A program made the position numbers and the translations under genes. 64,000 nucleotides of DNA from a virus (taxonomy: Duplodnaviria; Caudoviricetes). Position 1 is the stretch's first letter. The number at the start of each line of letters is the position of its first letter. Below, piece after piece: positions 1-64,000 of this stretch. The stretch lies in IMG/VR virus record IMGVR_UViG_3300001919_000035, positions 1 to 64,000 of that record; one strand, 5' to 3'. The notes beneath the pieces were generated by a model that worked only from the letters and a program-made list of their open reading frames with translations, made no database searches and was not told where the DNA came from.

Positions 1-1
1 A

Positions 2-1315
2 TTTATCTGAAATCGATTTGGTATTGTCTCCTTCATAAAATTCTTTCCCAAGTAAACTAGAAACACCAAGTGGTACAGACCATTGCATTGGAGTAAGATT
101 ATTCATTCTATTTACAAACCCTTGCTTGTCTGCTCTTATATCATATAAAGTACGTAATACAGGATTAACTTTATTAGCATATTTACTTCTATAAGATAAA
201 TATTCTTCAATTTTATCTTGAGTAACATTATCTGACCATTTATTTATCAATCCTTCTTTTTGCATACCACGTTTCAATTGAATCATGTGTGCTTTATTTT
301 CAGAAGGAGTAGTAAGATAATTGTATGTGCTAGGATTGATATCCATTAAACCCTGTTTAAGTTCATTATAACTCATAATATTATCTGCATCTAACAAATA
401 ATTCATATAGTTATTAGCAGCTTCAGCCGTGTGTTCTTTATTTACTAAAGCATCTGCTAAATGACTTAATTCATGATTTGCAGTTCCATCTAGATAATAA
501 TCTGGATTTAGATATACTGTCATATCATCTATAGTAGGTTCTTGCTGTGGTCCATGAGTTTTACCATAGATTGGATTGCCATTCTTCTCCATCTGTTGGA
601 ACTTAACATATTTACCACGATTTGCCATATCTTGATAAGCAATTCTAGAAGCAGCTTTCTTGTAAGTAGTACCATAAGCTTTGTCAATACGATCTAGTAC
701 TTCTACTCCATCATCTGGTCGAAAAAGACTATTCGTTATTGTGCTTAGTTCTTTTTCATAACTTTGCATATTCTTATGTTTTCTTTGTACTTCAGCAAAT
801 TCAGCATCATAATCAGCTTCTGTCTTTGCTTTCTTCTTACCTTTCTTAGTAATTGTAGGAGTAAAAGGTTCAGCATATGATTGTGCCGTATAACCTTCAG
901 TACCTTCTATTACTCTACCTACTTTAGATTTGAGTTTCTTAACAGTCTTACCTACACCCCAAGGAACTAAATTTAATACTGCATCTAAAGCAGCACCTTT
1001 ATAATCTCCTTTACTTATATCTTCAACAAAGTTAATAGCATCTTTAATATAACCAGCAGGAGAAAGATATGCTTCAGGTTGAACTGCTTCTGCTCTACCT
1101 GATATTCTTTTTTGGCGTTCTAAATACTCTGGAGTACCTGGAGTATATTCAGGAGGTAGTTTGATATTAGCTGGTAATTTCTTGCCACCGTCTTCATAAT
1201 GAGGAATGGAATCGAATTGACTTTTAATATCAAAATATGTAGCACTAGGATTGTTAGTCTTTATACTATCATATATTTGTTTTCTTTCTTTGAAAGATAA
1301 TTCTGACCATTTCAT
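2..1315 (-). CDS. Partial (runs off left edge) virion-associated protein with zincin-like HExxH motif
   Basis: ATG at 1315 overlaps the TGA of the upstream gene (ATGA). Translates MKWSELSFKERKQIYDSIK...YEDGG... and contains YYLDGTANHELSHLADAL near 450-500. Not in the ORF track, probably because no stop lies inside the window; the frame was spot-checked, not fully verified. Confidence 0.7.
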   Translation of the reverse strand, partial: MKWSELSFKERKQIYDSIKTNNPSATYFDIKSQFDSIPHYEDGGKKLPANIKLPPEYTPGTPEYLERQKRISGRAEAVQPEAYLSPAGYIKDAINFVEDISKGDYKGAALDAVLNLVPWGVGKTVKKLKSKVGRVIEGTEGYTAQSYAEPFTPTITKKGKKKAKTEADYDAEFAEVQRKHKNMQSYEKELSTITNSLFRPDDGVEVLDRIDKAYGTTYKKAASRIAYQDMANRGKYVKFQQMEKNGNPIYGKTHGPQQEPTIDDMTVYLNPDYYLDGTANHELSHLADALVNKEHTAEAANNYMNYLLDADNIMSYNELKQGLMDINPSTYNYLTTPSENKAHMIQLKRGMQKEGLINKWSDNVTQDKIEEYLSYRSKYANKVNPVLRTLYDIRADKQGFVNRMNNLTPMQWSVPLGVSSLLGKEFYEGDNTKSISDK

Positions 1316-1671
1316 TTTTTAATCTTCATTAATTTGTTAGCCCATTTTTCCGTATAGAAATGATAATAATCTTTACATTTATGAAAAGCGCAATGTAATG
1401 CTGATGGTAAACCAATTACTAAAAGATATAATGGACCTAACATTTTTGACTGTTTAGTATGTCCTAATTCATGCTGTAGAGAATTCATGTGATTTATTAC
1501 TATATAATTACCTAAAGTAATACCACCTTTCATCTTAGTACTTAGTTTGCACTTAATACCTTCACCGCATGTTTCTTTAGTACACACTTCATAACCTTTA
1601 TAATAATGGTATACAGCAAGCCCCAGTAAATTCTGAGGCAATTGCCATATCCAAAGCAGTACTTGTTTCAT
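1312..1671 (-). CDS. Small membrane-associated zincin-like metallopeptidase-domain protein
   Basis: Hydrophobic N-terminus (LLWIWQLPQNLLGLAV), GITLG motif, HELGH (HExxH), second hydrophobic segment LGPLYLLVIGLP. Confidence 0.65.
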   Translation of the reverse strand: MKQVLLWIWQLPQNLLGLAVYHYYKGYEVCTKETCGEGIKCKLSTKMKGGITLGNYIVINHMNSLQHELGHTKQSKMLGPLYLLVIGLPSALHCAFHKCKDYYHFYTEKWANKLMKIKK

Positions 1672-1744
1672 TACTTACCAGTTTTACCAGGTTTACCTTT
1701 TCCACCTTTCTTGCTTCCACCTTTACATCCCATAATATTATCTC

Positions 1745-4321
1745 CTATTTTTTAGTTTTAGTTTTACCTTCACCTACCACTTTATTCTTTAAAGCTGTTT
1801 TGGCTTTAAGTTTCTCCCTATCCATTGCAGCTTTATCCTTTTGTGATTGCAATTTTTTTGCTTCTTCGAGTTTCTTCTTCTCTAAAGCTAGTTTTTCTCT
1901 TTCAATAGTAGCCTTTAACTGTTCTGCTTGTTTAGCTTGTTCAATCTTACGATTTTCAATTCTAGCTTTATTTTCAGCTTCTCTAGCTTTATTGTTCAAC
2001 TCTAATTGCTTAGCCATAGAATCTGAATATAACCTTTGCTGTTCAATTGCTTGCTTACCAATTTCAATAGGATCAGGTATACCATTACCATCTTGATCCA
2101 TTTCCTCAGAACCTCTATAAGCATTCAGTTGAGCTACAGTTATCTTAGTAGCATTGTCTTGATCAATCTTGTACTTCTGTAAATCAAGTTCAGCTTCTTT
2201 AAGCATAAGCTCTTGCTGTTTAACTTCATTTTGCATTTGTACGAGTTGCTGCTGTTGTTGAGCTTCCTGTTCCTGCATAGCTTGCTGCTGAGATATTCTC
2301 TCTTGTTCAAGTTCTTTAAGTTTACTCTTGATCATAGACAGATTCTCCATAGTATACATTTCTGCTGCATCTACAAGACTTGCACCATTCTGCATAGCAG
2401 GTTGAATTAATGCTCTTAATTGTTCAATAGCTTGAGTTTCCTTAGTAGAATCAGTAACAAAGATATCAAAATCTTCATTAGCAAAATTATCTGCTACAGA
2501 TATAAATGCTCTAGTAGTATCATCAAATATGTAATTTAAATACTGTTTATCGCTATCTTTCCAAGCTGCTTTTGCAGTATTTAATAACATTAATAATGCC
2601 TGTTTCTTTACTTGGTTATGCATCCAAAATAAAGGTTCAGTAATATGAGCAGATTGAATTACAGATCTTTCTACATTACCAACTAATTCAGTACTTGAAA
2701 TAGCACCTTGTCTTTGTGGAGTTACACCCGATAATTCAGATGCCATTGCTTCAATCTTATCAAGTAATTGAATATATTGAGCAATAACGTTACCCATAGT
2801 AAGATCCCAAGTAGTAAATCCATTGAATGATGCTGGTCTACCTCCTTCTCTACCAGGTATATCCCAACCTTCATCATAAGGATTAATAAATGCTACTCCT
2901 AGTGCACTTAAGTAATGCATCCATTTAGCAGTATCAATACCTAATCCTTTAGGTATCTGAGTAACATCTACTACAGGAACTTTACCTTTATCTCTAGCCA
3001 TTGCTAATTCTAATCTATAGAATGTAGTAATATAAAGATATTGTAAAGGTTTCATTATACTTACTAAAGACTTAGGTGAACTGTTAGTATTACTATATAC
3101 TACACCAGTATAAGGTAATCTTTGAGAATTTAGGTTCTTACTTGTGATATATTGATATTCTATAGGTTGCATGCCAAAATAGATTTCATCTGCTTTGTAG
3201 CCTTCCCATACTTCAATAATCCAGTCCCATTCTACATTTACTTCATCACCAGTTGGTTTATAGTATTCATCTACTATAAATTCTTCTGTAGTACCTGTTT
3301 CAGGATTAATAACAGTAACAAATCCTATTTTCTTAAATGACTTCCAACATACATGGTATACTACTACATCCTCACTATCTCCGTAAGGATTATGATCAGG
3401 CATTTTACTATAGATTTTAGTATCAATATGATTCCAATCATCTACCATATTCTTATCACCTAACCAATTCTTACCTTCTCTACCATACTGTCCAAAGTAT
3501 TCAAGTAATTCATTTAACTGTGATTCATCAAGTTTATCATAGAATTCATCATATACTTGAGTGTATGACATAAGCATTTTATGGCAACACATTGGCGCTT
3601 CATGTATAAATTCTATTCCTTCACAATCATCAAACCAAAACTCTTTTGGATTTACCCTATCTAAGCAAGGTTCTCCATTTCTTATTCCTACATAAACAAC
3701 CTCTTCACCTGCAATAAGTCCATCTTTCCAAGTCTTTACAAATTCGTGATCAATGTTTAAAGATTGCTTTAAATAATTTAAACTATGATATGCAGTAATT
3801 TCTGCTACATCTTTGTAATCCTTAGTAAGGTATTCCTGTATTTGTTCTGGTGTTTGTATTTCACCTGAAGCTAATGCCTGTTCATATCTTGCTTGTTCCT
3901 CTGGACCCATTTGAGCCATAATAGAAGCCTGGATGTAATCTAAAAGCATTTGTTTTGCTTTCTCTTGCATTTCACTTGCTGCAGCATCACTAGTACGACA
4001 AACTCTAAAGTTGAAAGGTCTTTTAGTTTCTTCACCAATAAGTAAGTCGATCTTAGGTCTGATAATGTTATAATCCTGTGCCATTGCTGGGAAACCATCA
4101 TCTTGGTTAAATGGATTAGTAACATATTTCAAATCCTTTTCACTGTAGACGCTATTGTATAGATCATAATAGGTTTGCATCTCTTCATCAGATGGTACAG
4201 ATCCTGCACTAGTAATTTGAGATTGACCTATAATATAATCTACACAGCTTTTTCTCCATTCTTCAGTTTTCTTGCTAAAGGGTATTTTCTGTATAGGAAA
4301 GCTATTTACTACGCGTTCCAT
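1745..4321 (-). CDS. Portal protein (crAss-like)
   Basis: 858 aa, immediately downstream of the terminase. N-terminal YNIIRPKIDLLIGEE motif and long Q/E/K coiled-coil C-terminus typical of crAss-like portals. Confidence 0.85.
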   Translation of the reverse strand: MERVVNSFPIQKIPFSKKTEEWRKSCVDYIIGQSQITSAGSVPSDEEMQTYYDLYNSVYSEKDLKYVTNPFNQDDGFPAMAQDYNIIRPKIDLLIGEETKRPFNFRVCRTSDAAASEMQEKAKQMLLDYIQASIMAQMGPEEQARYEQALASGEIQTPEQIQEYLTKDYKDVAEITAYHSLNYLKQSLNIDHEFVKTWKDGLIAGEEVVYVGIRNGEPCLDRVNPKEFWFDDCEGIEFIHEAPMCCHKMLMSYTQVYDEFYDKLDESQLNELLEYFGQYGREGKNWLGDKNMVDDWNHIDTKIYSKMPDHNPYGDSEDVVVYHVCWKSFKKIGFVTVINPETGTTEEFIVDEYYKPTGDEVNVEWDWIIEVWEGYKADEIYFGMQPIEYQYITSKNLNSQRLPYTGVVYSNTNSSPKSLVSIMKPLQYLYITTFYRLELAMARDKGKVPVVDVTQIPKGLGIDTAKWMHYLSALGVAFINPYDEGWDIPGREGGRPASFNGFTTWDLTMGNVIAQYIQLLDKIEAMASELSGVTPQRQGAISSTELVGNVERSVIQSAHITEPLFWMHNQVKKQALLMLLNTAKAAWKDSDKQYLNYIFDDTTRAFISVADNFANEDFDIFVTDSTKETQAIEQLRALIQPAMQNGASLVDAAEMYTMENLSMIKSKLKELEQERISQQQAMQEQEAQQQQQLVQMQNEVKQQELMLKEAELDLQKYKIDQDNATKITVAQLNAYRGSEEMDQDGNGIPDPIEIGKQAIEQQRLYSDSMAKQLELNNKAREAENKARIENRKIEQAKQAEQLKATIEREKLALEKKKLEEAKKLQSQKDKAAMDREKLKAKTALKNKVVGEGKTKTKK

Positions 4322-4324
4322 ATT

Positions 4325-6403
4325 TTAAAATGAAAATGTTAATATAGTTGAATCAAATATTTTATTATTAGAAGGTTCTGTAGATTGTTCATACCATTGA
4401 TCTGTAAATATAGGTAGATCAAATAATCTTTGTTTCTTCTCTATCTCTTCCTTCTTCTTTACTTGAGATGTATACAATTGTTCCCTATATATCATTACTT
4501 GCATTAAAGACATTACACGGTCAAAGTTACCTTTATCATTGTACTGTATTAGCTCCTCAAGTAATGGTTCTGATAGTATAGTCTCAAGTCTCATATGACC
4601 AGGCTCTGTTTCTTCCTCTAGCCATTCTTTTATTTTACCTTCTCCCCAGAGTTTAATTTCTTTATTCATATGGCACCCTTTTCTTCTGTTTACTCTGGAA
4701 TCTTTTACAATATCTTTAATGATATCTGGTTGATCTGCTAGTAGGTAATCACAATGTTTATTATTAAAGTAAGTGAATATGCCAGTATTTTGGTTTTCAC
4801 ACATTATTCTACCATTGTAATATACTGCTAATTTTCTAACTGTATCATAGAACTGTTCAGCAGTCTTTGGTCTACCTGTGTACTCAGCTACTATAATATC
4901 ACTATAAGATTCAAAGTCTTGTATACGTTTATATACAAATACCGAACCTAATGAATTAGTACCTGATTGATTATGATCATAGGGGTCAACACCAAGTATA
5001 TATAAACCAAATGGAGCATCTGGTACAGGGTGTTCCCATATAACTACTGCTCCTGTAGGATCTGTTTCTTGTGGTAAAGGATATTGAGTAATGTCTCCTG
5101 CTTTTTTAATAGTCCATGTTACTTTACCGTTATCCCAATTTAAATCACCAACTTGTTTATGGTTTTGTAATTTCTTATTAGTTCTAATCCTAGCTAATTG
5201 TCTTTGTAGCGGTCTTTTAGGGAATATATTACCAGTTAATTCAGTAAAGGCTTCTGCTGGTGTTTCAGCATGTTCAGCTACATACCTATCTATAGCTTGC
5301 ATGGTCTTTACATTCTTTAACTCCTGCTCACGTAAGGTTAGTATATACTTCCTAGATGCTTCATGTAATGTATTACCATCCTCATCCATAAACATACGAT
5401 TACCACTTTCATCACGTGCATCTAAGTTAGTATGCTGTGGTATAAAGAAACCACATTGTTTACCACCCATTGCAGCTTCATCCCATATATTATCAAAGCC
5501 TATACAGTTATATGAATCAGGATCATAAAAAGCTTCACGTAATGGAGCTACTGCATCACCTTGGTCACCACCAGTACCAAACATAATCATAAGACCAAAT
5601 GCTATACCATCATGTTCTACTGACGGTCTTGCAATTTGCCATGCTGCTTTTAGTTCAGCAAATGTACCTGCTTCTTCCCAAAGTATGAGTATACCACGTT
5701 TACCACGTACTGCATCAGGATTATCTTTAAGTGATAAACCGATAATCTCAGATTTAAAACCTGTTTCAATCTTATTACCAAATTCATCTGTGATAAGCAT
5801 AGATGCTCTACGTCGCATATTAGTATTTGCTACTTGACGTTTCTTACCCCATGCTGTATACTCATCAATGAAGTCCATGTAATCCCATGCCTTAGTAAGA
5901 ATACCATCATCAGTAAGGTATTGTTTATTAGAAGCATATACATATGATTTAGATTCTGGAATAAGAAAGAAGTTCCTGCATAGCATAGAACCACCTTTAT
6001 AAGAGTAACCTTTACGTCTAGCTTTAGCTACACATAAGTGTTTACCTTTTTCCTGAGCTTCTTCTATTGCTTGAAAATAGTAATAATCATAGTCATAAAA
6101 ATCTGGGAAAGTACGTTCACTAACAGATTTCCATTCTAGCAATTTTGTCTTCTTATTCCTTATTTCTTTATAAACCTGTCTTACAATAGGACAATAATTT
6201 AAATAGAAATAATGGTAACCTGTTATAAAGTCACCATCATCCGCAGTATACCCATTAATGCATCTATCTACTTCTTGATCCCAGAATTTATAATATTCGG
6301 TCGTTCCTTTGGGGTAGACACAATAAGAGCCCGTCTCTACAAATGTAAGGGCGGGCTTCCTAAACTTATTGCTATTTTTGATTTTCTTATGGAAATCAAT
6401 CAT
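4325..6403 (-). CDS. terL: Terminase large subunit
   Basis: Walker A-like KARRKGYSY, Walker B ILWEEAG, motif III FGTGG, RNase H-like nuclease LGVDPYD and C-terminal NFDRVMSL. Confidence 0.93.
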   Translation of the reverse strand: MIDFHKKIKNSNKFRKPALTFVETGSYCVYPKGTTEYYKFWDQEVDRCINGYTADDGDFITGYHYFYLNYCPIVRQVYKEIRNKKTKLLEWKSVSERTFPDFYDYDYYYFQAIEEAQEKGKHLCVAKARRKGYSYKGGSMLCRNFFLIPESKSYVYASNKQYLTDDGILTKAWDYMDFIDEYTAWGKKRQVANTNMRRRASMLITDEFGNKIETGFKSEIIGLSLKDNPDAVRGKRGILILWEEAGTFAELKAAWQIARPSVEHDGIAFGLMIMFGTGGDQGDAVAPLREAFYDPDSYNCIGFDNIWDEAAMGGKQCGFFIPQHTNLDARDESGNRMFMDEDGNTLHEASRKYILTLREQELKNVKTMQAIDRYVAEHAETPAEAFTELTGNIFPKRPLQRQLARIRTNKKLQNHKQVGDLNWDNGKVTWTIKKAGDITQYPLPQETDPTGAVVIWEHPVPDAPFGLYILGVDPYDHNQSGTNSLGSVFVYKRIQDFESYSDIIVAEYTGRPKTAEQFYDTVRKLAVYYNGRIMCENQNTGIFTYFNNKHCDYLLADQPDIIKDIVKDSRVNRRKGCHMNKEIKLWGEGKIKEWLEEETEPGHMRLETILSEPLLEELIQYNDKGNFDRVMSLMQVMIYREQLYTSQVKKKEEIEKKQRLFDLPIFTDQWYEQSTEPSNNKIFDSTILTFSF

Positions 6404-6408
6404 AATTA

Positions 6409-6672
6409 TTAACGGTTAAACCAATTTTTAATTGCTTTACCGAGTCGTTTATACCACGGGGTTTTTGTTTTCTCAGGTGCTTCTTCAACCAAAATTGCAT
6501 TTTGTGATAAAACTTCTCGGAAAGCAATTTCTCTTTCAATTTCTTTTTCTCTATCTTCTTCTGCTTTGTGTGCAGGACCAAAATCTATAATCAGATCAAA
6601 TTGCTCGTCATTAACTTTAACTGTTTTAGCCTTACTAGTCTTTTTGCTAGTAGCTTTCTTTTCCTTAGCCAT
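6409..6672 (-). CDS. Hypothetical protein
   Basis: 87-aa ORF abutting terL, A-rich upstream region, preceded by an ECF-like promoter motif. Confidence 0.7.
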   Translation of the reverse strand: MAKEKKATSKKTSKAKTVKVNDEQFDLIIDFGPAHKAEEDREKEIEREIAFREVLSQNAILVEEAPEKTKTPWYKRLGKAIKNWFNR

Positions 6673-6697
6673 AGTTATTATTTTTAATATGCGCTGT

Positions 6698-6724
6698 TAA
6701 CGCTTGTTATTTTTATTTGTTTCA
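6698..6724 (-). promoter_or_regulatory. ECF-like promoter motif (variant TGAAACA-N14-GCGTTA)
   Basis: Same spacing as four other copies; 26 nt upstream of the 6409..6672 start. Confidence 0.5.
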
Positions 6725-6735
6725 AAATGTATTAT

Positions 6736-7281
6736 TTACCGTACATCTAATCTATTTGTTAACTCATACGGATTAACCTCTGCACCACCTCTAATTCTTG
6801 TACTAGCAGCTTCTTCTGATCTTACTGCGGCTTCTAATGCATCTAGAGATTTAATAGTTTCTCCTAATTTAGCCATACCTGCAAATATCAATTGAACCTT
6901 CTTCTCATCTAATTCATCTTGTAATGATTCTGCATAGTAATGTGATACACTGTTGAGTTTAAGCTTAGCATTCTTGAGTAAACCAAGTATTAATGTTTCG
7001 CTAAAGTCTTTGTATGCTTGTTCAGCTTCTAATACTTCTACTGGTAATTGATAGTTACTATCCCCAAATAGTTCTTTCTTTAGTCTAAACTCAATGTCTT
7101 CTGGCTGCATACTTTGGACATACGGACTATCGTATTTATTCTTAAGTACGATATATGATATATATTTGGTAGCCATTTCTTTATCTGCCTTATCAGCATC
7201 CCACACTTTTTTAAAGCATGGGATACCAAGGGCATCATTATGAATTACTACTTTACCACCTAAAATATCAAATAGTTTCAC
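6736..7281 (-). CDS. Conserved crAss-like protein near terL (terminase small subunit possible, unproven)
   Basis: 181-aa helical ORF in the packaging cluster; function inferred from position only. Confidence 0.55.
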   Translation of the reverse strand: MKLFDILGGKVVIHNDALGIPCFKKVWDADKADKEMATKYISYIVLKNKYDSPYVQSMQPEDIEFRLKKELFGDSNYQLPVEVLEAEQAYKDFSETLILGLLKNAKLKLNSVSHYYAESLQDELDEKKVQLIFAGMAKLGETIKSLDALEAAVRSEEAASTRIRGGAEVNPYELTNRLDVR

Positions 7282-7377
7282 TACTAATCTATTTTATATT
7301 TAAAATAACGGGATTTGTAATGCCTTTCTAATTCTTTCTTAGCATCTTCAAGAGATAAGAATCCTACAAACTCAGGG

Positions 7378-7890
7378 TTACGCCTGTAATTGTTTATCAT
7401 CTCCTTCAACTGCTCCGCTTTCTCGTCCCTGTTCTGATTCCTCATTTTCTACTTTATTATCAGTTGAGCCAAATCCATTTTCACCTCTTTCACCAGCAGC
7501 AATTTCTTCAACTAATACTGGCTCCATCTTAGGATAAGGTATTACTACAAGTTGAGCAATCTTTTCACCTTCTTTATAGATTGTTGGCAATGCATCTGTG
7601 GTAATTTTAAATTTAACTATAAGTTCACCAGAGTAACCACAATCTATAATACCTACGCAATTAGTCATACTCAAAGATCTTTCAGCAATAGATGATCTAC
7701 AAAAGATCATACCTACATAACCCTCAGGTATTTCTACTGATAAACCTGTATGATATACTAACACCATTTTACCACTTCTATCAAATTCTTGAGTAAAACC
7801 AATATTTGATAAGTCTAATCCTGCATCAGTAGGATGTGCATAACTAGGTAATACTGCGTCTTCTCTAAGTTTCTTAAATTTTAATTCCAT
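7378..7890 (-). CDS. dut: Trimeric dUTPase
   Basis: PSYAHPTDAGLDL, RSS, GIIDCGYSGE, KIAQL and RGENGFGST match dUTPase motifs I-V. Confidence 0.95.
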   Translation of the reverse strand: MELKFKKLREDAVLPSYAHPTDAGLDLSNIGFTQEFDRSGKMVLVYHTGLSVEIPEGYVGMIFCRSSIAERSLSMTNCVGIIDCGYSGELIVKFKITTDALPTIYKEGEKIAQLVVIPYPKMEPVLVEEIAAGERGENGFGSTDNKVENEESEQGRESGAVEGDDKQLQA

Positions 7891-7893
7891 ATT

Positions 7894-8079
7894 TTATTTT
7901 CTTACTATATTATGTCCTAATATTATTTCTGTCATTTGAGCAAATAAATTTGCTGCATAATCTTCGGCGAATTGACTCTTATTCGTGTCCTTTAGAATTT
8001 GCTTCAGATACAATAGTATCACTTGTTGATTCAGTAGTATCTGGTCCAACTTCTCTGAATCCAAATTTGTAGTACTCAT
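7894..8079 (-). CDS. Small hypothetical protein
   Basis: 61-aa ORF ending 3 nt before dut; overlaps the 3' end of the upstream ORF. Confidence 0.5.
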   Translation of the reverse strand: MSTTNLDSEKLDQILLNQQVILLYLKQILKDTNKSQFAEDYAANLFAQMTEIILGHNIVRK

Positions 8080-8677
8080 TTGTATTATGCTTTACTTTTT
8101 GATAATTCTCTAAAGTTTTTATTAGATGTTTTCTTAACAGATTGTATTCTAATACTACTTTATAGTCGTCTTCAGTCTCATCAACTCCTCTAAAACTATA
8201 AATAAATCTACCGTCTGCTTTTTGTCTATCTTCAGTTTTTGAACTCCAATTTTTAATTGGGCTAACTGAAATTGTTACATCCTTAAGACCACTTTTCTTT
8301 ATAGCTCGATTGATCTGCTTATCATCGTATTCGTAAGTATGGATATTACCATATCCATCACTATCTGCTTTAATTATGTTCTCATAATTATCTAATATTG
8401 TATTTATAGCACTGATCTTTTCATCTTTCTCAAAGTTAAGCAAAATGTTTCTTCTAAGCCATAAAAGTATTGTAGCATCTGCTGCTACTCTTACTAAGTT
8501 TTCATCAGCACCTTCTTTGAGATTATTCTCTAAATCTTCTTTACAAATAGTATAATAATCTTTAGCAAGTTCTACAAACACTTTGTCAATGTCCTCAAGA
8601 CAATCCTGTGGAATCATACTATTCCGATCGTTCTTCATATCCATCTGGTCTTGGCATTTCTTCAATTCGTATTGCAT
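7979..8677 (-). CDS. Hypothetical protein (true start may be an internal Met near 8644)
   Basis: 232-aa ORF in an operon-like arrangement. Confidence 0.65.
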   Translation of the reverse strand: MQYELKKCQDQMDMKNDRNSMIPQDCLEDIDKVFVELAKDYYTICKEDLENNLKEGADENLVRVAADATILLWLRRNILLNFEKDEKISAINTILDNYENIIKADSDGYGNIHTYEYDDKQINRAIKKSGLKDVTISVSPIKNWSSKTEDRQKADGRFIYSFRGVDETEDDYKVVLEYNLLRKHLIKTLENYQKVKHNTNEYYKFGFREVGPDTTESTSDTIVSEANSKGHE

Positions 8678-9014
8678 CTATTTCTGTCTTATCGCTAATT
8701 ATCGCTTTACATACTCTATGAAATCCATCACATATCCTACCATAGTTATCAAGTATTACTGGGTAATCACCAACATCATTTACTCTTTTACTATGCCATA
8801 TAAACTCATCTATATTGTTAATATCCCAAGGCATCTGAGAAAGATCTATAGCAGCTAATGGTAATTTAAATACAGGATAATTCTGTTCTTTACACCAATT
8901 TATCAATGTTGAAGCTGCCCATGATTTATTACCACATGTATATCTATTTTCTGCTAATCCTTGTTTCGGATACTTTATCTTTGGATTGCTCGGTTTTTCT
9001 TTTTTTAGAATCAT
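8619..9014 (-). CDS. ParB/Srx-like domain protein
   Basis: YPVILDNYGRICDGFHRV resembles the ParB/Srx PI..D....DGxHR signature. Confidence 0.7.
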   Translation of the reverse strand: MILKKEKPSNPKIKYPKQGLAENRYTCGNKSWAASTLINWCKEQNYPVFKLPLAAIDLSQMPWDINNIDEFIWHSKRVNDVGDYPVILDNYGRICDGFHRVCKAIISDKTEIDAIRIEEMPRPDGYEERSE

Positions 9015-9198
9015 ATCTATTCTTAAGTTTAATTTTAAAAAGATAACTAAACATTATAGACTTAGTATCTTCAGAATCTGATATTATAGTTGATGCAAAT
9101 TTAAATGGATGATTACATATTACTTCTACTACTTGATATGGTATATTATATTTGTTAGATAACTGAGTATATATGCTAGTTTTCTTTTGAGGAATCAT
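8944..9198 (-). CDS. HU/IHF-like small DNA-binding protein
   Basis: 84 aa and basic. Two N-terminal helices (IYTQLSNKYNIPYQVVEVI) followed by a beta arm (SIMFSYLFKIKLKNR) fit the HU fold layout. Confidence 0.6.
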   Translation of the reverse strand: MIPQKKTSIYTQLSNKYNIPYQVVEVICNHPFKFASTIISDSEDTKSIMFSYLFKIKLKNRYDSKKRKTEQSKDKVSETRISRK

Positions 9199-9568
9199 AT
9201 ACTATCTTATAATACTTATTAGTAAGTAATGATTCTAGAGTAAATGTAGAAGGATCTACTGTATCGGGTCTAATAATGTTTATTCTAGTTGCTAATTCAG
9301 ATTCAATACATTTATCGTTCACTACAACATAATTGGATATTAGTTGTTTTTCTGCTTTACTATATTGTTTCTTTGGCTCTAGTATTACATATTCTGTACC
9401 GTCATATTTAAAATTATTTAATGGACTTATTAAAGTAAATTGTTCTTTACATATAACAGCAGAATCATACCTGTTAGACTTTCCTTTAACCCATTTGCAT
9501 AGTTTGCTAAACCAATCAGTGTACTTCCAGATTATTATAGAACCAGGTTTAATTACTATTTCTTTCAT
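9176..9568 (-). CDS. Hypothetical protein
   Basis: 130-aa ORF overlapping the next gene start. Confidence 0.7.
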   Translation of the reverse strand: MKEIVIKPGSIIIWKYTDWFSKLCKWVKGKSNRYDSAVICKEQFTLISPLNNFKYDGTEYVILEPKKQYSKAEKQLISNYVVVNDKCIESELATRINIIRPDTVDPSTFTLESLLTNKYYKIVYDSSKEN

Positions 9569-9573
9569 TTATT

Positions 9574-10110
9574 CTAATTATTATATTTCCATTTATAACC
9601 ACCTGCGGTTTTATATTTTCCTTTGCAGCATAAGCATATACTATTTTGTTTTATACCTAGCTCTTTCTGTGCTTCTGTTGCAGAAGAAAATGTACGAATA
9701 TAATTATTGTTTATATCTAGTTGGATTACTGATTTTATAATACCTTTTATAGTTTTGTTTCTGCATTCACCATAGTTCATATTATATTTAATAGTACACC
9801 ATTCTAGATTTTCTACTTGATTATTTTGTTTATTTTCATCTTTGTGGTTAATTATTGGAAAATTTTCTTTATTTGGAAGAAATGCAGTTGCTACTAATCT
9901 ATGTATTGGATAATGCTTTTTAGTATTATTTTTACTCAGAGTTACTATTGCATATCCCTTAGATATGAAGGGTTTCAAAATAGTTGATTTTATTATTCTT
10001 TTTCTTCCTAAAGAATCTAATACCGTTCTTTCAACAGATCTTACTCTTCCAAAATTTGAAACTTCATATTCAGTGCAATCTTCTATTTCTTTCCAAATTT
10101 CTTTTAACAT
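9574..10110 (-). mobile_element. Free-standing NUMOD4-HNH homing endonuclease with C-terminal NUMOD1-like HTH
   Basis: EIWKEI..YEVSNFGRVRS (NUMOD4), IHRLVATAF...INHKDENKQNN...NLEWCT (HNH), YKTAGGYKWKY. Confidence 0.92.
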
Positions 10111-10472
10111 TTTAACCTAATCACAATCGTTATTTGTACTCTATCACCAATGATCTCTGGTATCAAAGCTTTATTAACACTTAATTCATCTTCGGCTGGT
10201 CCAGAAACTAAAATTCCTTTTTCTTTAAAAGACTTTATATATCTACTTAAGTTATCTTTAGTAATACCTAATGTTGAAATTATATGCTTTCTATTTAATC
10301 TATTAGCAATATTCTTATTCTCATTTGGTCCTTTTACATAGTTAATATCTAGTCTTATAAATTCGGCCATTAATTCTAGTTCTCTATCTGTTAGCCGAAG
10401 AATACCATTAAGTGACATTAGAAACTCTGTGATGAGATCATCTCGATCAACAGACTTTACTAATTTATTCAT
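10104..10472 (-). CDS. Winged-helix DNA-binding protein
   Basis: LTDRELELM...IISTLGITKDNLSRYIKSFKEKGIL fits a wHTH pattern. Confidence 0.7.
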   Translation of the reverse strand: MNKLVKSVDRDDLITEFLMSLNGILRLTDRELELMAEFIRLDINYVKGPNENKNIANRLNRKHIISTLGITKDNLSRYIKSFKEKGILVSGPAEDELSVNKALIPEIIGDRVQITIVIRLKC

Positions 10473-10947
10473 TACTTTTATCTTTATCTACATCTAAGAT
10501 TTGCTTTACAGCTTTAATAAACTTCAACAGATTACAATTAACTGTTTCACATTCTACTTTTACACAAGTCTGAACTTTACCTTCTTCATAATCAGATTGA
10601 ATCTTAGCAATATTATCTTCATACTTCTTAGTACAATCATCCAAAAATGCTTCAAGTGCAATCAACTTCAATTCTGCTGTAGATGGAATGTTTTCTTCAT
10701 CTTCTGAATCCTCAATAGTTATTTCTGCACCCCAAGGTTGCAAGTTACCACCTTTTACTAAAGAATCAATATAGTTCATATTGATAGACATATAACGTGA
10801 ATTTGTGCCTTTCTTCGTAGTCTTAGTATCTTCCATTTCGTATTCAGCATATTCTTCATTTCCATCAAATGAATCTACATCCAATCTAAAGATATCACCT
10901 ACTTTAGCACAACCAAACGGTTTAATTACTTTATATTCTGTTCTCAT
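10465..10947 (-). CDS. Hypothetical protein
   Basis: 160-aa acidic ORF with overlapping stop/start. Confidence 0.7.
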   Translation of the reverse strand: MRTEYKVIKPFGCAKVGDIFRLDVDSFDGNEEYAEYEMEDTKTTKKGTNSRYMSINMNYIDSLVKGGNLQPWGAEITIEDSEDEENIPSTAELKLIALEAFLDDCTKKYEDNIAKIQSDYEEGKVQTCVKVECETVNCNLLKFIKAVKQILDVDKDKSNE

Positions 10948-10951
10948 TTCT

Positions 10952-11254
10952 TTACTTGTTTATTTGTTTAACCATCAATTCTACCCACTTATTAATATCA
11001 AAATCAGCATCTCCTTCTTTAACTGTACTAGCACCATTATTAGTAGTATATTGCTTTGCTTGGTTCATAAATGAATAAGCTTGCATTAACTGCATAGTGG
11101 TTAAGTCTAATTTGTATGCATTATCCTTACTTGGATTATTCATATCTTTAGGAATACTCATTCTATATTGATCATTAGGTAGTTTTTCTATCCATTCTGA
11201 TAGACCTAGATTCTTAATCATAGTATCTACCATATTACTATTTCCTAACACCAT
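10952..11254 (-). CDS. Hypothetical protein
   Basis: 100-aa ORF directly downstream of a promoter motif. Confidence 0.65.
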   Translation of the reverse strand: MVLGNSNMVDTMIKNLGLSEWIEKLPNDQYRMSIPKDMNNPSKDNAYKLDLTTMQLMQAYSFMNQAKQYTTNNGASTVKEGDADFDINKWVELMVKQINK

Positions 11255-11261
11255 GACTATA

Positions 11262-11288
11262 TAACGTAATAGTATTAATTTTGTTGTA
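11262..11288 (-). promoter_or_regulatory. ECF-like promoter motif TACAACA-N14-ACGTTA
   Basis: Repeated motif upstream of a - strand gene. Confidence 0.55.
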
Positions 11289-11300
11289 TATTTTATGCAA

Positions 11301-11337
11301 TAAAAAAGCCTATACTTCTTTTTTGAGTATAGGCTTA
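11301..11337 (-). terminator. Intrinsic terminator after the GroES-like gene
   Basis: AAGCCTATACT / AGTATAGGCTT inverted repeat followed by a T tract on the - strand. Confidence 0.75.
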
Positions 11338-11366
11338 ATAATTTATATTAAAAATCCAACTAAATA

Positions 11367-11753
11367 CTAGGCACCTCGCTTGATAAAAGCTACTACATTA
11401 TATGGGTTAACTAGTTGGCTATCCTTAAACAAGTCAAATGAAACTGCCCCTTTACCAGGGTAAGCTACCAAATCTCCTACTTCTGGATGATTATCTTTAT
11501 CTTGCCATTCATAACCAGTAGGAATAGCTAGAACTACACCTTTCTTAAAGTTTGCAGGTACTTTCTTTACTTCACTTTTAGTTTCATACTGATCAATACC
11601 ATCTTTATCTTTCTTACCAGTCGCAACTGGTTCTGATATTTCTTTCTCTACAAATTCTTCAGGTAGTGGTTTTACTAAAATATCTCGAGTAAACGTATAC
11701 TCGACTTTTTCTACTACTTGTTTCAACAAGATTTTATCTTTATCCTCTGCCAT
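11367..11753 (-). CDS. GroES/Cpn10-like co-chaperonin
   Basis: RDILVKP...(long loop)...KGVVLAI...PEVGDLVAY...LVNPYNVVAFI follows the GroES strand order (DRVIVK, RGEVLAVG, VKVGDIVIF, SDILAIV). Confidence 0.65.
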   Translation of the reverse strand: MAEDKDKILLKQVVEKVEYTFTRDILVKPLPEEFVEKEISEPVATGKKDKDGIDQYETKSEVKKVPANFKKGVVLAIPTGYEWQDKDNHPEVGDLVAYPGKGAVSFDLFKDSQLVNPYNVVAFIKRGA

Positions 11754-11775
11754 AATTACTTTTTATTTCTAGCTA

Positions 11776-11802
11776 TAACGTTACTTATTCTTAAATGTTC
11801 TA
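11776..11802 (-). promoter_or_regulatory. ECF-like promoter motif TAGAACA-N14-ACGTTA
   Basis: Upstream of the GroES-like gene. Confidence 0.65.
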
Positions 11803-11985
11803 TTGTTTATGAAATATTACTCCACCTGTGCAGCATGTTTTTCTAGCTAAATCTGGGCAGTCCAGATTTTGATAGAAACAACATCCATCACACCATCCTT
11901 TAGGATGTTTCTCTATTGTGTATACTTCATCATTTACTATAATAAACCCTTCTCTTAGAGCTTGATGTGCTTCTGGTTCTCCCAT
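11800..11985 (-). CDS. Small Cys-rich hypothetical protein
   Basis: CDGCCF..C..CC pattern, possibly metal-binding. Confidence 0.55.
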   Translation of the reverse strand: MGEPEAHQALREGFIIVNDEVYTIEKHPKGWCDGCCFYQNLDCPDLARKTCCTGGVIFHKQ

Positions 11986-11987
11986 TG

Positions 11988-12068
11988 TTAATCTTCGTAA
12001 TTAAATTCACCATTATCGTAATCTACTGGTAATTCAAAATCATTATAAAAGTAAAATTCATCATCCAT
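11988..12068 (-). CDS. 26-aa highly acidic/aromatic microprotein
   Basis: MDDEFYFYNDFELPVDYDNGEFNYED*, read manually. Confidence 0.45.
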   Translation of the reverse strand: MDDEFYFYNDFELPVDYDNGEFNYED

Positions 12069-12180
12069 ATATAATAGTATATAGTATATTAATAGTAATT
12101 ATCTAGAGTAAGGATAACTTATTAAGTTCTATCTGCATATTAACTGCATATACTACTATTACTCCTACTTTGGATAGTAG

Positions 12181-12208
12181 TAACGTATATAGTTTGATAT
12201 TTGTTCTA
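12181..12208 (-). promoter_or_regulatory. ECF-like promoter motif TAGAACA-N15-ACGTTA
   Basis: Repeated motif, intergenic. Confidence 0.6.
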
Positions 12209-12364
12209 TTCTTCTGATAAATCTTGTAGAGTTTTTCTCTCTAATTCTACCCATATTTCATTACAAAAACGGGCTTGAACAGTGCTTAATAGCGATTCTA
12301 ACTCCTCTGGTAGATCTCCGTTTTCCCTATAGTACTCATATGCTTTGTCTTCAATAGTATCCAT
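12206..12364 (-). CDS. Small acidic hypothetical protein (52 aa)
   Basis: MDTIEDKAYEYYRENGDLPEELESLL...DLSEE*, read manually; below the track cutoff. Confidence 0.55.
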   Translation of the reverse strand: MDTIEDKAYEYYRENGDLPEELESLLSTVQARFCNEIWVELERKTLQDLSEE

Positions 12365-12392
12365 ATTTTTAACATTATTTAAGATTATTTAA

Positions 12393-12581
12393 CTATACTA
12401 AAGTCATACTATCGTATAAATTATCTTTAGTATTACAGAATAATTCAACACTTTTAATATTTTCTCCTTCTAAATCTATTTCTAATATAATAGTTTCATC
12501 TACTTTTTGATAGATTTTATACGTATCATATTCTTTTATACATATAAATCCATGATCTTCTAACCATTTAGCTGTACTCAT
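12393..12581 (-). CDS. Small hypothetical protein
   Basis: 62-aa ORF, co-oriented cluster. Confidence 0.6.
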   Translation of the reverse strand: MSTAKWLEDHGFICIKEYDTYKIYQKVDETIILEIDLEGENIKSVELFCNTKDNLYDSMTLV

Positions 12582-12606
12582 TTTAACATAATTTATATAT
12601 TTTTAA

Positions 12607-12807
12607 CTATTCTACATAATCATCATAGATCATTACTACTAATTCTATGCCATTCTCTATATGTAACTTATCATATGGTAGATCTACTATTACTCCATTA
12701 GCACTTTCACAAGCTATAGTTTTTAGTTCTTCCATAGAATTTATTTCTATTACCTTATTTTCTTTCCCATACAGGCTGTCACTTGCCTTTGTTAATAAAC
12801 ATTTCAT
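12607..12807 (-). CDS. Small hypothetical protein
   Basis: 66-aa ORF ending YDDYVE, co-oriented cluster. Confidence 0.6.
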   Translation of the reverse strand: MKCLLTKASDSLYGKENKVIEINSMEELKTIACESANGVIVDLPYDKLHIENGIELVVMIYDDYVE

Positions 12808-13011
12808 AATTTGTTATTAGTTTAATGCCAGCTCCAATAATATACATTGTTATATCTATAGTAATATACAGTATCGTCTGTATTTGGTTTACTTGTGATT
12901 CTATTCTCTTCTAATAAATCTTTCCACCATTTTGAACGCCCATATATACATTTTTTAGATTTTACGTGCTCTGTTATTTCTTCTATACTCATAATAATTC
13001 TATTAATTATA

Positions 13012-13037
13012 AATAAAAGGGCACCGAAGTGCCCCTT
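13012..13037 (-). terminator. Intrinsic terminator
   Basis: GGGCAC-TTCG-GTGCCC hairpin plus T tract on the - strand, just after the 13040..13249 stop. Confidence 0.75.
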
Positions 13038-13039
13038 AA

Positions 13040-13249
13040 TTATCGCCTGTATTCAGCTTCAATTTTCTGTTCTGTCGTACGTTTCATAATAATCTCTTCT
13101 ATCCAGGCTAATGCTGCATCAAACCCAGCACAAAAAGCTGCTTTGGAGATGTGGTCTGATTCTTTCTTATAACATTCGTATTCACGATGCATTTCTGTCT
13201 CTTTGATGCGGTCATCTCCTATAACCTCATATAAGTATTTTCTAAACAT
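13040..13249 (-). CDS. Small hypothetical protein
   Basis: 69-aa ORF, first gene of the leftward arm. Confidence 0.6.
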   Translation of the reverse strand: MFRKYLYEVIGDDRIKETEMHREYECYKKESDHISKAAFCAGFDAALAWIEEIIMKRTTEQKIEAEYRR

Positions 13250-13319
13250 ATTGATTATTTTTATTATTGATTAACATTATTTAACTTTTTAAATCTTTAC
13301 ATTATGATATATCTAGTAC

Positions 13320-13346
13320 TAACGTATGTAATACCGTAATGTTCTA
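13320..13346 (-). promoter_or_regulatory. ECF-like promoter motif TAGAACA-N14-ACGTTA
   Basis: At the head of the leftward arm. Confidence 0.65.
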
Positions 13347-13457
13347 CAAAAATTTTTTATAAAATAAATTTTCATGGGGAATTATTGAGAGGGGAAATAT
13401 ATATATAAACATCCCCCTCCCCATGCAGCAAGAAGGAAATACCCCCGGTACTACATT

Positions 13458-13493
13458 ATGCACCAAATCAATTTCCTTTGTCAGTTATTGTGA
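13458..13493 (+). promoter_or_regulatory. Early promoter-like motif ATGCACCAA-N20-ATTGTGA
   Basis: Copy 1 of 3, upstream of the first + strand gene. Confidence 0.65.
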
Positions 13494-13518
13494 TTATTAA
13501 CGTTAAAATTTAAAGATT

Positions 13519-13926
13519 ATGTTGTGTAATGTAATTACTCTGGAAGCTAAACAAGCTTCCAATGAGAATTGGTATGTTAACATCGTGGCTCAACCTGCTG
13601 ATGATGCATGGGCTGAAGAGCTCAAGTATCGTATGTGGTGTAGTGAAGCATTAGCTGGGAGACTGACAGCTAACAAACCTGCTACGATAGAGTTGCACAA
13701 GGTTAGTGTAAAGGTAGAACCATTTCAACGTGTTGATGATGACGGCACTATCAATGACAAAGTCTTCGATTCACTTACTGTAGTTGTTAGGCAACACAAA
13801 GGTGAAGATGTAGATGATGCCGTCAAAATGGCTAACAAGCTTCGCAATCAGTTGTTAAACGATGGCAAAGTGGTTGCTGTAGAGGCTGATGCATTTGAGG
13901 GTGCTATAGGTGATCTACCAGAGTAA
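13519..13926 (+). CDS. Early protein, paralog of 14492..15082
   Basis: 135 aa; aligns by eye with the 196-aa ORF. Confidence 0.75.
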   Translation: MLCNVITLEAKQASNENWYVNIVAQPADDAWAEELKYRMWCSEALAGRLTANKPATIELHKVSVKVEPFQRVDDDGTINDKVFDSLTVVVRQHKGEDVDDAVKMANKLRNQLLNDGKVVAVEADAFEGAIGDLPE

Positions 13927-13930
13927 GGAC

Positions 13931-13954
13931 AAGGGCTTCGGCCCTTTCCTTTTT
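13931..13954 (+). terminator. Intrinsic terminator
   Basis: AAGGGC-TTCG-GCCCTT followed by a T-rich tail. Confidence 0.8.
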
Positions 13955-13960
13955 ACTACT

Positions 13961-13996
13961 ATGCACCAAGTTTATTTCCCTTTTAGCTGATTGTGA
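13961..13996 (+). promoter_or_regulatory. Early promoter-like motif ATGCACCAA-N20-ATTGTGA
   Basis: Copy 2, right after a terminator. Confidence 0.65.
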
Positions 13997-14032
13997 GGAA
14001 TATTCTGATCATAATTATAAAATTGTTATATC

Positions 14033-14230
14033 ATGTTAGCAGTAATTAGATGTTATAAACACGCAATGCCATTAGTAGTGGAAGTATTTGAAAAATGTGA
14101 TGAACAGTCTCAGAAAGATGCTGTTGAATTAGCAGCTATTTTAAGTAGAAAGAACAATTGTGAGTATAAAGTCCTGATTGATCTATCTTGTGCTGATGTT
14201 GTTAATGATCGTGAACCATTTCAGAAATAA
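14033..14230 (+). CDS. Small early hypothetical protein
   Basis: 65-aa ORF between a promoter motif and a terminator. Confidence 0.7.
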   Translation: MLAVIRCYKHAMPLVVEVFEKCDEQSQKDAVELAAILSRKNNCEYKVLIDLSCADVVNDREPFQK

Positions 14231-14256
14231 GAAATAGGCTTTATGCCTATTTTCTT
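14231..14256 (+). terminator. Intrinsic terminator
   Basis: AATAGGC-TTTAT-GCCTATT plus T tail. Confidence 0.7.
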
Positions 14257-14263
14257 ACTAATC

Positions 14264-14300
14264 ATGCACCAAGTCAAATTACCCTTTTAGAATATTGTGA
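14264..14300 (+). promoter_or_regulatory. Early promoter-like motif ATGCACCAA-N21-ATTGTGA
   Basis: Copy 3, right after a terminator. Confidence 0.65.
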
Positions 14301-14491
14301 TGAATGAAGGATATGCTATGGTTGAGAGTGTGATGGATAGACGGTTTTTCTTATGTTTCTGCTTTTAGTAGATGCTCTTCTGGCCTGTTTCAAAGCCTCC
14401 TTTATATTTCTACATTTCCGCTCATATATAATATATAGCACATCCTCATTCTGATCAATTAAACAATTAAACAACTAAATTATCAAGCATT

Positions 14492-15082
14492 ATGAAATGT
14501 CAAGTTATTGCACACGAATTTAACACTTCTGAAAACGGTAATATCTACTGTAAACTAGAAGTAAAGCCCGTAAATGATGAATGGGCTGCCTCATTTAATT
14601 ATGTTATGTTTGTAACAGAAGCTATGCAAACAACATTAGAGGCAAACTTTCCTAAGTTTATATACTTAGAGGAAAAGCGTATAAAAACACCTGAACCATT
14701 CTATAGAGTATGGGCTACAGACGGACCAGGTTATTCACAAGGAGAATTTGTATCTCGTCCTAACAGAGAAGATCCAAATAATCCTACGCTTATCGTATTT
14801 AATGACATAAAAGTCGTTATACGAACTATGCCTGATGGTACACCAGCAAGAGGTGAAGATGCTGAGAAACTATTAGAATCTCAGTGGAACAGAGGTATTG
14901 CTAATGGTACTATTATACCAGTATCATATTATGGTGCAGATCCGGCTACAGATCCAGCAACTACTGCAGATCCATTTGCAGGAGCAACCACTGCAGATCC
15001 AACAGTAGCTGAAGATAAACAGCCTGAAGCAACTAACAAGGCTCAGGCTAGACCAGGTATTACAGTACCAGGTCGTCGTTAA
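14492..15082 (+). CDS. Early protein, paralog of 13519..13926, with low-complexity D/P/A/T tail
   Basis: 196 aa; ADPATDPATTADP repeats near the C-terminus. Confidence 0.75.
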   Translation: MKCQVIAHEFNTSENGNIYCKLEVKPVNDEWAASFNYVMFVTEAMQTTLEANFPKFIYLEEKRIKTPEPFYRVWATDGPGYSQGEFVSRPNREDPNNPTLIVFNDIKVVIRTMPDGTPARGEDAEKLLESQWNRGIANGTIIPVSYYGADPATDPATTADPFAGATTADPTVAEDKQPEATNKAQARPGITVPGRR

Positions 15083-15200
15083 TAATCACAGGGTAGGATA
15101 GTCGAAAGATTGTCCTACTCACTATTTAAGAAAACTCCCTATAACCTGCATATTGTGAATGTAGGCCTAGGTTATTTATTAACTTTTAAACATTTTTTAT

Positions 15201-15374
15201 ATGGAGGAACAACCTAAAAAGCCTCGAGTAAGGCTTACAGGCAAAGTGTTCTATATAATCGCAGTGTTTATTTATATTTCAATATTTGCACATTTGTTGC
15301 CCACTGGTGCAGCAGGTTTGTTCATAATATTGAATATAATAATTGCATGTGCATTATATAACGCTTACAAGTAA
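15201..15374 (+). CDS. Small two-TM membrane protein (57 aa)
   Basis: MEEQPKKPRVRLTGKVFYIIAVFIYISIFAHLLPTGAAGLFIILNIIIACALYNAYK*, read manually. Confidence 0.6.
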   Translation: MEEQPKKPRVRLTGKVFYIIAVFIYISIFAHLLPTGAAGLFIILNIIIACALYNAYK

Positions 15375-15450
15375 GGGAGGTCAGCTACACATTGCGAGTA
15401 TAGTGTGTAGTTCGCTGCCTATCATACTAAGGTGACAATAAGTATGTGAT

Positions 15451-15523
15451 TCTCTATTAGCTCAGTTGAGTAGAGCGTATGATTTGGGTCATAAGGTCAC
15501 TGGTTCAAGTCCAGTATAGAGAA
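15451..15523 (+). tRNA. tRNA-Pro(TGG)-like with a 6-nt anticodon loop
   Basis: Acceptor TCTCTAT/ATAGAGA, D stem GCTC/GAGC, anticodon stem TATGA/TCATA around TTTGGG, T arm ACTGG-TTCAAGT-CCAGT. Confidence 0.75.
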
Positions 15524-15528
15524 CAAAT

Positions 15529-15729
15529 TTGTGTATTATGAATAAAGAAAAAATAAACAATTTAATATCAGAGTTAAAAGAAATATCTGATAATCATCTA
15601 CGTCGGTGTAACATGGATGAAGAATGCGATCATAGTAGAGCAGATAATATCTTAGTTGAAATTATTAAAGAATTAGGATATCCTGAAGTAGAAGAATATT
15701 TTAATAATATTAAAAAATGGTACGCATAA
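15529..15729 (+). CDS. Small hypothetical protein
   Basis: 66-aa ORF (start possibly 15538). Confidence 0.65.
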   Translation: MCIMNKEKINNLISELKEISDNHLRRCNMDEECDHSRADNILVEIIKELGYPEVEEYFNNIKKWYA

Positions 15730-15757
15730 AATATTAATCATTAAAATAGTTTTTAAT

Positions 15758-15898
15758 ATGAGTCAATTTAAAAAGAATTTAAAAGATGCGTGGGAAGAAA
15801 ATCGAGTCCCATTTATTATTAACTTGTTAGCAGTGGTTCTTTCTATAATTGCTTTAATATTATCAACTATTTGTATGATAGAAGAATATTGGAGTTAA
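15758..15898 (+). CDS. Small single-TM protein (46 aa)
   Basis: MSQFKKNLKDAWEENRVPFIINLLAVVLSIIALILSTICMIEEYWS*, read manually. Confidence 0.55.
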   Translation: MSQFKKNLKDAWEENRVPFIINLLAVVLSIIALILSTICMIEEYWS

Positions 15899-15962
15899 CT
15901 GTAGGATAATTGAATCTATAGTAGTAAATACAGTTAACGAGGTTCGAATCCTAAAAAACTCA
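15892..15962 (+). ncRNA. Degenerate tRNA-like element
   Basis: AGG-TTCGAAT-CCT T-loop, GAGTT/AACTC ends, GTTAACTGTA/TACAGTTAAC stem. Confidence 0.35.
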
Positions 15963-16090
15963 ATAACTTCCCAAGACATTGAGGGCACCAGTTTCTTAGT
16001 TATCCGTTCTTGTCAAACGGATGTAATAGATTACAGTTGCATGTAAGATTCTAAGTTTTAGGTGTAAAATGCAATTAAAAATTTAATAAT

Positions 16091-16333
16091 ATGATAAAAG
16101 TAGTAGAACAGCCTGCAGTAATATATGATAAAATATTACTTATCCGGGCTAACACAAGAGTAGAGGATATGCAGACTATTTTATTACAGATGCATATTAC
16201 TATTTCATCCATTATGGATGTGCAAACAACTTATTATGTTGTAGATCTCTTAAACGATAAACAATATCCGTTTAAATACATTGGTGATGCTTTTACTAAG
16301 TATGATGAAATAAAAGCAAATATGTCACAATAA
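16091..16333 (+). CDS. Hypothetical protein
   Basis: 80-aa ORF. Confidence 0.65.
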   Translation: MIKVVEQPAVIYDKILLIRANTRVEDMQTILLQMHITISSIMDVQTTYYVVDLLNDKQYPFKYIGDAFTKYDEIKANMSQ

Positions 16334-16362
16334 AGGTATAAAATTCTTAAAACATAATCAAT

Positions 16363-16656
16363 ATGAAAGAGAAAGAAAGAGCAAGTAAATTAGGTGAACT
16401 ATTACATATGGATATTCCAGAAGAAGTAGCTAAAGCTTTTAAGGAAAAAAGAAAGAGGAAATATAAATTCCATAAACAGAATTGTAATAGTACAGTACGT
16501 GTAACAATCAAATGTAACAATACTACTATATCATTAGTTGGTACACATGCATTTGAATGGTCTATAATCAAAGAAATGAGTGGTAAAGTAATAATCACTA
16601 CATTTCCTAAAAGAGAAAATGCAATCAATGAGTTTAAGAAATACAAGTCTAAGTAA
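16363..16656 (+). CDS. Basic hypothetical protein
   Basis: 97-aa ORF. Confidence 0.65.
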   Translation: MKEKERASKLGELLHMDIPEEVAKAFKEKRKRKYKFHKQNCNSTVRVTIKCNNTTISLVGTHAFEWSIIKEMSGKVIITTFPKRENAINEFKKYKSK

Positions 16657-17048
16657 ACTGATATGTATATATCCAGCATATGAAGTGATATGCAACTTTC
16701 ATAAAAATAAACTTCTCTAGAGTAAATAACAACCTCATCGTAGATAAATAAGACTGCCGCATATTTACTGCCGCAGCATTATCAGGTTCTAGAGTCTAGT
16801 AGACTTAATATGTTGGGCTGAACGAATGTCTACAACAGTCGAAGCAAATAGTTATTTAAAAAGAACTCTTGTAAAAACTCATGATATAACAAGTATGTAA
16901 ATCTAAAGGACACATTCTCAGATAACATGTGAATGGACTATGAGAAACTAATCTTAAGTAAGAACAGTAGCCTGATCGCATATCTTAGTATTACTTAAGA
17001 TTTTTTATTTGAATCAAACAACAAAAACATAATTTTAAATCAATTAAA

Positions 17049-17228
17049 ATGAAACAAGTAGAAGCAACAAAAAATCCTAGTCCTTTTGAAAAGGCTAAAC
17101 AAGCTGTATATTATCATTCCGATTGTATTCTTTTAACAAAAGAAGAATATCAAGAACTCTGTAAGTATAAAGGATTATACCTTGATTTAAAAGGTGAAAT
17201 CACTAAAATGGCTGAATCATGGAAGTAA
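17049..17228 (+). CDS. Small hypothetical protein (59 aa)
   Basis: MKQVEATKNPSPFEKAK...KMAESWK*, read manually; overlaps the next start. Confidence 0.6.
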   Translation: MKQVEATKNPSPFEKAKQAVYYHSDCILLTKEEYQELCKYKGLYLDLKGEITKMAESWK

Positions 17229-17632
17229 CAGGAATGATAATTGTTGCAAGCATTACTCTAGTAATATCTTTACTTGTACATAAATGTAAGGTAGAGAAAA
17301 CTAGAGCAAGAAAACTACAAACAGTAGATAACACTATAATATCTCTGTTTAGGCTAAAATCAGAAGTCCTAAATATTAAAGATGCAGCACATTCTGCATT
17401 AATAATATCACGGATTAATTCTTTTATCATTGATAAAGAAAATTCAGACTTATTTTGTGTTTGTATTAAATATGAATATGAAAAAGTAATTAGTTCTAGT
17501 AAAGTTAGCAAATACATGCGTAATGATGTAGAACTGGAAGATATTGCTGATAAAAGAGTAAACTCTTTAGAATACATAAATTATCTTATATATCAACTAG
17601 ATAAGTTGAGAAAACAGATAATTTATTCATAA
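17219..17632 (+). CDS. Hypothetical protein with N-terminal TM segment
   Basis: MIIVASITLVISLLV hydrophobic stretch. Confidence 0.65.
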   Translation: MEVTGMIIVASITLVISLLVHKCKVEKTRARKLQTVDNTIISLFRLKSEVLNIKDAAHSALIISRINSFIIDKENSDLFCVCIKYEYEKVISSSKVSKYMRNDVELEDIADKRVNSLEYINYLIYQLDKLRKQIIYS

Positions 17633-17641
17633 CTACAACAT

Positions 17642-17753
17642 CCGCGAATAGTGAAAGAATACATTTGGTACACACTATATAATGTTAATAGGAGTTTAAT
17701 ATTATATAAGATATGATGCATCTATCTTGTAGGTTCGAATCCTACTTCGCGGA
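17642..17753 (+). ncRNA. Expanded tRNA-like cloverleaf (Ser-like, GGA in loop)
   Basis: CCGCGAA/TTCGCGG acceptor, enlarged D loop with GGTA, 13-bp anticodon arm, long variable arm, GTAGG-TTCGAAT-CCTAC. Confidence 0.7.
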
Positions 17754-17775
17754 CTTTACTAACTGTAATAATATT

Positions 17776-18150
17776 ATGGATAAGAATTTTGCGCATTTTC
17801 TTAAACACAAAGGTTATCATCCATATGAATTAAGTCCAAAAGATCGTAAATTCTTTTATTTGAAGGATCCAGAATTTATATCATCTTATGGACCAGTATT
17901 TGTAGAATGGTTCCCTGAATTTAGAGGTACAGAAGTATTTGTACTTGATGTGGATAGAAGTAGAAACTTCGTATACGGTCTACATGAAAAGGGTCATCCA
18001 CCTTGTTTAATTTATCCTAGACCTGCAGTATTAATAGAAGAGCAGGTTAAACATTATTATTCTGATTATATAATAGATAGAATATTTGAGAAATATACGT
18101 GCGAAGAAATTTATCGTGCTATAATAGGCAATTTCTTACTTATTCTATAA
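17776..18150 (+). CDS. Hypothetical protein
   Basis: Track ORF 17713..18150 starts inside the tRNA-like element; MDKNFAHFL at 17776 is the likelier start. Confidence 0.65.
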   Translation: MDKNFAHFLKHKGYHPYELSPKDRKFFYLKDPEFISSYGPVFVEWFPEFRGTEVFVLDVDRSRNFVYGLHEKGHPPCLIYPRPAVLIEEQVKHYYSDYIIDRIFEKYTCEEIYRAIIGNFLLIL

Positions 18151-18151
18151 T

Positions 18152-18297
18152 GAGATACATAGTTTAAGCAATAGCATAGGTAAAACTTTATACGCGCTAA
18201 TTACTCTTTGGGAATACTCTCCAGAATGGATTTATGTTAGTACCGAACACTACAGTGTGTGTATAAAATACAAAGTTCGAATCTTTGTTGTATCTTA
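18152..18297 (+). ncRNA. tRNA-like element with a branched insert replacing the anticodon loop
   Basis: AGATACA/TGTATCT acceptor, GTTT/AAAC D stem with GGTA, TTTATACGC/GTGTATAAA stem enclosing ~60 nt, CAAAG-TTCGAAT-CTTTG. Confidence 0.65.
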
Positions 18298-18322
18298 CTT
18301 TAGATATCCTAAATAAAATTAT

Positions 18323-18676
18323 ATGATAAGAGTAACAATTAAAAAAGGAACAAAGTGGTTACAAGTATTTGGTTTGGCTAGAATATTTGAAAGATATCTC
18401 AAACTAACTAAGTATGATGCTATAAAATTAGCATATACCACACAGAAACATGATGTACTGATCCAAGGATCTAATAAAGATCTTAATCTGTATGCTCTTC
18501 ATGTTAAACTACACAGGTTAAACATGCATGAGACATTAATTGAAGAGTTAGAAGGTTTTAAAGTTCAAGTTAATTTAACTGAATTTGAACCTCAAAGATT
18601 AGGCTATCCATATAGAAACAAGAAGCTATGGGAAAGTAAAACTAATCTACTAATTTTCCGAAGTATAGAATCCTAA
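18323..18676 (+). CDS. Hypothetical protein
   Basis: 117-aa ORF. Confidence 0.65.
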   Translation: MIRVTIKKGTKWLQVFGLARIFERYLKLTKYDAIKLAYTTQKHDVLIQGSNKDLNLYALHVKLHRLNMHETLIEELEGFKVQVNLTEFEPQRLGYPYRNKKLWESKTNLLIFRSIES

Positions 18677-18707
18677 TTTTTATTCACAATTAAACATTTA
18701 TCAAAAA

Positions 18708-19274
18708 ATGGAAAATTCAAACAATGGTGTAGGTACTGGATTTAAAACAGTATTAATCCTGTTGCTATTAGTAACAGTAGGATTATTAAGCTTTTTAGCT
18801 TATAATCAGTTTACCGAGAATAAACTCTTGGATAACAGCTATGTGGAGTATGAAAAGACTCCAACAATTGAAGAAGCTATGTATGAATGGAATGAACAGA
18901 AAGAGAGTGCACGCGAATATGCAGTGTATATCAATCTGCCAGCTTCCATCGTACAAGCATTGTATGAAAAACTTGGTACACAATGTAATGTATCCGATTA
19001 TGTCAAGGAATATGAGCGTAACAGCGAGTATTATGTATCCTTACAAATTGCAAAACAATTACAAGAAAGTGGATTAAAGGATCCAGGTATTGATGGTAAA
19101 AGGCTTAAGAATGTTGAAATAAAGACAGAATTAGAGCCAGCGCCTGTTGAAAAACCTGCTCCTATTCCAGCTGTGCCAAAGGATACTACACAAGTATCAC
19201 ATACGAAACCAATTTCAAACTACTTTTATGATATAGATGGTGGGTATTATTATACCCAGTCTAGGTTGTCATAA
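18708..19274 (+). CDS. Membrane-anchored hypothetical protein
   Basis: N-terminal TM segment (VLILLLLVTVGLLSFLAY) and Pro-rich C-terminal linker. Confidence 0.75.
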   Translation: MENSNNGVGTGFKTVLILLLLVTVGLLSFLAYNQFTENKLLDNSYVEYEKTPTIEEAMYEWNEQKESAREYAVYINLPASIVQALYEKLGTQCNVSDYVKEYERNSEYYVSLQIAKQLQESGLKDPGIDGKRLKNVEIKTELEPAPVEKPAPIPAVPKDTTQVSHTKPISNYFYDIDGGYYYTQSRLS

Positions 19275-19737
19275 AACTTTTTCTTCTAAATAACAATTCA
19301 AAACCACGTTTGCATGTGAATGTAGACGTGGTCATCAGTAAATGACAAACCTGTGGGGCGTAAATAATCTCATGCGTCTGAGTGGTAAATGTAATTCGGC
19401 TTGATGGTGTTAGCACATACATTATCAAAATGTTTTATACACCGCCTTTTAGATGTGCTAGTGGCATGAGTTTTATGATCGTGCGGACGTAAAAATCAGG
19501 TAGATAATAAGAATTGTACTAGCAATACATTTCTGCTGTATCTTTAAACATGTAATTAACGCTATAATTACTCTTTTCATTAGATCTCCTCGCTCATTGA
19601 GAAAGAGTAATTGTTTTCTCTCAAGGGAGTTGCACTTACGCTACAACGTAAGATAAACGAATAGATCAGGCGACCGAAGCCTTATCCAGAATAGTTGTAG
19701 ATATTCTGGCGTCATCAAACTTTTAAACATTATCAAA

Positions 19738-20178
19738 ATGAATGCAAAAGTAAATGGACTAGCATTGGTATTATTACCGGCTAATGTTACAGTACCAGAA
19801 GTAAAACAAATCTTTGATTCAGTATTGGCGAAACTACAAGAAGAAACCATTACTTTAAATGATTTAAGAAGCGGTTATGTTGCAATCTTGAATCAAAATG
19901 ATTTGTTTGGCTTAAATCTGGCAGAAATGCCAAATGAAAAGCTAGTTACTGTAACTGAGAACCTTCTGAGCGCATTTGGTGATAAAACATCAGATCCGCT
20001 AAAGTTTGCTACATCATTTGTATGTGAATACTATGGACCACGTGATTTAATTAATCACGAAGTCGTGACGATGTTTGCAAATGTTAAAGAGCACAGTTCC
20101 GATTGGGACTATTTATCTCGCAAGAAATTAATATTTCTTGTACATCAGTGTAGAGACATCTTATCTAACAATAGATAA
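19738..20178 (+). CDS. Hypothetical protein
   Basis: 146-aa ORF preceded by ATTATCAAAATG. Confidence 0.75.
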   Translation: MNAKVNGLALVLLPANVTVPEVKQIFDSVLAKLQEETITLNDLRSGYVAILNQNDLFGLNLAEMPNEKLVTVTENLLSAFGDKTSDPLKFATSFVCEYYGPRDLINHEVVTMFANVKEHSSDWDYLSRKKLIFLVHQCRDILSNNR

Positions 20179-20180
20179 TT

Positions 20181-20303
20181 ATGAGCAAAACACGTAAAGA
20201 TAGCAGAGAACTTAAGACTACACGCAGGGGAAACCCTGCGCGTAAGCCTAAGATGACTCCTTATAAAAGAGAGTCAAGAAGTGAACGAATGAAGGAATAT
20301 TAG
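20181..20303 (+). CDS. 40-aa highly basic microprotein
   Basis: MSKTRKDSRELKTTRRGNPARKPKMTPYKRESRSERMKEY*, read manually. Confidence 0.55.
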   Translation: MSKTRKDSRELKTTRRGNPARKPKMTPYKRESRSERMKEY

Positions 20304-20580
20304 TCCGCCAGTCTAATATTCTTGTTTATAACTCTTAATAATTAAATTATGAGTAAAAGGTGGTCAACCCCAAGTATGTTAGTAATACATCTAACGCCCT
20401 AACCTCAGTAAAAGGTATATGAAGTCATATACTACGAGTAGTGTGTACATTTTATGTGCAAATGATATATTCACAGGAATATATTAATTAAAAGAAGGGA
20501 AGGAGATGCTCTCGAATAAGAAATAGGAATAAGAGAGACATACTTTTATTAGCAAAACATTTCAAAATTTAACATTAATA

Positions 20581-20877
20581 ATGGAAAAAAGTGAAGTTAA
20601 ACAATTAGTAAAGGAGCTTATTAATAAAGATCCACCATTAAAGAATTATCTAGAAATAAATCATATATACGGTAAATATACGTCTAGGTTAACAAAATAC
20701 GCAATAGCATGTGATCATCGTGACAAAGACTCCGTTAAAGACCGTATTGATGAAATACTTTGTAATCCTTATCCATTATATGGATTTGGTTTATCAAAAT
20801 ATTGTATTTCTAGATCACTCATAACAGACATTTATTATAATAGTATTAACATTTATCATAATAGTATTAACATTTAA
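20581..20877 (+). CDS. Hypothetical protein
   Basis: 98-aa ORF. Confidence 0.65.
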   Translation: MEKSEVKQLVKELINKDPPLKNYLEINHIYGKYTSRLTKYAIACDHRDKDSVKDRIDEILCNPYPLYGFGLSKYCISRSLITDIYYNSINIYHNSINI

Positions 20878-20889
20878 AACATTATCAAA

Positions 20890-21303
20890 ATGGAATCGAA
20901 AGACATTCTATCACAGATTGAAGAAGGCAGAACAGTAAGTAAATCACTTGTTGAATCTGCAAATCAGGAAATTCTGAAGAACAAGGAAGAATCTCTGAAA
21001 AGAGAAGTAATAACAGCACTTGTTGATTCCGAATATTCTATCAGTTATCGTAAATTGGCTCTCCGTCGTGCTCGTGCAATCGAAGAAGTTGAAAAAGAAA
21101 CTATCGAAGCTACCGGTGAAAACCGTAAACGACTCGAAGAAGGAGGGATCACACCAGAACAGTGGCGTAAGAAAGAAGTTGAAATTAATGATGAAAATAT
21201 TAAGAAGATATCTGAAGTACGTGGCAAGTACAATGAATATCTTCGACAGCTGAACAAAATGTCGCCAGATGTTTCTTGGGGAGTAGAAAAAGAACAGTTT
21301 TAA
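20890..21303 (+). CDS. Coiled-coil hypothetical protein
   Basis: 137 aa, E/K/R-rich. Confidence 0.75.
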   Translation: MESKDILSQIEEGRTVSKSLVESANQEILKNKEESLKREVITALVDSEYSISYRKLALRRARAIEEVEKETIEATGENRKRLEEGGITPEQWRKKEVEINDENIKKISEVRGKYNEYLRQLNKMSPDVSWGVEKEQF

Positions 21304-21635
21304 ATAACTATCTTTTACATTCCATCCTCAGTCTCTAGAAGCAAGAGGAATAAAAACGAAGTTTAGTAGTGAAATGAGCATGAATGAACATGCTTACTCA
21401 AGACCTATAAGGCAGTAGTAGGAACTATTGTAGACATCACAGTCAAGGATATACAGACCCTTAGAGGCAGGTTTAATTCCATATATCCAACTATCAAGGT
21501 CTAAGACGAAAGTAATAAGTGCTTTATGCCACCTATTGTTATAGTATCTTATATTTTAATGCAGGTTTATTGTTTAAGTACGAAGTGTATTACTAATAAA
21601 TACTTTTAATAATAGATTATTATAAGTAATCAAAA

Positions 21636-21665
21636 AGGTGTAGGCTGAGAAATTAGCCTACACTT
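21636..21665 (+). terminator. Strong hairpin or terminator upstream of the tmRNA locus
   Basis: AGGTGTAGGCT/AGCCTACACTT 11-bp stem with a T-rich stretch downstream. Confidence 0.55.
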
Positions 21666-21707
21666 ACTATCATTTTTTCATTTTTAAGTGATTTTATTCA
21701 CAATATA

Positions 21708-21974
21708 AGAACTGTATTGTGTCTTACTAGGCTTATTAATCATTGTTAGGACGAGGGTTCGACTCCCTCCAGCTCCACGCTCATAAGAGCTACAAAGGGC
21801 AAAGTAAAACTAGGATTTTTGATCGTGTTAACCGTGCGCCAAGTTTTTAAATTTTAGAACGGTTAAAAGGGGCTGCTTGGATTTGACTAGCAAAATTCAT
21901 TAATAAGATAGGTTCATGTGTGTTTAAATGGCAATATTTTTGTCACAGACTATACTCAACTAGCAGTTGCGTAA
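21708..21974 (+). ncRNA. ssrA: Circularly permuted (two-piece) tmRNA
   Basis: The 3' piece GGACGAGGG-TTCGACT-CCCTC-CAGCTCC-A (to 21777) lies upstream of the 5' piece GGGGCTG-CTTGGATTTGAC (from 21869). G3:U70 pair present. Helix 2 pairs CTAGCAA/TTGTTAG and ATTAATAAG/CTTATTAAT. Tag frame 21930-21974 reads GNIFVTDYTQLAVA*. Outer boundaries approximate. Confidence 0.9.
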
Positions 21975-22002
21975 AGTCACGTGCTAACTACGAAAGTGAG
22001 GA

Positions 22003-22056
22003 CTATCTAGTAGAGTAATCGAGTGGAAAGGTGGGTTCGATTCCCACCTAGATAGC
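22003..22056 (+). ncRNA. Minimal tRNA-like element (acceptor plus T arm, 20-nt linker)
   Basis: CTATCTAG/CTAGATAG stem and GTGGG-TTCGATT-CCCAC. Confidence 0.7.
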
Positions 22057-22080
22057 AACATTTTTAAAAATTTATCAAAA

Positions 22081-22419
22081 ATGAATAAGGATGGTTTAAC
22101 ACTAACAATCGAACATTATCGATTGTATGTAATGGAGAACATGCCCGAATCTTGGAAACGGGCTGCACTGAATCACAATGTACTAGAACAGCTTATTGAA
22201 GCTGTAGCTAGGTATTGTCTAGAACATCGCTTAAAAGGCAGTGAATTGTACTATCATTTACATGAAAATGAATTGATATGTGCAGCATCTTTTGATAGCG
22301 AACCTCAAGGAATAGATTGGTGGATGGACATTAGTTCTGAAGCTAGTATGTTAGAGAATCATGGTTGTATTAACACGTATGCAGAAGATGAAGAAAACGG
22401 CAACACAAATGAAGTATGA
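22081..22419 (+). CDS. Hypothetical protein
   Basis: 112-aa ORF preceded by TTATCAAAAATG. Confidence 0.7.
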   Translation: MNKDGLTLTIEHYRLYVMENMPESWKRAALNHNVLEQLIEAVARYCLEHRLKGSELYYHLHENELICAASFDSEPQGIDWWMDISSEASMLENHGCINTYAEDEENGNTNEV

Positions 22420-22789
22420 TTCATTTAACTTATCACAGTTTGAAACAGAATTTATCTGTGCTGGTGTGCGTGAAAATATAGTAGGAATGTACAAATTTCT
22501 CATTGAGAAAGGTGCACAAACTGTTAACAGTCATTTGGATTCAGTTAGAATATCTAGCGGAAAACCAATTGTATTGTTATGCAAAAATGCTATAGTAAAT
22601 AAGTCCTTCAACACGTTTGGAAATGTCCAAATATTAGATAGAAGTTGGTGGGACTATTATCACAATAAACGTCGTAAAACGTGTAAGACAACTACTAGAA
22701 CGTACAATCTGCCTTCACAATGGAATGTTGTACTTATGGTAGGCTGCGTGTGGAAGGAAGTAGAAGTATTAATACCTGAAGTTGTATGA
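22409..22789 (+). CDS. Hypothetical protein
   Basis: Track ORF 22361..22789; the internal MKYDSF start at 22409 is likelier. Confidence 0.6.
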   Translation: MKYDSFNLSQFETEFICAGVRENIVGMYKFLIEKGAQTVNSHLDSVRISSGKPIVLLCKNAIVNKSFNTFGNVQILDRSWWDYYHNKRRKTCKTTTRTYNLPSQWNVVLMVGCVWKEVEVLIPEVV

Positions 22790-22971
22790 AAGTAGGAAAA
22801 AGAATCTATTTCGACAGTCCTCAAGAGAGAAAGAAATTTACTGATCTCTTGAAAGATGCAAAAGACATTTTAGAAATGTCACAGATAATATCTGAAGCCT
22901 TTAATAGAGATATGACAGAAGCTATGGAAATAGCAGGAGTGTATAACGAATTTATGCGGAAGGAAAAATGA
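22786..22971 (+). CDS. Small hypothetical protein
   Basis: ATGA-coupled at both ends. Confidence 0.7.
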   Translation: MKVGKRIYFDSPQERKKFTDLLKDAKDILEMSQIISEAFNRDMTEAMEIAGVYNEFMRKEK

Positions 22972-23399
22972 ATCAGTTAACAAGCAATGGTACTTACATA
23001 GTTACCGTAAAAGGACAAGAATACATTGTAGTAATAGTTGGAAGCGCACCAATGTTACAAATCTCCAGAGTGTTCAACTTATCTGCATTCATCGATGATG
23101 GCAGTGTAACATGTGAAGATAATAGTGAAGTAATGAAAGAAATATCTGAGAATCCTTCAGAATTCAATTACCGTCCTATTGATTTAGTAACAGAGTTTCA
23201 AACATATGAAGTGAAGAATGACAAAGCAATGATCAAGTATTCGCAAAAGGAATATCGTAGATGGTTATCCTATGCAAATACACTTGAGAAATCTGAACTC
23301 GTGTCTAAACTTATGCTTGAAAGATCGGATTTAACTTATCCTCTTTGTGAAATATTAATAGAACAACTATGGAACGACAAAAGGAATCTCTTAAGATAG
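22968..23399 (+). CDS. Hypothetical protein
   Basis: 143-aa ORF, translationally coupled. Confidence 0.75.
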   Translation: MNQLTSNGTYIVTVKGQEYIVVIVGSAPMLQISRVFNLSAFIDDGSVTCEDNSEVMKEISENPSEFNYRPIDLVTEFQTYEVKNDKAMIKYSQKEYRRWLSYANTLEKSELVSKLMLERSDLTYPLCEILIEQLWNDKRNLLR

Positions 23400-23854
23400 A
23401 TCTAAATGTTGCTGATCTAAATAATTATCTGAAAATGAGACTATGTCATCCATACCTACCAAAAGATTTGGTAGAGGATTGGAACATTTTTGGATCTATT
23501 GTATCTAGAGTATATGGACCTGACGGAGTATTTCCAAAGGAGTACAAAGATGAAGACTTACTTTTATGGTTAAAAGACCGTCTAAAAGTAAGAGCTTTAT
23601 TAAAGTATTGCCAATGGAAACTATTCAGTAATTATGCAATGCTTAAAAATAAGCGAGCTACAGATGATGTACTCATGAGAATAATAGTTTCAAAATTGAA
23701 CAATTTGAACTTACCTAGGATATATGCAGATGAAATATTTGACAATATACATTTGCAATATGCTGTTCGCAAACCAGTATTTGAAGATTACTTTGTTATC
23801 AAAGTACTTGGATTACCATTTGAGTTAACAGCAACTAGAGTATGTCCATTCTAA
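23369..23854 (+). CDS. Hypothetical protein
   Basis: 161-aa ORF. Confidence 0.75.
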   Translation: MERQKESLKIDLNVADLNNYLKMRLCHPYLPKDLVEDWNIFGSIVSRVYGPDGVFPKEYKDEDLLLWLKDRLKVRALLKYCQWKLFSNYAMLKNKRATDDVLMRIIVSKLNNLNLPRIYADEIFDNIHLQYAVRKPVFEDYFVIKVLGLPFELTATRVCPF

Positions 23855-23886
23855 GGATATGTGGGGTTCGACTCCCCACATATTCA
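23855..23886 (+). ncRNA. tRNA minihelix (12-bp stem, T-loop)
   Basis: GGATATGTGGGG-TTCGACT-CCCCACATATTC-A. Confidence 0.7.
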
Positions 23887-23904
23887 CTAACCAAATAGCA
23901 AGCT

Positions 23905-24465
23905 ATGAAAAGAGAGGATGAAGATCTTCTTATTGAACATGCTAAGCTTGGTAAACAGGATGCTTTTACAAAGCTTTATGATCGGCATCATAAGCTTATT
24001 CGTTACATTATATTTGATATTGTAAAGAATGGAGATGTAGCAGATGATTTATTATCAGTTACCTTCACAAAAGCATTTGCTCGTATTAATTCTTATGTAA
24101 ACCCTATTTCATTTGAAATGTGGTTAAAAACAATAGCAGTAAACAGTGCTATAGATTACATAAGAAGTACGAAGAACGAGAAGCAGAATCATTACATAGA
24201 TTCTGAGGATAATTACATTCAATTAGACAACAATGATCTATCTCCTGAAGAGGAAATTATAAAAAGAGAAAATGTTGAACAATTGAAAGTAGCTCTGCGT
24301 AGATTAAGATTTAAATATCGTAATATATTAGAATTACGATACTTTAAAGGTCTTTCCTACGAACAACTCGCAGAAGAGCTTAGCGTACCAATAGGAACAA
24401 TAAAAAGTGACCTGAACAAAGCTAAGAAGAAATTGCGAGAATTCTACAATAATATCAATAACTAA
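23905..24465 (+). CDS. ECF-type sigma-70 family RNA polymerase sigma factor
   Basis: Region 2 (AFTKLYDRH...ADDLLSVTFTKAF...FEMWLKTIAVNSAIDYIR) and region 4 (RNILELRYFKGLSYEQLAEELSVPIGTIKSDLNKAKKKL). Confidence 0.93.
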   Translation: MKREDEDLLIEHAKLGKQDAFTKLYDRHHKLIRYIIFDIVKNGDVADDLLSVTFTKAFARINSYVNPISFEMWLKTIAVNSAIDYIRSTKNEKQNHYIDSEDNYIQLDNNDLSPEEEIIKRENVEQLKVALRRLRFKYRNILELRYFKGLSYEQLAEELSVPIGTIKSDLNKAKKKLREFYNNINN

Positions 24466-24481
24466 CAAATATTCACAAACT

Positions 24482-24871
24482 ATGGCAGAAATTGTAATTA
24501 TTGCAATTGCAGTATTAGTAGCAGCTATTATTATTGGGAAGGCCAACCGTAGTAATGAGCTTATACTTAGACTGTTGTTCTGTTTCAGTGTTAGTGTATG
24601 TGTCTCTGTTGCGTTTTTGTATGTATTCAGTGCAAAACCTAAAGTTTCAGCACAGGCTACTACAACGCTTAGTAAGGCAATAGAATCTGATACAGCATCC
24701 CATGTAGTATTCTTTGACCAGATAGCAATGGACAAAGATTCCATATCAGGTGCTACAGGTCAGGATTCTGTAAAAGATGATTGCCTTACATGGACACAAG
24801 TACCTAATATGTTTGTCATTCCAATAATAGCTGGAATGATAGCTGAACATGCGATCTTTGATTCTTCATAG
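24482..24871 (+). CDS. Membrane protein (two TM segments)
   Basis: Hydrophobic segments at about aa 3-19 and 28-50. Confidence 0.7.
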   Translation: MAEIVIIAIAVLVAAIIIGKANRSNELILRLLFCFSVSVCVSVAFLYVFSAKPKVSAQATTTLSKAIESDTASHVVFFDQIAMDKDSISGATGQDSVKDDCLTWTQVPNMFVIPIIAGMIAEHAIFDSS

Positions 24872-24961
24872 ATAGCAAGGAACAAAAATTAGAGAGAGAA
24901 AAAGCTGAAAAGCAAGTAATTAACATTTAAACACATTAACAAACAAAAATTCATTATCAAA

Positions 24962-26428
24962 ATGAGCAAGAACAAAGACAATAAAAAAGGAGCACAAGCC
25001 GCTGCTCAGTCTACAAAGAAAGATAATACTGTAAAAGGCAAAGCAGTAGAAAACAAAGTAAAAGAACAGGAAAAGAAAGTTGCCGCTCAGGAAGAAAAAG
25101 TACCTGAAAAGCCGATAGAAGATGCTACAGGTGAATCACCTGCAACTGTACAGGAAGAAACTCCTGCACCAGCTCCTACTGTTCATAACCCTGCCGAAGC
25201 ATCAGCAACAGTATTCAAGAATGCTGAATTGCAAGAAACATTAACAGCTATGGCGCTTACCCCAGAAACCGTTCTGGATGCTAATCATACCGTAGAATTG
25301 TTAACAGTTGCAACAAAGCGTTTTGAAGCAAAAGATCCCCGTAATCCAACGGTTATTGCTGCAAATGAAATGCTGGATGAATTGACTTGTTATTGTATTG
25401 CACTCGCTGGCGTAAATATGTCAGTAAATGGCAAGAAAATCGGTCTTTCTATCCCCGTTGGTGCTCTTCCATCTTATGTACGGGCTATGGGTTACTTTGG
25501 AATTGCACTTCCTGAAGCAAGTGCAGTACCCGATCCTAAGAATCCGGGACAAATGATTATTCCGTTTGACGGAGTATCAAAAGAGACAGAAGAAACTATC
25601 AAAAAGGAAATCAAATTACACAAAGATGCAAAACCAGCAATGGATGTATCGCTGTGGAAATCTGATGAAGATGTAAAGAAAGCAATTTCCTACATCCTCA
25701 GTGATACACTGAGTAAAGATAATCGGTTCCAGGTTTCTCTGTCAAAGATACGTATGTACAAAGTGCTGAACGCAGCTAACGATGATGAAAAGAAGATGTG
25801 GGAATCTGCGTCTCTTTCAGCAATCTTCGAAACAATGCTTACGTTGTTAGGAGACAGTAAGTCTACATTACTGAATGCAGTAGGTGGACAGGTTTATTCT
25901 GCTGCAGCAACACGTAAAAATCCGATCCTTTCGCATCTGGCATTAAAACGGAATTTCCCGCAGTGTACAGATAAAGACATTTCCGAAATTGTTCGGATTA
26001 TTGTCAAGACGAAAGCTGCCTCTATGAATCCGGATCAACCTATTGAGCAGAATATTGCTTGGTTAGGTTTGAACAACGGAAAGCGAGAAGATTGTCTTCT
26101 TATTCCAACAAAATCTACCAGTGAAGATAAAGAAATCATGGGTAGAATTCAGTCCGCATACAGTGACAAAGTAGGTGTTCCCTCAGAAGAAGGTTACAAC
26201 CTGAAAGTTACTAATTTCTTAGCAACAATCGTAAATCTGTACAAAACAGATGATTTCATTACTCAGTACAGTGCAGCTGACTATACTGATTGTGTCAACA
26301 AAGCTTTAGAAGCAATTTCCGGAAAGACTGCTCCTAAAGACGATAAGACACTGGATCCGAAAGAAACTAAGAAAGAAGAAAAGCCGGCTGACAAAAAGGA
26401 AAAGAAGGACGACAAAAACAAGAAATAA
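24962..26428 (+). CDS. Large hypothetical protein with charged disordered termini
   Basis: 488 aa, K/E/P-rich N- and C-termini. Confidence 0.85.
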   Translation: MSKNKDNKKGAQAAAQSTKKDNTVKGKAVENKVKEQEKKVAAQEEKVPEKPIEDATGESPATVQEETPAPAPTVHNPAEASATVFKNAELQETLTAMALTPETVLDANHTVELLTVATKRFEAKDPRNPTVIAANEMLDELTCYCIALAGVNMSVNGKKIGLSIPVGALPSYVRAMGYFGIALPEASAVPDPKNPGQMIIPFDGVSKETEETIKKEIKLHKDAKPAMDVSLWKSDEDVKKAISYILSDTLSKDNRFQVSLSKIRMYKVLNAANDDEKKMWESASLSAIFETMLTLLGDSKSTLLNAVGGQVYSAAATRKNPILSHLALKRNFPQCTDKDISEIVRIIVKTKAASMNPDQPIEQNIAWLGLNNGKREDCLLIPTKSTSEDKEIMGRIQSAYSDKVGVPSEEGYNLKVTNFLATIVNLYKTDDFITQYSAADYTDCVNKALEAISGKTAPKDDKTLDPKETKKEEKPADKKEKKDDKNKK

Positions 26429-26445
26429 ACTAATCATCCATCAAG

Positions 26446-26838
26446 ATGAGACGTACGTCTGATTTTCTTTGGTGTGTAGTGTTTGCATTTATTGCTGTCA
26501 TAACTACCATCAAATTGAGCGGTCCACAGACTGTTGAGGCTTCAGAGGTTCCGTTACCTCTTCCAGAGCTTACTATGCCCAAATTTGTTAATCCTGTAGG
26601 TCGTATTGACCTACAGATTGACTTAAATAAAGGCACTGCGAGAATAGAAAGTGATGCTGATATTGCTACAATTAATACTGTAGTTAATCATCCAGCTCCG
26701 AGTGTTAAACCTAAAACAAAAGTAGTTATAAAGAAAGATACAATAACAGAATATCTGGATAAAGTGGTCATGTTCTCTTTACCTAAAGGTCGTCTTCAGG
26801 TACCAGATATTGAATTTCCTAATAGAGTAGTACGATAA
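26446..26838 (+). CDS. Secreted or membrane-anchored hypothetical protein
   Basis: N-terminal hydrophobic helix FLWCVVFAFIAVITTI. Confidence 0.7.
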   Translation: MRRTSDFLWCVVFAFIAVITTIKLSGPQTVEASEVPLPLPELTMPKFVNPVGRIDLQIDLNKGTARIESDADIATINTVVNHPAPSVKPKTKVVIKKDTITEYLDKVVMFSLPKGRLQVPDIEFPNRVVR

Positions 26839-26924
26839 TGAGTGAAAATGATAAATTAGGATATCTTATATATCTTATGCTGTTAGTATTAGCAGCAGGA
26901 ACTCTTTACTTACTCTGGTGTTAA
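26838..26924 (+). CDS. 28-aa single-TM microprotein
   Basis: MSENDKLGYLIYLMLLVLAAGTLYLLWC*, coupled to the previous stop (TAATG). Confidence 0.5.
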   Translation: MSENDKLGYLIYLMLLVLAAGTLYLLWC

Positions 26925-26929
26925 CAATA

Positions 26930-29200
26930 CGCTCTAAAAGAATGGCGTCAGGTCAAACGAGTATATACCTGTAATAAGATGATATACCGTGGTATTGTAG
27001 CTGTACACGTTAAAAGCAATAAGACAGCGTATATTTTATTTCGATAAGTCTGATCAACTTATGGTATAATATAGACAAAAGATACAGGATAGGAGAATAT
27101 GATAACAGCTACCACTGTGATTCAAAAGGTACTATGATAACTTACTATAGAGTTTTATCTTTTTACTCTAGAAAAAGTAGTAAGATAGTAGGCAAGCGTG
27201 CAATCCTACCTGCAATATATTGAGAACCGATTGGTGAATATATTAGTACAGAAAAGACGCGATCTAGCTCAAGAAGAGACGAAGACAAACAATGCATGGA
27301 GTAAACCTAAGTAGGAAGATATTAGCAACATCAACTGAAATCTCCATAAGAATCCGTAGGTACAATCATGTACGGCATCAAATAAGGACGAAAAAGGTTT
27401 AACTTATATTATATCCAAAGTAATATAAGGCTGATAAAAAAGAACTGACTAACGTTCTCGATGGGTCCAAACTATCGTTAAAAATAGCTACTCTAGTGTT
27501 CCATACTACAGTTATTACTGCTTTGTATTACAGTAATAAGGATCTAGACAACATGACATCTGGCTAAGTCATGGAAGTATGTTTGAAAAGAGTGTTTAAC
27601 TACCAAGAAATTAATAGACGATAACTGAAAGCTGAGTGGCTATGTCCCATTAATTAACTAAAAGAGGTAACGGACTTTTATAAATTAATGACAGGTTATC
27701 CGGAGCAGGAGCCAATCCTGTGCTTGAGAGAGCTTATTAAAATGTTCATCTAGCCTTGCAACCTAGATTAAATAGTTTTAGTAAGGGGGTACTCCAGGTG
27801 CTGGGTTAAAGTCTATATAGGAGTGATTACTATGTCTTCTAAGATTCGTTCCAGAGGATTAAGAAAAGTACGGTATTAAACAAAAGTGACCGAGTTTTGT
27901 GTTTGCAATACATTAGTATTGAAGAGTTATGTCACTATAAGTCATGGAAACAAACACACGGAAGTAAAAGCGCCGAAAAGACTACTACAAACTATTGAGA
28001 TATTGTAGCGAAATATAAGAGTACGAATAAATGGAATTCTACCGCCAAAGAAACAAAGGTGTAGTAAATTTAGTTTAAGCTTTCTTTGATAGATATAACG
28101 AAAGTGGGGCTAGGAAATAGTCAATGGGTTAAATTCAAGGCTTACCAACAATAAGTGCTACTGAACTTACCATGGTTTATCACTGACCCGAGAGTTAACG
28201 AGACTCTTAAACAAAAGCGTTAATTAACATGTCTAACTTACGTAGGCCAAAAAGCCGAATAAATATAATCTGTGGAAGTCCTCGCTAGGGAAACTGACTG
28301 CGACCACAGCTTGGCGAATGCGATTGCTTAGTAGTATCAGAGTATAATGCGCAACATTATATGTTCGAGAGAAAGCGTCTCATTGAAGCTTATAGACCTT
28401 TAAGAGTGAACTGAATAAGGAAACATTACTTATAGACCTGTCATAAGCAAGAGTAAGTGAGAAAAGGTGAAAGTCCTTAATCTTCAACCAAGTAAAATAA
28501 ACAAAATCCTAGTCATGGTTACGTTGGCATCCCTGTACTTAGTAATAAGTATTATATGGCGTAAGAGGTAGGTATTAGTGAATAACTATATGAAACCTAT
28601 AAGTTGTTAAAAGCAACAAATACAACGATGGAAATTCCGTTTGTAACCTTGCAGTTGGTAACGTTTCTGTATAAAACGACCGGACATAACTACTTGCCCG
28701 ATAGACAGTATAAAATCATTAGTAAAGATCTAACGTGATTTAAGTAGGTCAATCTGCTTAATATCTACTATATTAGTAAGAGTTGCAAACTACGTTCTCT
28801 TTATTAGTTAGTCCTGAGAAACCAGGAAACCTAGGTGATTTATACGGATCTTCTATAATAGAGATTATAGAATATGGAATACAACATTAAACCAGTACTA
28901 TGCCCATCGATGGGTCTCATTAGCCCTGGTCACAATGCGGTAGATAGTTCCAAAATGAAGAGGAAGTTAATAATAGTTATCTAGTAAACTTAAGATCCTG
29001 TCTCGATCGAAAAGGAGTCTATATAGTCAGTAGACATAATAGCAAGAACAATAGATATTATTAAAACAATCTTAATATAGCAAGTTTAACGCTTACTTCT
29101 GAGCTTTGCATTGAATTGCATACGACCGTGGTTTTAACCTACCTGATATAAGATGATGGTAAATCGTACAGAAACAAGTATAGAAGGAGCATTATTTTTT
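26930..29200 (+). ncRNA. Candidate very large structured non-coding RNA locus (~2.3 kb)
   Basis: No ORF of 60 aa or more on either strand in the track; many perfect 6-9 bp hairpins and nested helices. Strand assumed from context. Confidence 0.5.
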
Positions 29201-29241
29201 ATTTTATTAATTTTATTAACAATTAAAACTTATCAAAAGAA

Positions 29242-29799
29242 ATGGCAACAATTAAATATGACAGAAAGGTAGCATCACAGCTTGGTGCATTGTTAGGTAT
29301 GAATCTTATTATGATCGAACGGAAAAATGTTGATCCAGATTACTCTAACAAAGAAAGAGATGGTAAACAGCGGTTGGCTAACGAAATTTATATATACGGT
29401 ATCCGGCGCATACGAATTAAACAAGCTAATTTGGTTGACCTTGAAGAAGGTAAACAGATTGTACAGTTCAATGAAGATCCGAAGTTGCAGCTGGAATTAG
29501 CTGATGCTAAAGATATCAGTGATATCATTAAGAAACCGACTGTACAGGAAATCATTACAGCTATCTCAAGTAATGCTGTAGGTCTGCCTAAATATTTTGT
29601 CGATGATGTGACATGTACTGAATTGGTTTGTTCATTCAACCAACGCTCTCGGAAAGAGATCAGTAACATGATGGAGTACCTGTCTAAGCAGGCTTCTTGT
29701 CTGGATGATGCAAATCGTATCATGCAGGATGCATGTAGAGCAGAAATGGCTACACTTGGCCAGTCTGTAGATTTTAAACCCATTAACTTAGGAGACTAA
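29242..29799 (+). CDS. Hypothetical protein
   Basis: 185-aa ORF. Confidence 0.8.
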   Translation: MATIKYDRKVASQLGALLGMNLIMIERKNVDPDYSNKERDGKQRLANEIYIYGIRRIRIKQANLVDLEEGKQIVQFNEDPKLQLELADAKDISDIIKKPTVQEIITAISSNAVGLPKYFVDDVTCTELVCSFNQRSRKEISNMMEYLSKQASCLDDANRIMQDACRAEMATLGQSVDFKPINLGD

Positions 29800-29801
29800 G
29801 C

Positions 29802-30314
29802 ATGACTGAACTCAACAAGTCTTCGAAACTAAATTTAGAGCGAATACTTGCAGATGAGGATATACGTAATTCATTACTTTATAACGGTAAAAAGCCAAAA
29901 ACTTTTAGTTTAGGCGACGACGGCTCTCTTACTTTAGGAGAAACTGGTTTAGGATGGTGGAACCGGTTTATAGGCTGTCAAAAAGTATTAAGTTTTATTG
30001 AACTTGTTACTCACCTTATCAATTTTATGGCAGGTGGAAAAAATCGTAATGATATTGCTTTAGATGGCATGTATCAAGATTTCATTAACTTTACATTGAA
30101 AATGGAAGATAAGAACAGGATGGTAGATATCTTATTGACCTCTTATTTGTATGGTTATAAAGAAATACAGAAGGCGGGTGGTACACCTTCTTCAAAAACA
30201 TTAGTACAAGCTATTCAAACTGAAAATATTCGCGAACTTGATGGCGTCGCGCTTTTAACAGCAGATGGCCCTGTGATCTTAAGAAAAGATATTACTTTTC
30301 AACGTATTCGTTAA
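29802..30314 (+). CDS. Hypothetical protein
   Basis: 170-aa ORF. Confidence 0.8.
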   Translation: MTELNKSSKLNLERILADEDIRNSLLYNGKKPKTFSLGDDGSLTLGETGLGWWNRFIGCQKVLSFIELVTHLINFMAGGKNRNDIALDGMYQDFINFTLKMEDKNRMVDILLTSYLYGYKEIQKAGGTPSSKTLVQAIQTENIRELDGVALLTADGPVILRKDITFQRIR

Positions 30315-30588
30315 ATAGGTTATTTTAAGTTGTTTTGAACTAGGAAGGTATAATAACAATAATAAATAAGTTATTTAATTATAAAAAACATAATATAAAG
30401 ACTTAGGAAGGTTAGTCTTTATAATGGCTGTGATACGGTATCTGTAGTGGATACTAAGTGACGGAAAGCTCTGAGAATAAGAAGGAGATGTCATATCGAG
30501 ATGAACACAGCCTCTCGTTTCTATATATATTGGACGCATTATCAAAATGTTTCTCCGTATAAATTATTAACTAAAAAATTAAATTTAT

Positions 30589-31905
30589 ATGGTAAAAACT
30601 TTCGAAAACTTAGCAGAATATGCCAAAAAATTGCTTATCGAAAATAATGAAGGTATAAAACAGGAAGATATTATTGTTACTATGTATAGTGATATTGATG
30701 ATATCTTTAAAGCTATTACACAATCAGGCATAGGTTATATTGACACATACGGTGATAAAGAAATACCATTAGTACGGTATAACATTACTAAAGATTATGA
30801 TGCTATACGAGAAGATAAGAAAGTTCAGATGGACAAAAAAGACTTATCTTCATGTTGTCAGGGTATCAAAGCTTTTCACTGTGATGGTAAAACTTTCTTT
30901 CAATTGAAACTTATTAACGAAAGTGAAGTAGAAGAAAATTGTTATTCAGTATATGTCTTTACTGAAGACATATATAATACTGTAGCTAAATATGCAGCAG
31001 AAGTAGACGTTGTAAAAGAAACAAACGTACCAAAGAATGGTGTGTATAAGGCTCAGTTAAAGAAAACAATGTTCGGTTCTTTTATGGAATATGAAGAAGT
31101 AAAAGATATTCAGAGCAATCCGGCTATACATCAGTGTAAGGAAGAATTGATGAAGAATACTGAGTTCTTCTTTGATAATATTTCTTTGTTCTCTAAATTC
31201 AATCAGAAACCGTTACGTAAATTCTTGTTGTGTGGAGAACCTGGTACAGGAAAGACTTCTATTTGTTATGATGTAGCTAAGAAATACTCTCATGAAATTC
31301 CGGTTGTATTTGTAACCGAATTTGAAGATATGGCAGCGCATATTGCCGCTTGTGGTGAAATAAACCGTCGAACTATCGTAATCTTTGAAGATTGTGAAGC
31401 TAGTTTACGTTTCTCTGGAGGAAACTCTAAGATTCTAAACTTTTTGGATGGTATTGATCGACCGAATATTGAAGATGGTGCAATCGTTATGATGACAACA
31501 AATCATCCAGAACGAATTGAAGCACGTATTACAAAGCGTCCGGGTCGAATTGATAAAATATTCTACGTAGATGCATTACAAGGAAAGTATGCATATGACG
31601 TATTCAACCTGTATTTTGGAGAATTTATGAAAGAAAACAACTTTGATGCAACAACAGATACTGCTAAAGAAGCTATTGAAATTATTGCATCTGGAATGAC
31701 TGGAGCTCAGGTTAAAGAGCTGTTTAACAGTTATGTATGTTATATGGTATCTGAAAATAAAAAGTTTAGTCTTACTGATGTACATGAAGTGAAAGTAGAA
31801 CTATTCAAAGCATTTAAAGATATCGATAGTACTTATTCTTCATTAGATAATAATTCTTTTGATGAATTAAGTGTTAAACTTTCTAAAGTACTAAGTCGAA
31901 ATTAA
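30589..31905 (+). CDS. AAA+ ATPase (classical clade, BCS1/FtsH-like module)
   Basis: GEPGTGKT Walker A, VIFEDCE Walker B, LNFLDG, MTTNHPERIE..RPGRID second region of homology. Confidence 0.9.
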   Translation: MVKTFENLAEYAKKLLIENNEGIKQEDIIVTMYSDIDDIFKAITQSGIGYIDTYGDKEIPLVRYNITKDYDAIREDKKVQMDKKDLSSCCQGIKAFHCDGKTFFQLKLINESEVEENCYSVYVFTEDIYNTVAKYAAEVDVVKETNVPKNGVYKAQLKKTMFGSFMEYEEVKDIQSNPAIHQCKEELMKNTEFFFDNISLFSKFNQKPLRKFLLCGEPGTGKTSICYDVAKKYSHEIPVVFVTEFEDMAAHIAACGEINRRTIVIFEDCEASLRFSGGNSKILNFLDGIDRPNIEDGAIVMMTTNHPERIEARITKRPGRIDKIFYVDALQGKYAYDVFNLYFGEFMKENNFDATTDTAKEAIEIIASGMTGAQVKELFNSYVCYMVSENKKFSLTDVHEVKVELFKAFKDIDSTYSSLDNNSFDELSVKLSKVLSRN

Positions 31906-31989
31906 GGTTATGGGGCATTGAATTGCCCCATAGTCACACTGGGAGTTGATGCGAAATCGTAGTATTAATCATAAAAAATCAAAATTAAT

Positions 31990-32523
31990 ATGACAACAGC
32001 ATCAGCAAATAATATCATTGATAAACGTGATAATCTTTCTACAGAAATAACTCGTGGTTGGAACATTATAAAGTCAGAAAATGTAGTATTTCGTGGTTAT
32101 AAGCGAAATTATGACATGAAAAAGCAGCTTGAAAACATTATAGATATGTGTAAAGAGCGTATCGAAGTAAAGTTGCAGATTATGGCTATTAACTTAGGTT
32201 TAGATGATGTAAATGATCTGCCTAAAGATAATATCTATCCTTCAATTCTTGAATTAAGTGAATTGAAAGAAATAGATCGCCATTTAGGCTATGTTCCTAC
32301 TCTAGACCCTGCTATAGTTAAAAAGTATGGCAAGAAAAAGATGAAGAAAACAGAAGTATTAACACGAGGTTTCATTTCAAACCTGCGCGGTAATTTAAAT
32401 ATTCGTATTAATGCTCTTAATAAAGAGCTTAAAGATTATAATGACAATCATTCGCTGAAGAATACTCAGCGTAAGAATGCTAAAGTAATCGATATGAGTT
32501 TCAAAGATAAAGCTGCAGCATAA
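31990..32523 (+). CDS. Hypothetical protein ending in KAAA
   Basis: 177-aa ORF. Confidence 0.8.
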   Translation: MTTASANNIIDKRDNLSTEITRGWNIIKSENVVFRGYKRNYDMKKQLENIIDMCKERIEVKLQIMAINLGLDDVNDLPKDNIYPSILELSELKEIDRHLGYVPTLDPAIVKKYGKKKMKKTEVLTRGFISNLRGNLNIRINALNKELKDYNDNHSLKNTQRKNAKVIDMSFKDKAAA

Positions 32524-32533
32524 AAAATAGGTA

Positions 32534-32605
32534 GTGTGTATAATTCAACTGGAAGAAATGATTCTTACGAGACTCTATATACAGGTTCGAGTCCTGTTAC
32601 ACACA
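32534..32605 (+). tRNA. tRNA with a poorly paired anticodon arm (Val-TAC or Arg-ACG register ambiguous; possibly degenerate)
   Basis: GTGTGTA/TACACAC acceptor, D loop with GG, ACAGG-TTCGAGT-CCTGT. Confidence 0.6.
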
Positions 32606-32657
32606 CAAATCCGTTACATAAACATTTTACAAAATTATCAAAATTAAAAGTAAAGTC

Positions 32658-33506
32658 ATGAAAACTATATTCAACCAAGAAAAAAGAGAAGAACTAGCTA
32701 AAAAAGCTAAAGAAGAGGGCGTTACATTGAAAGAAATGATACGTCGTACTCGAGACGAAGAAAGAAGTGTTAAAAAGGCTTCTAAGTTATCTAATCAGAA
32801 AAGATTAGCAGTGTTCAAAAAGCATCACTTAGATGCTGAACGAGAGCTTGTAAAGAAACACGAAAGTGCAGAAGTTCGTTTTGAGAAGATTATCAACGAT
32901 AAAATCTTAGCACTTAATCAGTTTGCTAAGCAAAAAGGCTTAAGTAAAGAGGATTCTCAATATCAGGAAGCTAAGAAATTGATTGAAAATCACGATAAGC
33001 GAGAGAAAATGCTCGCAGAACGCAGAGCAAATCGTAAAGCAAAGAGAGAAAACAATGCAGCTAAAGTAAGTAAAGAGGCTGAGGCTGCATTGAAACATTT
33101 TCTCAAATCTGAAGCTAAGCGAAAAGCAAAGCAGGAGGAGAAACGTTCAAAGTATGCCGGTAAAAAAGTGAAGGTCGCTCCTCGTCCTATAGAAGGACAA
33201 AATACAAGAGCTACCGATTTGAAGAAGTACTATATAGTGTATGAAAGATTCAGTGATGATCGCTCTCAGCAATTTGACTCGGAGCCAATAGTTATTAACT
33301 GTTCTTCCACTAAATTGCACAAAAGATTAGCCGAGTTTCACAAGAAACACGCTGAGCAATTTGGAGATAACTATATAGGAACTTATGTATATAATGAAGA
33401 AACTTGCAATCATTGTATACTTGAGTCTATTAACTCGAAATATTACAATATTGACGGTTATTTGACAAGTCGCATAGCTGCTCAAAGGGCAGCTGCAGCT
33501 GCATAA
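32658..33506 (+). CDS. Basic coiled-coil protein ending in AAAAA
   Basis: 282 aa, K/R/E-rich N-terminal two thirds. Confidence 0.8.
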   Translation: MKTIFNQEKREELAKKAKEEGVTLKEMIRRTRDEERSVKKASKLSNQKRLAVFKKHHLDAERELVKKHESAEVRFEKIINDKILALNQFAKQKGLSKEDSQYQEAKKLIENHDKREKMLAERRANRKAKRENNAAKVSKEAEAALKHFLKSEAKRKAKQEEKRSKYAGKKVKVAPRPIEGQNTRATDLKKYYIVYERFSDDRSQQFDSEPIVINCSSTKLHKRLAEFHKKHAEQFGDNYIGTYVYNEETCNHCILESINSKYYNIDGYLTSRIAAQRAAAAA

Positions 33507-33540
33507 GCAAGTACAGGGGTGCGTCTGTAACGCACAACAC

Positions 33541-33612
33541 AGCGGGATGGCGCAATGGCAGCGCGTCGGTTTCACGAGCCGGAGGTTGATAGTTCGAATC
33601 TGTCTCCCGCAA
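33541..33612 (+). tRNA. tRNA with CAC anticodon (Val) on an initiator-like body
   Basis: Full cloverleaf: A-GCGGGA/TCCCGC-A (1:72 mismatch), GCGC/GCGC, TCGGT-TTCACGA-GCCGG, GATAG-TTCGAAT-CTGTC. Confidence 0.85.
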
Positions 33613-33614
33613 CG

Positions 33615-33647
33615 GTCAGAAGCATAGAGGTTCGATTCCTCTTGGCA
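33615..33647 (+). ncRNA. T-arm/minihelix-like remnant
   Basis: AGAGG-TTCGATT-CCTCT plus a 4-bp GTCA/TGGC stem. Confidence 0.45.
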
Positions 33648-33649
33648 AA

Positions 33650-33747
33650 GGATAACTAATAAGCTTGATAAACTTATACATGGAACTATATGACTGAATT
33701 TGTACGGTAGATGCACATATAGGGTTGTTCGATTCAACAGTTATCCA
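33650..33747 (+). ncRNA. Expanded tRNA-like element
   Basis: GGATAAC/GTTATCC acceptor, ATAAG/CTTAT hairpin, CTATATG/CATATAG stem with a ~23-nt loop, GTTG-TTCGATT-CAAC. Confidence 0.6.
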
Positions 33748-33764
33748 CTATAATAACCACAGCT

Positions 33765-35714
33765 ATGAAAATTAGAAACAAACCAGTATTAGTATACGAT
33801 ATTGAGGTATTTCAAAACATATTTCATTGTGCAGTGAAGAACACTGAGACAAATGAAATACACAAATTTGAAATTTCTAAACGTAAAAATCAACTATCTG
33901 AATTAGTTTCTTTCTTTCAACAATTTGATAACAGGGAAGGCTCATGGAATGAGTCCTATACCACAGATTATCAATTTGATACAAAAGTAATATTTGCAGG
34001 ATATAATAATATTCATTTTGATAATCCTATAGTAAACTATATGATAGATTACTATTACAGGTTATCTAAATTATCTTACGATAAAGTTTGTGAAAGCTTA
34101 TATAACATGAGTAAGATAATAATAACTAGTAAGGATGGTCAAGAAGATCAATGGAAGAAGTGGAAATATCAACAATGGTTTGAATCATTTGATATTCTTA
34201 CTATGCTTTATTCTACTCAACTTAGAGTAGGATTAAAGGAAATGCAAGTAACTATGCAATATCCAAATGTACAAGAATTTGTATATGATTGGAGTAAACC
34301 TTTACCAGAAGATCTATTTGAAGAAATGATTCAGTATAATATAAATGATATTGAATCTACTGCAGAATTATTAGAAAGATGCAAAAAAGAAGTTGATTTA
34401 CGAATAGCAATTGAAGATGAATATGGTGTAAGAGTCCTAAGTAAAGATGGCGTTAATATTGGCATGAAAATTATTACCCAGAAATATCTTGAAAAGACTC
34501 ATCAAACATGGTGGCAAATACGTGATTTACGTTCTCCAATGAATATGATTCCATTGAAAGATGTAATATTACCGTTTATTAAGTATAAATCTCCTATTTT
34601 AAATAAAATGCTTGAAGAAATGAAACAACAAATAGTTTCTCCAGGTAGAAAAGGATATGAGTATAAATTTATATTTAATAATTTACGCTACTCTGTAGGA
34701 GTTGGTGGAATACACTCTGTCAATGATCCTGAAATAATTATACCAAAAGAAGATGAAATGCTTATAGATATAGACGTTGCTTCTCTATATCCAAGTATGC
34801 TAATACAATACAAGTTTTATCCTAAACATTTAGGACCAGAGTTTCTTGAAGTTTATTCTCAAATTAGAGAAGAACGTTTAGAAGCAAAAAGAAACGGGAA
34901 CAAAGTAAAAAATGAAACTTTGAAACTTGCGTTAAATGGTTTAAGTGGTAATTTACAAAATGAACATAATTTTTGTTATAGTCCATTTGCAGTAATGCAA
35001 ATTAGGATTAACGGGCAACTATTGTTACTTATGTTAGCTGAATCTCTATCAGAATTAGGATGTAGAATAGTACAGGCTAATACTGATGGTTTATTTGTCT
35101 TACTTAAGAAAGATAAGTATAAACAAGTAAAAGAAGTTTGTACTTCTTGGGAACAACTAACAAAACTTGAGCTTGAAGAAGAACGTTTTGAAGCTATGTA
35201 TCAATTTGCAATCAATGATTATATTGCAATTAAAGAAGGATACAAAGAAACTAAAGACGATAACCTTATTAAGAAAAAAGGTATGTTTATTACAGATGTA
35301 TTACTAGGAAAAGGTCTTAATCCAAAAATTATACCTGAAGCAGTAATAAGATATTTTGCTGATGGAATTCCAGTAAAAGATACTATAAACAACTGTAAAG
35401 ATATACGTAAATTCTTACAAGCTGAAAAAACTGGTAAACAATGGACTGTAGAATATAACAATAAAGTACAGCAAAGAATCAATAGATTTTATGTTAGTAC
35501 AGATGGTTTATATTTATGGAAGTGGAAAGAAAATAATGGTATAAAAGAATATCAGAATATGCTTAAAGGTTATGGAGTAACAATTCATAATAAACTAACT
35601 CCAGATAAACCAATTGAAGAGTATAATATTAATTATGCTTACTACATACTACAGGCAACAAAGATTATTAATCAGTTGAAACCACAACAGTTAAGTCTAT
35701 GGGACTTCTCATAA
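33765..35714 (+). CDS. Family B DNA polymerase
   Basis: Exo I YDIE, Exo II GYNNIHFD, motif A DVASLYPS, motif B KLALNGLSG, motif C NTDG. Confidence 0.93.
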   Translation: MKIRNKPVLVYDIEVFQNIFHCAVKNTETNEIHKFEISKRKNQLSELVSFFQQFDNREGSWNESYTTDYQFDTKVIFAGYNNIHFDNPIVNYMIDYYYRLSKLSYDKVCESLYNMSKIIITSKDGQEDQWKKWKYQQWFESFDILTMLYSTQLRVGLKEMQVTMQYPNVQEFVYDWSKPLPEDLFEEMIQYNINDIESTAELLERCKKEVDLRIAIEDEYGVRVLSKDGVNIGMKIITQKYLEKTHQTWWQIRDLRSPMNMIPLKDVILPFIKYKSPILNKMLEEMKQQIVSPGRKGYEYKFIFNNLRYSVGVGGIHSVNDPEIIIPKEDEMLIDIDVASLYPSMLIQYKFYPKHLGPEFLEVYSQIREERLEAKRNGNKVKNETLKLALNGLSGNLQNEHNFCYSPFAVMQIRINGQLLLLMLAESLSELGCRIVQANTDGLFVLLKKDKYKQVKEVCTSWEQLTKLELEEERFEAMYQFAINDYIAIKEGYKETKDDNLIKKKGMFITDVLLGKGLNPKIIPEAVIRYFADGIPVKDTINNCKDIRKFLQAEKTGKQWTVEYNNKVQQRINRFYVSTDGLYLWKWKENNGIKEYQNMLKGYGVTIHNKLTPDKPIEEYNINYAYYILQATKIINQLKPQQLSLWDFS

Positions 35715-35774
35715 ATTAACAAAGACTTTCAGAATCTAAAATCATAGACTTCCTTTTAACGAAAGAGAGAAGAT

Positions 35775-36344
35775 ATGGTATTAGAACTAAATACAGAATT
35801 GCTTGATAAAATCAAGCCGTTAACTATTAATCAGTTAGTATTTTTAAATCTTGTATTAGACGGAAATCAAAAAAATATCAATGACGTCTTGCTACTCATC
35901 AGTCTGGTAAGCGAGGCAGAAATACAAGATTTAATTGATCGAGACTTCATAATAAAAGAAACCGAGCTAGGCTCAGTAACTTATAGCCCTAGTAACGGAC
36001 TTTTGGAACTTGTCAAAAGAAAGGTTACTATGTTTGATGAGTTTTATGAAGCATATCCGCAAGTTGTCATTCGACCAGATGGTACTAAAAGCTTTTTAAG
36101 AGCAAATAAGAACAATTGTCGTAGAAGATATAATTCAATAGTAGGAAAGAGTACAGCAGCACACCAACATCTCATGGAATGCTTGAAATTTCAATTGAAT
36201 GAATATGCTATGACTGGTCGTATGGGTTATATGAAAACAATGTGGAAATGGCTTACCCAATGTGAATGGGAAGCACTCGACGAGCAAATGAAAGAAAGTG
36301 TTGAATCTGAAAAAGTGAATACTTATGGAACAACACTTATGTAA
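35775..36344 (+). CDS. Putative replication initiation/helicase-loader-like protein
   Basis: HTH-like N-terminus and FDEFYEAYP motif; lies between polB and the helicase. Confidence 0.55.
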   Translation: MVLELNTELLDKIKPLTINQLVFLNLVLDGNQKNINDVLLLISLVSEAEIQDLIDRDFIIKETELGSVTYSPSNGLLELVKRKVTMFDEFYEAYPQVVIRPDGTKSFLRANKNNCRRRYNSIVGKSTAAHQHLMECLKFQLNEYAMTGRMGYMKTMWKWLTQCEWEALDEQMKESVESEKVNTYGTTLM

Positions 36345-37284
36345 GCCATTGCCTTTTAGGCATATTTCAGAGGTAACAGTAGAAACTCTGGAATATATAG
36401 ACATGCGTAGAAAACATGAGATTGAACCTCTTAGAACGAGATGGAAGAAGTTTAATCGAGTCTGTAATGGAGGAATAGAACAAGGTTGTGTATACACCAT
36501 AGTAGGTGCATCAGGATCTGGTAAATCTTCATTTGCAAATATGTTAGAAACTGATTTAATTAGTTTAAACTCTAATAAAGATATTATAGTATTGTCTTTT
36601 TCATTTGAAATGATATCTAGTAGACAAGTGGGTCGAAAGATAAGCAATGCTACAGGTAGAACAACTGGTGAGTTATATAGTGCAGAATCTGATTTAAAAG
36701 ATGATGAATTTGTACGTATAACACAGGAAGCAGAGGAACTTTCGAAGTATCCTATCTATTATGTAGATACTGCAGCTACTGTAGAGCAAATAGAAAGCAC
36801 AATAAAGTATTTTCAACAAAATCTTGCCAAAGATAAATGGCTAATAGTAATATTAGATCATACTTTACTTGTAAGAGGTAAAAGTGATGAAAGTGCTTTA
36901 ATCATTATTAGAGATTTGCAGAACTGTTTTATAAATGCAAAAAAGGTAGGTTGTACAAGTATAATACAGCTCTCACAAATGAACAGGAATATTGAATCTC
37001 CTGATCGCATAAATAACCCAACATGTCACTATCCTATGAGAAGTGACATTTCTTCCGCAGATTCTATCTTTCAAGGAAGTGATGTTGTAATAGTAATAGC
37101 CCGTCCAGAGATTTTAGGCTTTACAATATATGGTCCTCATCGACTCCCAGTACAAAACAAGATATACCTTCATATTCTAAAGAATCGTGAAGGTCAATTA
37201 GCAATTCTTGATTTCGAAAACGACCTAGCACACAACAATATCATCGAAATAGAAAGAGAATCAGAATCTAATCCTACTGATTAG
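36325..37284 (+). CDS. DnaB-like SF4 replicative helicase
   Basis: GASGSGKSS, FSFEM, ILDH, QLSQMNR, KNREG. Confidence 0.92.
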   Translation: MEQHLCKPLPFRHISEVTVETLEYIDMRRKHEIEPLRTRWKKFNRVCNGGIEQGCVYTIVGASGSGKSSFANMLETDLISLNSNKDIIVLSFSFEMISSRQVGRKISNATGRTTGELYSAESDLKDDEFVRITQEAEELSKYPIYYVDTAATVEQIESTIKYFQQNLAKDKWLIVILDHTLLVRGKSDESALIIIRDLQNCFINAKKVGCTSIIQLSQMNRNIESPDRINNPTCHYPMRSDISSADSIFQGSDVVIVIARPEILGFTIYGPHRLPVQNKIYLHILKNREGQLAILDFENDLAHNNIIEIERESESNPTD

Positions 37285-37308
37285 TTCAACAAAAAAATTA
37301 AGACTGAT

Positions 37309-37821
37309 ATGAAAAGTTATATATTCAACTTAGGTAATTCTAATGATACAACAAGTTATTCATCTTCTAATGGAGTAAGTTCTTATACACAGAGTCTGTT
37401 TGACAAAGCATTATGTTCTGTTCCGTATTGGAGTAAAACAAACAATAGTTATACTCCCTTTCGGTCTACATATAGTAATGAAACTCCTATTTTTACTCTT
37501 CCTTTTACTCTAGAAAAGAAGAGTCCGTTGTTTGATCCGAATTTCAAATATAAGAAGATCCAGAAAGATTTGGATGCTTATGAGGCATGGACAGCAGCAA
37601 TGAATAAGATGAAAGCTTATCGTAATTATTACGGTGACCGTAGTTATGATGCATTAGTGGGTGGCATTCCGGCGAATTTCTTTGGAGATTTTGCACAGAT
37701 CGGAGATGTAGTTATTCCTACATATGCAAATCGAGATTATTTTAATCGTCTTCCGCGTGAAAGCGCTTTAACGATTGTAAGCGTATCTATTACTATTTTG
37801 AATATTTTTGTGATCGAATAA
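37309..37821 (+). CDS. Hypothetical protein
   Basis: 170-aa ORF, S/T/Y-rich N-terminus. Confidence 0.75.
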   Translation: MKSYIFNLGNSNDTTSYSSSNGVSSYTQSLFDKALCSVPYWSKTNNSYTPFRSTYSNETPIFTLPFTLEKKSPLFDPNFKYKKIQKDLDAYEAWTAAMNKMKAYRNYYGDRSYDALVGGIPANFFGDFAQIGDVVIPTYANRDYFNRLPRESALTIVSVSITILNIFVIE

Positions 37822-37909
37822 AATTTTAAAATAACATATACTTACTATTTCATATTTTTTCCAATCTTATCATATCGTATCAAACCAGTAAGCTAATAAC
37901 TTCATTATT

Positions 37910-38653
37910 ATGATAGTATTACCTACTGAAAAAGTTAAAGCCAAAGTAAAAAACCCAAGGTTTCTTATATTATTTGGCAAACCAAAGTCAGGCAAAACTA
38001 CTATAGCGAGTGATTTGAAAGATAATCTTATTATTGATCTTGAGGGTGGTTCAGAGTTTCTGGAAGCCCTCAGTGTTCAAGCTCGTAATATAAGCGACTT
38101 AGGCGAAATTGCATCTGCAATTCGTCAGAAAAATAAGGAATGTGGTGGATATTTCTATAAACATATAACAATCGATAATGCAACAAGGCTCGAAGAGCTT
38201 ACGTTATCTTATGCTCTTACTCTTTATAACCAAACTCCAATGGGTAAAGGTTTTAAAGGTGATATAAGAACACTTCCTCAAGGAGGCGGCTGGTTCTATA
38301 TTAGACAAGCAGTAAGGAAAGTTATTGATATGTTTAGAGACTTATGCGAAGAATTTATTCTAGTAGGTCATACTAAGGATAAACTAGTTAATAAGGATGG
38401 TGAAGAACTATCTGAAATGCAATTAGACTTAGCAGGTAAGCTCAGTGATATCATTTGTGGAGAAGCAGATGCTATTGGATATGTCTATAGAAAGAAGAAC
38501 CAGACCTTAATTTCGTTTCAAGGCGGAGAAAACAATATAGTAGAAGCGAGAGCGCCTCATCTTAGAGGACAGAAAATCATTATCGCAGAAAGTGACAATG
38601 ATGGTAGGGTAACAACCTACTGGGAGAGAATATATTTGCCTAACAATGATTAA
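37910..38653 (+). CDS. Sak4/AAA_24-like P-loop ATPase (recombination or ssDNA annealing)
   Basis: ILFGKPKSGKTT, IIDLEGG, ITIDN, ILVGH pattern. Confidence 0.8.
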   Translation: MIVLPTEKVKAKVKNPRFLILFGKPKSGKTTIASDLKDNLIIDLEGGSEFLEALSVQARNISDLGEIASAIRQKNKECGGYFYKHITIDNATRLEELTLSYALTLYNQTPMGKGFKGDIRTLPQGGGWFYIRQAVRKVIDMFRDLCEEFILVGHTKDKLVNKDGEELSEMQLDLAGKLSDIICGEADAIGYVYRKKNQTLISFQGGENNIVEARAPHLRGQKIIIAESDNDGRVTTYWERIYLPNND

Positions 38654-38665
38654 TAATATACGTAT

Positions 38666-39307
38666 ATGTACAGTTCTAGCAGAGCAAAACAGATTGTAAA
38701 AAAGGATGTAGCATTTTTAACTGCAGGTATTCATGATGATGTCTATCTAGTAGGAATTAGATGCGAAACTTCTATTCAAGGAAATAACTTCATTGAATTT
38801 AAGTTTGAAAAAGAAGGTAGAACAATGACTCACACTGAGTGGGAACCTTCAAAATCTAGTCCACAGAAAGAATTAACTCAAGAAGAATTTGAAGATAAAT
38901 TAGACAGACAGTATAAAAGAATTGAACAAATTCTTTTGTGTTTCTATACTTCAGATGAATTGCAGTTTGAAGATGGAGATTTTAAAGCATTTGCAAAATG
39001 GGTAGAAAGTCTACTTACTGCAGATAAAGTAAAACAGACTCCGTTGAGAGTAAAAATAGTATATAACAATAAAGGTTATACTACATTACCTCAATATGCA
39101 CGTTATACATTCATTGAACCAATGAGTGTAGTAAAAGAAGATAAGTCTGTTATTTCTCCATTGAAAATCGATAACTTCGAAAAGCCTATCGTAGCAGACA
39201 ATGAAGCATCTAATGCTAATCCATTTCAAGTAGTAAATGGTACCTTAAATACTGTAGCAGACAATGAAGCATCTGCTACAAATAATGTTGATGATTTGCC
39301 TTTCTAA
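38666..39307 (+). CDS. Putative single-stranded DNA-binding protein
   Basis: Acidic tail ending DDLPF, adjacent to the Sak4-like ATPase. Confidence 0.65.
   Translation: MYSSSRAKQIVKKDVAFLTAGIHDDVYLVGIRCETSIQGNNFIEFKFEKEGRTMTHTEWEPSKSSPQKELTQEEFEDKLDRQYKRIEQILLCFYTSDELQFEDGDFKAFAKWVESLLTADKVKQTPLRVKIVYNNKGYTTLPQYARYTFIEPMSVVKEDKSVISPLKIDNFEKPIVADNEASNANPFQVVNGTLNTVADNEASATNNVDDLPF
39191..39274 (+). repeat. 21-bp direct repeat GTAGCAGACAATGAAGCATCT x2 (VADNEAS)
   Basis: Copies at 39191-39211 and 39254-39274 within the SSB tail. Confidence 0.85.
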
Positions 39308-39330
39308 AAGGCAACCAATAGCAATTGGGG

Positions 39331-39362
39331 GGAGGGGTAACGAAAGTTACTCCTCTTTTTTA
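39331..39362 (+). terminator. Intrinsic terminator
   Basis: GAGGGGTAAC-GAAA-GTTACTCCTC plus T run. Confidence 0.85.
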
Positions 39363-39385
39363 TTAACCTCTAAAAATAAATCAAT

Positions 39386-40735
39386 ATGCTAGATATTCAA
39401 GAGTTAGAATCAAAGTTAAAAGAATCAAAATATAGTTTTAAGAATGGTAAGTTTGTTCCTGGCAACGGACATGCAGATGAAACATCTGGAGGAAATACAG
39501 GAACTTTCTCTGTAAAACAAGAATACTTGGAAGAATATTTCAAATCTAAGCAGACAAGCAAGGATTTTCAAGATCTTGTTGCAAAAGCTCTTGCACAAAT
39601 GAAAAGTGAAGAAAATGGAGAAAACCAGCCAGAAACTGAACGAAAACTTACTGATAAAACTAAATCAAGAGATTTGGAAGTAGGTGATGAATTCTTTGGT
39701 AGTATCATTACTTCTATTAAGAAGGATGGGAAAAAAGTACGTTCAAAACCTATAGACTACTGGAAAGTAGTAGAGAAAGATACACGTTTCGGCATTACTT
39801 TTACTGTAGAAAATAGTAAAGGTGAAAAGTTCAAAACTTCTGCTGGAGGTATCAGTATTAAAAAAGCTGGAGACTTTGAGAAGAAGTTAATGGAAACACG
39901 TAAAAAGCTTGAAAAAGAGCTTGAAGAACAGAAATGTAAGGCTGAAGAAGAAGCTAAGATGATAGATATGTCTAAGCTTGAACCTGAGGCTCAGCTCAAG
40001 AAAATAATTGAGGCTGGCATACGCAACGTTTGGATGGTAGGTCCAGCTGGCTGTGGTAAATCTACTATGGCTCGTAATGTTGCAAAGGAATTAGATGTTC
40101 CTTATTTGTGTATATCCTGTGGTATTGGTACTTCTGCCACAGAATTTGTAGGATATAAATATCCTAATCGTGAAAGTACTAAATTTGCTGAATATTATGC
40201 TAAGCCGTCTATTATCTTAATTGATGAGATGACTGCTTTAGACCCTGCAGTAGGTCAGGTATTAAATGCTGCTCTTGCCAACGGTGAGATTGAGACTACT
40301 ACTGGTTTAGTGTGTCGTCACCCCGAGTGTATCATCATTGCTACTTCTAATACGTTTGGTAATGGTGCGAGTCGACAGTATGTGGCTAATAATCAGTTAG
40401 ACGCATCTACTATTGACCGATTCATCGGTGGCATTATAGAGGTTAACTATTCTGTAGCTTATGAAAGTCAGTATGATACTGATGTAGTAAACTATGTATG
40501 GAAACTTCGTGAGATCATTAAAGAGTGCAACTTACGTCGTATTGCATCTACGCGTATGATACAATCCGGACACGTAATGAAGAAGGCTTATTTCAAAAAC
40601 TGGAAAGACATGTTAATAACTAACTGGACTGATTCTGAAAAAGAAATGGTTCATAAGCAGTTAGTAGAGAATACTACTGCTAGTAAGTTTAAGTTTTTAA
40701 CAGATGGTGATGACAGTTTTAAAGTAGCAGCGTAA
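39386..40735 (+). CDS. MoxR/CbbQ-like AAA+ ATPase with N-terminal extension
   Basis: GPAGCGKST, ILIDEM, LNAALANG, IATSN, LDASTIDRF. Confidence 0.88.
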   Translation: MLDIQELESKLKESKYSFKNGKFVPGNGHADETSGGNTGTFSVKQEYLEEYFKSKQTSKDFQDLVAKALAQMKSEENGENQPETERKLTDKTKSRDLEVGDEFFGSIITSIKKDGKKVRSKPIDYWKVVEKDTRFGITFTVENSKGEKFKTSAGGISIKKAGDFEKKLMETRKKLEKELEEQKCKAEEEAKMIDMSKLEPEAQLKKIIEAGIRNVWMVGPAGCGKSTMARNVAKELDVPYLCISCGIGTSATEFVGYKYPNRESTKFAEYYAKPSIILIDEMTALDPAVGQVLNAALANGEIETTTGLVCRHPECIIIATSNTFGNGASRQYVANNQLDASTIDRFIGGIIEVNYSVAYESQYDTDVVNYVWKLREIIKECNLRRIASTRMIQSGHVMKKAYFKNWKDMLITNWTDSEKEMVHKQLVENTTASKFKFLTDGDDSFKVAA

Positions 40736-40738
40736 ATT

Positions 40739-41548
40739 ATGGGAAAAAGATTAAAGGTAGAGTTTGATGATCTCGAAAAATTTTACACGGAATGTGATAT
40801 TCAAGAAGATACTGGATCTCCTAGTCAATGGAAAGAAATTAGTGAAAAAAACGAACCAAGTTGGGTTGGTCTACCACTAGAAGAAATTAAAAAATCTAAG
40901 TATTTTTACAATAAAGGCTTAGATAAACTTGGTTCTTTAACTGAAGAAATACTAGGAGGTTGTTCTAAAACGGAGTTCAAGTATGATGAACAGGATGGTG
41001 ATGATATGAATTATGATAGATTTATCGAAGGATTACCATCTATGAAGAAAAGAGTAAGGAAAGGAGGAAATAAAAACGGAAGATTTATCAATCTTCATGT
41101 AGGTATATGTGAATGTTGTGCTGTAAGTCATAAAGATATGCTATATAAGGCATATACTGCAGTAAAATTAGCAGATTATCTTGAATCTCAAGGTTATAGA
41201 GTTCAGATTACAACATTTGCAGAAGTAGCCAGTTTAGGTTATTTCAAGAGTGAAATTTTAGATTATCTATTAGTAGAAGTTACTATTAAGAAATTTGAAG
41301 ATCCTTTATTATTACCTACTATCCTTACTTGTGTATCCCCTTGGATGTTTAGACATCATATGTTTAAATTTTGGACAGCAAAATTTAGATGTGGTTGGGG
41401 ATTAGGTCATGTACCAAGTATGACTAGACAAAGTAATAAGGAACATATCTTTATTTCTTCAGGTGAGTGTCTTGATGAAGCAGATGCTAATCGAAAGATT
41501 AAAGAGATCCAAAAAATCTTTGAAGATGAACATGGGGACGAAGAATAA
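40739..41548 (+). CDS. Putative vWA-like partner of the MoxR ATPase
   Basis: Directly downstream. INLHVGI...AVKLADYLESQGYRVQI resembles a vWA strand-helix-strand unit; no clear MIDAS DxSxS. Confidence 0.55.
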   Translation: MGKRLKVEFDDLEKFYTECDIQEDTGSPSQWKEISEKNEPSWVGLPLEEIKKSKYFYNKGLDKLGSLTEEILGGCSKTEFKYDEQDGDDMNYDRFIEGLPSMKKRVRKGGNKNGRFINLHVGICECCAVSHKDMLYKAYTAVKLADYLESQGYRVQITTFAEVASLGYFKSEILDYLLVEVTIKKFEDPLLLPTILTCVSPWMFRHHMFKFWTAKFRCGWGLGHVPSMTRQSNKEHIFISSGECLDEADANRKIKEIQKIFEDEHGDEE

Positions 41549-41559
41549 GTATTGCGAGA

Positions 41560-41673
41560 GAGTAATCCGGCGAACTACTGGCCTGGGGAAGGCAAACTTG
41601 AAAAGAGTGTAGGGTACTTAGGTGTGGCGCTAATATTATATTAGCACGGGGGTTCGAATCCCCCCTAGTTACA
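41560..41673 (+). ncRNA. Degenerate tRNA-like element
   Basis: GGGGG-TTCGAAT-CCCCC T arm preceded by a GCTAATAT/ATATTAGC hairpin; acceptor pairing poor, 5' end uncertain. Confidence 0.4.
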
Positions 41674-41810
41674 ACAGATTCTTTTTAATTTAACAATATA
41701 TAGTCTATAATATATTCTAATGGCTGGAAGAAAGTAAGCACATAACTACTACTAATCAGGCTAATACGGTTCATGAGAATGAGTCGTCGGCGGTTGAGTG
41801 GAGGTAGATA

Positions 41811-41895
41811 GTAGAAAGATGTGTGAATGGTCCAGATACGATTCGCTAACTAGCGTGTATCTAAATGGGGAGGTTCGAGTCCTCCACTTTCTACA
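41811..41895 (+). ncRNA. tRNA-like element directly upstream of primase
   Basis: GTAGAAAG/CTTTCTAC stem, AGATAC/GTATCT arm, GGAGG-TTCGAGT-CCTCC. Confidence 0.6.
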
Positions 41896-41911
41896 ATTAA
41901 ATTTATATCAT

Positions 41912-42910
41912 ATGTATGATTCTAAAAGAGCACATAAGACAAAAGCAATTACACTTGACTATATCTTGTCAAGAGTATCAGAATATGATATATATGCTCG
42001 TTATTTAGGACAATTTAAAATAGGTTATATTTACAATAGTCCGTTTAGAAAGGATAAGAATCCTTCATTTGGAATATTCCGAAGTAAAAAGACTGGTAAA
42101 TTATTATTCAAAGATCATGGAAATGGTCTATGTGGAGATGTCATTAAATTTGTACAAGAATTCACTGGTATTACTAACTATAATGATTTATTAAATCAAA
42201 TAGTTAAAGATCTTAACATAAAGAATAATACTGTTTTAAAGAGTACTAAGGAACAAGAAAAGTCTGAAGAAACTATAATAGGAGTAGTTAGACAAGACTT
42301 TACAGAAGCAGATATAGAATACTGGAAGCAATTTAATATAAAAACAGATACTTTAAAAAAGTATAATGTTAGTAGTATTAAATATTATCTCTGTAACGGT
42401 ATAGTAAAAGGTATATATAAGGAAGATAATCCGATGTTTGCATATAAAGTATATGACAGATTTAAGATATATAGGCCGTATGGTGATAAATACACTAAAT
42501 GGCGTAATAATCTTACTGAATATGATATACAAGGTTATGAGCAATTGCCTGAATCTGGAGACTTATTAATAGTAACTAAGTCTATGAAGGATGTTATGTG
42601 TTTAAGAGAAATGGGTTATAATGCTATTTCTCCTTCATCAGAATCTACATTTATACCTGATAGAGTATTAGAGGTGCTTAAATGTAGATTTAAAAATATA
42701 ATTGTTATCTACGATCGAGACAAAGCAGGATGCAAAAATTTACGTAAAATCACAACAACTTATAGACTAAAACCGTTATTAATCCACAAAAGTTTTAAAG
42801 CAAAAGATATTTCTGATGCTATTAAACTTAATAATTTTGAAACTATAAAAAATTGGATTGATAATGAATTCAGAAAACAAAGAAATTTGGAAAAAGATAG
42901 AAAATTATGA
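41912..42910 (+). CDS. DNA primase (zinc-finger region plus TOPRIM)
   Basis: SPFRKDKNPSF...FKDHG, TOPRIM ITKSMKDVM variant (VTKSMKDVM) and YDRDKAG. Start moved from GTG 41798 (which would span the tRNA-like element) to in-frame ATG 41912. Confidence 0.88.
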   Translation: MYDSKRAHKTKAITLDYILSRVSEYDIYARYLGQFKIGYIYNSPFRKDKNPSFGIFRSKKTGKLLFKDHGNGLCGDVIKFVQEFTGITNYNDLLNQIVKDLNIKNNTVLKSTKEQEKSEETIIGVVRQDFTEADIEYWKQFNIKTDTLKKYNVSSIKYYLCNGIVKGIYKEDNPMFAYKVYDRFKIYRPYGDKYTKWRNNLTEYDIQGYEQLPESGDLLIVTKSMKDVMCLREMGYNAISPSSESTFIPDRVLEVLKCRFKNIIVIYDRDKAGCKNLRKITTTYRLKPLLIHKSFKAKDISDAIKLNNFETIKNWIDNEFRKQRNLEKDRKL

Positions 42911-43352
42911 CTATGTAGTTAGTAATTTTGGAAGGATTAAAAACTTAAAAAATAACAATCTTTTAAAACCACAAGATAATCAAAATGGTTATTTAAAAGT
43001 ATGTTTATCTAAATATGGAAAAGTTAAGCAATTTTTGATGCATAGATTAGTAGCAGAATTGTTTGTAGATAATCCAAATAATTTACCACAAGTTAATCAT
43101 ATAGATGAAAATAAGAAGAATAATAATTTTTCTAATCTAGAATGGTGCACTAAAAAGTATAACATGAATTATGGTAAATTAAAAAATTTTCATAAAAAAG
43201 AAATTGCAAAATATAAAAATGGATATTTTAAGTGTAAATATAATTCTTTAAAAGAAGCTGCAGAAATAAATAGTTTATCTAAAAGTTCTATTAGTCGTTG
43301 TTGTAAAGGGCTACAAAAAACATATGCTGGTTTTACGTGGAAATACATTTAA
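42864..43352 (+). mobile_element. NUMOD4-HNH homing endonuclease inserted at the primase 3' end
   Basis: EIWKKI..YVVSNFGRIK, MHRLVAELF..VNHIDENKKNN..NLEWCT, TYAGFTWKY; ATG at 42864. Confidence 0.92.
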
Positions 43353-43437
43353 GAAATTCAAAAGTAAAGATATATCTGATGCTGTAAAAAATAACGGGTT
43401 TGATATAGTAAAAAATTGGTTAAAAGAAACATTATGA
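43351..43437 (+). pseudogene. Displaced second copy of the primase C-terminus
   Basis: KKFKSKDISDAVKNNGFDIVKNWLKETL* versus primase KSFKAKDISDAIKLNNFETIKNWI. Confidence 0.85.
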
Positions 43438-43730
43438 AAAAGTTTTTCTCAAAAATATTTGATGTAATTCGTCAGGGTATAGCATGGTTATTAGCTATAC
43501 CGTTTATTCTTTCTGTAATTCTTCTAGTATTCTTTGGTTTTCTAGTAGGTATTACTAGTTTGAAAGTATTCGAAAAACTTGGTTGCAAAATCAATAGTTT
43601 CTCTAGTTCTTCTGAAAATAATCTTGATGCTAAAATCAAAGATTATGAAGAACTTAAAAAGAGTTTAGAAGAACTACTTGAAAAAGTAGAAAAAGGTAAT
43701 GCAACTGTAACAAGTTATAAAATAGAATGA
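43434..43730 (+). CDS. Membrane protein with coiled-coil tail
   Basis: MKKFFSK start (ATGA overlap) and a long hydrophobic segment. Confidence 0.7.
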   Translation: MKKFFSKIFDVIRQGIAWLLAIPFILSVILLVFFGFLVGITSLKVFEKLGCKINSFSSSSENNLDAKIKDYEELKKSLEELLEKVEKGNATVTSYKIE

Positions 43731-43930
43731 TAGACTTCTATTCTACTGAAATAACAGTTAATCTTGTTCAATTCTTATGCTTCTGCTTTTTATGCTGTAC
43801 TATAAGCAACATAATTAACTTTGCATCGTTTCATTTAATATTTAAAGAATATGTAAATGTTATCAAAGAAGCGAAAAAGCAAAAAGAAAGAGAACAAGAA
43901 AGTAAAGAATGCAACTCCGATAGTAATTGA
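43727..43930 (+). CDS. Small membrane protein
   Basis: 67 aa, hydrophobic centre, ATGA-coupled. Confidence 0.55.
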   Translation: MIDFYSTEITVNLVQFLCFCFLCCTISNIINFASFHLIFKEYVNVIKEAKKQKEREQESKECNSDSN

Positions 43931-44270
43931 TGGAATACAATTCCGAAGTAAACTAGAAGGATATGTATATACTGAGTTGAAGAAGAATAAATTGAAGGCT
44001 GATTATGAACCCATAGCATTTGAGCTCATGCCAGCCTTTCAATTTAAGAATAAGAAACTAAGACGTATGACATATACTCCTGATTTTGTAGGAAGTAATT
44101 TTATCATTGAAGCTAAAGGAAGACCTAATGACGTATTTCCATATAAATGGAAATGGTTCATGTATTACTTAAAGAATAATGGACTAGAAGATAAATACAA
44201 TTTATATATAGTTCATAATCATAAAGAAACTGATGAATGTATAAAAGAAATTAAAAGCTATGGAAAATAA
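43857..44270 (+). CDS. PD-(D/E)xK endonuclease, T7 endonuclease I-like (Holliday junction resolvase candidate)
   Basis: FRSKLEGYV...YEP...YTPDF...IIEAKG. Confidence 0.8.
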   Translation: MLSKKRKSKKKENKKVKNATPIVIDGIQFRSKLEGYVYTELKKNKLKADYEPIAFELMPAFQFKNKKLRRMTYTPDFVGSNFIIEAKGRPNDVFPYKWKWFMYYLKNNGLEDKYNLYIVHNHKETDECIKEIKSYGK

Positions 44271-44358
44271 AAACATTTTGGAAGAATATGATGTAATTAT
44301 CAATCTTGGATCTGCTTATAAAAAAGAAGAAAAGAATGATAATGACACAGAAGGATAA
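44260..44358 (+). CDS. 32-aa acidic microprotein
   Basis: MENKNILEEYDVIINLGSAYKKEEKNDNDTEG*, fills the gap between two nucleases. Confidence 0.45.
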   Translation: MENKNILEEYDVIINLGSAYKKEEKNDNDTEG

Positions 44359-44360
44359 TT

Positions 44361-45380
44361 ATGGATTTAAGCATACCTTATTATGAAGATACATCTAGAA
44401 TATCTAATAGTAATATAGGATATTTCCTTAAGAAAGGACCGCGTTATCTTAAGAATATGCTAGATGGAACAGCTGAAGGTCTTAAAGCAAGTTATCTCGA
44501 TAAGGGAACTATGATACATATGTATATACTTCAACCAGATGAGTTCTGGTCACATTATCGAATATTAGACTTTGAAACTCCAAGTAGTAAACAGCAACAA
44601 GTATTTGCTGACAAACTAGTTAATACTGTTGAAATAGACACTGATTTAGCCCTTATAAAGGCATATTCAGATGCTTACAGTACAAAGAATAAGAGTGAAG
44701 ACAAAGTACTCTTAGAAGCTAAAGAATTAACTAAAAAGCTAGAAAACTATATAGAGTATCTTAAGACTGAAAGACAAACAGAGATGAAAGTTATTTCATT
44801 TGCAGACTTAGCTATGTTAAAAACTATAAAACAGAATTTACAGAGTCATAAGAAAGCAAATGAACTATTATATAATCTAAAAGAAACTTGTGAACAATAT
44901 AATGAGTTTCACATAAATTGGGAATTCCCAAAACTTTTCGAAAACTATCAATTACCTTGTAAGTCTTTATTAGATAGATTATGCATAGATCATACTGAAA
45001 AGAAGATTATGCTAATAGACTTAAAAACTACTGCAGATGTTAGTAATTTTGAGCACTCTATTGAAGAATATGATTATAGAAGACAATTAGCATTTTATTG
45101 GCTTGCTATACATTGGTATTTCAAATATGAGTTAAATATTGACATTGCAGAATATACTTATGAAACATATATTATTGCAATACAAAGTAATAATGGATAT
45201 GGAGTAAGAGTAATAAAGTTTAGTCCTGAATCTATCGAAGAAAGACTTTCATTAATATCAGAAACTATCAGTGCTATCTGCTGGCATAAGCAGAACAATT
45301 TATGGGATTACTCTCGTTCATATTATGAAGGAGATGGATCAGAAGTGTATTACAGCGTCAATAGTAGCCCTATTCTTTAA
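44361..45380 (+). CDS. PD-(D/E)xK exonuclease (RecE/exonuclease VIII-like)
   Basis: CKSLLDRL, IDLKTT, YDYRRQLAFY. Confidence 0.82.
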   Translation: MDLSIPYYEDTSRISNSNIGYFLKKGPRYLKNMLDGTAEGLKASYLDKGTMIHMYILQPDEFWSHYRILDFETPSSKQQQVFADKLVNTVEIDTDLALIKAYSDAYSTKNKSEDKVLLEAKELTKKLENYIEYLKTERQTEMKVISFADLAMLKTIKQNLQSHKKANELLYNLKETCEQYNEFHINWEFPKLFENYQLPCKSLLDRLCIDHTEKKIMLIDLKTTADVSNFEHSIEEYDYRRQLAFYWLAIHWYFKYELNIDIAEYTYETYIIAIQSNNGYGVRVIKFSPESIEERLSLISETISAICWHKQNNLWDYSRSYYEGDGSEVYYSVNSSPIL

Positions 45381-45690
45381 TACTAGTTATGTTAGTATTA
45401 TACTGCATAAACTAAATAAGTATTGGATAAAAAAAGACCTGTATATAGATTATACAGGTCTGTCATACTTAGAATATAGAGATTTATGTAACTATTTTAA
45501 GGCACATAAACTATATTTAGGTCATTATAGATATAAAGGAGATTCAGACTATCATACTGTTTTTATATTTAAAATTGAAAAAAAGCAACAACGATTAATA
45601 TATATGGTTGAGAATAAGTATTTTCATTTGCTTTCAACTGAGGTTAAAAAGCAAATACATACATTCTCTAATTATAACTTTATATATTAA
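45271..45690 (+). CDS. Hypothetical protein (true start probably downstream)
   Basis: 139-aa ORF overlapping the exonuclease end. Confidence 0.5.
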   Translation: MLSAGISRTIYGITLVHIMKEMDQKCITASIVALFFNTSYVSIILHKLNKYWIKKDLYIDYTGLSYLEYRDLCNYFKAHKLYLGHYRYKGDSDYHTVFIFKIEKKQQRLIYMVENKYFHLLSTEVKKQIHTFSNYNFIY

Positions 45691-45708
45691 AAAATTGGAG
45701 GAATAGTT

Positions 45709-45828
45709 ATGAAAGATGAAATTACATTACAGGTAAAAGAAGAAATTTTTATAGTAAGTATTGCAGAATATGATGGTTCATACAAGCATACTTTACTACA
45801 AGATACTGATTGCTTCAGTTGGGAGTAA
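45709..45828 (+). CDS. 39-aa hypothetical protein
   Basis: MKDEITLQVKEEIFIV...CFSWE*, preceded by GGAGG. Confidence 0.45.
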   Translation: MKDEITLQVKEEIFIVSIAEYDGSYKHTLLQDTDCFSWE

Positions 45829-45851
45829 TCAAGCTATAATTTAGTTGTTTA

Positions 45852-45890
45852 AAAAGAAAGGGGTCGTTGTGAAACGATCCCTTTTTATTT
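45852..45890. terminator. Bidirectional terminator between the convergent arms
   Basis: A tract-GGGGTCGTT-GTGA-AACGATCCC-T tract. Confidence 0.85.
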
Positions 45891-48800
45891 TAATTAAGTG
45901 TATTAGACAGATTTCGAAGCTTTTCAGCAGGATTCTTCATATTATAGTAAGCATTAGTATACTTATTTACTTTAAGTAAATCTCTCTGCCATCCATATAG
46001 TCCTTTATAAGATCCTTTTGTTATCTTCTTCCATTTTCTTTCTTCTAAGTATGCAAGAGGATTAAATACATTAGAAAGATCTTCTGCAGTATTGATTAAA
46101 GGAGTTAAAGAGTTTAAGATATTTAATACATCCATAGGATTATATCTAGAGCCAGATTCTAATGATATTTTCTTTAACTCTAATCTCATATAATTACTCC
46201 AGTAATAATCATCTTGATCATCTCCACCTAAACTAAAGATATTAAATAAAGTAAGCCAGAATATATATGTTAATATTTGAGCGCTTGCTCTTCTAGTATA
46301 GGATTTAACTTGTTTTTTTACAGTGTCCTCACCGTATAATTTTACAGCTTTTTCATAATTATTTTTATTGAAACCTGTTAGAACTTGTAGATTAAATGCA
46401 TACCAATATGCAGTTAAAGTACCCATTGCTAACTCCTTAGTTTGGTAATTCCAATACATAGGAGATAACGTATTTTCAATATTTTTCGGTAGAAAAGCAC
46501 GGAACATCAGTATACTGCTAAGAGCAGTACTCAAATAAACTCCACTTTTATCAGCTTCTTCAACCATACCTTCTGCATGACTAGATATAGCTCCTAATCT
46601 ACTAGATACTTCATTTTCAAGATCTTGATCTACATACTTAGCATACTTTGGTTTAACTTTTAAACCGTTCTTTGTCATTTCATATGCACCCCATAGATTC
46701 TCTTTAGTATTGTTGTATATTACTTTCTTTTCTTTTAAAGACTTCTTAGGAAAATGGTTGTTAAGAAAATCGTTCTCAGAAATAAAATGTAATTTACCAT
46801 CCTCTAGTTCGATTAATCTATAGTTTAAATATGTACCTATTGCAAAAGTACTATTAGGTAAGATAGAAGCCATCTTAAATACAGCATATGGTTCTGTTAA
46901 TCTTTTAGCCATTTTACCTATTCTCCATCTGTTAGTATTAGAAAACTCTTCTTCCTGATTGAAAGATAGACCATTTAACTCTAATACTCCCATCAACTTG
47001 CTATTAGACATATTCTTACCAAACTGTCTTAAAAATTTTAAAGTAATAAGTTCCTTAGCTAACTCTTTATTTGCTATTATAAAGTCTCTGGTATTAATAA
47101 ACTTACTAATAAAAGAATCAGCTGCATAAAAACTCCATGCAGATACACCACCTGATATAGCAGATCTAGGATTCCAAGCAAGCCCTAAGTCTCTTCCCCA
47201 ATCAGCAAAATATCTATATACTTTTTCTAAAGAAATTTTTCTACCATTTACAGTAACATCTTTGAAATTAGCAGTTCTTCCATACAAATGAAATCCTAAA
47301 TATTTGTGTACTTCCTGAGATAGAGCACTATTTTCTGCCTGTACAGATGTTTTACCATTGTTAATAAATCCTTCTTTACTTATGATACTATCTAATAGAT
47401 TAAGCTGTGGAGCTACTTCTTTCTTATTTTGATAGTTAGAAGCCATTCTATAATATTTAATAACAGCACCAATTAAGTCATTTGTACCTACAGAAGGATC
47501 AGTTAACATAGAAGTATACATAGTAGGCATAATATTTATTTCAGTACCATTTGGTCTAGTCTCTACCTTTACTCCATGTAATTCATCATCTGGATTAATA
47601 GCAAAAGCATCTGTCATATAATCTCTTGTTCCTGTAATCAAGCCTTTACTAGTCATATAATTAAATATACTACCATTTACTTGAGGTAATTTGTAGTTAT
47701 TTTTATACCTAGCATGAGAGATTTTATCATTACTTTCATTCATGGTATCAATAAGTACATCATACAAATGCTTAAGATTAGAATCACGCATTACTGCATC
47801 AAATTCCTTTCTGTTATCATATTCTTTTTTAGATAACTTTGGTTGTTCTGCCTCTGGTATAGTTCTATCATAATTATGATTGTAATAAGCTGCTTCTTCA
47901 GATGTTTCAGCCCAATTACTATTAGGAACTCTATGCATATACTTATCTAATACTGGTTTAACAGTAGTCATATAGGAATGATAATGTTTAACTCCTTTAT
48001 CATCTACCCATATATCTTCTGATAATACAGCATCTTTTCCTCCATTATCTTTTGCAATTTGACTTAATTCAGATTTGAATAATCTTCTATTGCCTTTTAC
48101 TTTAGGAGCTTTACTACGTACTTTATACATAGCAATGTCTAATTCTTTAATTTTGTCTTTAACCATCTGAGGCATACGAGTATAATCTACTTCATATTTA
48201 TCAGTTCTGTAAAGTTTCAAAAGATTAGCTCTTGCTTGATATAATTTATCATATACTTCACCATACTCAGCTTTATTTTGTTGTGAAATCATCTTTTGAA
48301 ATTCCTCTGTGAATTCCCATCTTGTATTTCTTTCTAACCAAGCTTCATATAAAGTATATTTACCATCTGGAGTATATCCTTCTGTGTTTCTCATTTTCTC
48401 CATCTCAGCAAGGAAAGCCTCCATATTGACTTTTGACTTTAAACCTTTAGATAGTTCCTCATAAGCCTCAGTTAATTCCATAGCAATTTTATACTCTACA
48501 CTACCTTCTGGTTTGATTTCTCCAGTAGCAGGATCATATGGATTTGCAAGGTTCCTTTTTTTCTCAAGTAAGGATAGATATTGTTCATACTCATCTTTAG
48601 ACATTTTCTCAAATCTAGGTTTCTTGGTTACCTCATCTAAGAAAGGTTTAAGTAGGTTTTCAATATCTAAATTTATTTCAGATAAAGCCATGTTTGTTTC
48701 CATACTTAGTTTAGCAAATATTCTATAGAATTCTGGAGTATATCGTCTTTCTGCGTTTTCAGATTTCCATTCATTATAGTCTATTTGATATTGTACCCAT

Positions 48801-51373
48801 AAATCTGGATAAAGTTTTAACTCATCTACACTGGCTATTTTATGGTCCTTCAACCATTTCTTTCTCCATTCATACTTATTATTTTGATATACACCATAAC
48901 GTCTAGGACGGATAAAATATCCTGTCTTTTTACCATTTATATCTCTTTCAAATAATTTAGCATGATCACTAGTAGCACTTGCAGCTACTTTAATTTCAGC
49001 ATATTTGTTATATACTTGTTTATGTGTCTTACTATTGACATCACCAATAGTCTTTCTTATCAATCTATAAACAAATTGTGGAGAACTAACAGGAGTTGAT
49101 AACCAACGATTATACCATTTTAAATCACCATCAAATGTTAACCAATTCATTAAAGCATTATCTACAGAAGGATCATGAGCACTTTCCATTTCATCTCTAA
49201 GAAACTTCTCAGTAGTTCTAATAACAACATTTTTAAACTTATAGCCTATATTCTTTCTAGTAGGCATTTTAGATGATGATAATTCACTTATTAGACCATT
49301 TATAGTAGTAACTACATTATTAAATTCATTTTCTCCTAAGATAGATGAAAATACATTATTATTAAACTCAATATTTAATTCATCATGTATTCTACGTAAG
49401 TTACTCTCATGTGGATATATATACTCTGCTCCAAAGTTATCTAATGCAGTACGAAGCTTATTCATTTGATCTACATTATTACTTTGTTGTGCTAGCATTA
49501 ACTGTTCATCAATTTTATCTATAACACTTTCTGCTTCATTTAAACTATATATAACATTATCTACATAGTCTAACACACCATTAAGATAATTAGTTATATT
49601 TTCTATATCTTCAGCATCTTTAAGTGAATTCTTTAGCATGTTTAAAGAAGATAGTAATTTATCATTACGAATAGTTTCATTTCTATCGAATTTATCTTCT
49701 ATAGTATTATATTTTAATGATGCTACCCTATTTTCCGCTGTCTTTACTAAATCATTAAATACAGTTCTTAATCTCATTGCAGAGATCTCTTCACGTTTAC
49801 TAGCTGCTGGTAGTACATCAGGTATATAATCATGAGTGTCTTCTCTTTTTTCTAAAGTTTTATAAGCATTAAACTCTATAACATTATCTACTATTTTGTT
49901 AATTAAGTCCTGATGAGTAGTATTTTTATTAAACAGTCTTTTAAACCAGTCAATAAGCTTTTGTAATAATGTTTTTTCTCCAGTAGAAGCACTGAAATCC
50001 TGCATATTGAAAATTACATCAGGATTAGAAAACAGTTCTGCTGCAAATTCATATACACTTTCACTAGCATGGTCATTATATTTAGTTGCATATTCTTTTT
50101 GTATAGCTCTAAGTTCATTTGCTGCTTCTGTATTCGCTGCTAAAGAATCTAGAGTAATAGCATGGGTTATTTCATGTAACAATACATTTTCTAATGAACC
50201 ATATCTACTGAAATCACCATTTCTATTTACTACAATCTTATCTGCATTCCTATCGTATATAGCAGGTGTCCAATAAGTAGCTTCAGGATACATTTCATTT
50301 AATGGTCTATCTGTATATTCAATAGATACAGGCTGCATATTTATTTTACTAGCAACATCATTGAGTACAATAGCCATTTCAGAATCCATATTATCTAATA
50401 GTTCTTTACTATTACTATAAGATTGCATAGATTCTAATTGACTTATATTTTCTGAGTTACTATCTGCTAGATATATATTATTATCCTGAGTAGAGAATGT
50501 ACCTTGATTATCTATTGATTTAATTTGATTGGGATTAAATGCTACATAAGTAGTAGTAATACCACTTGTTAAAGCAATTCCAGAAGCGTTTTCATCTACG
50601 TTTTCAATTATTGCACCTTCTGAATTATTTATTGATTCTTTTTGTTCTTTAGATAAATGAGCAATAGTTGATCCTTGCATATCTACTGTAGTAGTATTAC
50701 GTAAGTTTAAAAAAGCAGGTATTACTTCACCTTCTATATCAATTTTTGATGCAAAGAATTCACCTGTAAAATTATCTGGATCGTTTACTACACGATTATA
50801 TTTTTCCATCATTTCATCATAATATTGTGAAGTAACATCAGGAAAAATTTCTAAAAATTCTTCTTTGGTCACAGATAATGCACCGCCATCTTCTCCGAAC
50901 CTATATTTTGCCATATCTCTATCTAATTGCGACGCATAATCTCTACTGCCAGAATACATTTCTGCAATTTGTTTATCTTTTGTAAAATATACTCCTTTTT
51001 TAATTAGTCCGGTCAAGTGAGTCCGAGATCTTTTAGATTCCAGATTAAAAGTTGTAGCTCCCTTTGTTGGTCTGCCAGAGTATACTATTAAAGGTTCCCC
51101 ATTCTCATCCACTACTTTGGATTCACCAAACCAATTTCTAAAGCTTTCAGAGAAAGTTCTAGCCTTAGCTTGAATAGCAGCTACTCTATCACCATTATAA
51201 TGCTCTAAAAGGTCTGAAAAGAGCTTAGATGGCTCCCCATTGGGAGCCTTATCTATGCCATTACCATTATTTTCAGAAAGAACAAAGTAAGCAGCATCCT
51301 CACTACCTAATATGTTCGTGTATTCACTAAGTAATGTTTGTACTTCTGGATTTTTTGTATTTAAACATTTCAT
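45890..51373 (-). CDS. Large virion cargo/polyvalent protein (ART-like domain plus zincin metallopeptidase)
   Basis: 1827 aa. FRNWFGESKVVDENGEPLIVY...GVYFT...NPNQIKSIDNQGTFS resembles polyvalent-protein ADP-ribosyltransferase-like domains. LLHEITHA (HExxH) near 50162-50176. Confidence 0.75.
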   Translation of the reverse strand: MKCLNTKNPEVQTLLSEYTNILGSEDAAYFVLSENNGNGIDKAPNGEPSKLFSDLLEHYNGDRVAAIQAKARTFSESFRNWFGESKVVDENGEPLIVYSGRPTKGATTFNLESKRSRTHLTGLIKKGVYFTKDKQIAEMYSGSRDYASQLDRDMAKYRFGEDGGALSVTKEEFLEIFPDVTSQYYDEMMEKYNRVVNDPDNFTGEFFASKIDIEGEVIPAFLNLRNTTTVDMQGSTIAHLSKEQKESINNSEGAIIENVDENASGIALTSGITTTYVAFNPNQIKSIDNQGTFSTQDNNIYLADSNSENISQLESMQSYSNSKELLDNMDSEMAIVLNDVASKINMQPVSIEYTDRPLNEMYPEATYWTPAIYDRNADKIVVNRNGDFSRYGSLENVLLHEITHAITLDSLAANTEAANELRAIQKEYATKYNDHASESVYEFAAELFSNPDVIFNMQDFSASTGEKTLLQKLIDWFKRLFNKNTTHQDLINKIVDNVIEFNAYKTLEKREDTHDYIPDVLPAASKREEISAMRLRTVFNDLVKTAENRVASLKYNTIEDKFDRNETIRNDKLLSSLNMLKNSLKDAEDIENITNYLNGVLDYVDNVIYSLNEAESVIDKIDEQLMLAQQSNNVDQMNKLRTALDNFGAEYIYPHESNLRRIHDELNIEFNNNVFSSILGENEFNNVVTTINGLISELSSSKMPTRKNIGYKFKNVVIRTTEKFLRDEMESAHDPSVDNALMNWLTFDGDLKWYNRWLSTPVSSPQFVYRLIRKTIGDVNSKTHKQVYNKYAEIKVAASATSDHAKLFERDINGKKTGYFIRPRRYGVYQNNKYEWRKKWLKDHKIASVDELKLYPDLWVQYQIDYNEWKSENAERRYTPEFYRIFAKLSMETNMALSEINLDIENLLKPFLDEVTKKPRFEKMSKDEYEQYLSLLEKKRNLANPYDPATGEIKPEGSVEYKIAMELTEAYEELSKGLKSKVNMEAFLAEMEKMRNTEGYTPDGKYTLYEAWLERNTRWEFTEEFQKMISQQNKAEYGEVYDKLYQARANLLKLYRTDKYEVDYTRMPQMVKDKIKELDIAMYKVRSKAPKVKGNRRLFKSELSQIAKDNGGKDAVLSEDIWVDDKGVKHYHSYMTTVKPVLDKYMHRVPNSNWAETSEEAAYYNHNYDRTIPEAEQPKLSKKEYDNRKEFDAVMRDSNLKHLYDVLIDTMNESNDKISHARYKNNYKLPQVNGSIFNYMTSKGLITGTRDYMTDAFAINPDDELHGVKVETRPNGTEINIMPTMYTSMLTDPSVGTNDLIGAVIKYYRMASNYQNKKEVAPQLNLLDSIISKEGFINNGKTSVQAENSALSQEVHKYLGFHLYGRTANFKDVTVNGRKISLEKVYRYFADWGRDLGLAWNPRSAISGGVSAWSFYAADSFISKFINTRDFIIANKELAKELITLKFLRQFGKNMSNSKLMGVLELNGLSFNQEEEFSNTNRWRIGKMAKRLTEPYAVFKMASILPNSTFAIGTYLNYRLIELEDGKLHFISENDFLNNHFPKKSLKEKKVIYNNTKENLWGAYEMTKNGLKVKPKYAKYVDQDLENEVSSRLGAISSHAEGMVEEADKSGVYLSTALSSILMFRAFLPKNIENTLSPMYWNYQTKELAMGTLTAYWYAFNLQVLTGFNKNNYEKAVKLYGEDTVKKQVKSYTRRASAQILTYIFWLTLFNIFSLGGDDQDDYYWSNYMRLELKKISLESGSRYNPMDVLNILNSLTPLINTAEDLSNVFNPLAYLEERKWKKITKGSYKGLYGWQRDLLKVNKYTNAYYNMKNPAEKLRNLSNTLN

Positions 51374-51374
51374 A

Positions 51375-54300
51375 TTAACATTCTTTTCTACGTTGTTTAC
51401 CTTGTTCTGCTAAATTTTGAAGATCAGTATCTAATTCAGTAGATTGTATAGATTGTTCCGTATCATTTCCTATTACTATAGGAGAAGATTCTATTATTTC
51501 ACCATTTTCATCTACTTCTGAATTAATTTCTTCAATACCAGATCTATTTTCACTCATATCAAAACCGAACATATAATTTACAGTACTAGCAGGACTAAAT
51601 ATACCACTAATACCAGGAAGTTTAGGATTATTTGATTGAGAATTAACTTTGTTAATAAGGTCATTTATTACTTCTGGTATATCTTCTAAGAAGTTATTAT
51701 CATATTCAGAATAAGTAGGAGCTACATTATTACCTGTAATAATAGAGTATCTTGAGAACTTGGTACTACCCATAACATACGAACTCATATATTCTGTAAC
51801 TACACCTTTACCACCTTCTCTAAATCCTTTCTTATTAACTAAGATATACAATGGTTTATTTAAAGTACGTTTACCATCTTGTTTAGTGTATGTACCAATG
51901 AATTTATAAAGATCATAACCACCAGTTGAATTATTACTTCTTACTTTGATATAAGGATGGTATAAAGGAGTATCATCTAAGTTTTTGCATATCATTTGCC
52001 TATTACTTCCTTTAATAGCAACTGGTACCATTTTGTTACCTCTTCTTTCTCTATGAACATATACTCCTTTCTTAGAAGTATCAAGAACTGGTACTAATGT
52101 ATTGTCTTGCCAGTTATTACGATAAATTTCATGTACGTCTTCCTCTGTAAATATTCTACTAAAATCATTAGTTTCTTCTAATGCACGTACATTTTCATAA
52201 TAACCTAATTCTTCTAATTGCCGCATAGGGATAAAATCAAACAAAGAATTAAGATGTTTAGTACCATGACCACTGAATACTGCATATCTAACAAGATCAT
52301 ATGCTAAATCGTGTAATTCATTGTTATCACTATCTAACAGTTCTTGCCAATACTCTCTAATTTGTCTACTAGCATTAGAACTAATATCATCAGAATAATC
52401 CAAACGGATATAATCTATAGCTTTACCACTACTATCAGTAACACCTGTTAAACTATTTAAGAATAAATTACTTATTCTACCATTAGTTACAGATATAACA
52501 GGATATTTATTACCATTATTAGCCGCATCATTAATTATATCTTTTTTAATTCTGTTTAATCTCTTAGCAATACTATTATCACCAATAAATAAATCTCTCA
52601 AACTTCTAAGACTGCCTATAAGAGGACTGTTAACATTATCATACAAAGAATAAGATTTCCAGTAAGAGTCCATAGCATTAGTAATTGCTGTAATAGTTTG
52701 CTTATTACTTACTGATTTTAAACCACTAGAATTTACAAATGACTTAAATAGATTGTAATATTGAGTTTTAGACTGTATATTTACTTTATCTAATAAATTT
52801 AAAGTAAATAATATACTATTGTCTATTTTTCTCTGTAAGAAAGTATCTTCATAGAATTTCTTAATCATTTGTGGAGTAAAGTAAGGAGAGTTATACATAT
52901 CTGCTACTTTATCCATAAACTGACGCATTTCAATAGCATTCTTACCAAACTTCTTAGTATCTACCTGAGATGCTTTTACAAGATCTGATAATGCTCTTGC
53001 CATAGGATCTAATTGCTTATACAGTTTATATACTAGCAATTGTCCATAGTAATAATCAAAATCTTTATCTTTTTTATTAGCCTTATCAAGTAGATTCTCT
53101 AAATAACCTAATTTGCCTGATTCTGGTATTTCAAATAATACTTCATCAGTAATTCTATCATTAAGCAATAAATCTTTAAGCTGTTCTTTCTGATCATTGC
53201 TCTTTGCTAAAGTCTGTGCTTTCTTAGTAAATTCATCTATAATAGACTTTTCTTTTTCATCATAGCGTCTTTGGAATGTCTTACTAGTATCAATGCCATA
53301 TACTCCTTTACTCTGGATATAATCTTGAGCCATACGCTTCATTATTTCCTGAGATACAAAGTACATAGTATTTTTACCAGCTCCATTTCTAAGTAATAAG
53401 TTTGTTATATTATAAGTAAATGTATTTACATTCAGCTTAATAATATAATTATCCTTAGCAACGTCTACGTGAGCACTAATTAATGCAGACAGCCAGTCAA
53501 GGATATGGATGTCATCTACTCCAGTTACTTTATGTAGATTACCCATATTAGGCATATACTCTGGAGCTTGCATTACTAACTCTACTAATTGTCCTAATAC
53601 ATGATGTGGATTGTTAAGAGCAAATGGACCAATACCACTCTTACTATCTGCAAAATCTTGTTTCAGATTATCTTGATATTCTTCTGTATATTCATATAAA
53701 GCAGTATTATTAGTAACATCTGGGAAATACTTCTTAACAATACCGTTTTTCATAATATTTACTGGAACATCAAGAGGTCTAGTAGTATCATGTACATTCT
53801 TAGGATCAAGCATTGAAGCCATAAAGGTATCTATAAGAAGATTTTCAACAGCACCTTGACTATTTTCTTCTACAGATTTATTAAAGTCATATTGAGTTTT
53901 AGTAGCTGTATATGCATATTCTCTATAAGTACCAGTATTAACATCGTAAGCAATATTAGAATTAGTTTCAGATAAATACTGATTAATAGATTCTGATGCC
54001 TTCATAGAATTTCTTCTAGTAACAGGCTCACCATCTTTAATTCCAAGTACTTCATCTGCCCATTCATTATATCCCTTAAGAGCTATTTCTACTTTCTCTT
54101 TACTTACTTCTTTACCTAATTGATTACTACGTCTAACTGTATAGTTATATCTAGTTAAGAACAATTTATCAATATCAAAGTCAGAACCAGTTCTAGCAGT
54201 AAACTCGTCAGGCATTATAATTATATCTCCTGCTTGAGACATTACTACATCTCTAATAGTTAGAGCAGCAATAGAAGACATACCTTGAGTAGGTACACGA

Positions 54301-57300
54301 TAAGCCATACTAGATGGAGAAGCATTATCTCCTATAATATGGTTATCTATCAACCATTGTCTAGCTTCCAGGAAGGACATATTACTATAACCTGGTATAA
54401 TATGTTTTAACAAATTGATTGAAATTACACAATCCATAGAATTGTTTGTATTCTTCAATTTCAATCTATTACCACCATTAACCATGTATTTAGAATACTG
54501 ACCAGATTCACTTGCTTTTACCTTTTCGATAGACTTCAAACCAAAAGATGACATCTGTACAAAGGTACCTCCAGGAAGATTTATATCCACAGTTTCTTTG
54601 TTTACTCCAGATATGATCTTAGTAACTAACTGTTTAGCAACAGGAGAAGCAGATAGAGGAACATTGAATTGACCTTTTTCATTCAGACCAACTTGTTCTA
54701 TCATATCTGTATCCATATTAGATGCTATCATATCTCTTGTAAGCTTATCTGACAATCCAGCTAAGTCATTGAAAGAATATGTACCATCTTCATTTTTAAC
54801 AGCGTGTAAACTCTTTAAAATACGATTTAAACCTCTATCAGATAAGTTATCAATAGCTTTCATAGCTAGATCTCTCATCTCTCTACCCTTCACTACTTTA
54901 CCACCAGGTAATGTATAATCTCCATCTAATCTAATATTAGAATATACAGTTTTCATAGCCTGAGTAACCAACATACGCTTTTCGGCATCATGTGCTTCAA
55001 TAGGCATCTGATTAAGCAGGTTAGAGAAATTCTGTTGTCTAAAGGTAATGGGTTGTTTATAATAACCATTATCGTCTTTAGTAAAGAAATCTGTTACTTG
55101 AGATTGAGTAGCATCTGTGTAGAAATCATATTCTACTATATTACCTACTTTAACAGCAGAGTCTGTAGTAAACATGTCTATAGGGTTTTTAGTATCTGAC
55201 ATTCTATCATACAATACTCTTAAATCACCAGTAGCTAATACTTTGAATAAAGGGAAAATAGCCATCTTGTTAAAGATAGGCATATTGATAAATTCACCTG
55301 GTAATGGTTGTAGTATTTCATTACCAAAGTATACCATCTTTTTAGGAGATAATATAGCAGCTAATGTGTTAGTATATTTACGTATATCACCTAAATCATC
55401 TGCATGTTCTTCTACATAGTCGATAGCTGCTTCTACTTCTGGTGTAAGCTGACCATGTGAAGCTAAAATAGCCTTATACATAGTAGGAGACACATATACA
55501 GAAGCATCTGCTTGGTTAATAGGAGTTTTCTCTTCATTAACTTCTATAGTACCATCTTCTTTTCTCTTTATATCACCATACAAAGACAAATCACGCTCAG
55601 TATTTTGCTTAGCTAGTGCTTTTATATCTTCTGGTACACTTTCACTTAAAAATACATCATCCGAAGTAAATACATCATTAATATATTCATCTGTGAACTT
55701 ACCAGATGCTTCCATATATTCTCTTACATACGCATTATAAATAGCTTTATACAATTCAGCAGGCTGATTAGTACGTAACTCAATGTCTTTCAATCCAGCT
55801 ACATTATATCTACCTTGTTTGAATCTTTCATTGCTATTCATTATATGATTAGGGTTTGAGAAGTCTGTTCTAGGCCTATCTCCAGTAGATAAAGTACCGG
55901 CAAGACGCTTAGATACATCAGGATAACTCTTGTAAAATGCTTCATCTTTATAAAAGACTTTTTCAGTCTCAAACATTGATACAAAGTTATTAACAGTAAA
56001 GGTTGCAATGGCATCATATATTGCTAAATTTTCTCTAAAGTCTTTATTTTGATCTCCAGATAATGTACTGATAGAATTTGCTAAACTGTTAGTTCTTTCA
56101 TTTATATTACTTACTGGTAAGTATACATTCTTATATAAACCATTATTATTCTTAGTAATAAGACCTAATTTCTTTATATAATCTAATTGTTTACCAACCA
56201 TCACTTGTAATGTAGTATTAAGATCCTCTTTGAGTTGTGCTTTATTGTTAAAATAATCCATTAACTCTTGATCACTTAAACTATCAAATGACATGTAATT
56301 TAGATTACCATCAGCATCATATTTATATACTCCACGAGTTATTCTAAACTTACCACCTCTACCATTATCTTGTCCACGTTTACCAAAATACTTAGTAGGT
56401 CTGTTAGCATCATCTATTTTATCTTCTGCTAATTTCATTCTACGATACTGTAGAATAGCATCATACTCACTTCTATAGTACTTATAAAATTGTTCTATTA
56501 CATCATTAGAAAATCTTACATCCACACTATTTTCAATAGGAGTAAATTGAAGAGTTCTATTTTTAAACAATTTCAAACCTTGTATTGGCATATATGTCTT
56601 CTTATCAGACATTGTGGGCAATAACAAAATATCATTTTCAGAACATACGAATTTAGATATGAATGTTTCAATTTTAGGAGCAGATTGATAATCAGTACCA
56701 GTGTTACCAGAATTATATTCAGTGATATTAAGTAAAGTACCTACAGTAAGTCTAGTATTTGGATTGCTCTTTAACGAATTATACACTAAAGAGGAAGTAT
56801 TAATAGGACATTTCAATAACTTTGAAACATAGTTTCTATCATTATTTAATTTCTTTACTTCTAGAGTAAGGTAATTATACTTAGATAATGGGTATACTGT
56901 AGTATTCTTTGGACCTAATACTTTTTCTTCAAGATTATTAGTATTTTTCTGATAATGTACTATTGCTAAATTCAATATACTACTTTCACCAGTAAATATG
57001 CCATCTAAAGTACGTTTAATTCTGTCCGAATTTTTATCTTTTACTGGTCTACGTAATATTTCAGGTAACGCCTTTGCAAGACTACCGTCTCTATTACTTG
57101 TTAACAGATCTTTAGCAGCTTGTAATAATGTAGGTTTATTGACTGAATTAACAGCAGATACTTTATCTACAATAGCTTGAAACAATGTATCATAATTTAC
57201 ACCTATACCAATACTATTATAAAAGTCTACAAACTTATAAAGTACTTCATTAAATTGTTCATTAGACGTAGAATCGGTCATTCTAGCTAATTCATTTGTA

Positions 57301-60300
57301 ATACTAGTAAGTTTATCTCTTGCTTCTTTCAATTTATTCATATCTGGCTTTCTATTACCAGATTCATCTGTATATACAAATGCACTATTGAAGAAATTCC
57401 TATTCCAGTCATTTACAATCTTCTTACCATTACGTAAGTTAACACTACCGCCTAAGTTAGCCATATATTGGATAGCATTCTCACCAATATTTTGAAAACC
57501 TACAGTAAGGAAATTATGTCTATAGCCAGTAATAGTTTGAAATATCTGAGTTTGTAAGTTTTCATTTTCTACAGAGGATAACTTATCATATACAGATGCA
57601 AAAAATGAATCAGTTTTAGCTAATTGAGCAGCACGTTTGATAAGACCACTATAAGTATCTTCATCAAACATTTTATCAACAATTCTACGCCAAGCAGTTA
57701 AGAATGGAGTTACTTTAGGTATACCTGTTTCAGGATTAATATCTCTAACATAAGAACCATTTTTATATAAACGATCTTCTATTGAAGACAAGAACAATTT
57801 AACAGCAGGTCTGATATTATGTAGTATAGAAACTTCATACGAAGCTTTATCATACTTATCAAAGTTTTCTTTTTCTATATCCCCACCATCTCTTTCTTCG
57901 TCTTCTTCATATATTTCTTCTTCCTTTACTTGTTTAAGATTAAGAGAAGACAAATACGATTGTAAGTCTTGTTGAAATATATCAAAGTGATCATAGAGTT
58001 CACCAGCAGCAGCTCTTTGTTCTGGTGTAGCATTTTCATCTTCTGACAAATCTAACAATAATTCTCTCATATCAGCATAATCAATGGTAATATTAGAGAG
58101 ATCGTTAACTACATCCTGACTATTAAGAGATTGATTAATGTAAGATATAGCAAAGAATTCTACAGCTTGATTATAATTATCAAGAGCTTTTATATTCTTA
58201 AATTCGTAACCATGCTGTGTAAAATTAACTCTATCACCATATACTTGTTCAAATCTAGCCTTAGACTCTGCATTTACAGGTATATTAGCATATTTACCTT
58301 CGTATATACCTCTAAATATACTTGTAGGAGTTACTCTACCAAATAAAGATAATACAAAGTCTCTAAGTTTATCAAACCATTTAGTTATTCTGTAAGCTTT
58401 TTTAGTAGCCCTATTTAACATAAATGCTCTGAAATCTTCTGCTAAGTATTCTTCTATTACTTTATCGGTTGCATTCTTAAGATTTCTATGGGTTCTACGA
58501 TACTCATCATATATCTTATTTCTCTGTTCGTTAGACATTAATAACAAAGATACTCTATGATATCCTTCATGATATTCAACACCAGCAGGATCACTAGTAG
58601 CTAATATAACAGCATCATTTGTCATATGAGACAATGCGGTAGAAGGTATACCAGATGAAATAGCAGTGTCAATTATACTAATTTCAGAATCATTCATACC
58701 AAGTTTCTCTTTCAAGAATCTTTTAGCTTGAATAGGATTCATCTTTTCTTTAGTAGTATACTTTTTATTTGGTGTAAAGTTTACTTTTACTTCTGCTTTA
58801 CTACCACCCATTGTAGTAAGATCAGAGAAGCTTCTACGTTTCTTAGCTTTTGGTCTTTCTGCTACAGGTTGTTCTTGAACAGGTTGTGCAACTGTAGGTA
58901 TAGCTGTAGATTGAGGTATAGTAGTAGGCATATCTTGAGTAATACCATCAGCTATAACATAAGGTCTATTATATCTTTCAGCATTCAGATTTGTTTGGAT
59001 TAAACCATTCTTAACCAACCAGGCTAAAAGTGATTTATCCATATCATCCTTAGTAAAGGATATACCATCAAATAACTGTAATTTGCCACCTGCTTTTTCT
59101 ACACTACTGTTTAATCTACCCTGAAATGCTTGGCTAAGCTTAGTAGTTACACTTAATTCCTGATTATTCTTACTAGGTACTTTAAATGGTATAGATCCTG
59201 TAGTCATTAACCAGTCAATAAAATGCTGTTTCTCCTGTTCTTTTTGAGCAGCTGATAAACCTGCTAATTGTACTTGATTTGTACCATAATGTAATACACC
59301 AAATTGACCTTTATTATCAATATATAATTGTTTATTTCTAAGATTATTCTTAGCGGCATCATTAATATCACTTTCAACATTTACTGTTGTAGGATCACCA
59401 TAATTTAAAAATAAATCAATTATATCACTACCAATCAGGTTAGTATCATTTACTTGATCTCCACTCTTAAATCCATACTTAAATACTATGTCTGCAATAG
59501 TTTTTACTAATTGTGGATGTTTATTAAGTCTGGACATATTTAACTTAAGTGGTAATGGTCTACTAGATAGTCTTTTTTTACCATCAATTATGTAATATAC
59601 ACCACCAGAAGTAGTACCAATAAAACCAGTATTATCCCCTTCAAGGTTAAATATAGTTTCTGTAGATCTTACACCTGTACTATATGCAAAATTTTTAAGT
59701 TCTTCATCAAGATTAGAACTTAATTGGAAAATTGTATTATACTGTTTATCAGATATAGGTCTTTCACTTGCTAGAGTACCCTCAATAGCATTATGAAGTA
59801 ATAATCTTGTAGGAGTTACTTTAATATTAGGATCTATTGCATTGAGTAATTTACCATTTTCATCAGTCTTTACAAACCTAGATATAATATCAGCTCTTCT
59901 TTCTCTAAGCTTATTTATCATATCTTGATACTCTTCTGCAGATAAACCTCTGATATTATTAGGACTACGCATAGCAATCCAATATCTCTTACCCGATTTA
60001 CTATCAGTAACAATCATTCCTACTCTAGCATAATCATAAGTATTTGGATTACTCCAATTTACTGTTTTACCAGTTGCTCTTTCATAGTAAGGAGCTACTG
60101 CATATTCATAAGATAAATTACTAGAATTATTCTTGAATAATTCTGGTAGTTCAGAATTAGGGGAGAACTGTATGTATTGACCATTAAGTTCTATTTTCTC
60201 TCCTACTGTAGCAGTTGGTAAATAATGGAAAGTATTTAATATACCTAATTCACTATTTTCAGAAAAATCTGCTAATTGAGAATCAGTGATAGCATCTTGT

Positions 60301-63300
60301 GGTATAGCATCTGGTGCTTGTGGAGAAGGCAGTACACCATCATTCACTGCATCCTTTATTTGATCCTGAGTAAGATCAGAAACTGGGGCTTCAAATAAAT
60401 CATCTACAATAATTTCAGCTACTTCTGCTGGTGTAGTCATTTGATTCCTTATATCTTCTGGCATATTATAATATGCAGTAGAATAAGCTCCTTTAATTGC
60501 ATCAAAATGTTTATCTAATCTTTCTCTATTTTTATCAATAGCCTCATATATACTTAAAGATACTTCTTTAAATTTATATGCCCCAACATTGAACGCATCA
60601 CCAAGTAGTTCCAAGAAAGCTTTAAAGATTTTAGCCTGTTTATCTGCTTGTGCAGCAGGATCAAATGCAAAACCAACACTATCATCCTCAAGTAAGTCCA
60701 TGAACTTTCTAGCAGATTCTCTTAATTTTGCTTTAGCATCCTGAGTTTTAGTCTTAGCTTCTTGCTTTTTAGATTTAGTCGGTTTTTCTTCAATTACTGC
60801 TCCACCAGTTTCAGTAAATATATCATCTACAGTGGGTTCACCAGTACCTCCTGCAAAAGGATCTTCATCTGCTCCTATAGGTTCATCTGTAGGTTGAGGA
60901 GCAGGAGTTTCTTTCTCATTTACTTGAGTTTCTACATCCATTGGAGCTTTAGCTTCTGTAGCAGGCTTATTAGGATTAGGTTTCAATCCAATATCCTGTC
61001 CTTCTGCTGCTGCAATAAGAGCTGCATCTGCTTCTTCTAATTCAGAAGCTGCAACACTATTTGTAATTGTAGCTTTTCTTTGTGGTCTTATAGGCTTCGT
61101 AGGTTCTACAGTTATAGCTTCTGGAGCTTCCTGAGCAGTAATTTCACCAGCAGGTACAGTAACTGGTTTTGATGGAATAACAGGAGTAGCAGCAGCCTGT
61201 GCTTCTTTTACTCCAGACATACCTTCTATCTGTTCTTTACTCTCAGATTTCTTTTGCTGATAAAGATCAAACATTTCAGAAATAAGATTATCACCTTGAT
61301 GTTCATGTATATTTCTTAATGCTTGAAGTTTAAGTTTACCAAGTTTTTTTCTACGTTTTCTATCTATTTTAGTACCTTCTTTACTAGTAGCAGTTTCAAT
61401 TATATTATCTCTTTCTAACTGTTCTGTACCAGTTATTCTATTATTAGATAAACCTGCAAACGAATTGAATATTTCTTGATTTCTTTCTGAAGTAATACTA
61501 GATAAAATAAGATCTTCTGTTGCAGTATTTAGATCTTTTAACTCATCAACAGATGAAATGGCATCTAATGAATTAGAAAGATTATCAAATCTTTGTTTAT
61601 TATCTTTATACCATTTTGGCATAGACTTCTGTAAAGCTTTTTCTCTTGCCCTAAGTCTATATTTAGCATCTTCAAGTTTAGCTAGCGTATATTGATTACC
61701 TCTAAATTCTGCTTCATTAACTTCACCTTTTAATGTACTAATTGCTTGATCTACTTCACCAAGCATATCGGTTATTAGCTTATTTTGTCTTACTGAATCA
61801 AATACACTTCTAATATCTTCTTTAGATATTTTTTGATCATTAGACTCAATAGCATTATTTATTTCATTATAGGCGTTATTTAGACTCTTTTCAAGTACAT
61901 TATTAAGTATTGTATTATTAGAAGCTAATTGATAAGCATTTCTATAAGCTATTTCTTTATCACTAACGTCTTGTAAAGAACTTATAAATTCTTTTTCAGA
62001 TTGCATGTACAATCCTACAAGTTCACCAAATTCTTCTGTATCAGGTTCAATATCAAGAGTTTTAGCAAGATCCTTTACTCTATTGTTCTTTGCTAAATCA
62101 AATGCTCTAGCTGCATATTTAGCTTCTTCAATAGCATCTTCTCTATTAAATCCTTCTGGTAGATTTTCAGCATTACCATCAGCCAACGATTGCCAAGCAT
62201 TTACTATTTCGGCTTCATGACCTTTAAACTTACCACTAGCATAAGCAACAGCTTTAGCCATTTCTTCCTTAGTATTAATTTCATTAGCAGCAAGTTCATT
62301 TACTCTGTCCATTCCTTGAGTTTCTTTTGCTAATGCATATGCACCACGAACATTTGTAGCACCACTAATAGGAGAGAGTAAACTAGCAGCTGCTCCTAAC
62401 TTAACATTTTGCCAATATTCTGTATCATTTTCATATAAAGAGTCTTGATAACCAAATGGACTACCAAGAATGTTAGCAGCAGTTCTAGCTTTCTCTTTAT
62501 AAGCGCCTAATACAGATGATGCAATACCTTTTAAATCCAAAGTACTATCATCAAAATCGCCTCTCTTGTATGCTTGACCCGTAGTATATTGAGAACCTTC
62601 TTCTACTCCTTCAATAAAGGCATCTGCAATATTACGAGCAGCAAGATCTGTACCAATATAAGCAGCCTTTGCTGCTCTATTAGCCCACTTTCTAGTAGCA
62701 ACGTCTATTGCATTTCTACCAAGTATATACTTAGATAAACGTTTCTTAGCTTCATCAGCAGCATATTCACCAACAGCCTCAGCAGGATTCATTACTTTGG
62801 TTGTTTTGCCTAATGCCTTGCCAACCCAACCATTAGCTACTTTACCAAAGTATGGTAACATGAGCATATCTCCTGCTACATTAGAAGCCCAAGTAATAGA
62901 CATGTTTTGAGCAAAATCTCTATCCATACCTAATCTTGCTGATGAAATCATATTAGATAGATTCTCATCATCTGTTTGTATTTGACCATCTAATATCTTT
63001 TCAAATATTTTGTCATCAGAAAGATTATTGTATTTTTCTGGTATGTTACCTTGTGCTCTAGCTCTATCTACTACATTAAAGATTGAATCACCACTATCAG
63101 TTAACATAGTAGCTACTCTATCTCTAAAGTCATCTGCAACATTTGCGTTTGCTTCATTTTCAGCTTGCTTATAGTTAGAGTAAATCATTAATCCTGCATT
63201 AGCAACATCTAATGCAGTAGATATACCACCAACAACTGCACCTGCTGAACCACCTACTAAAGTACCAAGACCAGGAACAACACTACCAGCAGCAGCGCCA

Positions 63301-63998
63301 GCAGCAGTAGTAGCAGCTGCTTTAACTAAAGCCTTTGTAGCAACACTTTTAAGAGCAGTAGTAGCATATGGAGCTACTTGCCACCACCAAGCAGAAGAAG
63401 AACTACCTACAGCAGAAGGAACTGTATAAACCCATTTACTAGGTTCTGACCATTTGAATTCTCCATTTTGTTCAGCAGCTTGTTTGAATCTTTCATCAAC
63501 ATTATATCTTGATATATCATTCTCATCAGTTTCTATATCATCATATAATTCTTGTGCCCTTTTTTTATAGTTATCTAATTCTACTTCTTGTTGAGTACGT
63601 ATATCAGCAGCATTACTCATATCAGGATTAACTCCAATACTACCTAAATATTGTCGAGTTAATTCTAACTTATTATTGATTTCATTTAATCCTTGCTGAA
63701 TAGCATTTACTTCATCTGCACTTTCTGCTACTGCACCACGATTCAATAATTCATCTTTCTGTCTCATTAAATCATCGTATGCAGAAAACATACTAATGTT
63801 GTAATTAGCTTTGTCAATATTTGGTAATACTTCTCTCCTAAGAACTCCTTGTGTATTAGCAATTTGAGCTTCGTTCATACTAACTAAAGACTGCTTAACA
63901 GAATTAGTTATAAGATCGTATGTATTCAAATCTTTGTAACTGTCTTCCATTGTAGAATCCGTATCAAGATTTTCATTATAAGTATCTTTCTTATAACT
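51375..63998 (-). CDS. Giant virion cargo protein containing the crAss-type virion RNA polymerase (5' end beyond the window)
   Basis: Catalytic GSDFDIDK (about 54168-54182), YRVPTQG, zincin YHEGYHRV (about 58557-58571), Ala/Gly-rich hydrophobic segment near the N-terminus. The frame stays open from ATG 63950 to the window edge, so the protein is at least 4207 aa. Confidence 0.9.
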   Translation of the reverse strand, partial: SYKKDTYNENLDTDSTMEDSYKDLNTYDLITNSVKQSLVSMNEAQIANTQGVLRREVLPNIDKANYNISMFSAYDDLMRQKDELLNRGAVAESADEVNAIQQGLNEINNKLELTRQYLGSIGVNPDMSNAADIRTQQEVELDNYKKRAQELYDDIETDENDISRYNVDERFKQAAEQNGEFKWSEPSKWVYTVPSAVGSSSSAWWWQVAPYATTALKSVATKALVKAAATTAAGAAAGSVVPGLGTLVGGSAGAVVGGISTALDVANAGLMIYSNYKQAENEANANVADDFRDRVATMLTDSGDSIFNVVDRARAQGNIPEKYNNLSDDKIFEKILDGQIQTDDENLSNMISSARLGMDRDFAQNMSITWASNVAGDMLMLPYFGKVANGWVGKALGKTTKVMNPAEAVGEYAADEAKKRLSKYILGRNAIDVATRKWANRAAKAAYIGTDLAARNIADAFIEGVEEGSQYTTGQAYKRGDFDDSTLDLKGIASSVLGAYKEKARTAANILGSPFGYQDSLYENDTEYWQNVKLGAAASLLSPISGATNVRGAYALAKETQGMDRVNELAANEINTKEEMAKAVAYASGKFKGHEAEIVNAWQSLADGNAENLPEGFNREDAIEEAKYAARAFDLAKNNRVKDLAKTLDIEPDTEEFGELVGLYMQSEKEFISSLQDVSDKEIAYRNAYQLASNNTILNNVLEKSLNNAYNEINNAIESNDQKISKEDIRSVFDSVRQNKLITDMLGEVDQAISTLKGEVNEAEFRGNQYTLAKLEDAKYRLRAREKALQKSMPKWYKDNKQRFDNLSNSLDAISSVDELKDLNTATEDLILSSITSERNQEIFNSFAGLSNNRITGTEQLERDNIIETATSKEGTKIDRKRRKKLGKLKLQALRNIHEHQGDNLISEMFDLYQQKKSESKEQIEGMSGVKEAQAAATPVIPSKPVTVPAGEITAQEAPEAITVEPTKPIRPQRKATITNSVAASELEEADAALIAAAEGQDIGLKPNPNKPATEAKAPMDVETQVNEKETPAPQPTDEPIGADEDPFAGGTGEPTVDDIFTETGGAVIEEKPTKSKKQEAKTKTQDAKAKLRESARKFMDLLEDDSVGFAFDPAAQADKQAKIFKAFLELLGDAFNVGAYKFKEVSLSIYEAIDKNRERLDKHFDAIKGAYSTAYYNMPEDIRNQMTTPAEVAEIIVDDLFEAPVSDLTQDQIKDAVNDGVLPSPQAPDAIPQDAITDSQLADFSENSELGILNTFHYLPTATVGEKIELNGQYIQFSPNSELPELFKNNSSNLSYEYAVAPYYERATGKTVNWSNPNTYDYARVGMIVTDSKSGKRYWIAMRSPNNIRGLSAEEYQDMINKLRERRADIISRFVKTDENGKLLNAIDPNIKVTPTRLLLHNAIEGTLASERPISDKQYNTIFQLSSNLDEELKNFAYSTGVRSTETIFNLEGDNTGFIGTTSGGVYYIIDGKKRLSSRPLPLKLNMSRLNKHPQLVKTIADIVFKYGFKSGDQVNDTNLIGSDIIDLFLNYGDPTTVNVESDINDAAKNNLRNKQLYIDNKGQFGVLHYGTNQVQLAGLSAAQKEQEKQHFIDWLMTTGSIPFKVPSKNNQELSVTTKLSQAFQGRLNSSVEKAGGKLQLFDGISFTKDDMDKSLLAWLVKNGLIQTNLNAERYNRPYVIADGITQDMPTTIPQSTAIPTVAQPVQEQPVAERPKAKKRRSFSDLTTMGGSKAEVKVNFTPNKKYTTKEKMNPIQAKRFLKEKLGMNDSEISIIDTAISSGIPSTALSHMTNDAVILATSDPAGVEYHEGYHRVSLLLMSNEQRNKIYDEYRRTHRNLKNATDKVIEEYLAEDFRAFMLNRATKKAYRITKWFDKLRDFVLSLFGRVTPTSIFRGIYEGKYANIPVNAESKARFEQVYGDRVNFTQHGYEFKNIKALDNYNQAVEFFAISYINQSLNSQDVVNDLSNITIDYADMRELLLDLSEDENATPEQRAAAGELYDHFDIFQQDLQSYLSSLNLKQVKEEEIYEEDEERDGGDIEKENFDKYDKASYEVSILHNIRPAVKLFLSSIEDRLYKNGSYVRDINPETGIPKVTPFLTAWRRIVDKMFDEDTYSGLIKRAAQLAKTDSFFASVYDKLSSVENENLQTQIFQTITGYRHNFLTVGFQNIGENAIQYMANLGGSVNLRNGKKIVNDWNRNFFNSAFVYTDESGNRKPDMNKLKEARDKLTSITNELARMTDSTSNEQFNEVLYKFVDFYNSIGIGVNYDTLFQAIVDKVSAVNSVNKPTLLQAAKDLLTSNRDGSLAKALPEILRRPVKDKNSDRIKRTLDGIFTGESSILNLAIVHYQKNTNNLEEKVLGPKNTTVYPLSKYNYLTLEVKKLNNDRNYVSKLLKCPINTSSLVYNSLKSNPNTRLTVGTLLNITEYNSGNTGTDYQSAPKIETFISKFVCSENDILLLPTMSDKKTYMPIQGLKLFKNRTLQFTPIENSVDVRFSNDVIEQFYKYYRSEYDAILQYRRMKLAEDKIDDANRPTKYFGKRGQDNGRGGKFRITRGVYKYDADGNLNYMSFDSLSDQELMDYFNNKAQLKEDLNTTLQVMVGKQLDYIKKLGLITKNNNGLYKNVYLPVSNINERTNSLANSISTLSGDQNKDFRENLAIYDAIATFTVNNFVSMFETEKVFYKDEAFYKSYPDVSKRLAGTLSTGDRPRTDFSNPNHIMNSNERFKQGRYNVAGLKDIELRTNQPAELYKAIYNAYVREYMEASGKFTDEYINDVFTSDDVFLSESVPEDIKALAKQNTERDLSLYGDIKRKEDGTIEVNEEKTPINQADASVYVSPTMYKAILASHGQLTPEVEAAIDYVEEHADDLGDIRKYTNTLAAILSPKKMVYFGNEILQPLPGEFINMPIFNKMAIFPLFKVLATGDLRVLYDRMSDTKNPIDMFTTDSAVKVGNIVEYDFYTDATQSQVTDFFTKDDNGYYKQPITFRQQNFSNLLNQMPIEAHDAEKRMLVTQAMKTVYSNIRLDGDYTLPGGKVVKGREMRDLAMKAIDNLSDRGLNRILKSLHAVKNEDGTYSFNDLAGLSDKLTRDMIASNMDTDMIEQVGLNEKGQFNVPLSASPVAKQLVTKIISGVNKETVDINLPGGTFVQMSSFGLKSIEKVKASESGQYSKYMVNGGNRLKLKNTNNSMDCVISINLLKHIIPGYSNMSFLEARQWLIDNHIIGDNASPSSMAYRVPTQGMSSIAALTIRDVVMSQAGDIIIMPDEFTARTGSDFDIDKLFLTRYNYTVRRSNQLGKEVSKEKVEIALKGYNEWADEVLGIKDGEPVTRRNSMKASESINQYLSETNSNIAYDVNTGTYREYAYTATKTQYDFNKSVEENSQGAVENLLIDTFMASMLDPKNVHDTTRPLDVPVNIMKNGIVKKYFPDVTNNTALYEYTEEYQDNLKQDFADSKSGIGPFALNNPHHVLGQLVELVMQAPEYMPNMGNLHKVTGVDDIHILDWLSALISAHVDVAKDNYIIKLNVNTFTYNITNLLLRNGAGKNTMYFVSQEIMKRMAQDYIQSKGVYGIDTSKTFQRRYDEKEKSIIDEFTKKAQTLAKSNDQKEQLKDLLLNDRITDEVLFEIPESGKLGYLENLLDKANKKDKDFDYYYGQLLVYKLYKQLDPMARALSDLVKASQVDTKKFGKNAIEMRQFMDKVADMYNSPYFTPQMIKKFYEDTFLQRKIDNSILFTLNLLDKVNIQSKTQYYNLFKSFVNSSGLKSVSNKQTITAITNAMDSYWKSYSLYDNVNSPLIGSLRSLRDLFIGDNSIAKRLNRIKKDIINDAANNGNKYPVISVTNGRISNLFLNSLTGVTDSSGKAIDYIRLDYSDDISSNASRQIREYWQELLDSDNNELHDLAYDLVRYAVFSGHGTKHLNSLFDFIPMRQLEELGYYENVRALEETNDFSRIFTEEDVHEIYRNNWQDNTLVPVLDTSKKGVYVHRERRGNKMVPVAIKGSNRQMICKNLDDTPLYHPYIKVRSNNSTGGYDLYKFIGTYTKQDGKRTLNKPLYILVNKKGFREGGKGVVTEYMSSYVMGSTKFSRYSIITGNNVAPTYSEYDNNFLEDIPEVINDLINKVNSQSNNPKLPGISGIFSPASTVNYMFGFDMSENRSGIEEINSEVDENGEIIESSPIVIGNDTEQSIQSTELDTDLQNLAEQGKQRRKEC

Positions 63999-64000
63999 AG

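Follow-up and report, generated by a model that had tools for sequence, protein, structure and literature searches.

Why should the early/replication arm (13.5-45.7 kb) of a gut crAss-like (Suoliviridae-type) phage carry a whole series of tRNA T loops between its genes, only one of which belongs to a tRNA with a readable anticodon? Within the window, by which we mean the entire 64,000-nt stretch of DNA that was analysed, the T-loop motif GGTTCRANTCC occurs ten times, always on the + strand and between 15502 and 41872, against 0.10 +/- 0.30 matches expected from dinucleotide-preserving shuffles, none of which reached ten; the reversed pattern, taken as a control, had no match in the window. Relaxing the T loop brings three extra positions (18275, 33592, 33727), and a strict descriptor that demands a 7-bp acceptor, a 5-bp T stem and a TTCRANT loop returned seven elements on the + strand and none on the - strand (0.01 in shuffles). 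One motif copy lies in a two-piece tmRNA, one in a truncated remnant (15892) and one in a genuine-looking tRNA (33541); the remaining copies consist of T arm and acceptor stem, and the place of the anticodon domain is either taken by a hairpin with a 4-nt loop, by a long insert or by a short linker, or is empty. The series of T-loop elements that a sequence-only reading had described in this arm is thus borne out, yet several of its coordinates needed correcting (an element listed at 41811 in truth starts at 41729) and it had missed the T arm at 21756, which is the acceptor piece of the tmRNA.

Table. T-loop elements and neighbouring structured RNAs in the early arm, with positions counted from the first letter of the window
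Feature	Coordinates	Strand	Anatomy or source
tRNA-like cloverleaf	15451..15523	+	acceptor TCTCTAT/ATAGAGA; D arm and T arm present
Truncated tRNA-like remnant	15892..15951	+	T stem down to 3 bp
tRNA-like domain	17642..17753	+	acceptor CCGCGAA/TTCGCGG (7 bp); T arm GTAGG/CCTAC
tRNA-like domain, over-long stack	18152..18297	+	8-bp acceptor GAGATACA/TGTATCTT; 6-bp T stem; 110-nt insert
Hatchet self-cleaving ribozyme	19331..19501	+	Rfam; same arm and orientation as the elements
RAGATH-9 RNA	20360..20548	+	Rfam; context
Two-piece (permuted) tmRNA	21724..22002	+	ARAGORN permuted call
Minimal tRNA-like domain	22003..22056	+	acceptor CTATCTAG/CTAGATAG; T arm GTGGG/CCCAC; 20-nt linker
Perfect tRNA minihelix	23855..23886	+	7+5 bp stem; loop TTCGACT; discriminator A then C
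tRNA-like cloverleaf	32534..32605	+	hairpin with 4-nt loop AUGA for anticodon loop
Genuine-looking tRNA	33541..33612	+	anticodon CAC; A1xA72 mismatch; Rfam 55.6 bits
Portable T-arm module	33615..33649	+	GTCA...TGGC 4-bp stem; 7-nt bulge; T arm AGAGG/CCTCT
tRNA-like domain before DNA polymerase gene	33650..33747	+	acceptor GGATAACT/AGTTATCC (8 bp); T stem GTTG/CAAC (4 bp)
T-arm RNA	41562..41673	+	T arm GGGGG/CCCCC; three covarying hairpins
tRNA-like domain before primase gene	41729..41893	+	acceptor AGAAAGT/ACTTTCT; T arm GGAGG/CCTCC

Judged by a 7-nt anticodon loop with a readable anticodon, the only canonical tRNA of the series is 33541, which is found only in the window and in relative L021. 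That there is just one clean cloverleaf, as had been proposed, needs correction: three members (15451, 33541, 32534) reach the gathering threshold of Rfam RF00005, with the other nine elements below it, but two of them (15451, 32534) carry a 4-nt-loop hairpin instead of an anticodon loop. In 15451 (59.1 bits, MFE z = -3.1) the replacement is a 6-bp stem capped by UUGG; in homologues of 32534 (37.9 bits) the loop is UUUU or GAAA, the stem that carries it is unrelated, and the T stems covary. ARAGORN reports both as tRNA-??? with a 2-base anticodon and, tmRNA apart, returns nothing for elements besides these two and 33541. The element body is dispensable, as one slot can hold a cloverleaf, a 4-nt-loop hairpin, an insert of 50-130 nt or a linker of 13-20 nt; the window has inserts of 80 nt (two hairpins) in 17642 (MFE z = -3.07), 66 nt in 33650 and 133 nt, including a hypervariable hairpin, in 41729. 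The module at 33615 lies 2-3 nt past the A-C end of the 33541 tRNA, and in the cr10_1 group the same module comes right after the A-C end of the tmRNA acceptor piece. Element 41562, with a weak Rfam match to the tmRNA 3' end, has an acceptor (GTAATCCG/CTAGTTAC) that forms 6/8 pairs in the window, a perfect 8 bp in L125/L126 and a poor stem in cr10_1.

Are we then looking at tRNA pseudogenes that decay without function? 15892 is plainly broken, its T stem being so short because a 46-nt block (15953-15998), conserved family-wide, replaces the 3' half (in L021, a 98% relative, the element is intact, with T arm GTGGG/CCCAC), and at some slots elements are gained or lost, with 15451 and 17642 absent from cr10_1. 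Compensatory changes, however, keep the stems. The minihelix upstream of the sigma-factor gene has 7/12 pairs doubly changed at 96.7% pairing (0/500 shuffles), and the element upstream of the DNA polymerase gene (pol) has 21 pairs, 100% paired and 7 of them doubly changed (0/500 shuffles; slid controls 24-56%), so that the covariation in relatives which the sequence-only reading had named beforehand as a check is there in each of two formal tests. Stems of 41729 behave alike, cr10_1 having GAGAGT/ACTCTC (a compensatory change) and L119 GGTGG/CCACC. T stems stay 92-99% paired across 65-68 distinct sequences (98.8% in 65 post-tmRNA sequences vs 53-63% when slid; 92% in 68 pol-upstream sequences vs 25-40%), and even where the anticodon arm has been replaced, a neat hairpin stands in its place. 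Functionless decay is already disfavoured and, to our minds, very improbable. That the acceptor/T domain is selectively retained, as had been claimed, is strongly supported by covariation, by a stack of mostly 12 bp and by constant placement ahead of start codons throughout the family.

RNase P and RNase Z measure a 12-bp length. From T loop to helix end the stack is 12 bp in 37/65 post-tmRNA, 39/68 pol and 31/34 primase sequences, counts that are biased because the acceptor 5' strands at these slots were picked by best pairing (no such bias affects the T-stem statistics). The stack is divided between the two stems in various ways (5+7, 6+6, 7+5, 8+4), and off-length stacks of 13-14 bp (18152, 22003) or 11 bp occur, which are not ideal substrates.

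All elements lie between + strand ORFs, on the coding strand and adjoining coding regions, and are probably co-transcribed with their neighbours inside a longer transcript. In the window they start 0-11 nt past the upstream stop and, for 8/9, end 14-25 nt before the next ATG (32534, at 52 nt, is the exception): 14 nt for 15451, 22 nt for 17642 (probable start ATG 17776), 18 nt for 23855 ahead of the sigma-factor gene, 17 nt for 33650 and 18 nt for 41729 ahead of the primase ATG (41912). The first base of 23855 directly follows a TAA, 18152 begins 1 nt past a stop, and in several cases the element touches or overlaps the stop codon before it (in the window as TAA followed by G, in L022 as a shared TA-G). 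Among distinct relatives, 68/69 have a T-loop element 38-45 nt upstream of the pol ATG, its helix end lying about 16-25 nt ahead of this ATG (68/69 distinct loci); the primase slot, where 34/65 distinct relatives pass the strict test, has its helix end 16-25 nt before the primase ATG, and in cr10_1 (L009) and L022 a T-loop element lies ~47 nt ahead of the homologue of the gene downstream of 18152. A start-codon distance fixed at ~16-25 nt across the family, in elements that precede regulatory and replication genes, might also be expected if the folds remained on the messages as cis regulators of the next gene, be it as an mRNA-stabilising paired 5' end or as an operator for a tRNA-binding host or phage protein that sets polymerase, primase and sigma translation. 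We consider this rather unlikely: the post-tmRNA element follows an RNA rather than a coding gene and its slot is the most conserved, and the strict T loop plus 12-bp stack point to tRNA-processing enzymes. Such regulation would in any case overlap with the tRNA-type processing that we favour below, because RNase P could make that very 5' end.

The tail of discriminator A then C, with no CCA, that had been described for the series is real (15451, with A15523, as well as 17642, 32534, 33650 and 41729) and is also that of the family's genuine tRNA genes, which end in A-C-(A/T) without encoded CCA. Such tails would permit CCA addition, and the elements, present in many copies in early transcripts, keep just the acceptor/T half to which many tRNA-binding proteins bind; excised RNAs might hence be pictured as trans-acting tRNA mimics that titrate or mislead tRNA-binding host factors (acceptor-end-targeting toxins, synthetases, EF-Tu, modification enzymes). 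A trans RNA, though, does not need to be locked in position before given start codons or after a tmRNA, and since acceptor sequences are free to differ from clade to clade (the pol slot has at least 19 variants, and its discriminator is A in the window's clade and T in others), no specific identity is kept. Being without an anticodon, the elements cannot decoy anticodon nucleases either. Hence the idea of decoys put forward earlier gains no support from elements that are position-locked in cis, and trans action seems to us quite unlikely.

The most conserved slot adjoins a true two-piece tmRNA. Its acceptor piece (~21724-21778) comprises the T arm (21756) and CAGCTCC, then A-C, and is followed by a 90-nt spacer and by the coding piece, which starts with GGGGCTG at 21869; GGGGCTG (21869-21875) and CAGCTCC (21770-21776) form a permuted 7-bp acceptor stem with G3:U70. 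The tag, GNIFVTDYTQLAVA with its stop (21930-21974), matches the relatives' GNNFVTDYTQLAVA and has a hydrophobic degradation tail (ANYESEDYLVE, the tag that ARAGORN gives for the window, is a mis-call). Against Rfam RF04321 the window scores 46.5 bits (threshold 47) and relative L036 51.1, and an annotated tmRNA is present at the same site in cr10_1. Base pairs also join the 3' tail of the coding piece, AGTGAGG, to TCTTACT at the acceptor piece's 5' end, and the point where this pairing ends is the start of element 22003, which directly adjoins the coding piece, has the tail CAAC and lies 25 nt upstream of the next ATG. This slot is filled in 65 distinct relatives, and its occupants range from a full tRNA-Ile(GAT) cloverleaf (L026) down to a 13-nt linker. 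With G3:U70 in the adjacent tmRNA, and given that some synthetases can charge minihelices, one might think of anticodon-less RNAs that are aminoacylated and supply amino acids by a route other than normal decoding. Yet acceptor sequences and even the discriminator differ between clades, window elements apart from the tmRNA have no G3:U70 or other recognisable minihelix identity set, and there was no aminoacyl-transferase-like protein among 20 proteins scanned. Chargeable RNAs, also suggested earlier, are therefore left without support and we see hardly any chance for them.

Among punctuation, decoy and chargeable-RNA ideas, the anatomy is best matched by punctuation of polycistronic RNA in the manner of tRNAs: the elements sit 0-11 nt past a stop and ~14-25 nt ahead of an ATG, one is flush with the end of the tmRNA coding piece and Hatchets lie in the same arm. 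The folds, covariation, fixed slots and 3' context in common with real tRNAs that we observe here suggest, with a probability of roughly 55%, that the elements are phage t-elements, i.e. ex-tRNA genes that no longer decode and are kept as cis signals for host tRNA-end-processing enzymes. Each cleavage step and its effect on expression we infer as follows. The arm would be transcribed as long + strand RNAs, in which every element may fold into an acceptor/T-arm stack recognised by RNase P, RNase Z and CCA-adding enzyme. RNase P would cut at the 5' edge and so free the upstream RNA at, or a few bases from, its stop codon; at 22003, this cut would trim the 3' end of the tmRNA coding piece. Processing of the 3' side past the discriminator, as for the CCA-less tRNA genes of the phage, would leave a downstream leader of ~14-25 nt; alternatively, the fold may stay as the paired 5' end of the downstream message. 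Against this reading, RNase Z may cut less well where position 74 is a C, as indicated by work on the Bacillus enzyme, tight spacing could come from genome compaction around any structured element, and 32534 is 52 nt, rather than ~20 nt, from the next ATG.

Plant mitochondrial t-elements, found with the same motif and lying within longer transcripts, combine a tRNA-like fold and a GGTTCRANYCC T loop with borders that are cut by RNase P/Z and match experimentally mapped mRNA 5' and 3' ends (Forner et al. 2007; PMC1920247, which cites Hanic-Joyce et al. 1990 for those of wheat). The phage elements resemble them in having a GGTTCRANYCC-type T loop stacked on an acceptor-like stem, a non-canonical or missing D/anticodon body in a structure still under selection, and a place beside coding regions, with a cutting mechanism that we propose to be similar. 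Plant t-elements, however, are organellar, few and mapped by experiment, whereas those of the phage number about a dozen per genome and occupy family-wide slots ~20 nt before start codons, one of them coupled to a tmRNA. In animal mtDNA, tRNA units lie flush with coding regions and their excision by RNase P and RNase Z frees mRNAs, with cuts that can fall at or inside stop codons. The phage minihelix likewise abuts TAA or overlaps TAG, but mitochondrial punctuating units are working tRNAs while most phage elements have no anticodon loop. As for non-decoding mimics, RNase P/Z processing of the tRNA-like modules of mascRNA and MEN-beta and of the MHV68 viral tRNA-like RNAs sets where an adjacent functional RNA ends, which is reminiscent of 22003 and the tmRNA coding piece that ends there; unlike the phage elements, these are eukaryotic nuclear or herpesviral, Pol II/III-made and single modules per transcript. 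An acceptor stem and T arm without anticodon arm also make up the tRNA-like domain of tmRNA, as in the two-piece tmRNA of this arm; the other elements, having no tag reading frame, G3:U70 or pseudoknots, are ruled out as tmRNAs. Among phages, an IMG/VR catalogue of candidate structured RNAs contains conserved "tRNA or tRNA-like" structures only sometimes called by tRNA finders (PMC10690425), albeit with no anatomy, positional rule, crAss-like example or processing hypothesis.

A more far-reaching and speculative scenario, which we rate as a long shot, sees the arm as a coordinated RNA-processing system of anticodon-less t-elements cut by host RNase P/Z, self-cutting Hatchets and two-piece tmRNA, where the tmRNA, itself matured by a t-element, would free ribosomes stalled on messages cut right at their stop or one base before its end. 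If true, the phage would offer the first case among bacteriophages of a tRNA-punctuated programme of gene expression, and one with built-in ribosome rescue.

Other intergenic gaps of the same arm are occupied by the Hatchet and RAGATH RNAs, the former being a second type of RNA-cutting element between the same genes, and distant relatives have 2-3 Hatchets per locus.

The 74-kb IMG/VR virus record containing the window has the crAss-like phage cr10_1 (Crassvirales, Suoliviridae, Boorivirinae) as its nearest named relative, with ~81% identity in patches, and GC skew and ORF direction define a plus-strand arm (~13.5-45.7 kb) with minus-strand arms on both sides. This plus arm encodes small unknown genes, an ECF-type sigma factor, AAA ATPases, DNA polymerase, helicase and primase, and is dense except for one ORF-poor stretch (see table), at whose counterpart cr10_1 likewise has an unannotated gap. 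The T-loop series that a sequence-only reading had proposed for the early arm is real: GGTTCRANTCC occurs ten times in the window, every copy on the plus strand of this arm, where dinucleotide-preserving shuffles predict 0.10, and a relaxed pattern adds three sites (18275, 33592, 33727). A strict descriptor that demands 7 bp in the acceptor, 5 bp in the T stem and a TTCRANT loop matches seven times on the plus strand and never on the minus strand (shuffles, 0.01). ARAGORN and Rfam detect just three tRNA-like genes (15451, 32534, 33541; elements are named by their window start) plus the permuted, two-piece tmRNA. 33541, singled out before as the one clean cloverleaf, is a genuine tRNA; the other two are cloverleaves too, with a substituted anticodon loop.

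Features of the window and of relative loci (L-handles; positions without a handle are those of the window)
Position	Strand	Feature
15451	+	Cloverleaf; hairpin with 4-nt loop substitutes for anticodon loop (ARAGORN, folding)
15892	+	Broken; T stem down to 3 bp, interrupted by 46-nt block
15953-15998		46-nt block AAAAAACTCAATAACTTCCCAAGACATTGAGGGCACCAGTTTCTT, unannotated
16052-16073		Second conserved block TAAGTTTTAGGTGTAAAATGCA
17642, 18152, 33650, 41729	+	Acceptor and T arm enclosing inserts of 66-133 nt
21701-21723		Conserved hairpin CACAATA-TAAGAACTG-TATTGTG
21930-21974		tmRNA tag GNIFVTDYTQLAVA*
22003	+	Acceptor joined to T arm by 20-nt linker
23855	+	Perfect minihelix, 7+5 bp
26840-29240		~2.4 kb without ORF of at least 50 aa (table 11)
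32534	+	Cloverleaf; hairpin with 4-nt loop substitutes for anticodon loop (ARAGORN, folding)
32606-32657		Block TCCGTTACA ... TAAACATTTTACA ... ATCAAAA
33518-33534		GC-rich hairpin GTGCGT-CTGTA-ACGCAC
33541-33612	+	Real tRNA, anticodon CAC
33615	+	T arm mounted on 4-bp stem
L057 18515-18586; L028 18786-18862; L026 2901-2976; L048 2494-2576		A34 tRNA calls by ARAGORN (His-ATG, Ile-AAT, Tyr-ATA, Asn-ATT)
L078 14376-14450; L087 16814-16888		One tRNA scaffold; one relative has CTA as anticodon (amber suppressor), the other TTT (Lys)
L028, L035, L036, L046, L048, L057, L092		Distant relatives with Rfam orphan RNAs in early arms

Elements start 0-11 nt downstream of the preceding stop codon, and eight of nine end 14-25 nt upstream of the following ATG, including ATG 17776, which we regard as the actual start of the gene downstream of 17642. 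As previously described, almost every element finishes on discriminator A plus a C and lacks CCA. The element formerly placed at 41811 exists yet starts at 41729, and the one at 41560 has an imperfect acceptor in the window which is perfect in two relatives (L125, L126). The counterpart of broken 15892 is intact in L021, a 98% relative. A scan of hairpins of at least 9 bp with 7-nt loops revealed no second minihelix carrying a T loop. Between 32534 and the next ATG lies a block kept in 3/3 clades (32606-32657); as a possible promoter or leader, it would account for the unusual 52-nt spacing of this element. An ECF-type -35/-10 pair overlapping 32534 was rejected, as the window and cr10_1 differ by 4 nt in the distance from T loop to the conserved CGTTA.

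The T-arm module 33615 lies 2-3 nt past the A-C end of tRNA-Val, and in the cr10_1 group this same module directly follows the tmRNA acceptor piece at its A-C end, the arrangement expected of a portable RNase P site placed downstream. The tRNA itself, found in the window and L021 only, has an A1xA72 mismatch, an initiator-like trait; in L021, ~150 nt similar to the cr10_1-group tmRNA spacer come after it, a sign that the two loci may have recombined. Ahead of the polymerase, between the preceding stop and this tRNA-like cluster, a GC-rich hairpin covaries (GCGCGT/ACGCGC in relative L022; the cr10_1 group has GAAA or TTTC as loop) and could protect the 3' end of the upstream RNA.

Three slots recur across relatives. 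Loci were fetched by anchor gene (~90 sigma, 15 AAA, 80 primase). BLAST missed most elements in relatives; they were recovered only through synteny plus the T-loop motif. In the window, AGTGAGG, the tail of the tmRNA coding piece, base-pairs with the TCTTACT that opens the acceptor piece, and 22003 begins immediately after this tail. A T-arm element follows the conserved tail in 65 distinct sequences; its T stem is paired to 98.8% (53-63% in slid controls) and shows 3-4 pair types at each position, and it ends in an ACAA tail. Between T loop and the end of the helix, its stack is 12 bp long in 37 of these sequences and 11 bp long in 15, variously partitioned (5+7, 6+6, 7+5 or 8+4), and its body is as full as a canonical tRNA-Ile(GAT) in relative L026 and as short as 13-20-nt linkers elsewhere. 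As for the tmRNA proper, the tag ANYESEDYLVE called by ARAGORN is a mis-call, the conserved tag agreeing with GNNFVTDYTQLAVA, GNTMFVTDYTGLVAA and GKTFVTDYVRLSA of relatives, and the hairpin directly 5' of the acceptor piece, whose loop is invariant in relatives, may be a processing or start signal for the 5' end of that piece.

Upstream of DNA polymerase, a T loop lies 38-45 nt from the ATG in 68 of 69 distinct loci, its stem being 92% paired versus 25-40% in slid controls; the stack is 12-13 bp in 57/68, made from acceptor strands of 19 kinds, and the helix ends 16-25 nt from the ATG. Some of these are named tRNA-His(ATG) or tRNA-Ile(AAT) by ARAGORN, identities which we dismiss as forced, given A34 anticodons and 3-nt loops. 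Among the A34 calls, at least those for His and Ile fold with 3-4-nt loops and fill this slot, and so are tRNA look-alikes rather than decoders. Of 65 distinct loci at the primase slot, 34 pass the strict test 36-45 nt ahead of the ATG (12-bp stack in 31 of the 34), and most others show degenerate T loops at the corresponding position.

Selective retention rather than random decay, as argued earlier, is borne out by compensatory stem changes in relatives. The sigma-upstream minihelix (23855) comes in five variants among close clades, with both sides changed in 7/12 pairs and 96.7% of cells paired (slid controls, 48-58%), a covariation level reached in 0/500 shuffles. In the pol-upstream element (nine sequences), 21/21 pairs are always paired, seven of them doubly changed (slid controls, 24-56%). 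The 32534 family, compared by eye from exact windows rather than by formal counter because MAFFT misaligned its 3' acceptor strand, keeps acceptor, D arm and T stem in three clades with 4/5 T pairs doubly changed, and its anticodon-arm replacements are unrelated in sequence, each still folding into a neat hairpin with an AUGA, UUUU or GAAA cap. Stem evolution is thus not neutral decay, and it is very improbable that the elements are pseudogenes, as stems covary and replaced arms remain neat hairpins. A DNA-level reading (promoter or B-box-like motif) is ruled out, as both stem strands change together. Intrinsic terminators do not fit helices that lack a following U tract, nor do intron-containing tRNAs, the inserts (13-133 nt) being too short for group I introns, of which Rfam finds none in the window.

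To our minds, the elements are probably phage t-elements - non-decoding RNase P/Z cutting signals - to which we assign a probability of roughly 0.55, every cleavage step being one that we infer. To our knowledge, tRNA-type punctuation has so far been known from mitochondria, not phages. Our searches found no paper linking crAss-like phages to tRNA-like elements, RNase P or tmRNA function, or describing such elements in these or other phages; a catalogue paper merely mentions 'tRNA-like' candidates in IMG/VR (PMC10690425). The t-element reading draws on an anatomy that matches plant-mitochondrial t-elements, which were found with the same T-loop motif and shown to coincide with mRNA ends that RNase P/Z generate (PMC1920247); cutting of the phage RNAs would follow by likeness. 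The punctuation hypothesis raised before fits the anatomy. A close variant, in which the fold is retained on the downstream mRNA as stabiliser or operator, is fairly unlikely; trans-acting mimics seem somewhat less likely again, and chargeable RNAs as improbable as pseudogenes. Among 20 arm proteins, Pfam finds no tRNA-processing or aminoacyl-transfer enzyme, only AAA ATPases and primase domains, so the putative cutting would fall to host enzymes.

Other RNAs share the arm. In the window, Rfam identifies a single Hatchet ribozyme and a RAGATH-9, and seven distant relatives carry 17 Hatchets (1-3 each, most with 2-3), RAGATH-6, -7, 7-assoc, -9, -14 and -20 and, in L092, a group I intron, all on the plus (coding) strand of the early arm; Suoliviridae early arms are thus rich in Rfam orphan RNAs, and these phages look like a natural home of RAGATH motifs. 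The 46-nt block is 100% identical in at least ten Suoliviridae genomes of different subfamilies, with its partner 50-110 nt downstream; neither matches Rfam, and the former may represent either a promoter/regulatory region or a small RNA. A tRNA-trailer ribozyme was discarded, as this block has no Rfam match, no sequence variation and, in other genomes, no preceding T arm.

If RNase P/Z do cut here, tRNA-type punctuation would organise early and replication gene expression in one of the human gut's most abundant phage groups. It would also give a function to 'odd tRNAs' that annotation pipelines overlook or to which they assign impossible anticodons (A34 for His, Ile, Tyr and Asn), explain the origin of the 3' end of the tmRNA coding piece, and provide a concrete setting for Hatchet ribozymes and RAGATH RNAs cutting the same transcripts. 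Being short and defined, the elements are directly testable by end-mapping or in vitro RNase P assay, and are potential compact processing signals for Bacteroidales synthetic biology.

Genuine tRNAs of the family (Leu-TAA, Arg-TCT, Lys-TTT and amber suppressor CTA) end in A-C-(A/T) with no encoded CCA, a tail shared with the elements, so the same enzymes meet a common 3' context in both. The CTA/TTT scaffold of two relatives (L078, L087) occupies the slot that holds tRNA-Arg(TCT) in most others, and this anticodon exchange may be relevant to how the family recodes stop codons, if it does.

Follow-up and report, generated by a model that had tools for sequence, protein, structure and literature searches.

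Large structured non-coding RNAs (ncRNAs) such as OLE, GOLLD, ROOL and raiA, all of obscure function, are rare, and each of them has opened new RNA biology. GOLLD and ROOL are large 'ornate' ncRNAs of bacteria and phages, with a length of about 0.6-0.8 kb (PMC5737381, PMC12286853), and OLE is an ornate, large and extremophilic RNA that occurs as a membrane-associated RNP (PMC10898510). In this study we analysed a window of 64,000 nucleotides of DNA from a crAss-like gut phage (IMG/VR record IMGVR_UViG_3300001919_000035, positions 1 to 64,000), in which a model given only the letters and their reading frames (hereafter the sequence-only reading) had proposed a candidate large ncRNA locus at 26930-29200. 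The comparative analysis supports this proposal: the locus is conserved, carries co-varying helices, and shows neither coding signal nor Rfam match. We consider that 26925-29175 on the + strand is probably the gene for a very large structured ncRNA, or for a string of tightly linked RNA domains. After cmscan analysis of the whole window against Rfam 15 at gathering thresholds, a search suggested by the sequence-only reading, no match was found in 26839-29241, and a permissive scan (E<=10) of 26400-29700 returned only chance-level rows for miRNA, snoRNA and lncRNA; the models of GOLLD, ROOL, OLE, HEARO and raiA gave no match at gathering score. A description of the element was not found in the literature search; Yutin et al. 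2021 mention stretches in which no protein is recognisable, mostly in the Zeta group, and do not describe the element, and no report of a cultured Suoliviridae isolate was found in the literature searched.

The syntenic site was found to be occupied in all five subfamilies of Suoliviridae, with the gene order of sigma factor, small transmembrane (TM) protein, 455-571-aa protein, TM-anchored 127-189-aa protein (not directly adjacent to the RNA in every genome), the RNA, and two family-specific proteins of 163-215 aa. The element is present once in the genome record and was identified in IMG/VR (more than 113 contigs) and in metagenomes (more than 120 contigs), both counts being lower bounds. 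Its total length ranges across subfamilies from about 1.85 to 2.5 kb. The gap had been described as free of ORFs of 60 aa or more on either strand, and indeed the largest ORF on both strands of 26839-29241 is 44 aa (table 11). The limits first drawn were near those of the element proper, but the first 87 nt of the gap were found to code for a conserved hydrophobic micro-protein of 28 aa (MSENDKLGYLIYLMLLVLAAGTLYLLWC, 26838-26924, + strand, predicted by translation), and the non-coding element is therefore set at about 26925-29175 (about 2.25 kb) from the limits of conservation and the lack of coding signal. This micro-ORF, not part of the RNA but marking its 5' limit, overlaps the stop of the 130-aa gene, reaches a Kyte-Doolittle hydrophobicity peak of 2.24, and has matching small hydrophobic ORFs in the aligned relatives, with ends WC/YC(I)-stop as read by eye. 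The 3' end of the element lies about 65 nt short of the next start codon, and an A/U-rich, poorly conserved spacer (29176-29241, + strand) stands directly 5' of the 185-aa gene (start 29242). In several deposited genomes, among them cr10_1, cr113_1, cr109_1, cr114_1 and cr125_1, spurious hypothetical ORFs are annotated over the element.

Conservation, proposed as a check by the sequence-only reading, is above that of the flanking genes. Identity to cr10_1 is 72.5% for the element and 61-66% for the flanking genes. In cr50, cr55 and cr1 the RNA cores are still 72-85% identical, whereas identity is 29-33% in the neighbouring protein and blastn gave no match for most of the flanking coding DNA.

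The evidence for RNA structure comes from covariation. On the single sequence, the minimum free energy of two 1-kb stretches of the element gave z of -0.33 and -0.92, compared with -3.48 for a coding control, and the initial description of a region packed with helices is thus not above chance at this level. After alignment, the RNAalifold consensus energy was -415, whereas 9 column shuffles gave -229 to -285. Covariation supports 23 helices (3-8 in shuffles), and 8 helices are strong (0 in shuffles). Covariance models R1 (domain C) and R2 (domain A) were built from Boorivirinae alone, the 236-nt domain C being split into parts for modelling. R2 matched 11 of 11 distant genomes from all four other subfamilies, with E of 9e-15 to 5e-5 and on the + strand only; R1 matched Loutivirinae (E 2e-7 to 8e-3), Bearivirinae (6e-4) and Oafivirinae (2e-3) and was marginal in Uncouvirinae (E 0.57), and every significant match of the two models falls in the syntenic gap on the + strand. 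In three alignments of related sequences, two of them fitted to the model, 95.5%, 96.1% and 97.1% of cells are paired, with covariation far over shuffled and slid controls: domain A (46 distinct sequences, 96.1% paired) scored 0.718 against 0.173 for shuffled and at most 0.144 for slid controls, and domain C (33 distinct sequences, 97.1% paired) scored 0.439 against 0.153 for shuffled ones. The deep alignments pair 96-97% of cells, compared with 64-76% when shuffled, and compensatory swaps are numerous, the compensatory pairs exceeding the positional controls as expected of a structured ncRNA. The helices of domain A reappear in a de novo fold of an alignment made by sequence only, and Loutivirinae folded separately gave 17 supported helices. 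The covariation on which the candidate was to be judged is strong, surviving both kinds of control and agreeing with the realignment, and the alignments demonstrate dozens of predicted helices kept by compensatory substitutions.

Among the stems noticed beforehand in the single sequence, CTTACTA/TAGTAAG (27141-47/27178-84), ATAATG/CATTAT (28346-61) and AAGG-TGAAAGT-CCTT (about 28465-79) do exist and are evolutionarily supported, TTATTACTG/CAGTAATAA is partly supported and TTCTATAAT/ATTATAGAA weakly supported. Covariation contradicts the terminal pairing of GTCAGGT (26947) with ACCTGAT (29141). The partner of 26949-53 is the nearby 26967-71, as shown by the compensatory set CAGGU/ACCUG, CGGGU/ACCCG, CAGGG/CCCUG and CGGGG/CCCCG, and the 29141 site belongs to a separate local hairpin, its changes not being coupled to those of the 5' site.

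The modules are described along the + strand except where indicated. The 5' region (26929-27033) carries three hairpins with compensatory changes, 26929-33/26944-48, 26949-53/26967-71 (loop with conserved AAACGA) and 26996-27004/27024-33. In cr4_1 (Loutivirinae), domain A lies about 160 nt into the gap, with room for this hairpin region; in cr114_1, cr6_1 and cr131_1 it lies at or near the start of the gap, so that the 5' hairpins appear absent there, and Uncouvirinae, Bearivirinae and Oafivirinae seem to lack the region 5' of domain A. In domain A (27085-27243), the most conserved module by R2 matches and deep alignment, an enclosing helix is accompanied by the CUUACUA/UAGUAAG stem, whose apical hairpin is variable, by a hairpin of the form GGG../..CCC and by a stem on which the invariant GAGAACCGnnUGG is presented. 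Two 5-bp hairpins follow, at 27360-27373 (5/5 pairs co-varying) and at 27460-27476 (A-U, G·U and U-A at 27461/27475), and then a conserved core 'M' (27690-27730) with the invariant TTATCCGGA and the hairpin 27702-10/27716-24. This core was matched by nhmmer in cr4_1, cr6_1 and cr114_1, where the order seen in the window is preserved. A helix of 6 bp (28126-31/28184-89), in which an internal U·G is invariant, adjoins the invariant core CGAGAGTTAACGnnACTCTTAAA (28189-28211), and this core pattern was found in 33 IMG/VR stretches.

Domain C (28270-28492), with 44 pairs, 18 of them compensatory, and the matches of R1, includes the helix 28270-75/28304-09, a closing helix 28310-14/28488-92 with a range of 180 nt, the hairpin 28334-49/28355-71, whose CGCAA loop is conserved, and, at about 28465-79, the GGUGAAAGUCC hairpin. 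Expansion segments, i.e., lineage-specific hairpin insertions, are carried by cr50, cr55 and Loutivirinae, the clade of the window being without one. The conserved hairpin at 28679-28702 has co-varying inner pairs and an invariant C·A at 28680/28701, and is therefore more readily read as a - strand hairpin, followed on that strand by a U-tract. Conservation of the 3' third is confined to Boorivirinae, and so are its hairpins (28745-48/28753-56, 28813-16/28823-26, 28852-57/28866-71 and 28913-17/28922-25). A direct repeat, TACCTG.ATAAGATGAT, has its first copy at 26966-83 and its second in the 3'-terminal conserved block (29140-29175), where it lies within a local hairpin (UACC/GGUA, or UAUC/GAUA in cr10_1); conservation of this block is confined to the window/cr10/L064 clade.

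As to the number of molecules, we tentatively propose, at somewhat short of an even chance, a single transcript of about 2.2 kb with one multi-domain fold, which would be an RNA machine or scaffold new to viruses (a self-assembling cage, a TM-protein-tethered RNP or a ribozyme). The supported helices are local or mid-range, convincing helices spanning more than about 450 nt were not found, and the 5', middle and 3' thirds are thus not tied into one fold. Helices of 1.0-1.9 kb given by RNAalifold with unrestricted span (27938/29144, 28068/29111 and 27321/29237) were rejected as weak or as lying on poorly aligned 3' ends. Such a range of pairing would also suit several independent smaller structured RNAs, co-transcribed and processed or separately transcribed, an arrangement that we regard as possible but rather unlikely. 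The conservation valleys at 27389-27439, 27839-27889 and 29039-29139 could then be spacers, and the patchy occurrence of the 5' region (apparently missing in three subfamilies) and of the 3' third suggests separable modules; other separate small RNAs are indeed encoded in the same phage arm, including a Hatchet ribozyme (19331), RAGATH-9 (20360), two tRNAs (32534 and 33541, 3.3-4.4 kb downstream of the element) and a small motif at 30429-30513. The window also contains a tmRNA-like call (21688). Against separate RNAs, the conserved blocks are collinear wherever they were found in the other Suoliviridae subfamilies tested, within the total length given above, and at least one valley, 28389-28439, sits inside the domain closed by the co-varying 180-nt helix, indicating that valleys can be expansion segments. 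Internal signals argue in the same direction, the sites for sigma-70 promoters and intrinsic terminators being not above shuffles in a scan of the element, and the Bacteroidota TAnnTTTG motif being conserved on neither strand of it. From the start directly past a stop codon, the lack of a conserved internal promoter and the co-directional neighbours, the element would be transcribed as one unit by read-through from the upstream sigma-factor operon.

The same location in a co-directional operon, from just past one stop codon to shortly before the next start, could be occupied by a cis-acting leader or intercistronic regulator that controls the timing, termination or translation of the downstream genes (185-aa, 170-aa and AAA+/DnaC-like ATPase) and has no function in trans. 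This is improbable, however, because the 2.2-kb size, the more than 20 conserved helices and the invariant single-stranded cores far exceed known bacterial leaders, the element is better conserved than the genes to be regulated, and no riboswitch or leader of Rfam was matched.

When all predicted helices are included, a strand-neutral count is balanced (G·U 259 vs A·C 268), as would be compatible with an element that works as DNA (an origin of replication, a site for packaging or an array bound by proteins), its hairpins being cruciforms or binding palindromes. The AAA+/DnaC-like ATPase gene downstream and the short direct repeats that flank the element and recur within it would fit such a role, but the cumulative GC skew rises steadily through the region without the inflection of an origin, and there are no iterons or tandem arrays inside the element, tandem repeats being found only in the micro-ORF and the 3' spacer. 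A function at the level of DNA is made very improbable by the co-varying helices, in which G·U outnumbers A·C by 42 to 4; the unpaired positions are A-rich and C-poor, the loops are asymmetric, and protein-binding sites would not be expected to show compensatory changes in more than 20 stems that are not palindromic. The G·U excess and the A-rich unpaired positions point to the + strand as the RNA strand; the internal wobble positions of strong helices are G·U, GAAA- and GCAA-containing loops are legible on the + strand, and all the neighbouring genes are on this strand.

The mismatches to cr10_1 are distributed over the codon phases of the element as 207/215/222 (p=0.66), whereas the same test gave p=0.003 to 6e-35 for four flanking genes; no codon periodicity was detected in any 300-nt slice of the element, and its indels are mostly of 1-2 nt, compared with multiples of 3 in the flanking genes. 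As judged from these alignments, the element is clearly non-coding and under purifying selection, and the decayed gene or the several short ORFs that had been named beforehand as possible refutations are ruled out. No single stop reassignment turns the gap into an open frame: recoding TAG=Q or TGA=W gives longest frames of 67-84 aa, and TAA=Q gives frames of up to 153 aa, all strewn over both strands without making a gene. Even though TAG/TGA recoding and many group I introns are frequent in Suoliviridae (PMC7886860), it is hardly credible that the stretch is a self-splicing intron or a protein gene that has decayed or been recoded, in view of these tests, of conservation above that of real genes, of the lack of matches to Intron_gpI, Intron_gpII and group-II-D1D4 at E<=10, and of flanking ORFs that are complete genes and not split exons (the upstream ORFs finish at stops, and the 185-aa gene is intact from its own ATG).

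With the large structured RNA as the preferred reading, the RNA would act in trans during infection as a folded scaffold, assembled either from RNA alone in the manner of GOLLD and ROOL or as an RNP with the adjacent family-specific proteins, some of them membrane-anchored; this scaffold or RNP role is proposed by analogy. The upstream ORFs of 129, 130 and 28 aa have hydrophobic N-terminal or TM segments, a context kept in all five subfamilies. Neither Pfam nor PHROGs assigned the 488-, 130-, 185- and 170-aa proteins to a family, and searching the PDB by sequence did not place the 488-aa protein either. When the 185-aa protein was modelled with AlphaFold (pLDDT 76.7), no matching fold was obtained from the PDB at E<=0.001, and its homologues in BFVD are only from Suoliviridae. 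Weak rows suggesting an SPFH/HflK-like protein (TM 0.25) were disregarded. Conserved throughout a family of phages that are abundant in the human gut, and more strongly than the surrounding proteins, the element probably plays a role central to infection. If the single-transcript proposal is true, this family, among the most abundant of the human-gut phages, would provide the largest class of non-ribosomal structured RNA in phages. The hundreds of natural variants in public metagenomes make the element attractive for covariation modelling and cryo-EM, and the 'gene-free' gaps of phage annotations can contain major genes.

In architecture, the invariant single-stranded cores, the co-varying helices and the lineage-specific expansion hairpins at fixed points resemble those of rRNA and RNase P RNA, and the alternation of invariant cores with expansion hairpins recalls RNAs with a functional 3D core; the likeness is architectural only, the element being without homology to them. 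The motifs GGUGAAAGUCC, GAAGUCC and GAGAACCG recall what we take to be the CR-I and CR-IV motifs of RNase P. An RNase P identity was rejected as coincidence because the RNase P models gave no match and the motif order is wrong. With OLE the element shares the nature of a large structured ncRNA adjoining genes for small membrane proteins, but it is 3-4 times larger, lacks an Rfam match, and belongs to a phage of gut Bacteroidota-type bacteria and not to an extremophilic Firmicute; no homologues of OapA, OapB and OapC were detected among the flanking proteins, and membrane association of the element is pure conjecture. The likeness to GOLLD and ROOL lies in a large, intricately paired ncRNA with conserved cores alternating with variable stems, encoded by a phage or prophage in an RNA-rich setting near tRNA genes, and the location of the element on a phage with tRNA and other RNA genes nearby agrees with this setting. 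Unlike GOLLD and ROOL, the element as sampled is confined to one crAss-like family and is without a match to the Rfam models. The RNA-only homo-oligomeric cage of GOLLD and ROOL is a candidate form for the element. With about 2.0-2.3 kb compared with about 0.6-0.8 kb, the element would, as one transcript, be about three times as large as the largest 'ornate' RNAs known from phages.

The source record of the window is a 74-kb linear viral record estimated to be 73% complete, and its phage is crAss-like, of the subfamily Boorivirinae in the family Suoliviridae; among named genomes cr10_1 (Canhaevirus) is the nearest, with about 76% identity over the element, and one IMG/VR contig reaches 97.7%. 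The gap is bounded by the gene for a 130-aa protein (ending at 26838) and the gene for a 185-aa protein (starting at 29242), and the ORF-free locus claimed by the sequence-only reading was borne out, the largest ORF on either strand being 44 aa. A stop-recoded gene was rejected, as reading TAG, TGA or TAA as sense opens no gene in the gap. The claim that the locus is non-coding holds from about 26925 onward but not for the first 87 nt of the gap, which carry an unannotated, hydrophobic micro-ORF of 28 aa (26838-26924, + strand) that overlaps the 130-aa gene at its stop codon and has small hydrophobic counterparts readable in the aligned Boorivirinae relatives. The 5′ start of the element was therefore set at about 26925, immediately 3′ of the micro-ORF stop codon, and its 3′ limit at about 29175, where conservation ends.

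Codon phase, identity and indels were compared between the window and cr10_1. Within the element, mismatches were distributed evenly over the three phases (207/215/222; p 0.66) at 72.5% identity with indels mostly of 1-2 nt, and codon periodicity was absent from every 300-nt slice; the four flanking genes were strongly 3-periodic (p 0.003 to 6e-35), with 61-66% identity and indels only in multiples of 3. Against cr50_1, cr55_1 and cr1_1, the flanking coding DNA was mostly without blastn match and the 185-aa protein shared only 29-33% identity with its counterparts, and blocks within the element were still 72-85% identical. Near-invariant cores (26990-27025, 27690-27710, 28090-28240, 28340-28380 and 28440-28490) are interspersed with variable stretches. 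By these sequence comparisons the element is non-coding yet under selection.

A gap of about 1.85-2.5 kb without credible gene was found at the same site in all five Suoliviridae subfamilies: Boorivirinae (cr10_1, cr50_1, cr55_1, cr1_1), Loutivirinae (cr4_1, cr53_1, cr52_1, cr60_1, cr56_1, cr113_1, cr109_1), Uncouvirinae (cr114_1, cr125_1), Bearivirinae (cr6_1) and Oafivirinae (cr131_1). The genes around it are co-directional in every case and run from a sigma factor through a small TM protein, a 455-571-aa protein and a TM-anchored 127-189-aa protein to the gap and two 163-215-aa proteins, with an additional gene of about 140 aa immediately 5′ of the gap in Loutivirinae. When the Boorivirinae element was used as an nhmmer profile, its matches in the other subfamilies kept one order, that of the element itself: domain A (27085-27243), the conserved core M (27690-27730), domain C (28270-28492) and about 28650-28706, with no match reported for cr131_1. 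The few ORFs that some records annotate within the gap lack conservation, and two or more of them run across RNA domains. These hypothetical CDSs of GenBank/RefSeq lie in cr10_1 (L001:4085-4270), in cr113_1 and cr109_1 (L091:3938-4375 and L092:3940-4377, − strand) and in cr114_1 and cr125_1 (L093/L094:2585-2746), those of the last four genomes overlapping co-varying RNA domains; they are probably spurious gene calls. Searches with a two-motif pattern of domain A gave minimum counts of more than 113 contigs in IMG/VR and more than 120 from metagenomes; among the matches listed, most contigs are about 100 kb and, where the name gives the source, it is human gut, and some others are JGI samples. 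These matches form a pool of over 200 loci usable for covariation work.

The element had been described as packed with helices, but its single-sequence fold did not exceed dinucleotide shuffles in stability (z values of -0.33 and -0.92; coding control, -3.48), so that a list of hairpins is not evidence by itself. Comparison of 21 Boorivirinae sequences by RNAalifold gave -415 kcal/mol against -229 to -285 in nine column-shuffled alignments, with 23 supported helices (at least 2 compensatory pairs and less than 12% incompatible cells) against 3-8, and 8 "strong" helices against none, a comparative signal for structure that we consider strong; Loutivirinae folded separately gave 17 supported helices. 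In domain C, CUGUGG/CCACAG is swapped for UUGUGG/CCACAA, AUCGAG/CUCGAU or CCAGGG/CCUUGG, and the closing helix, of 180-nt range, changes from CUUGG/CCAAG to CAAGC/GCUUG, the loops CGCAA and UGAAAGU are kept, and extra hairpins of particular lineages enter at one fixed position in the manner of expansion segments, a textbook pattern. As an independent test on the other subfamilies, covariance models were built from Boorivirinae only. The model of domain A (R2) identified 11 of 11 genomes of the four other subfamilies (E 9e-15 to 5e-5), always on the + strand and inside the gap, without off-target matches; the model of 28266-28384 (R1) matched Loutivirinae (E 2e-7 to 8e-3), Bearivirinae (6e-4) and Oafivirinae (2e-3), and marginally Uncouvirinae (0.57). 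For domain A, 95.5% of cells were paired in 12 distinct sequences from distant genomes (covariation 0.413; shuffled 0.110; slid at most 0.07) and 96.1% in 46 distinct metagenome sequences (0.718; 0.173; at most 0.144), and for domain C1 97.1% in 33 distinct metagenome sequences (0.439; 0.153; at most 0.083), several pairs showing 4-6 canonical pair types. Since model-fitted alignments lean towards the structure of the model, 36 diverse domain-A sequences were aligned by sequence alone and folded de novo, which recovered two model helices and one further enclosing helix.

The RNA strand is very probably the + strand. The strand-neutral count of all helices predicted on either strand is balanced (259 G·U, 268 A·C), the A·C cells falling at the termini of helices or within weak ones; in the deep domain-A alignment, the co-varying helices carry 42 G·U versus 4 A·C, and at the unpaired positions A is the most frequent base and C the rarest (A 1504, G 1029, U 992, C 524). 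GAAA- and GCAA-containing loops are readable on the + strand, on which all neighbouring genes lie. One conserved hairpin inside the element (28679-28702), of which the inner pairs co-vary, reads better on the − strand: in its + strand form a C·A is invariant, and its − strand form is a perfect stem of 8 bp that includes two G·U, followed by a U-tract, and is terminator-like.

The element is likely to be a single 2.2-kb molecule, because the block order is the same, the length is bounded and a conservation valley is enclosed by a closing helix. A processed cluster of RNA modules is a serious rival that we regard as less likely; in its favour, the convincing helices found in the element do not extend beyond about 450 nt. 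The proposed pairing of the 5′ and 3′ ends was refuted, each arm lying in its own co-varying local hairpin; a direct repeat brackets the element (copies at 26966 and 29140), its 3′ copy being conserved only in the clade of the window. Promoter-like and terminator-like signals in the element were not above chance, and the Bacteroidota -7 motif is not conserved anywhere inside it. The simplest inference is that transcription of the sigma-factor operon reads through into the element, the RNA of which may or may not then be processed.

RNA genes are unusually frequent in the same phage arm and include a Hatchet ribozyme (19331-19501, +, 72.9 bits) and a RAGATH-9 RNA (20360-20548, +, 81.6 bits) about 6-7 kb 5′ of the element. 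ARAGORN called a permuted tmRNA (21688-22109, +; tag ANYESEDYLVE*) and two tRNAs (15451-15524 and 32534-32606) with abnormal anticodon loops and reported 2-nt "anticodons"; Rfam confirms both tRNAs (59 and 38 bits). A second conserved candidate structured RNA, small at about 90 nt (30429-30513, +), separates the 170-aa gene from the AAA+ ATPase gene; it is closed by a 7-bp stem, GGCUGUG/CACAGCC, and contains three hairpins; compensatory double changes occur at 16 of 21 pairs in 8 genomes including one Bearivirinae, the loops CUAAGUGAnGGAAAGC, GAGAAUAAGA and AUCGA are kept, and no Rfam match was obtained. It might serve the AAA+ gene as a leader regulating it in cis, or it might be a small RNA.

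No family of Rfam 15 matches the element in cmscan; a full-text literature search found no description of it, nor is it described in the principal comparative study of these phages (PMC7886860). Just upstream are three small TM proteins, the membrane-anchored 129-aa, 130-aa and 28-aa proteins; the 185-aa and 170-aa proteins on the 3′ side are family-specific, gave no informative fold match, and are followed by the AAA+ ATPase gene. By analogy with GOLLD, ROOL and OLE, the RNA might act in trans during infection as a folded scaffold or RNP, the scaffold analogy being drawn from GOLLD and ROOL, which are phage-borne, lie near tRNAs and form RNA-only cages, and the RNP analogy from OLE, a membrane RNP.
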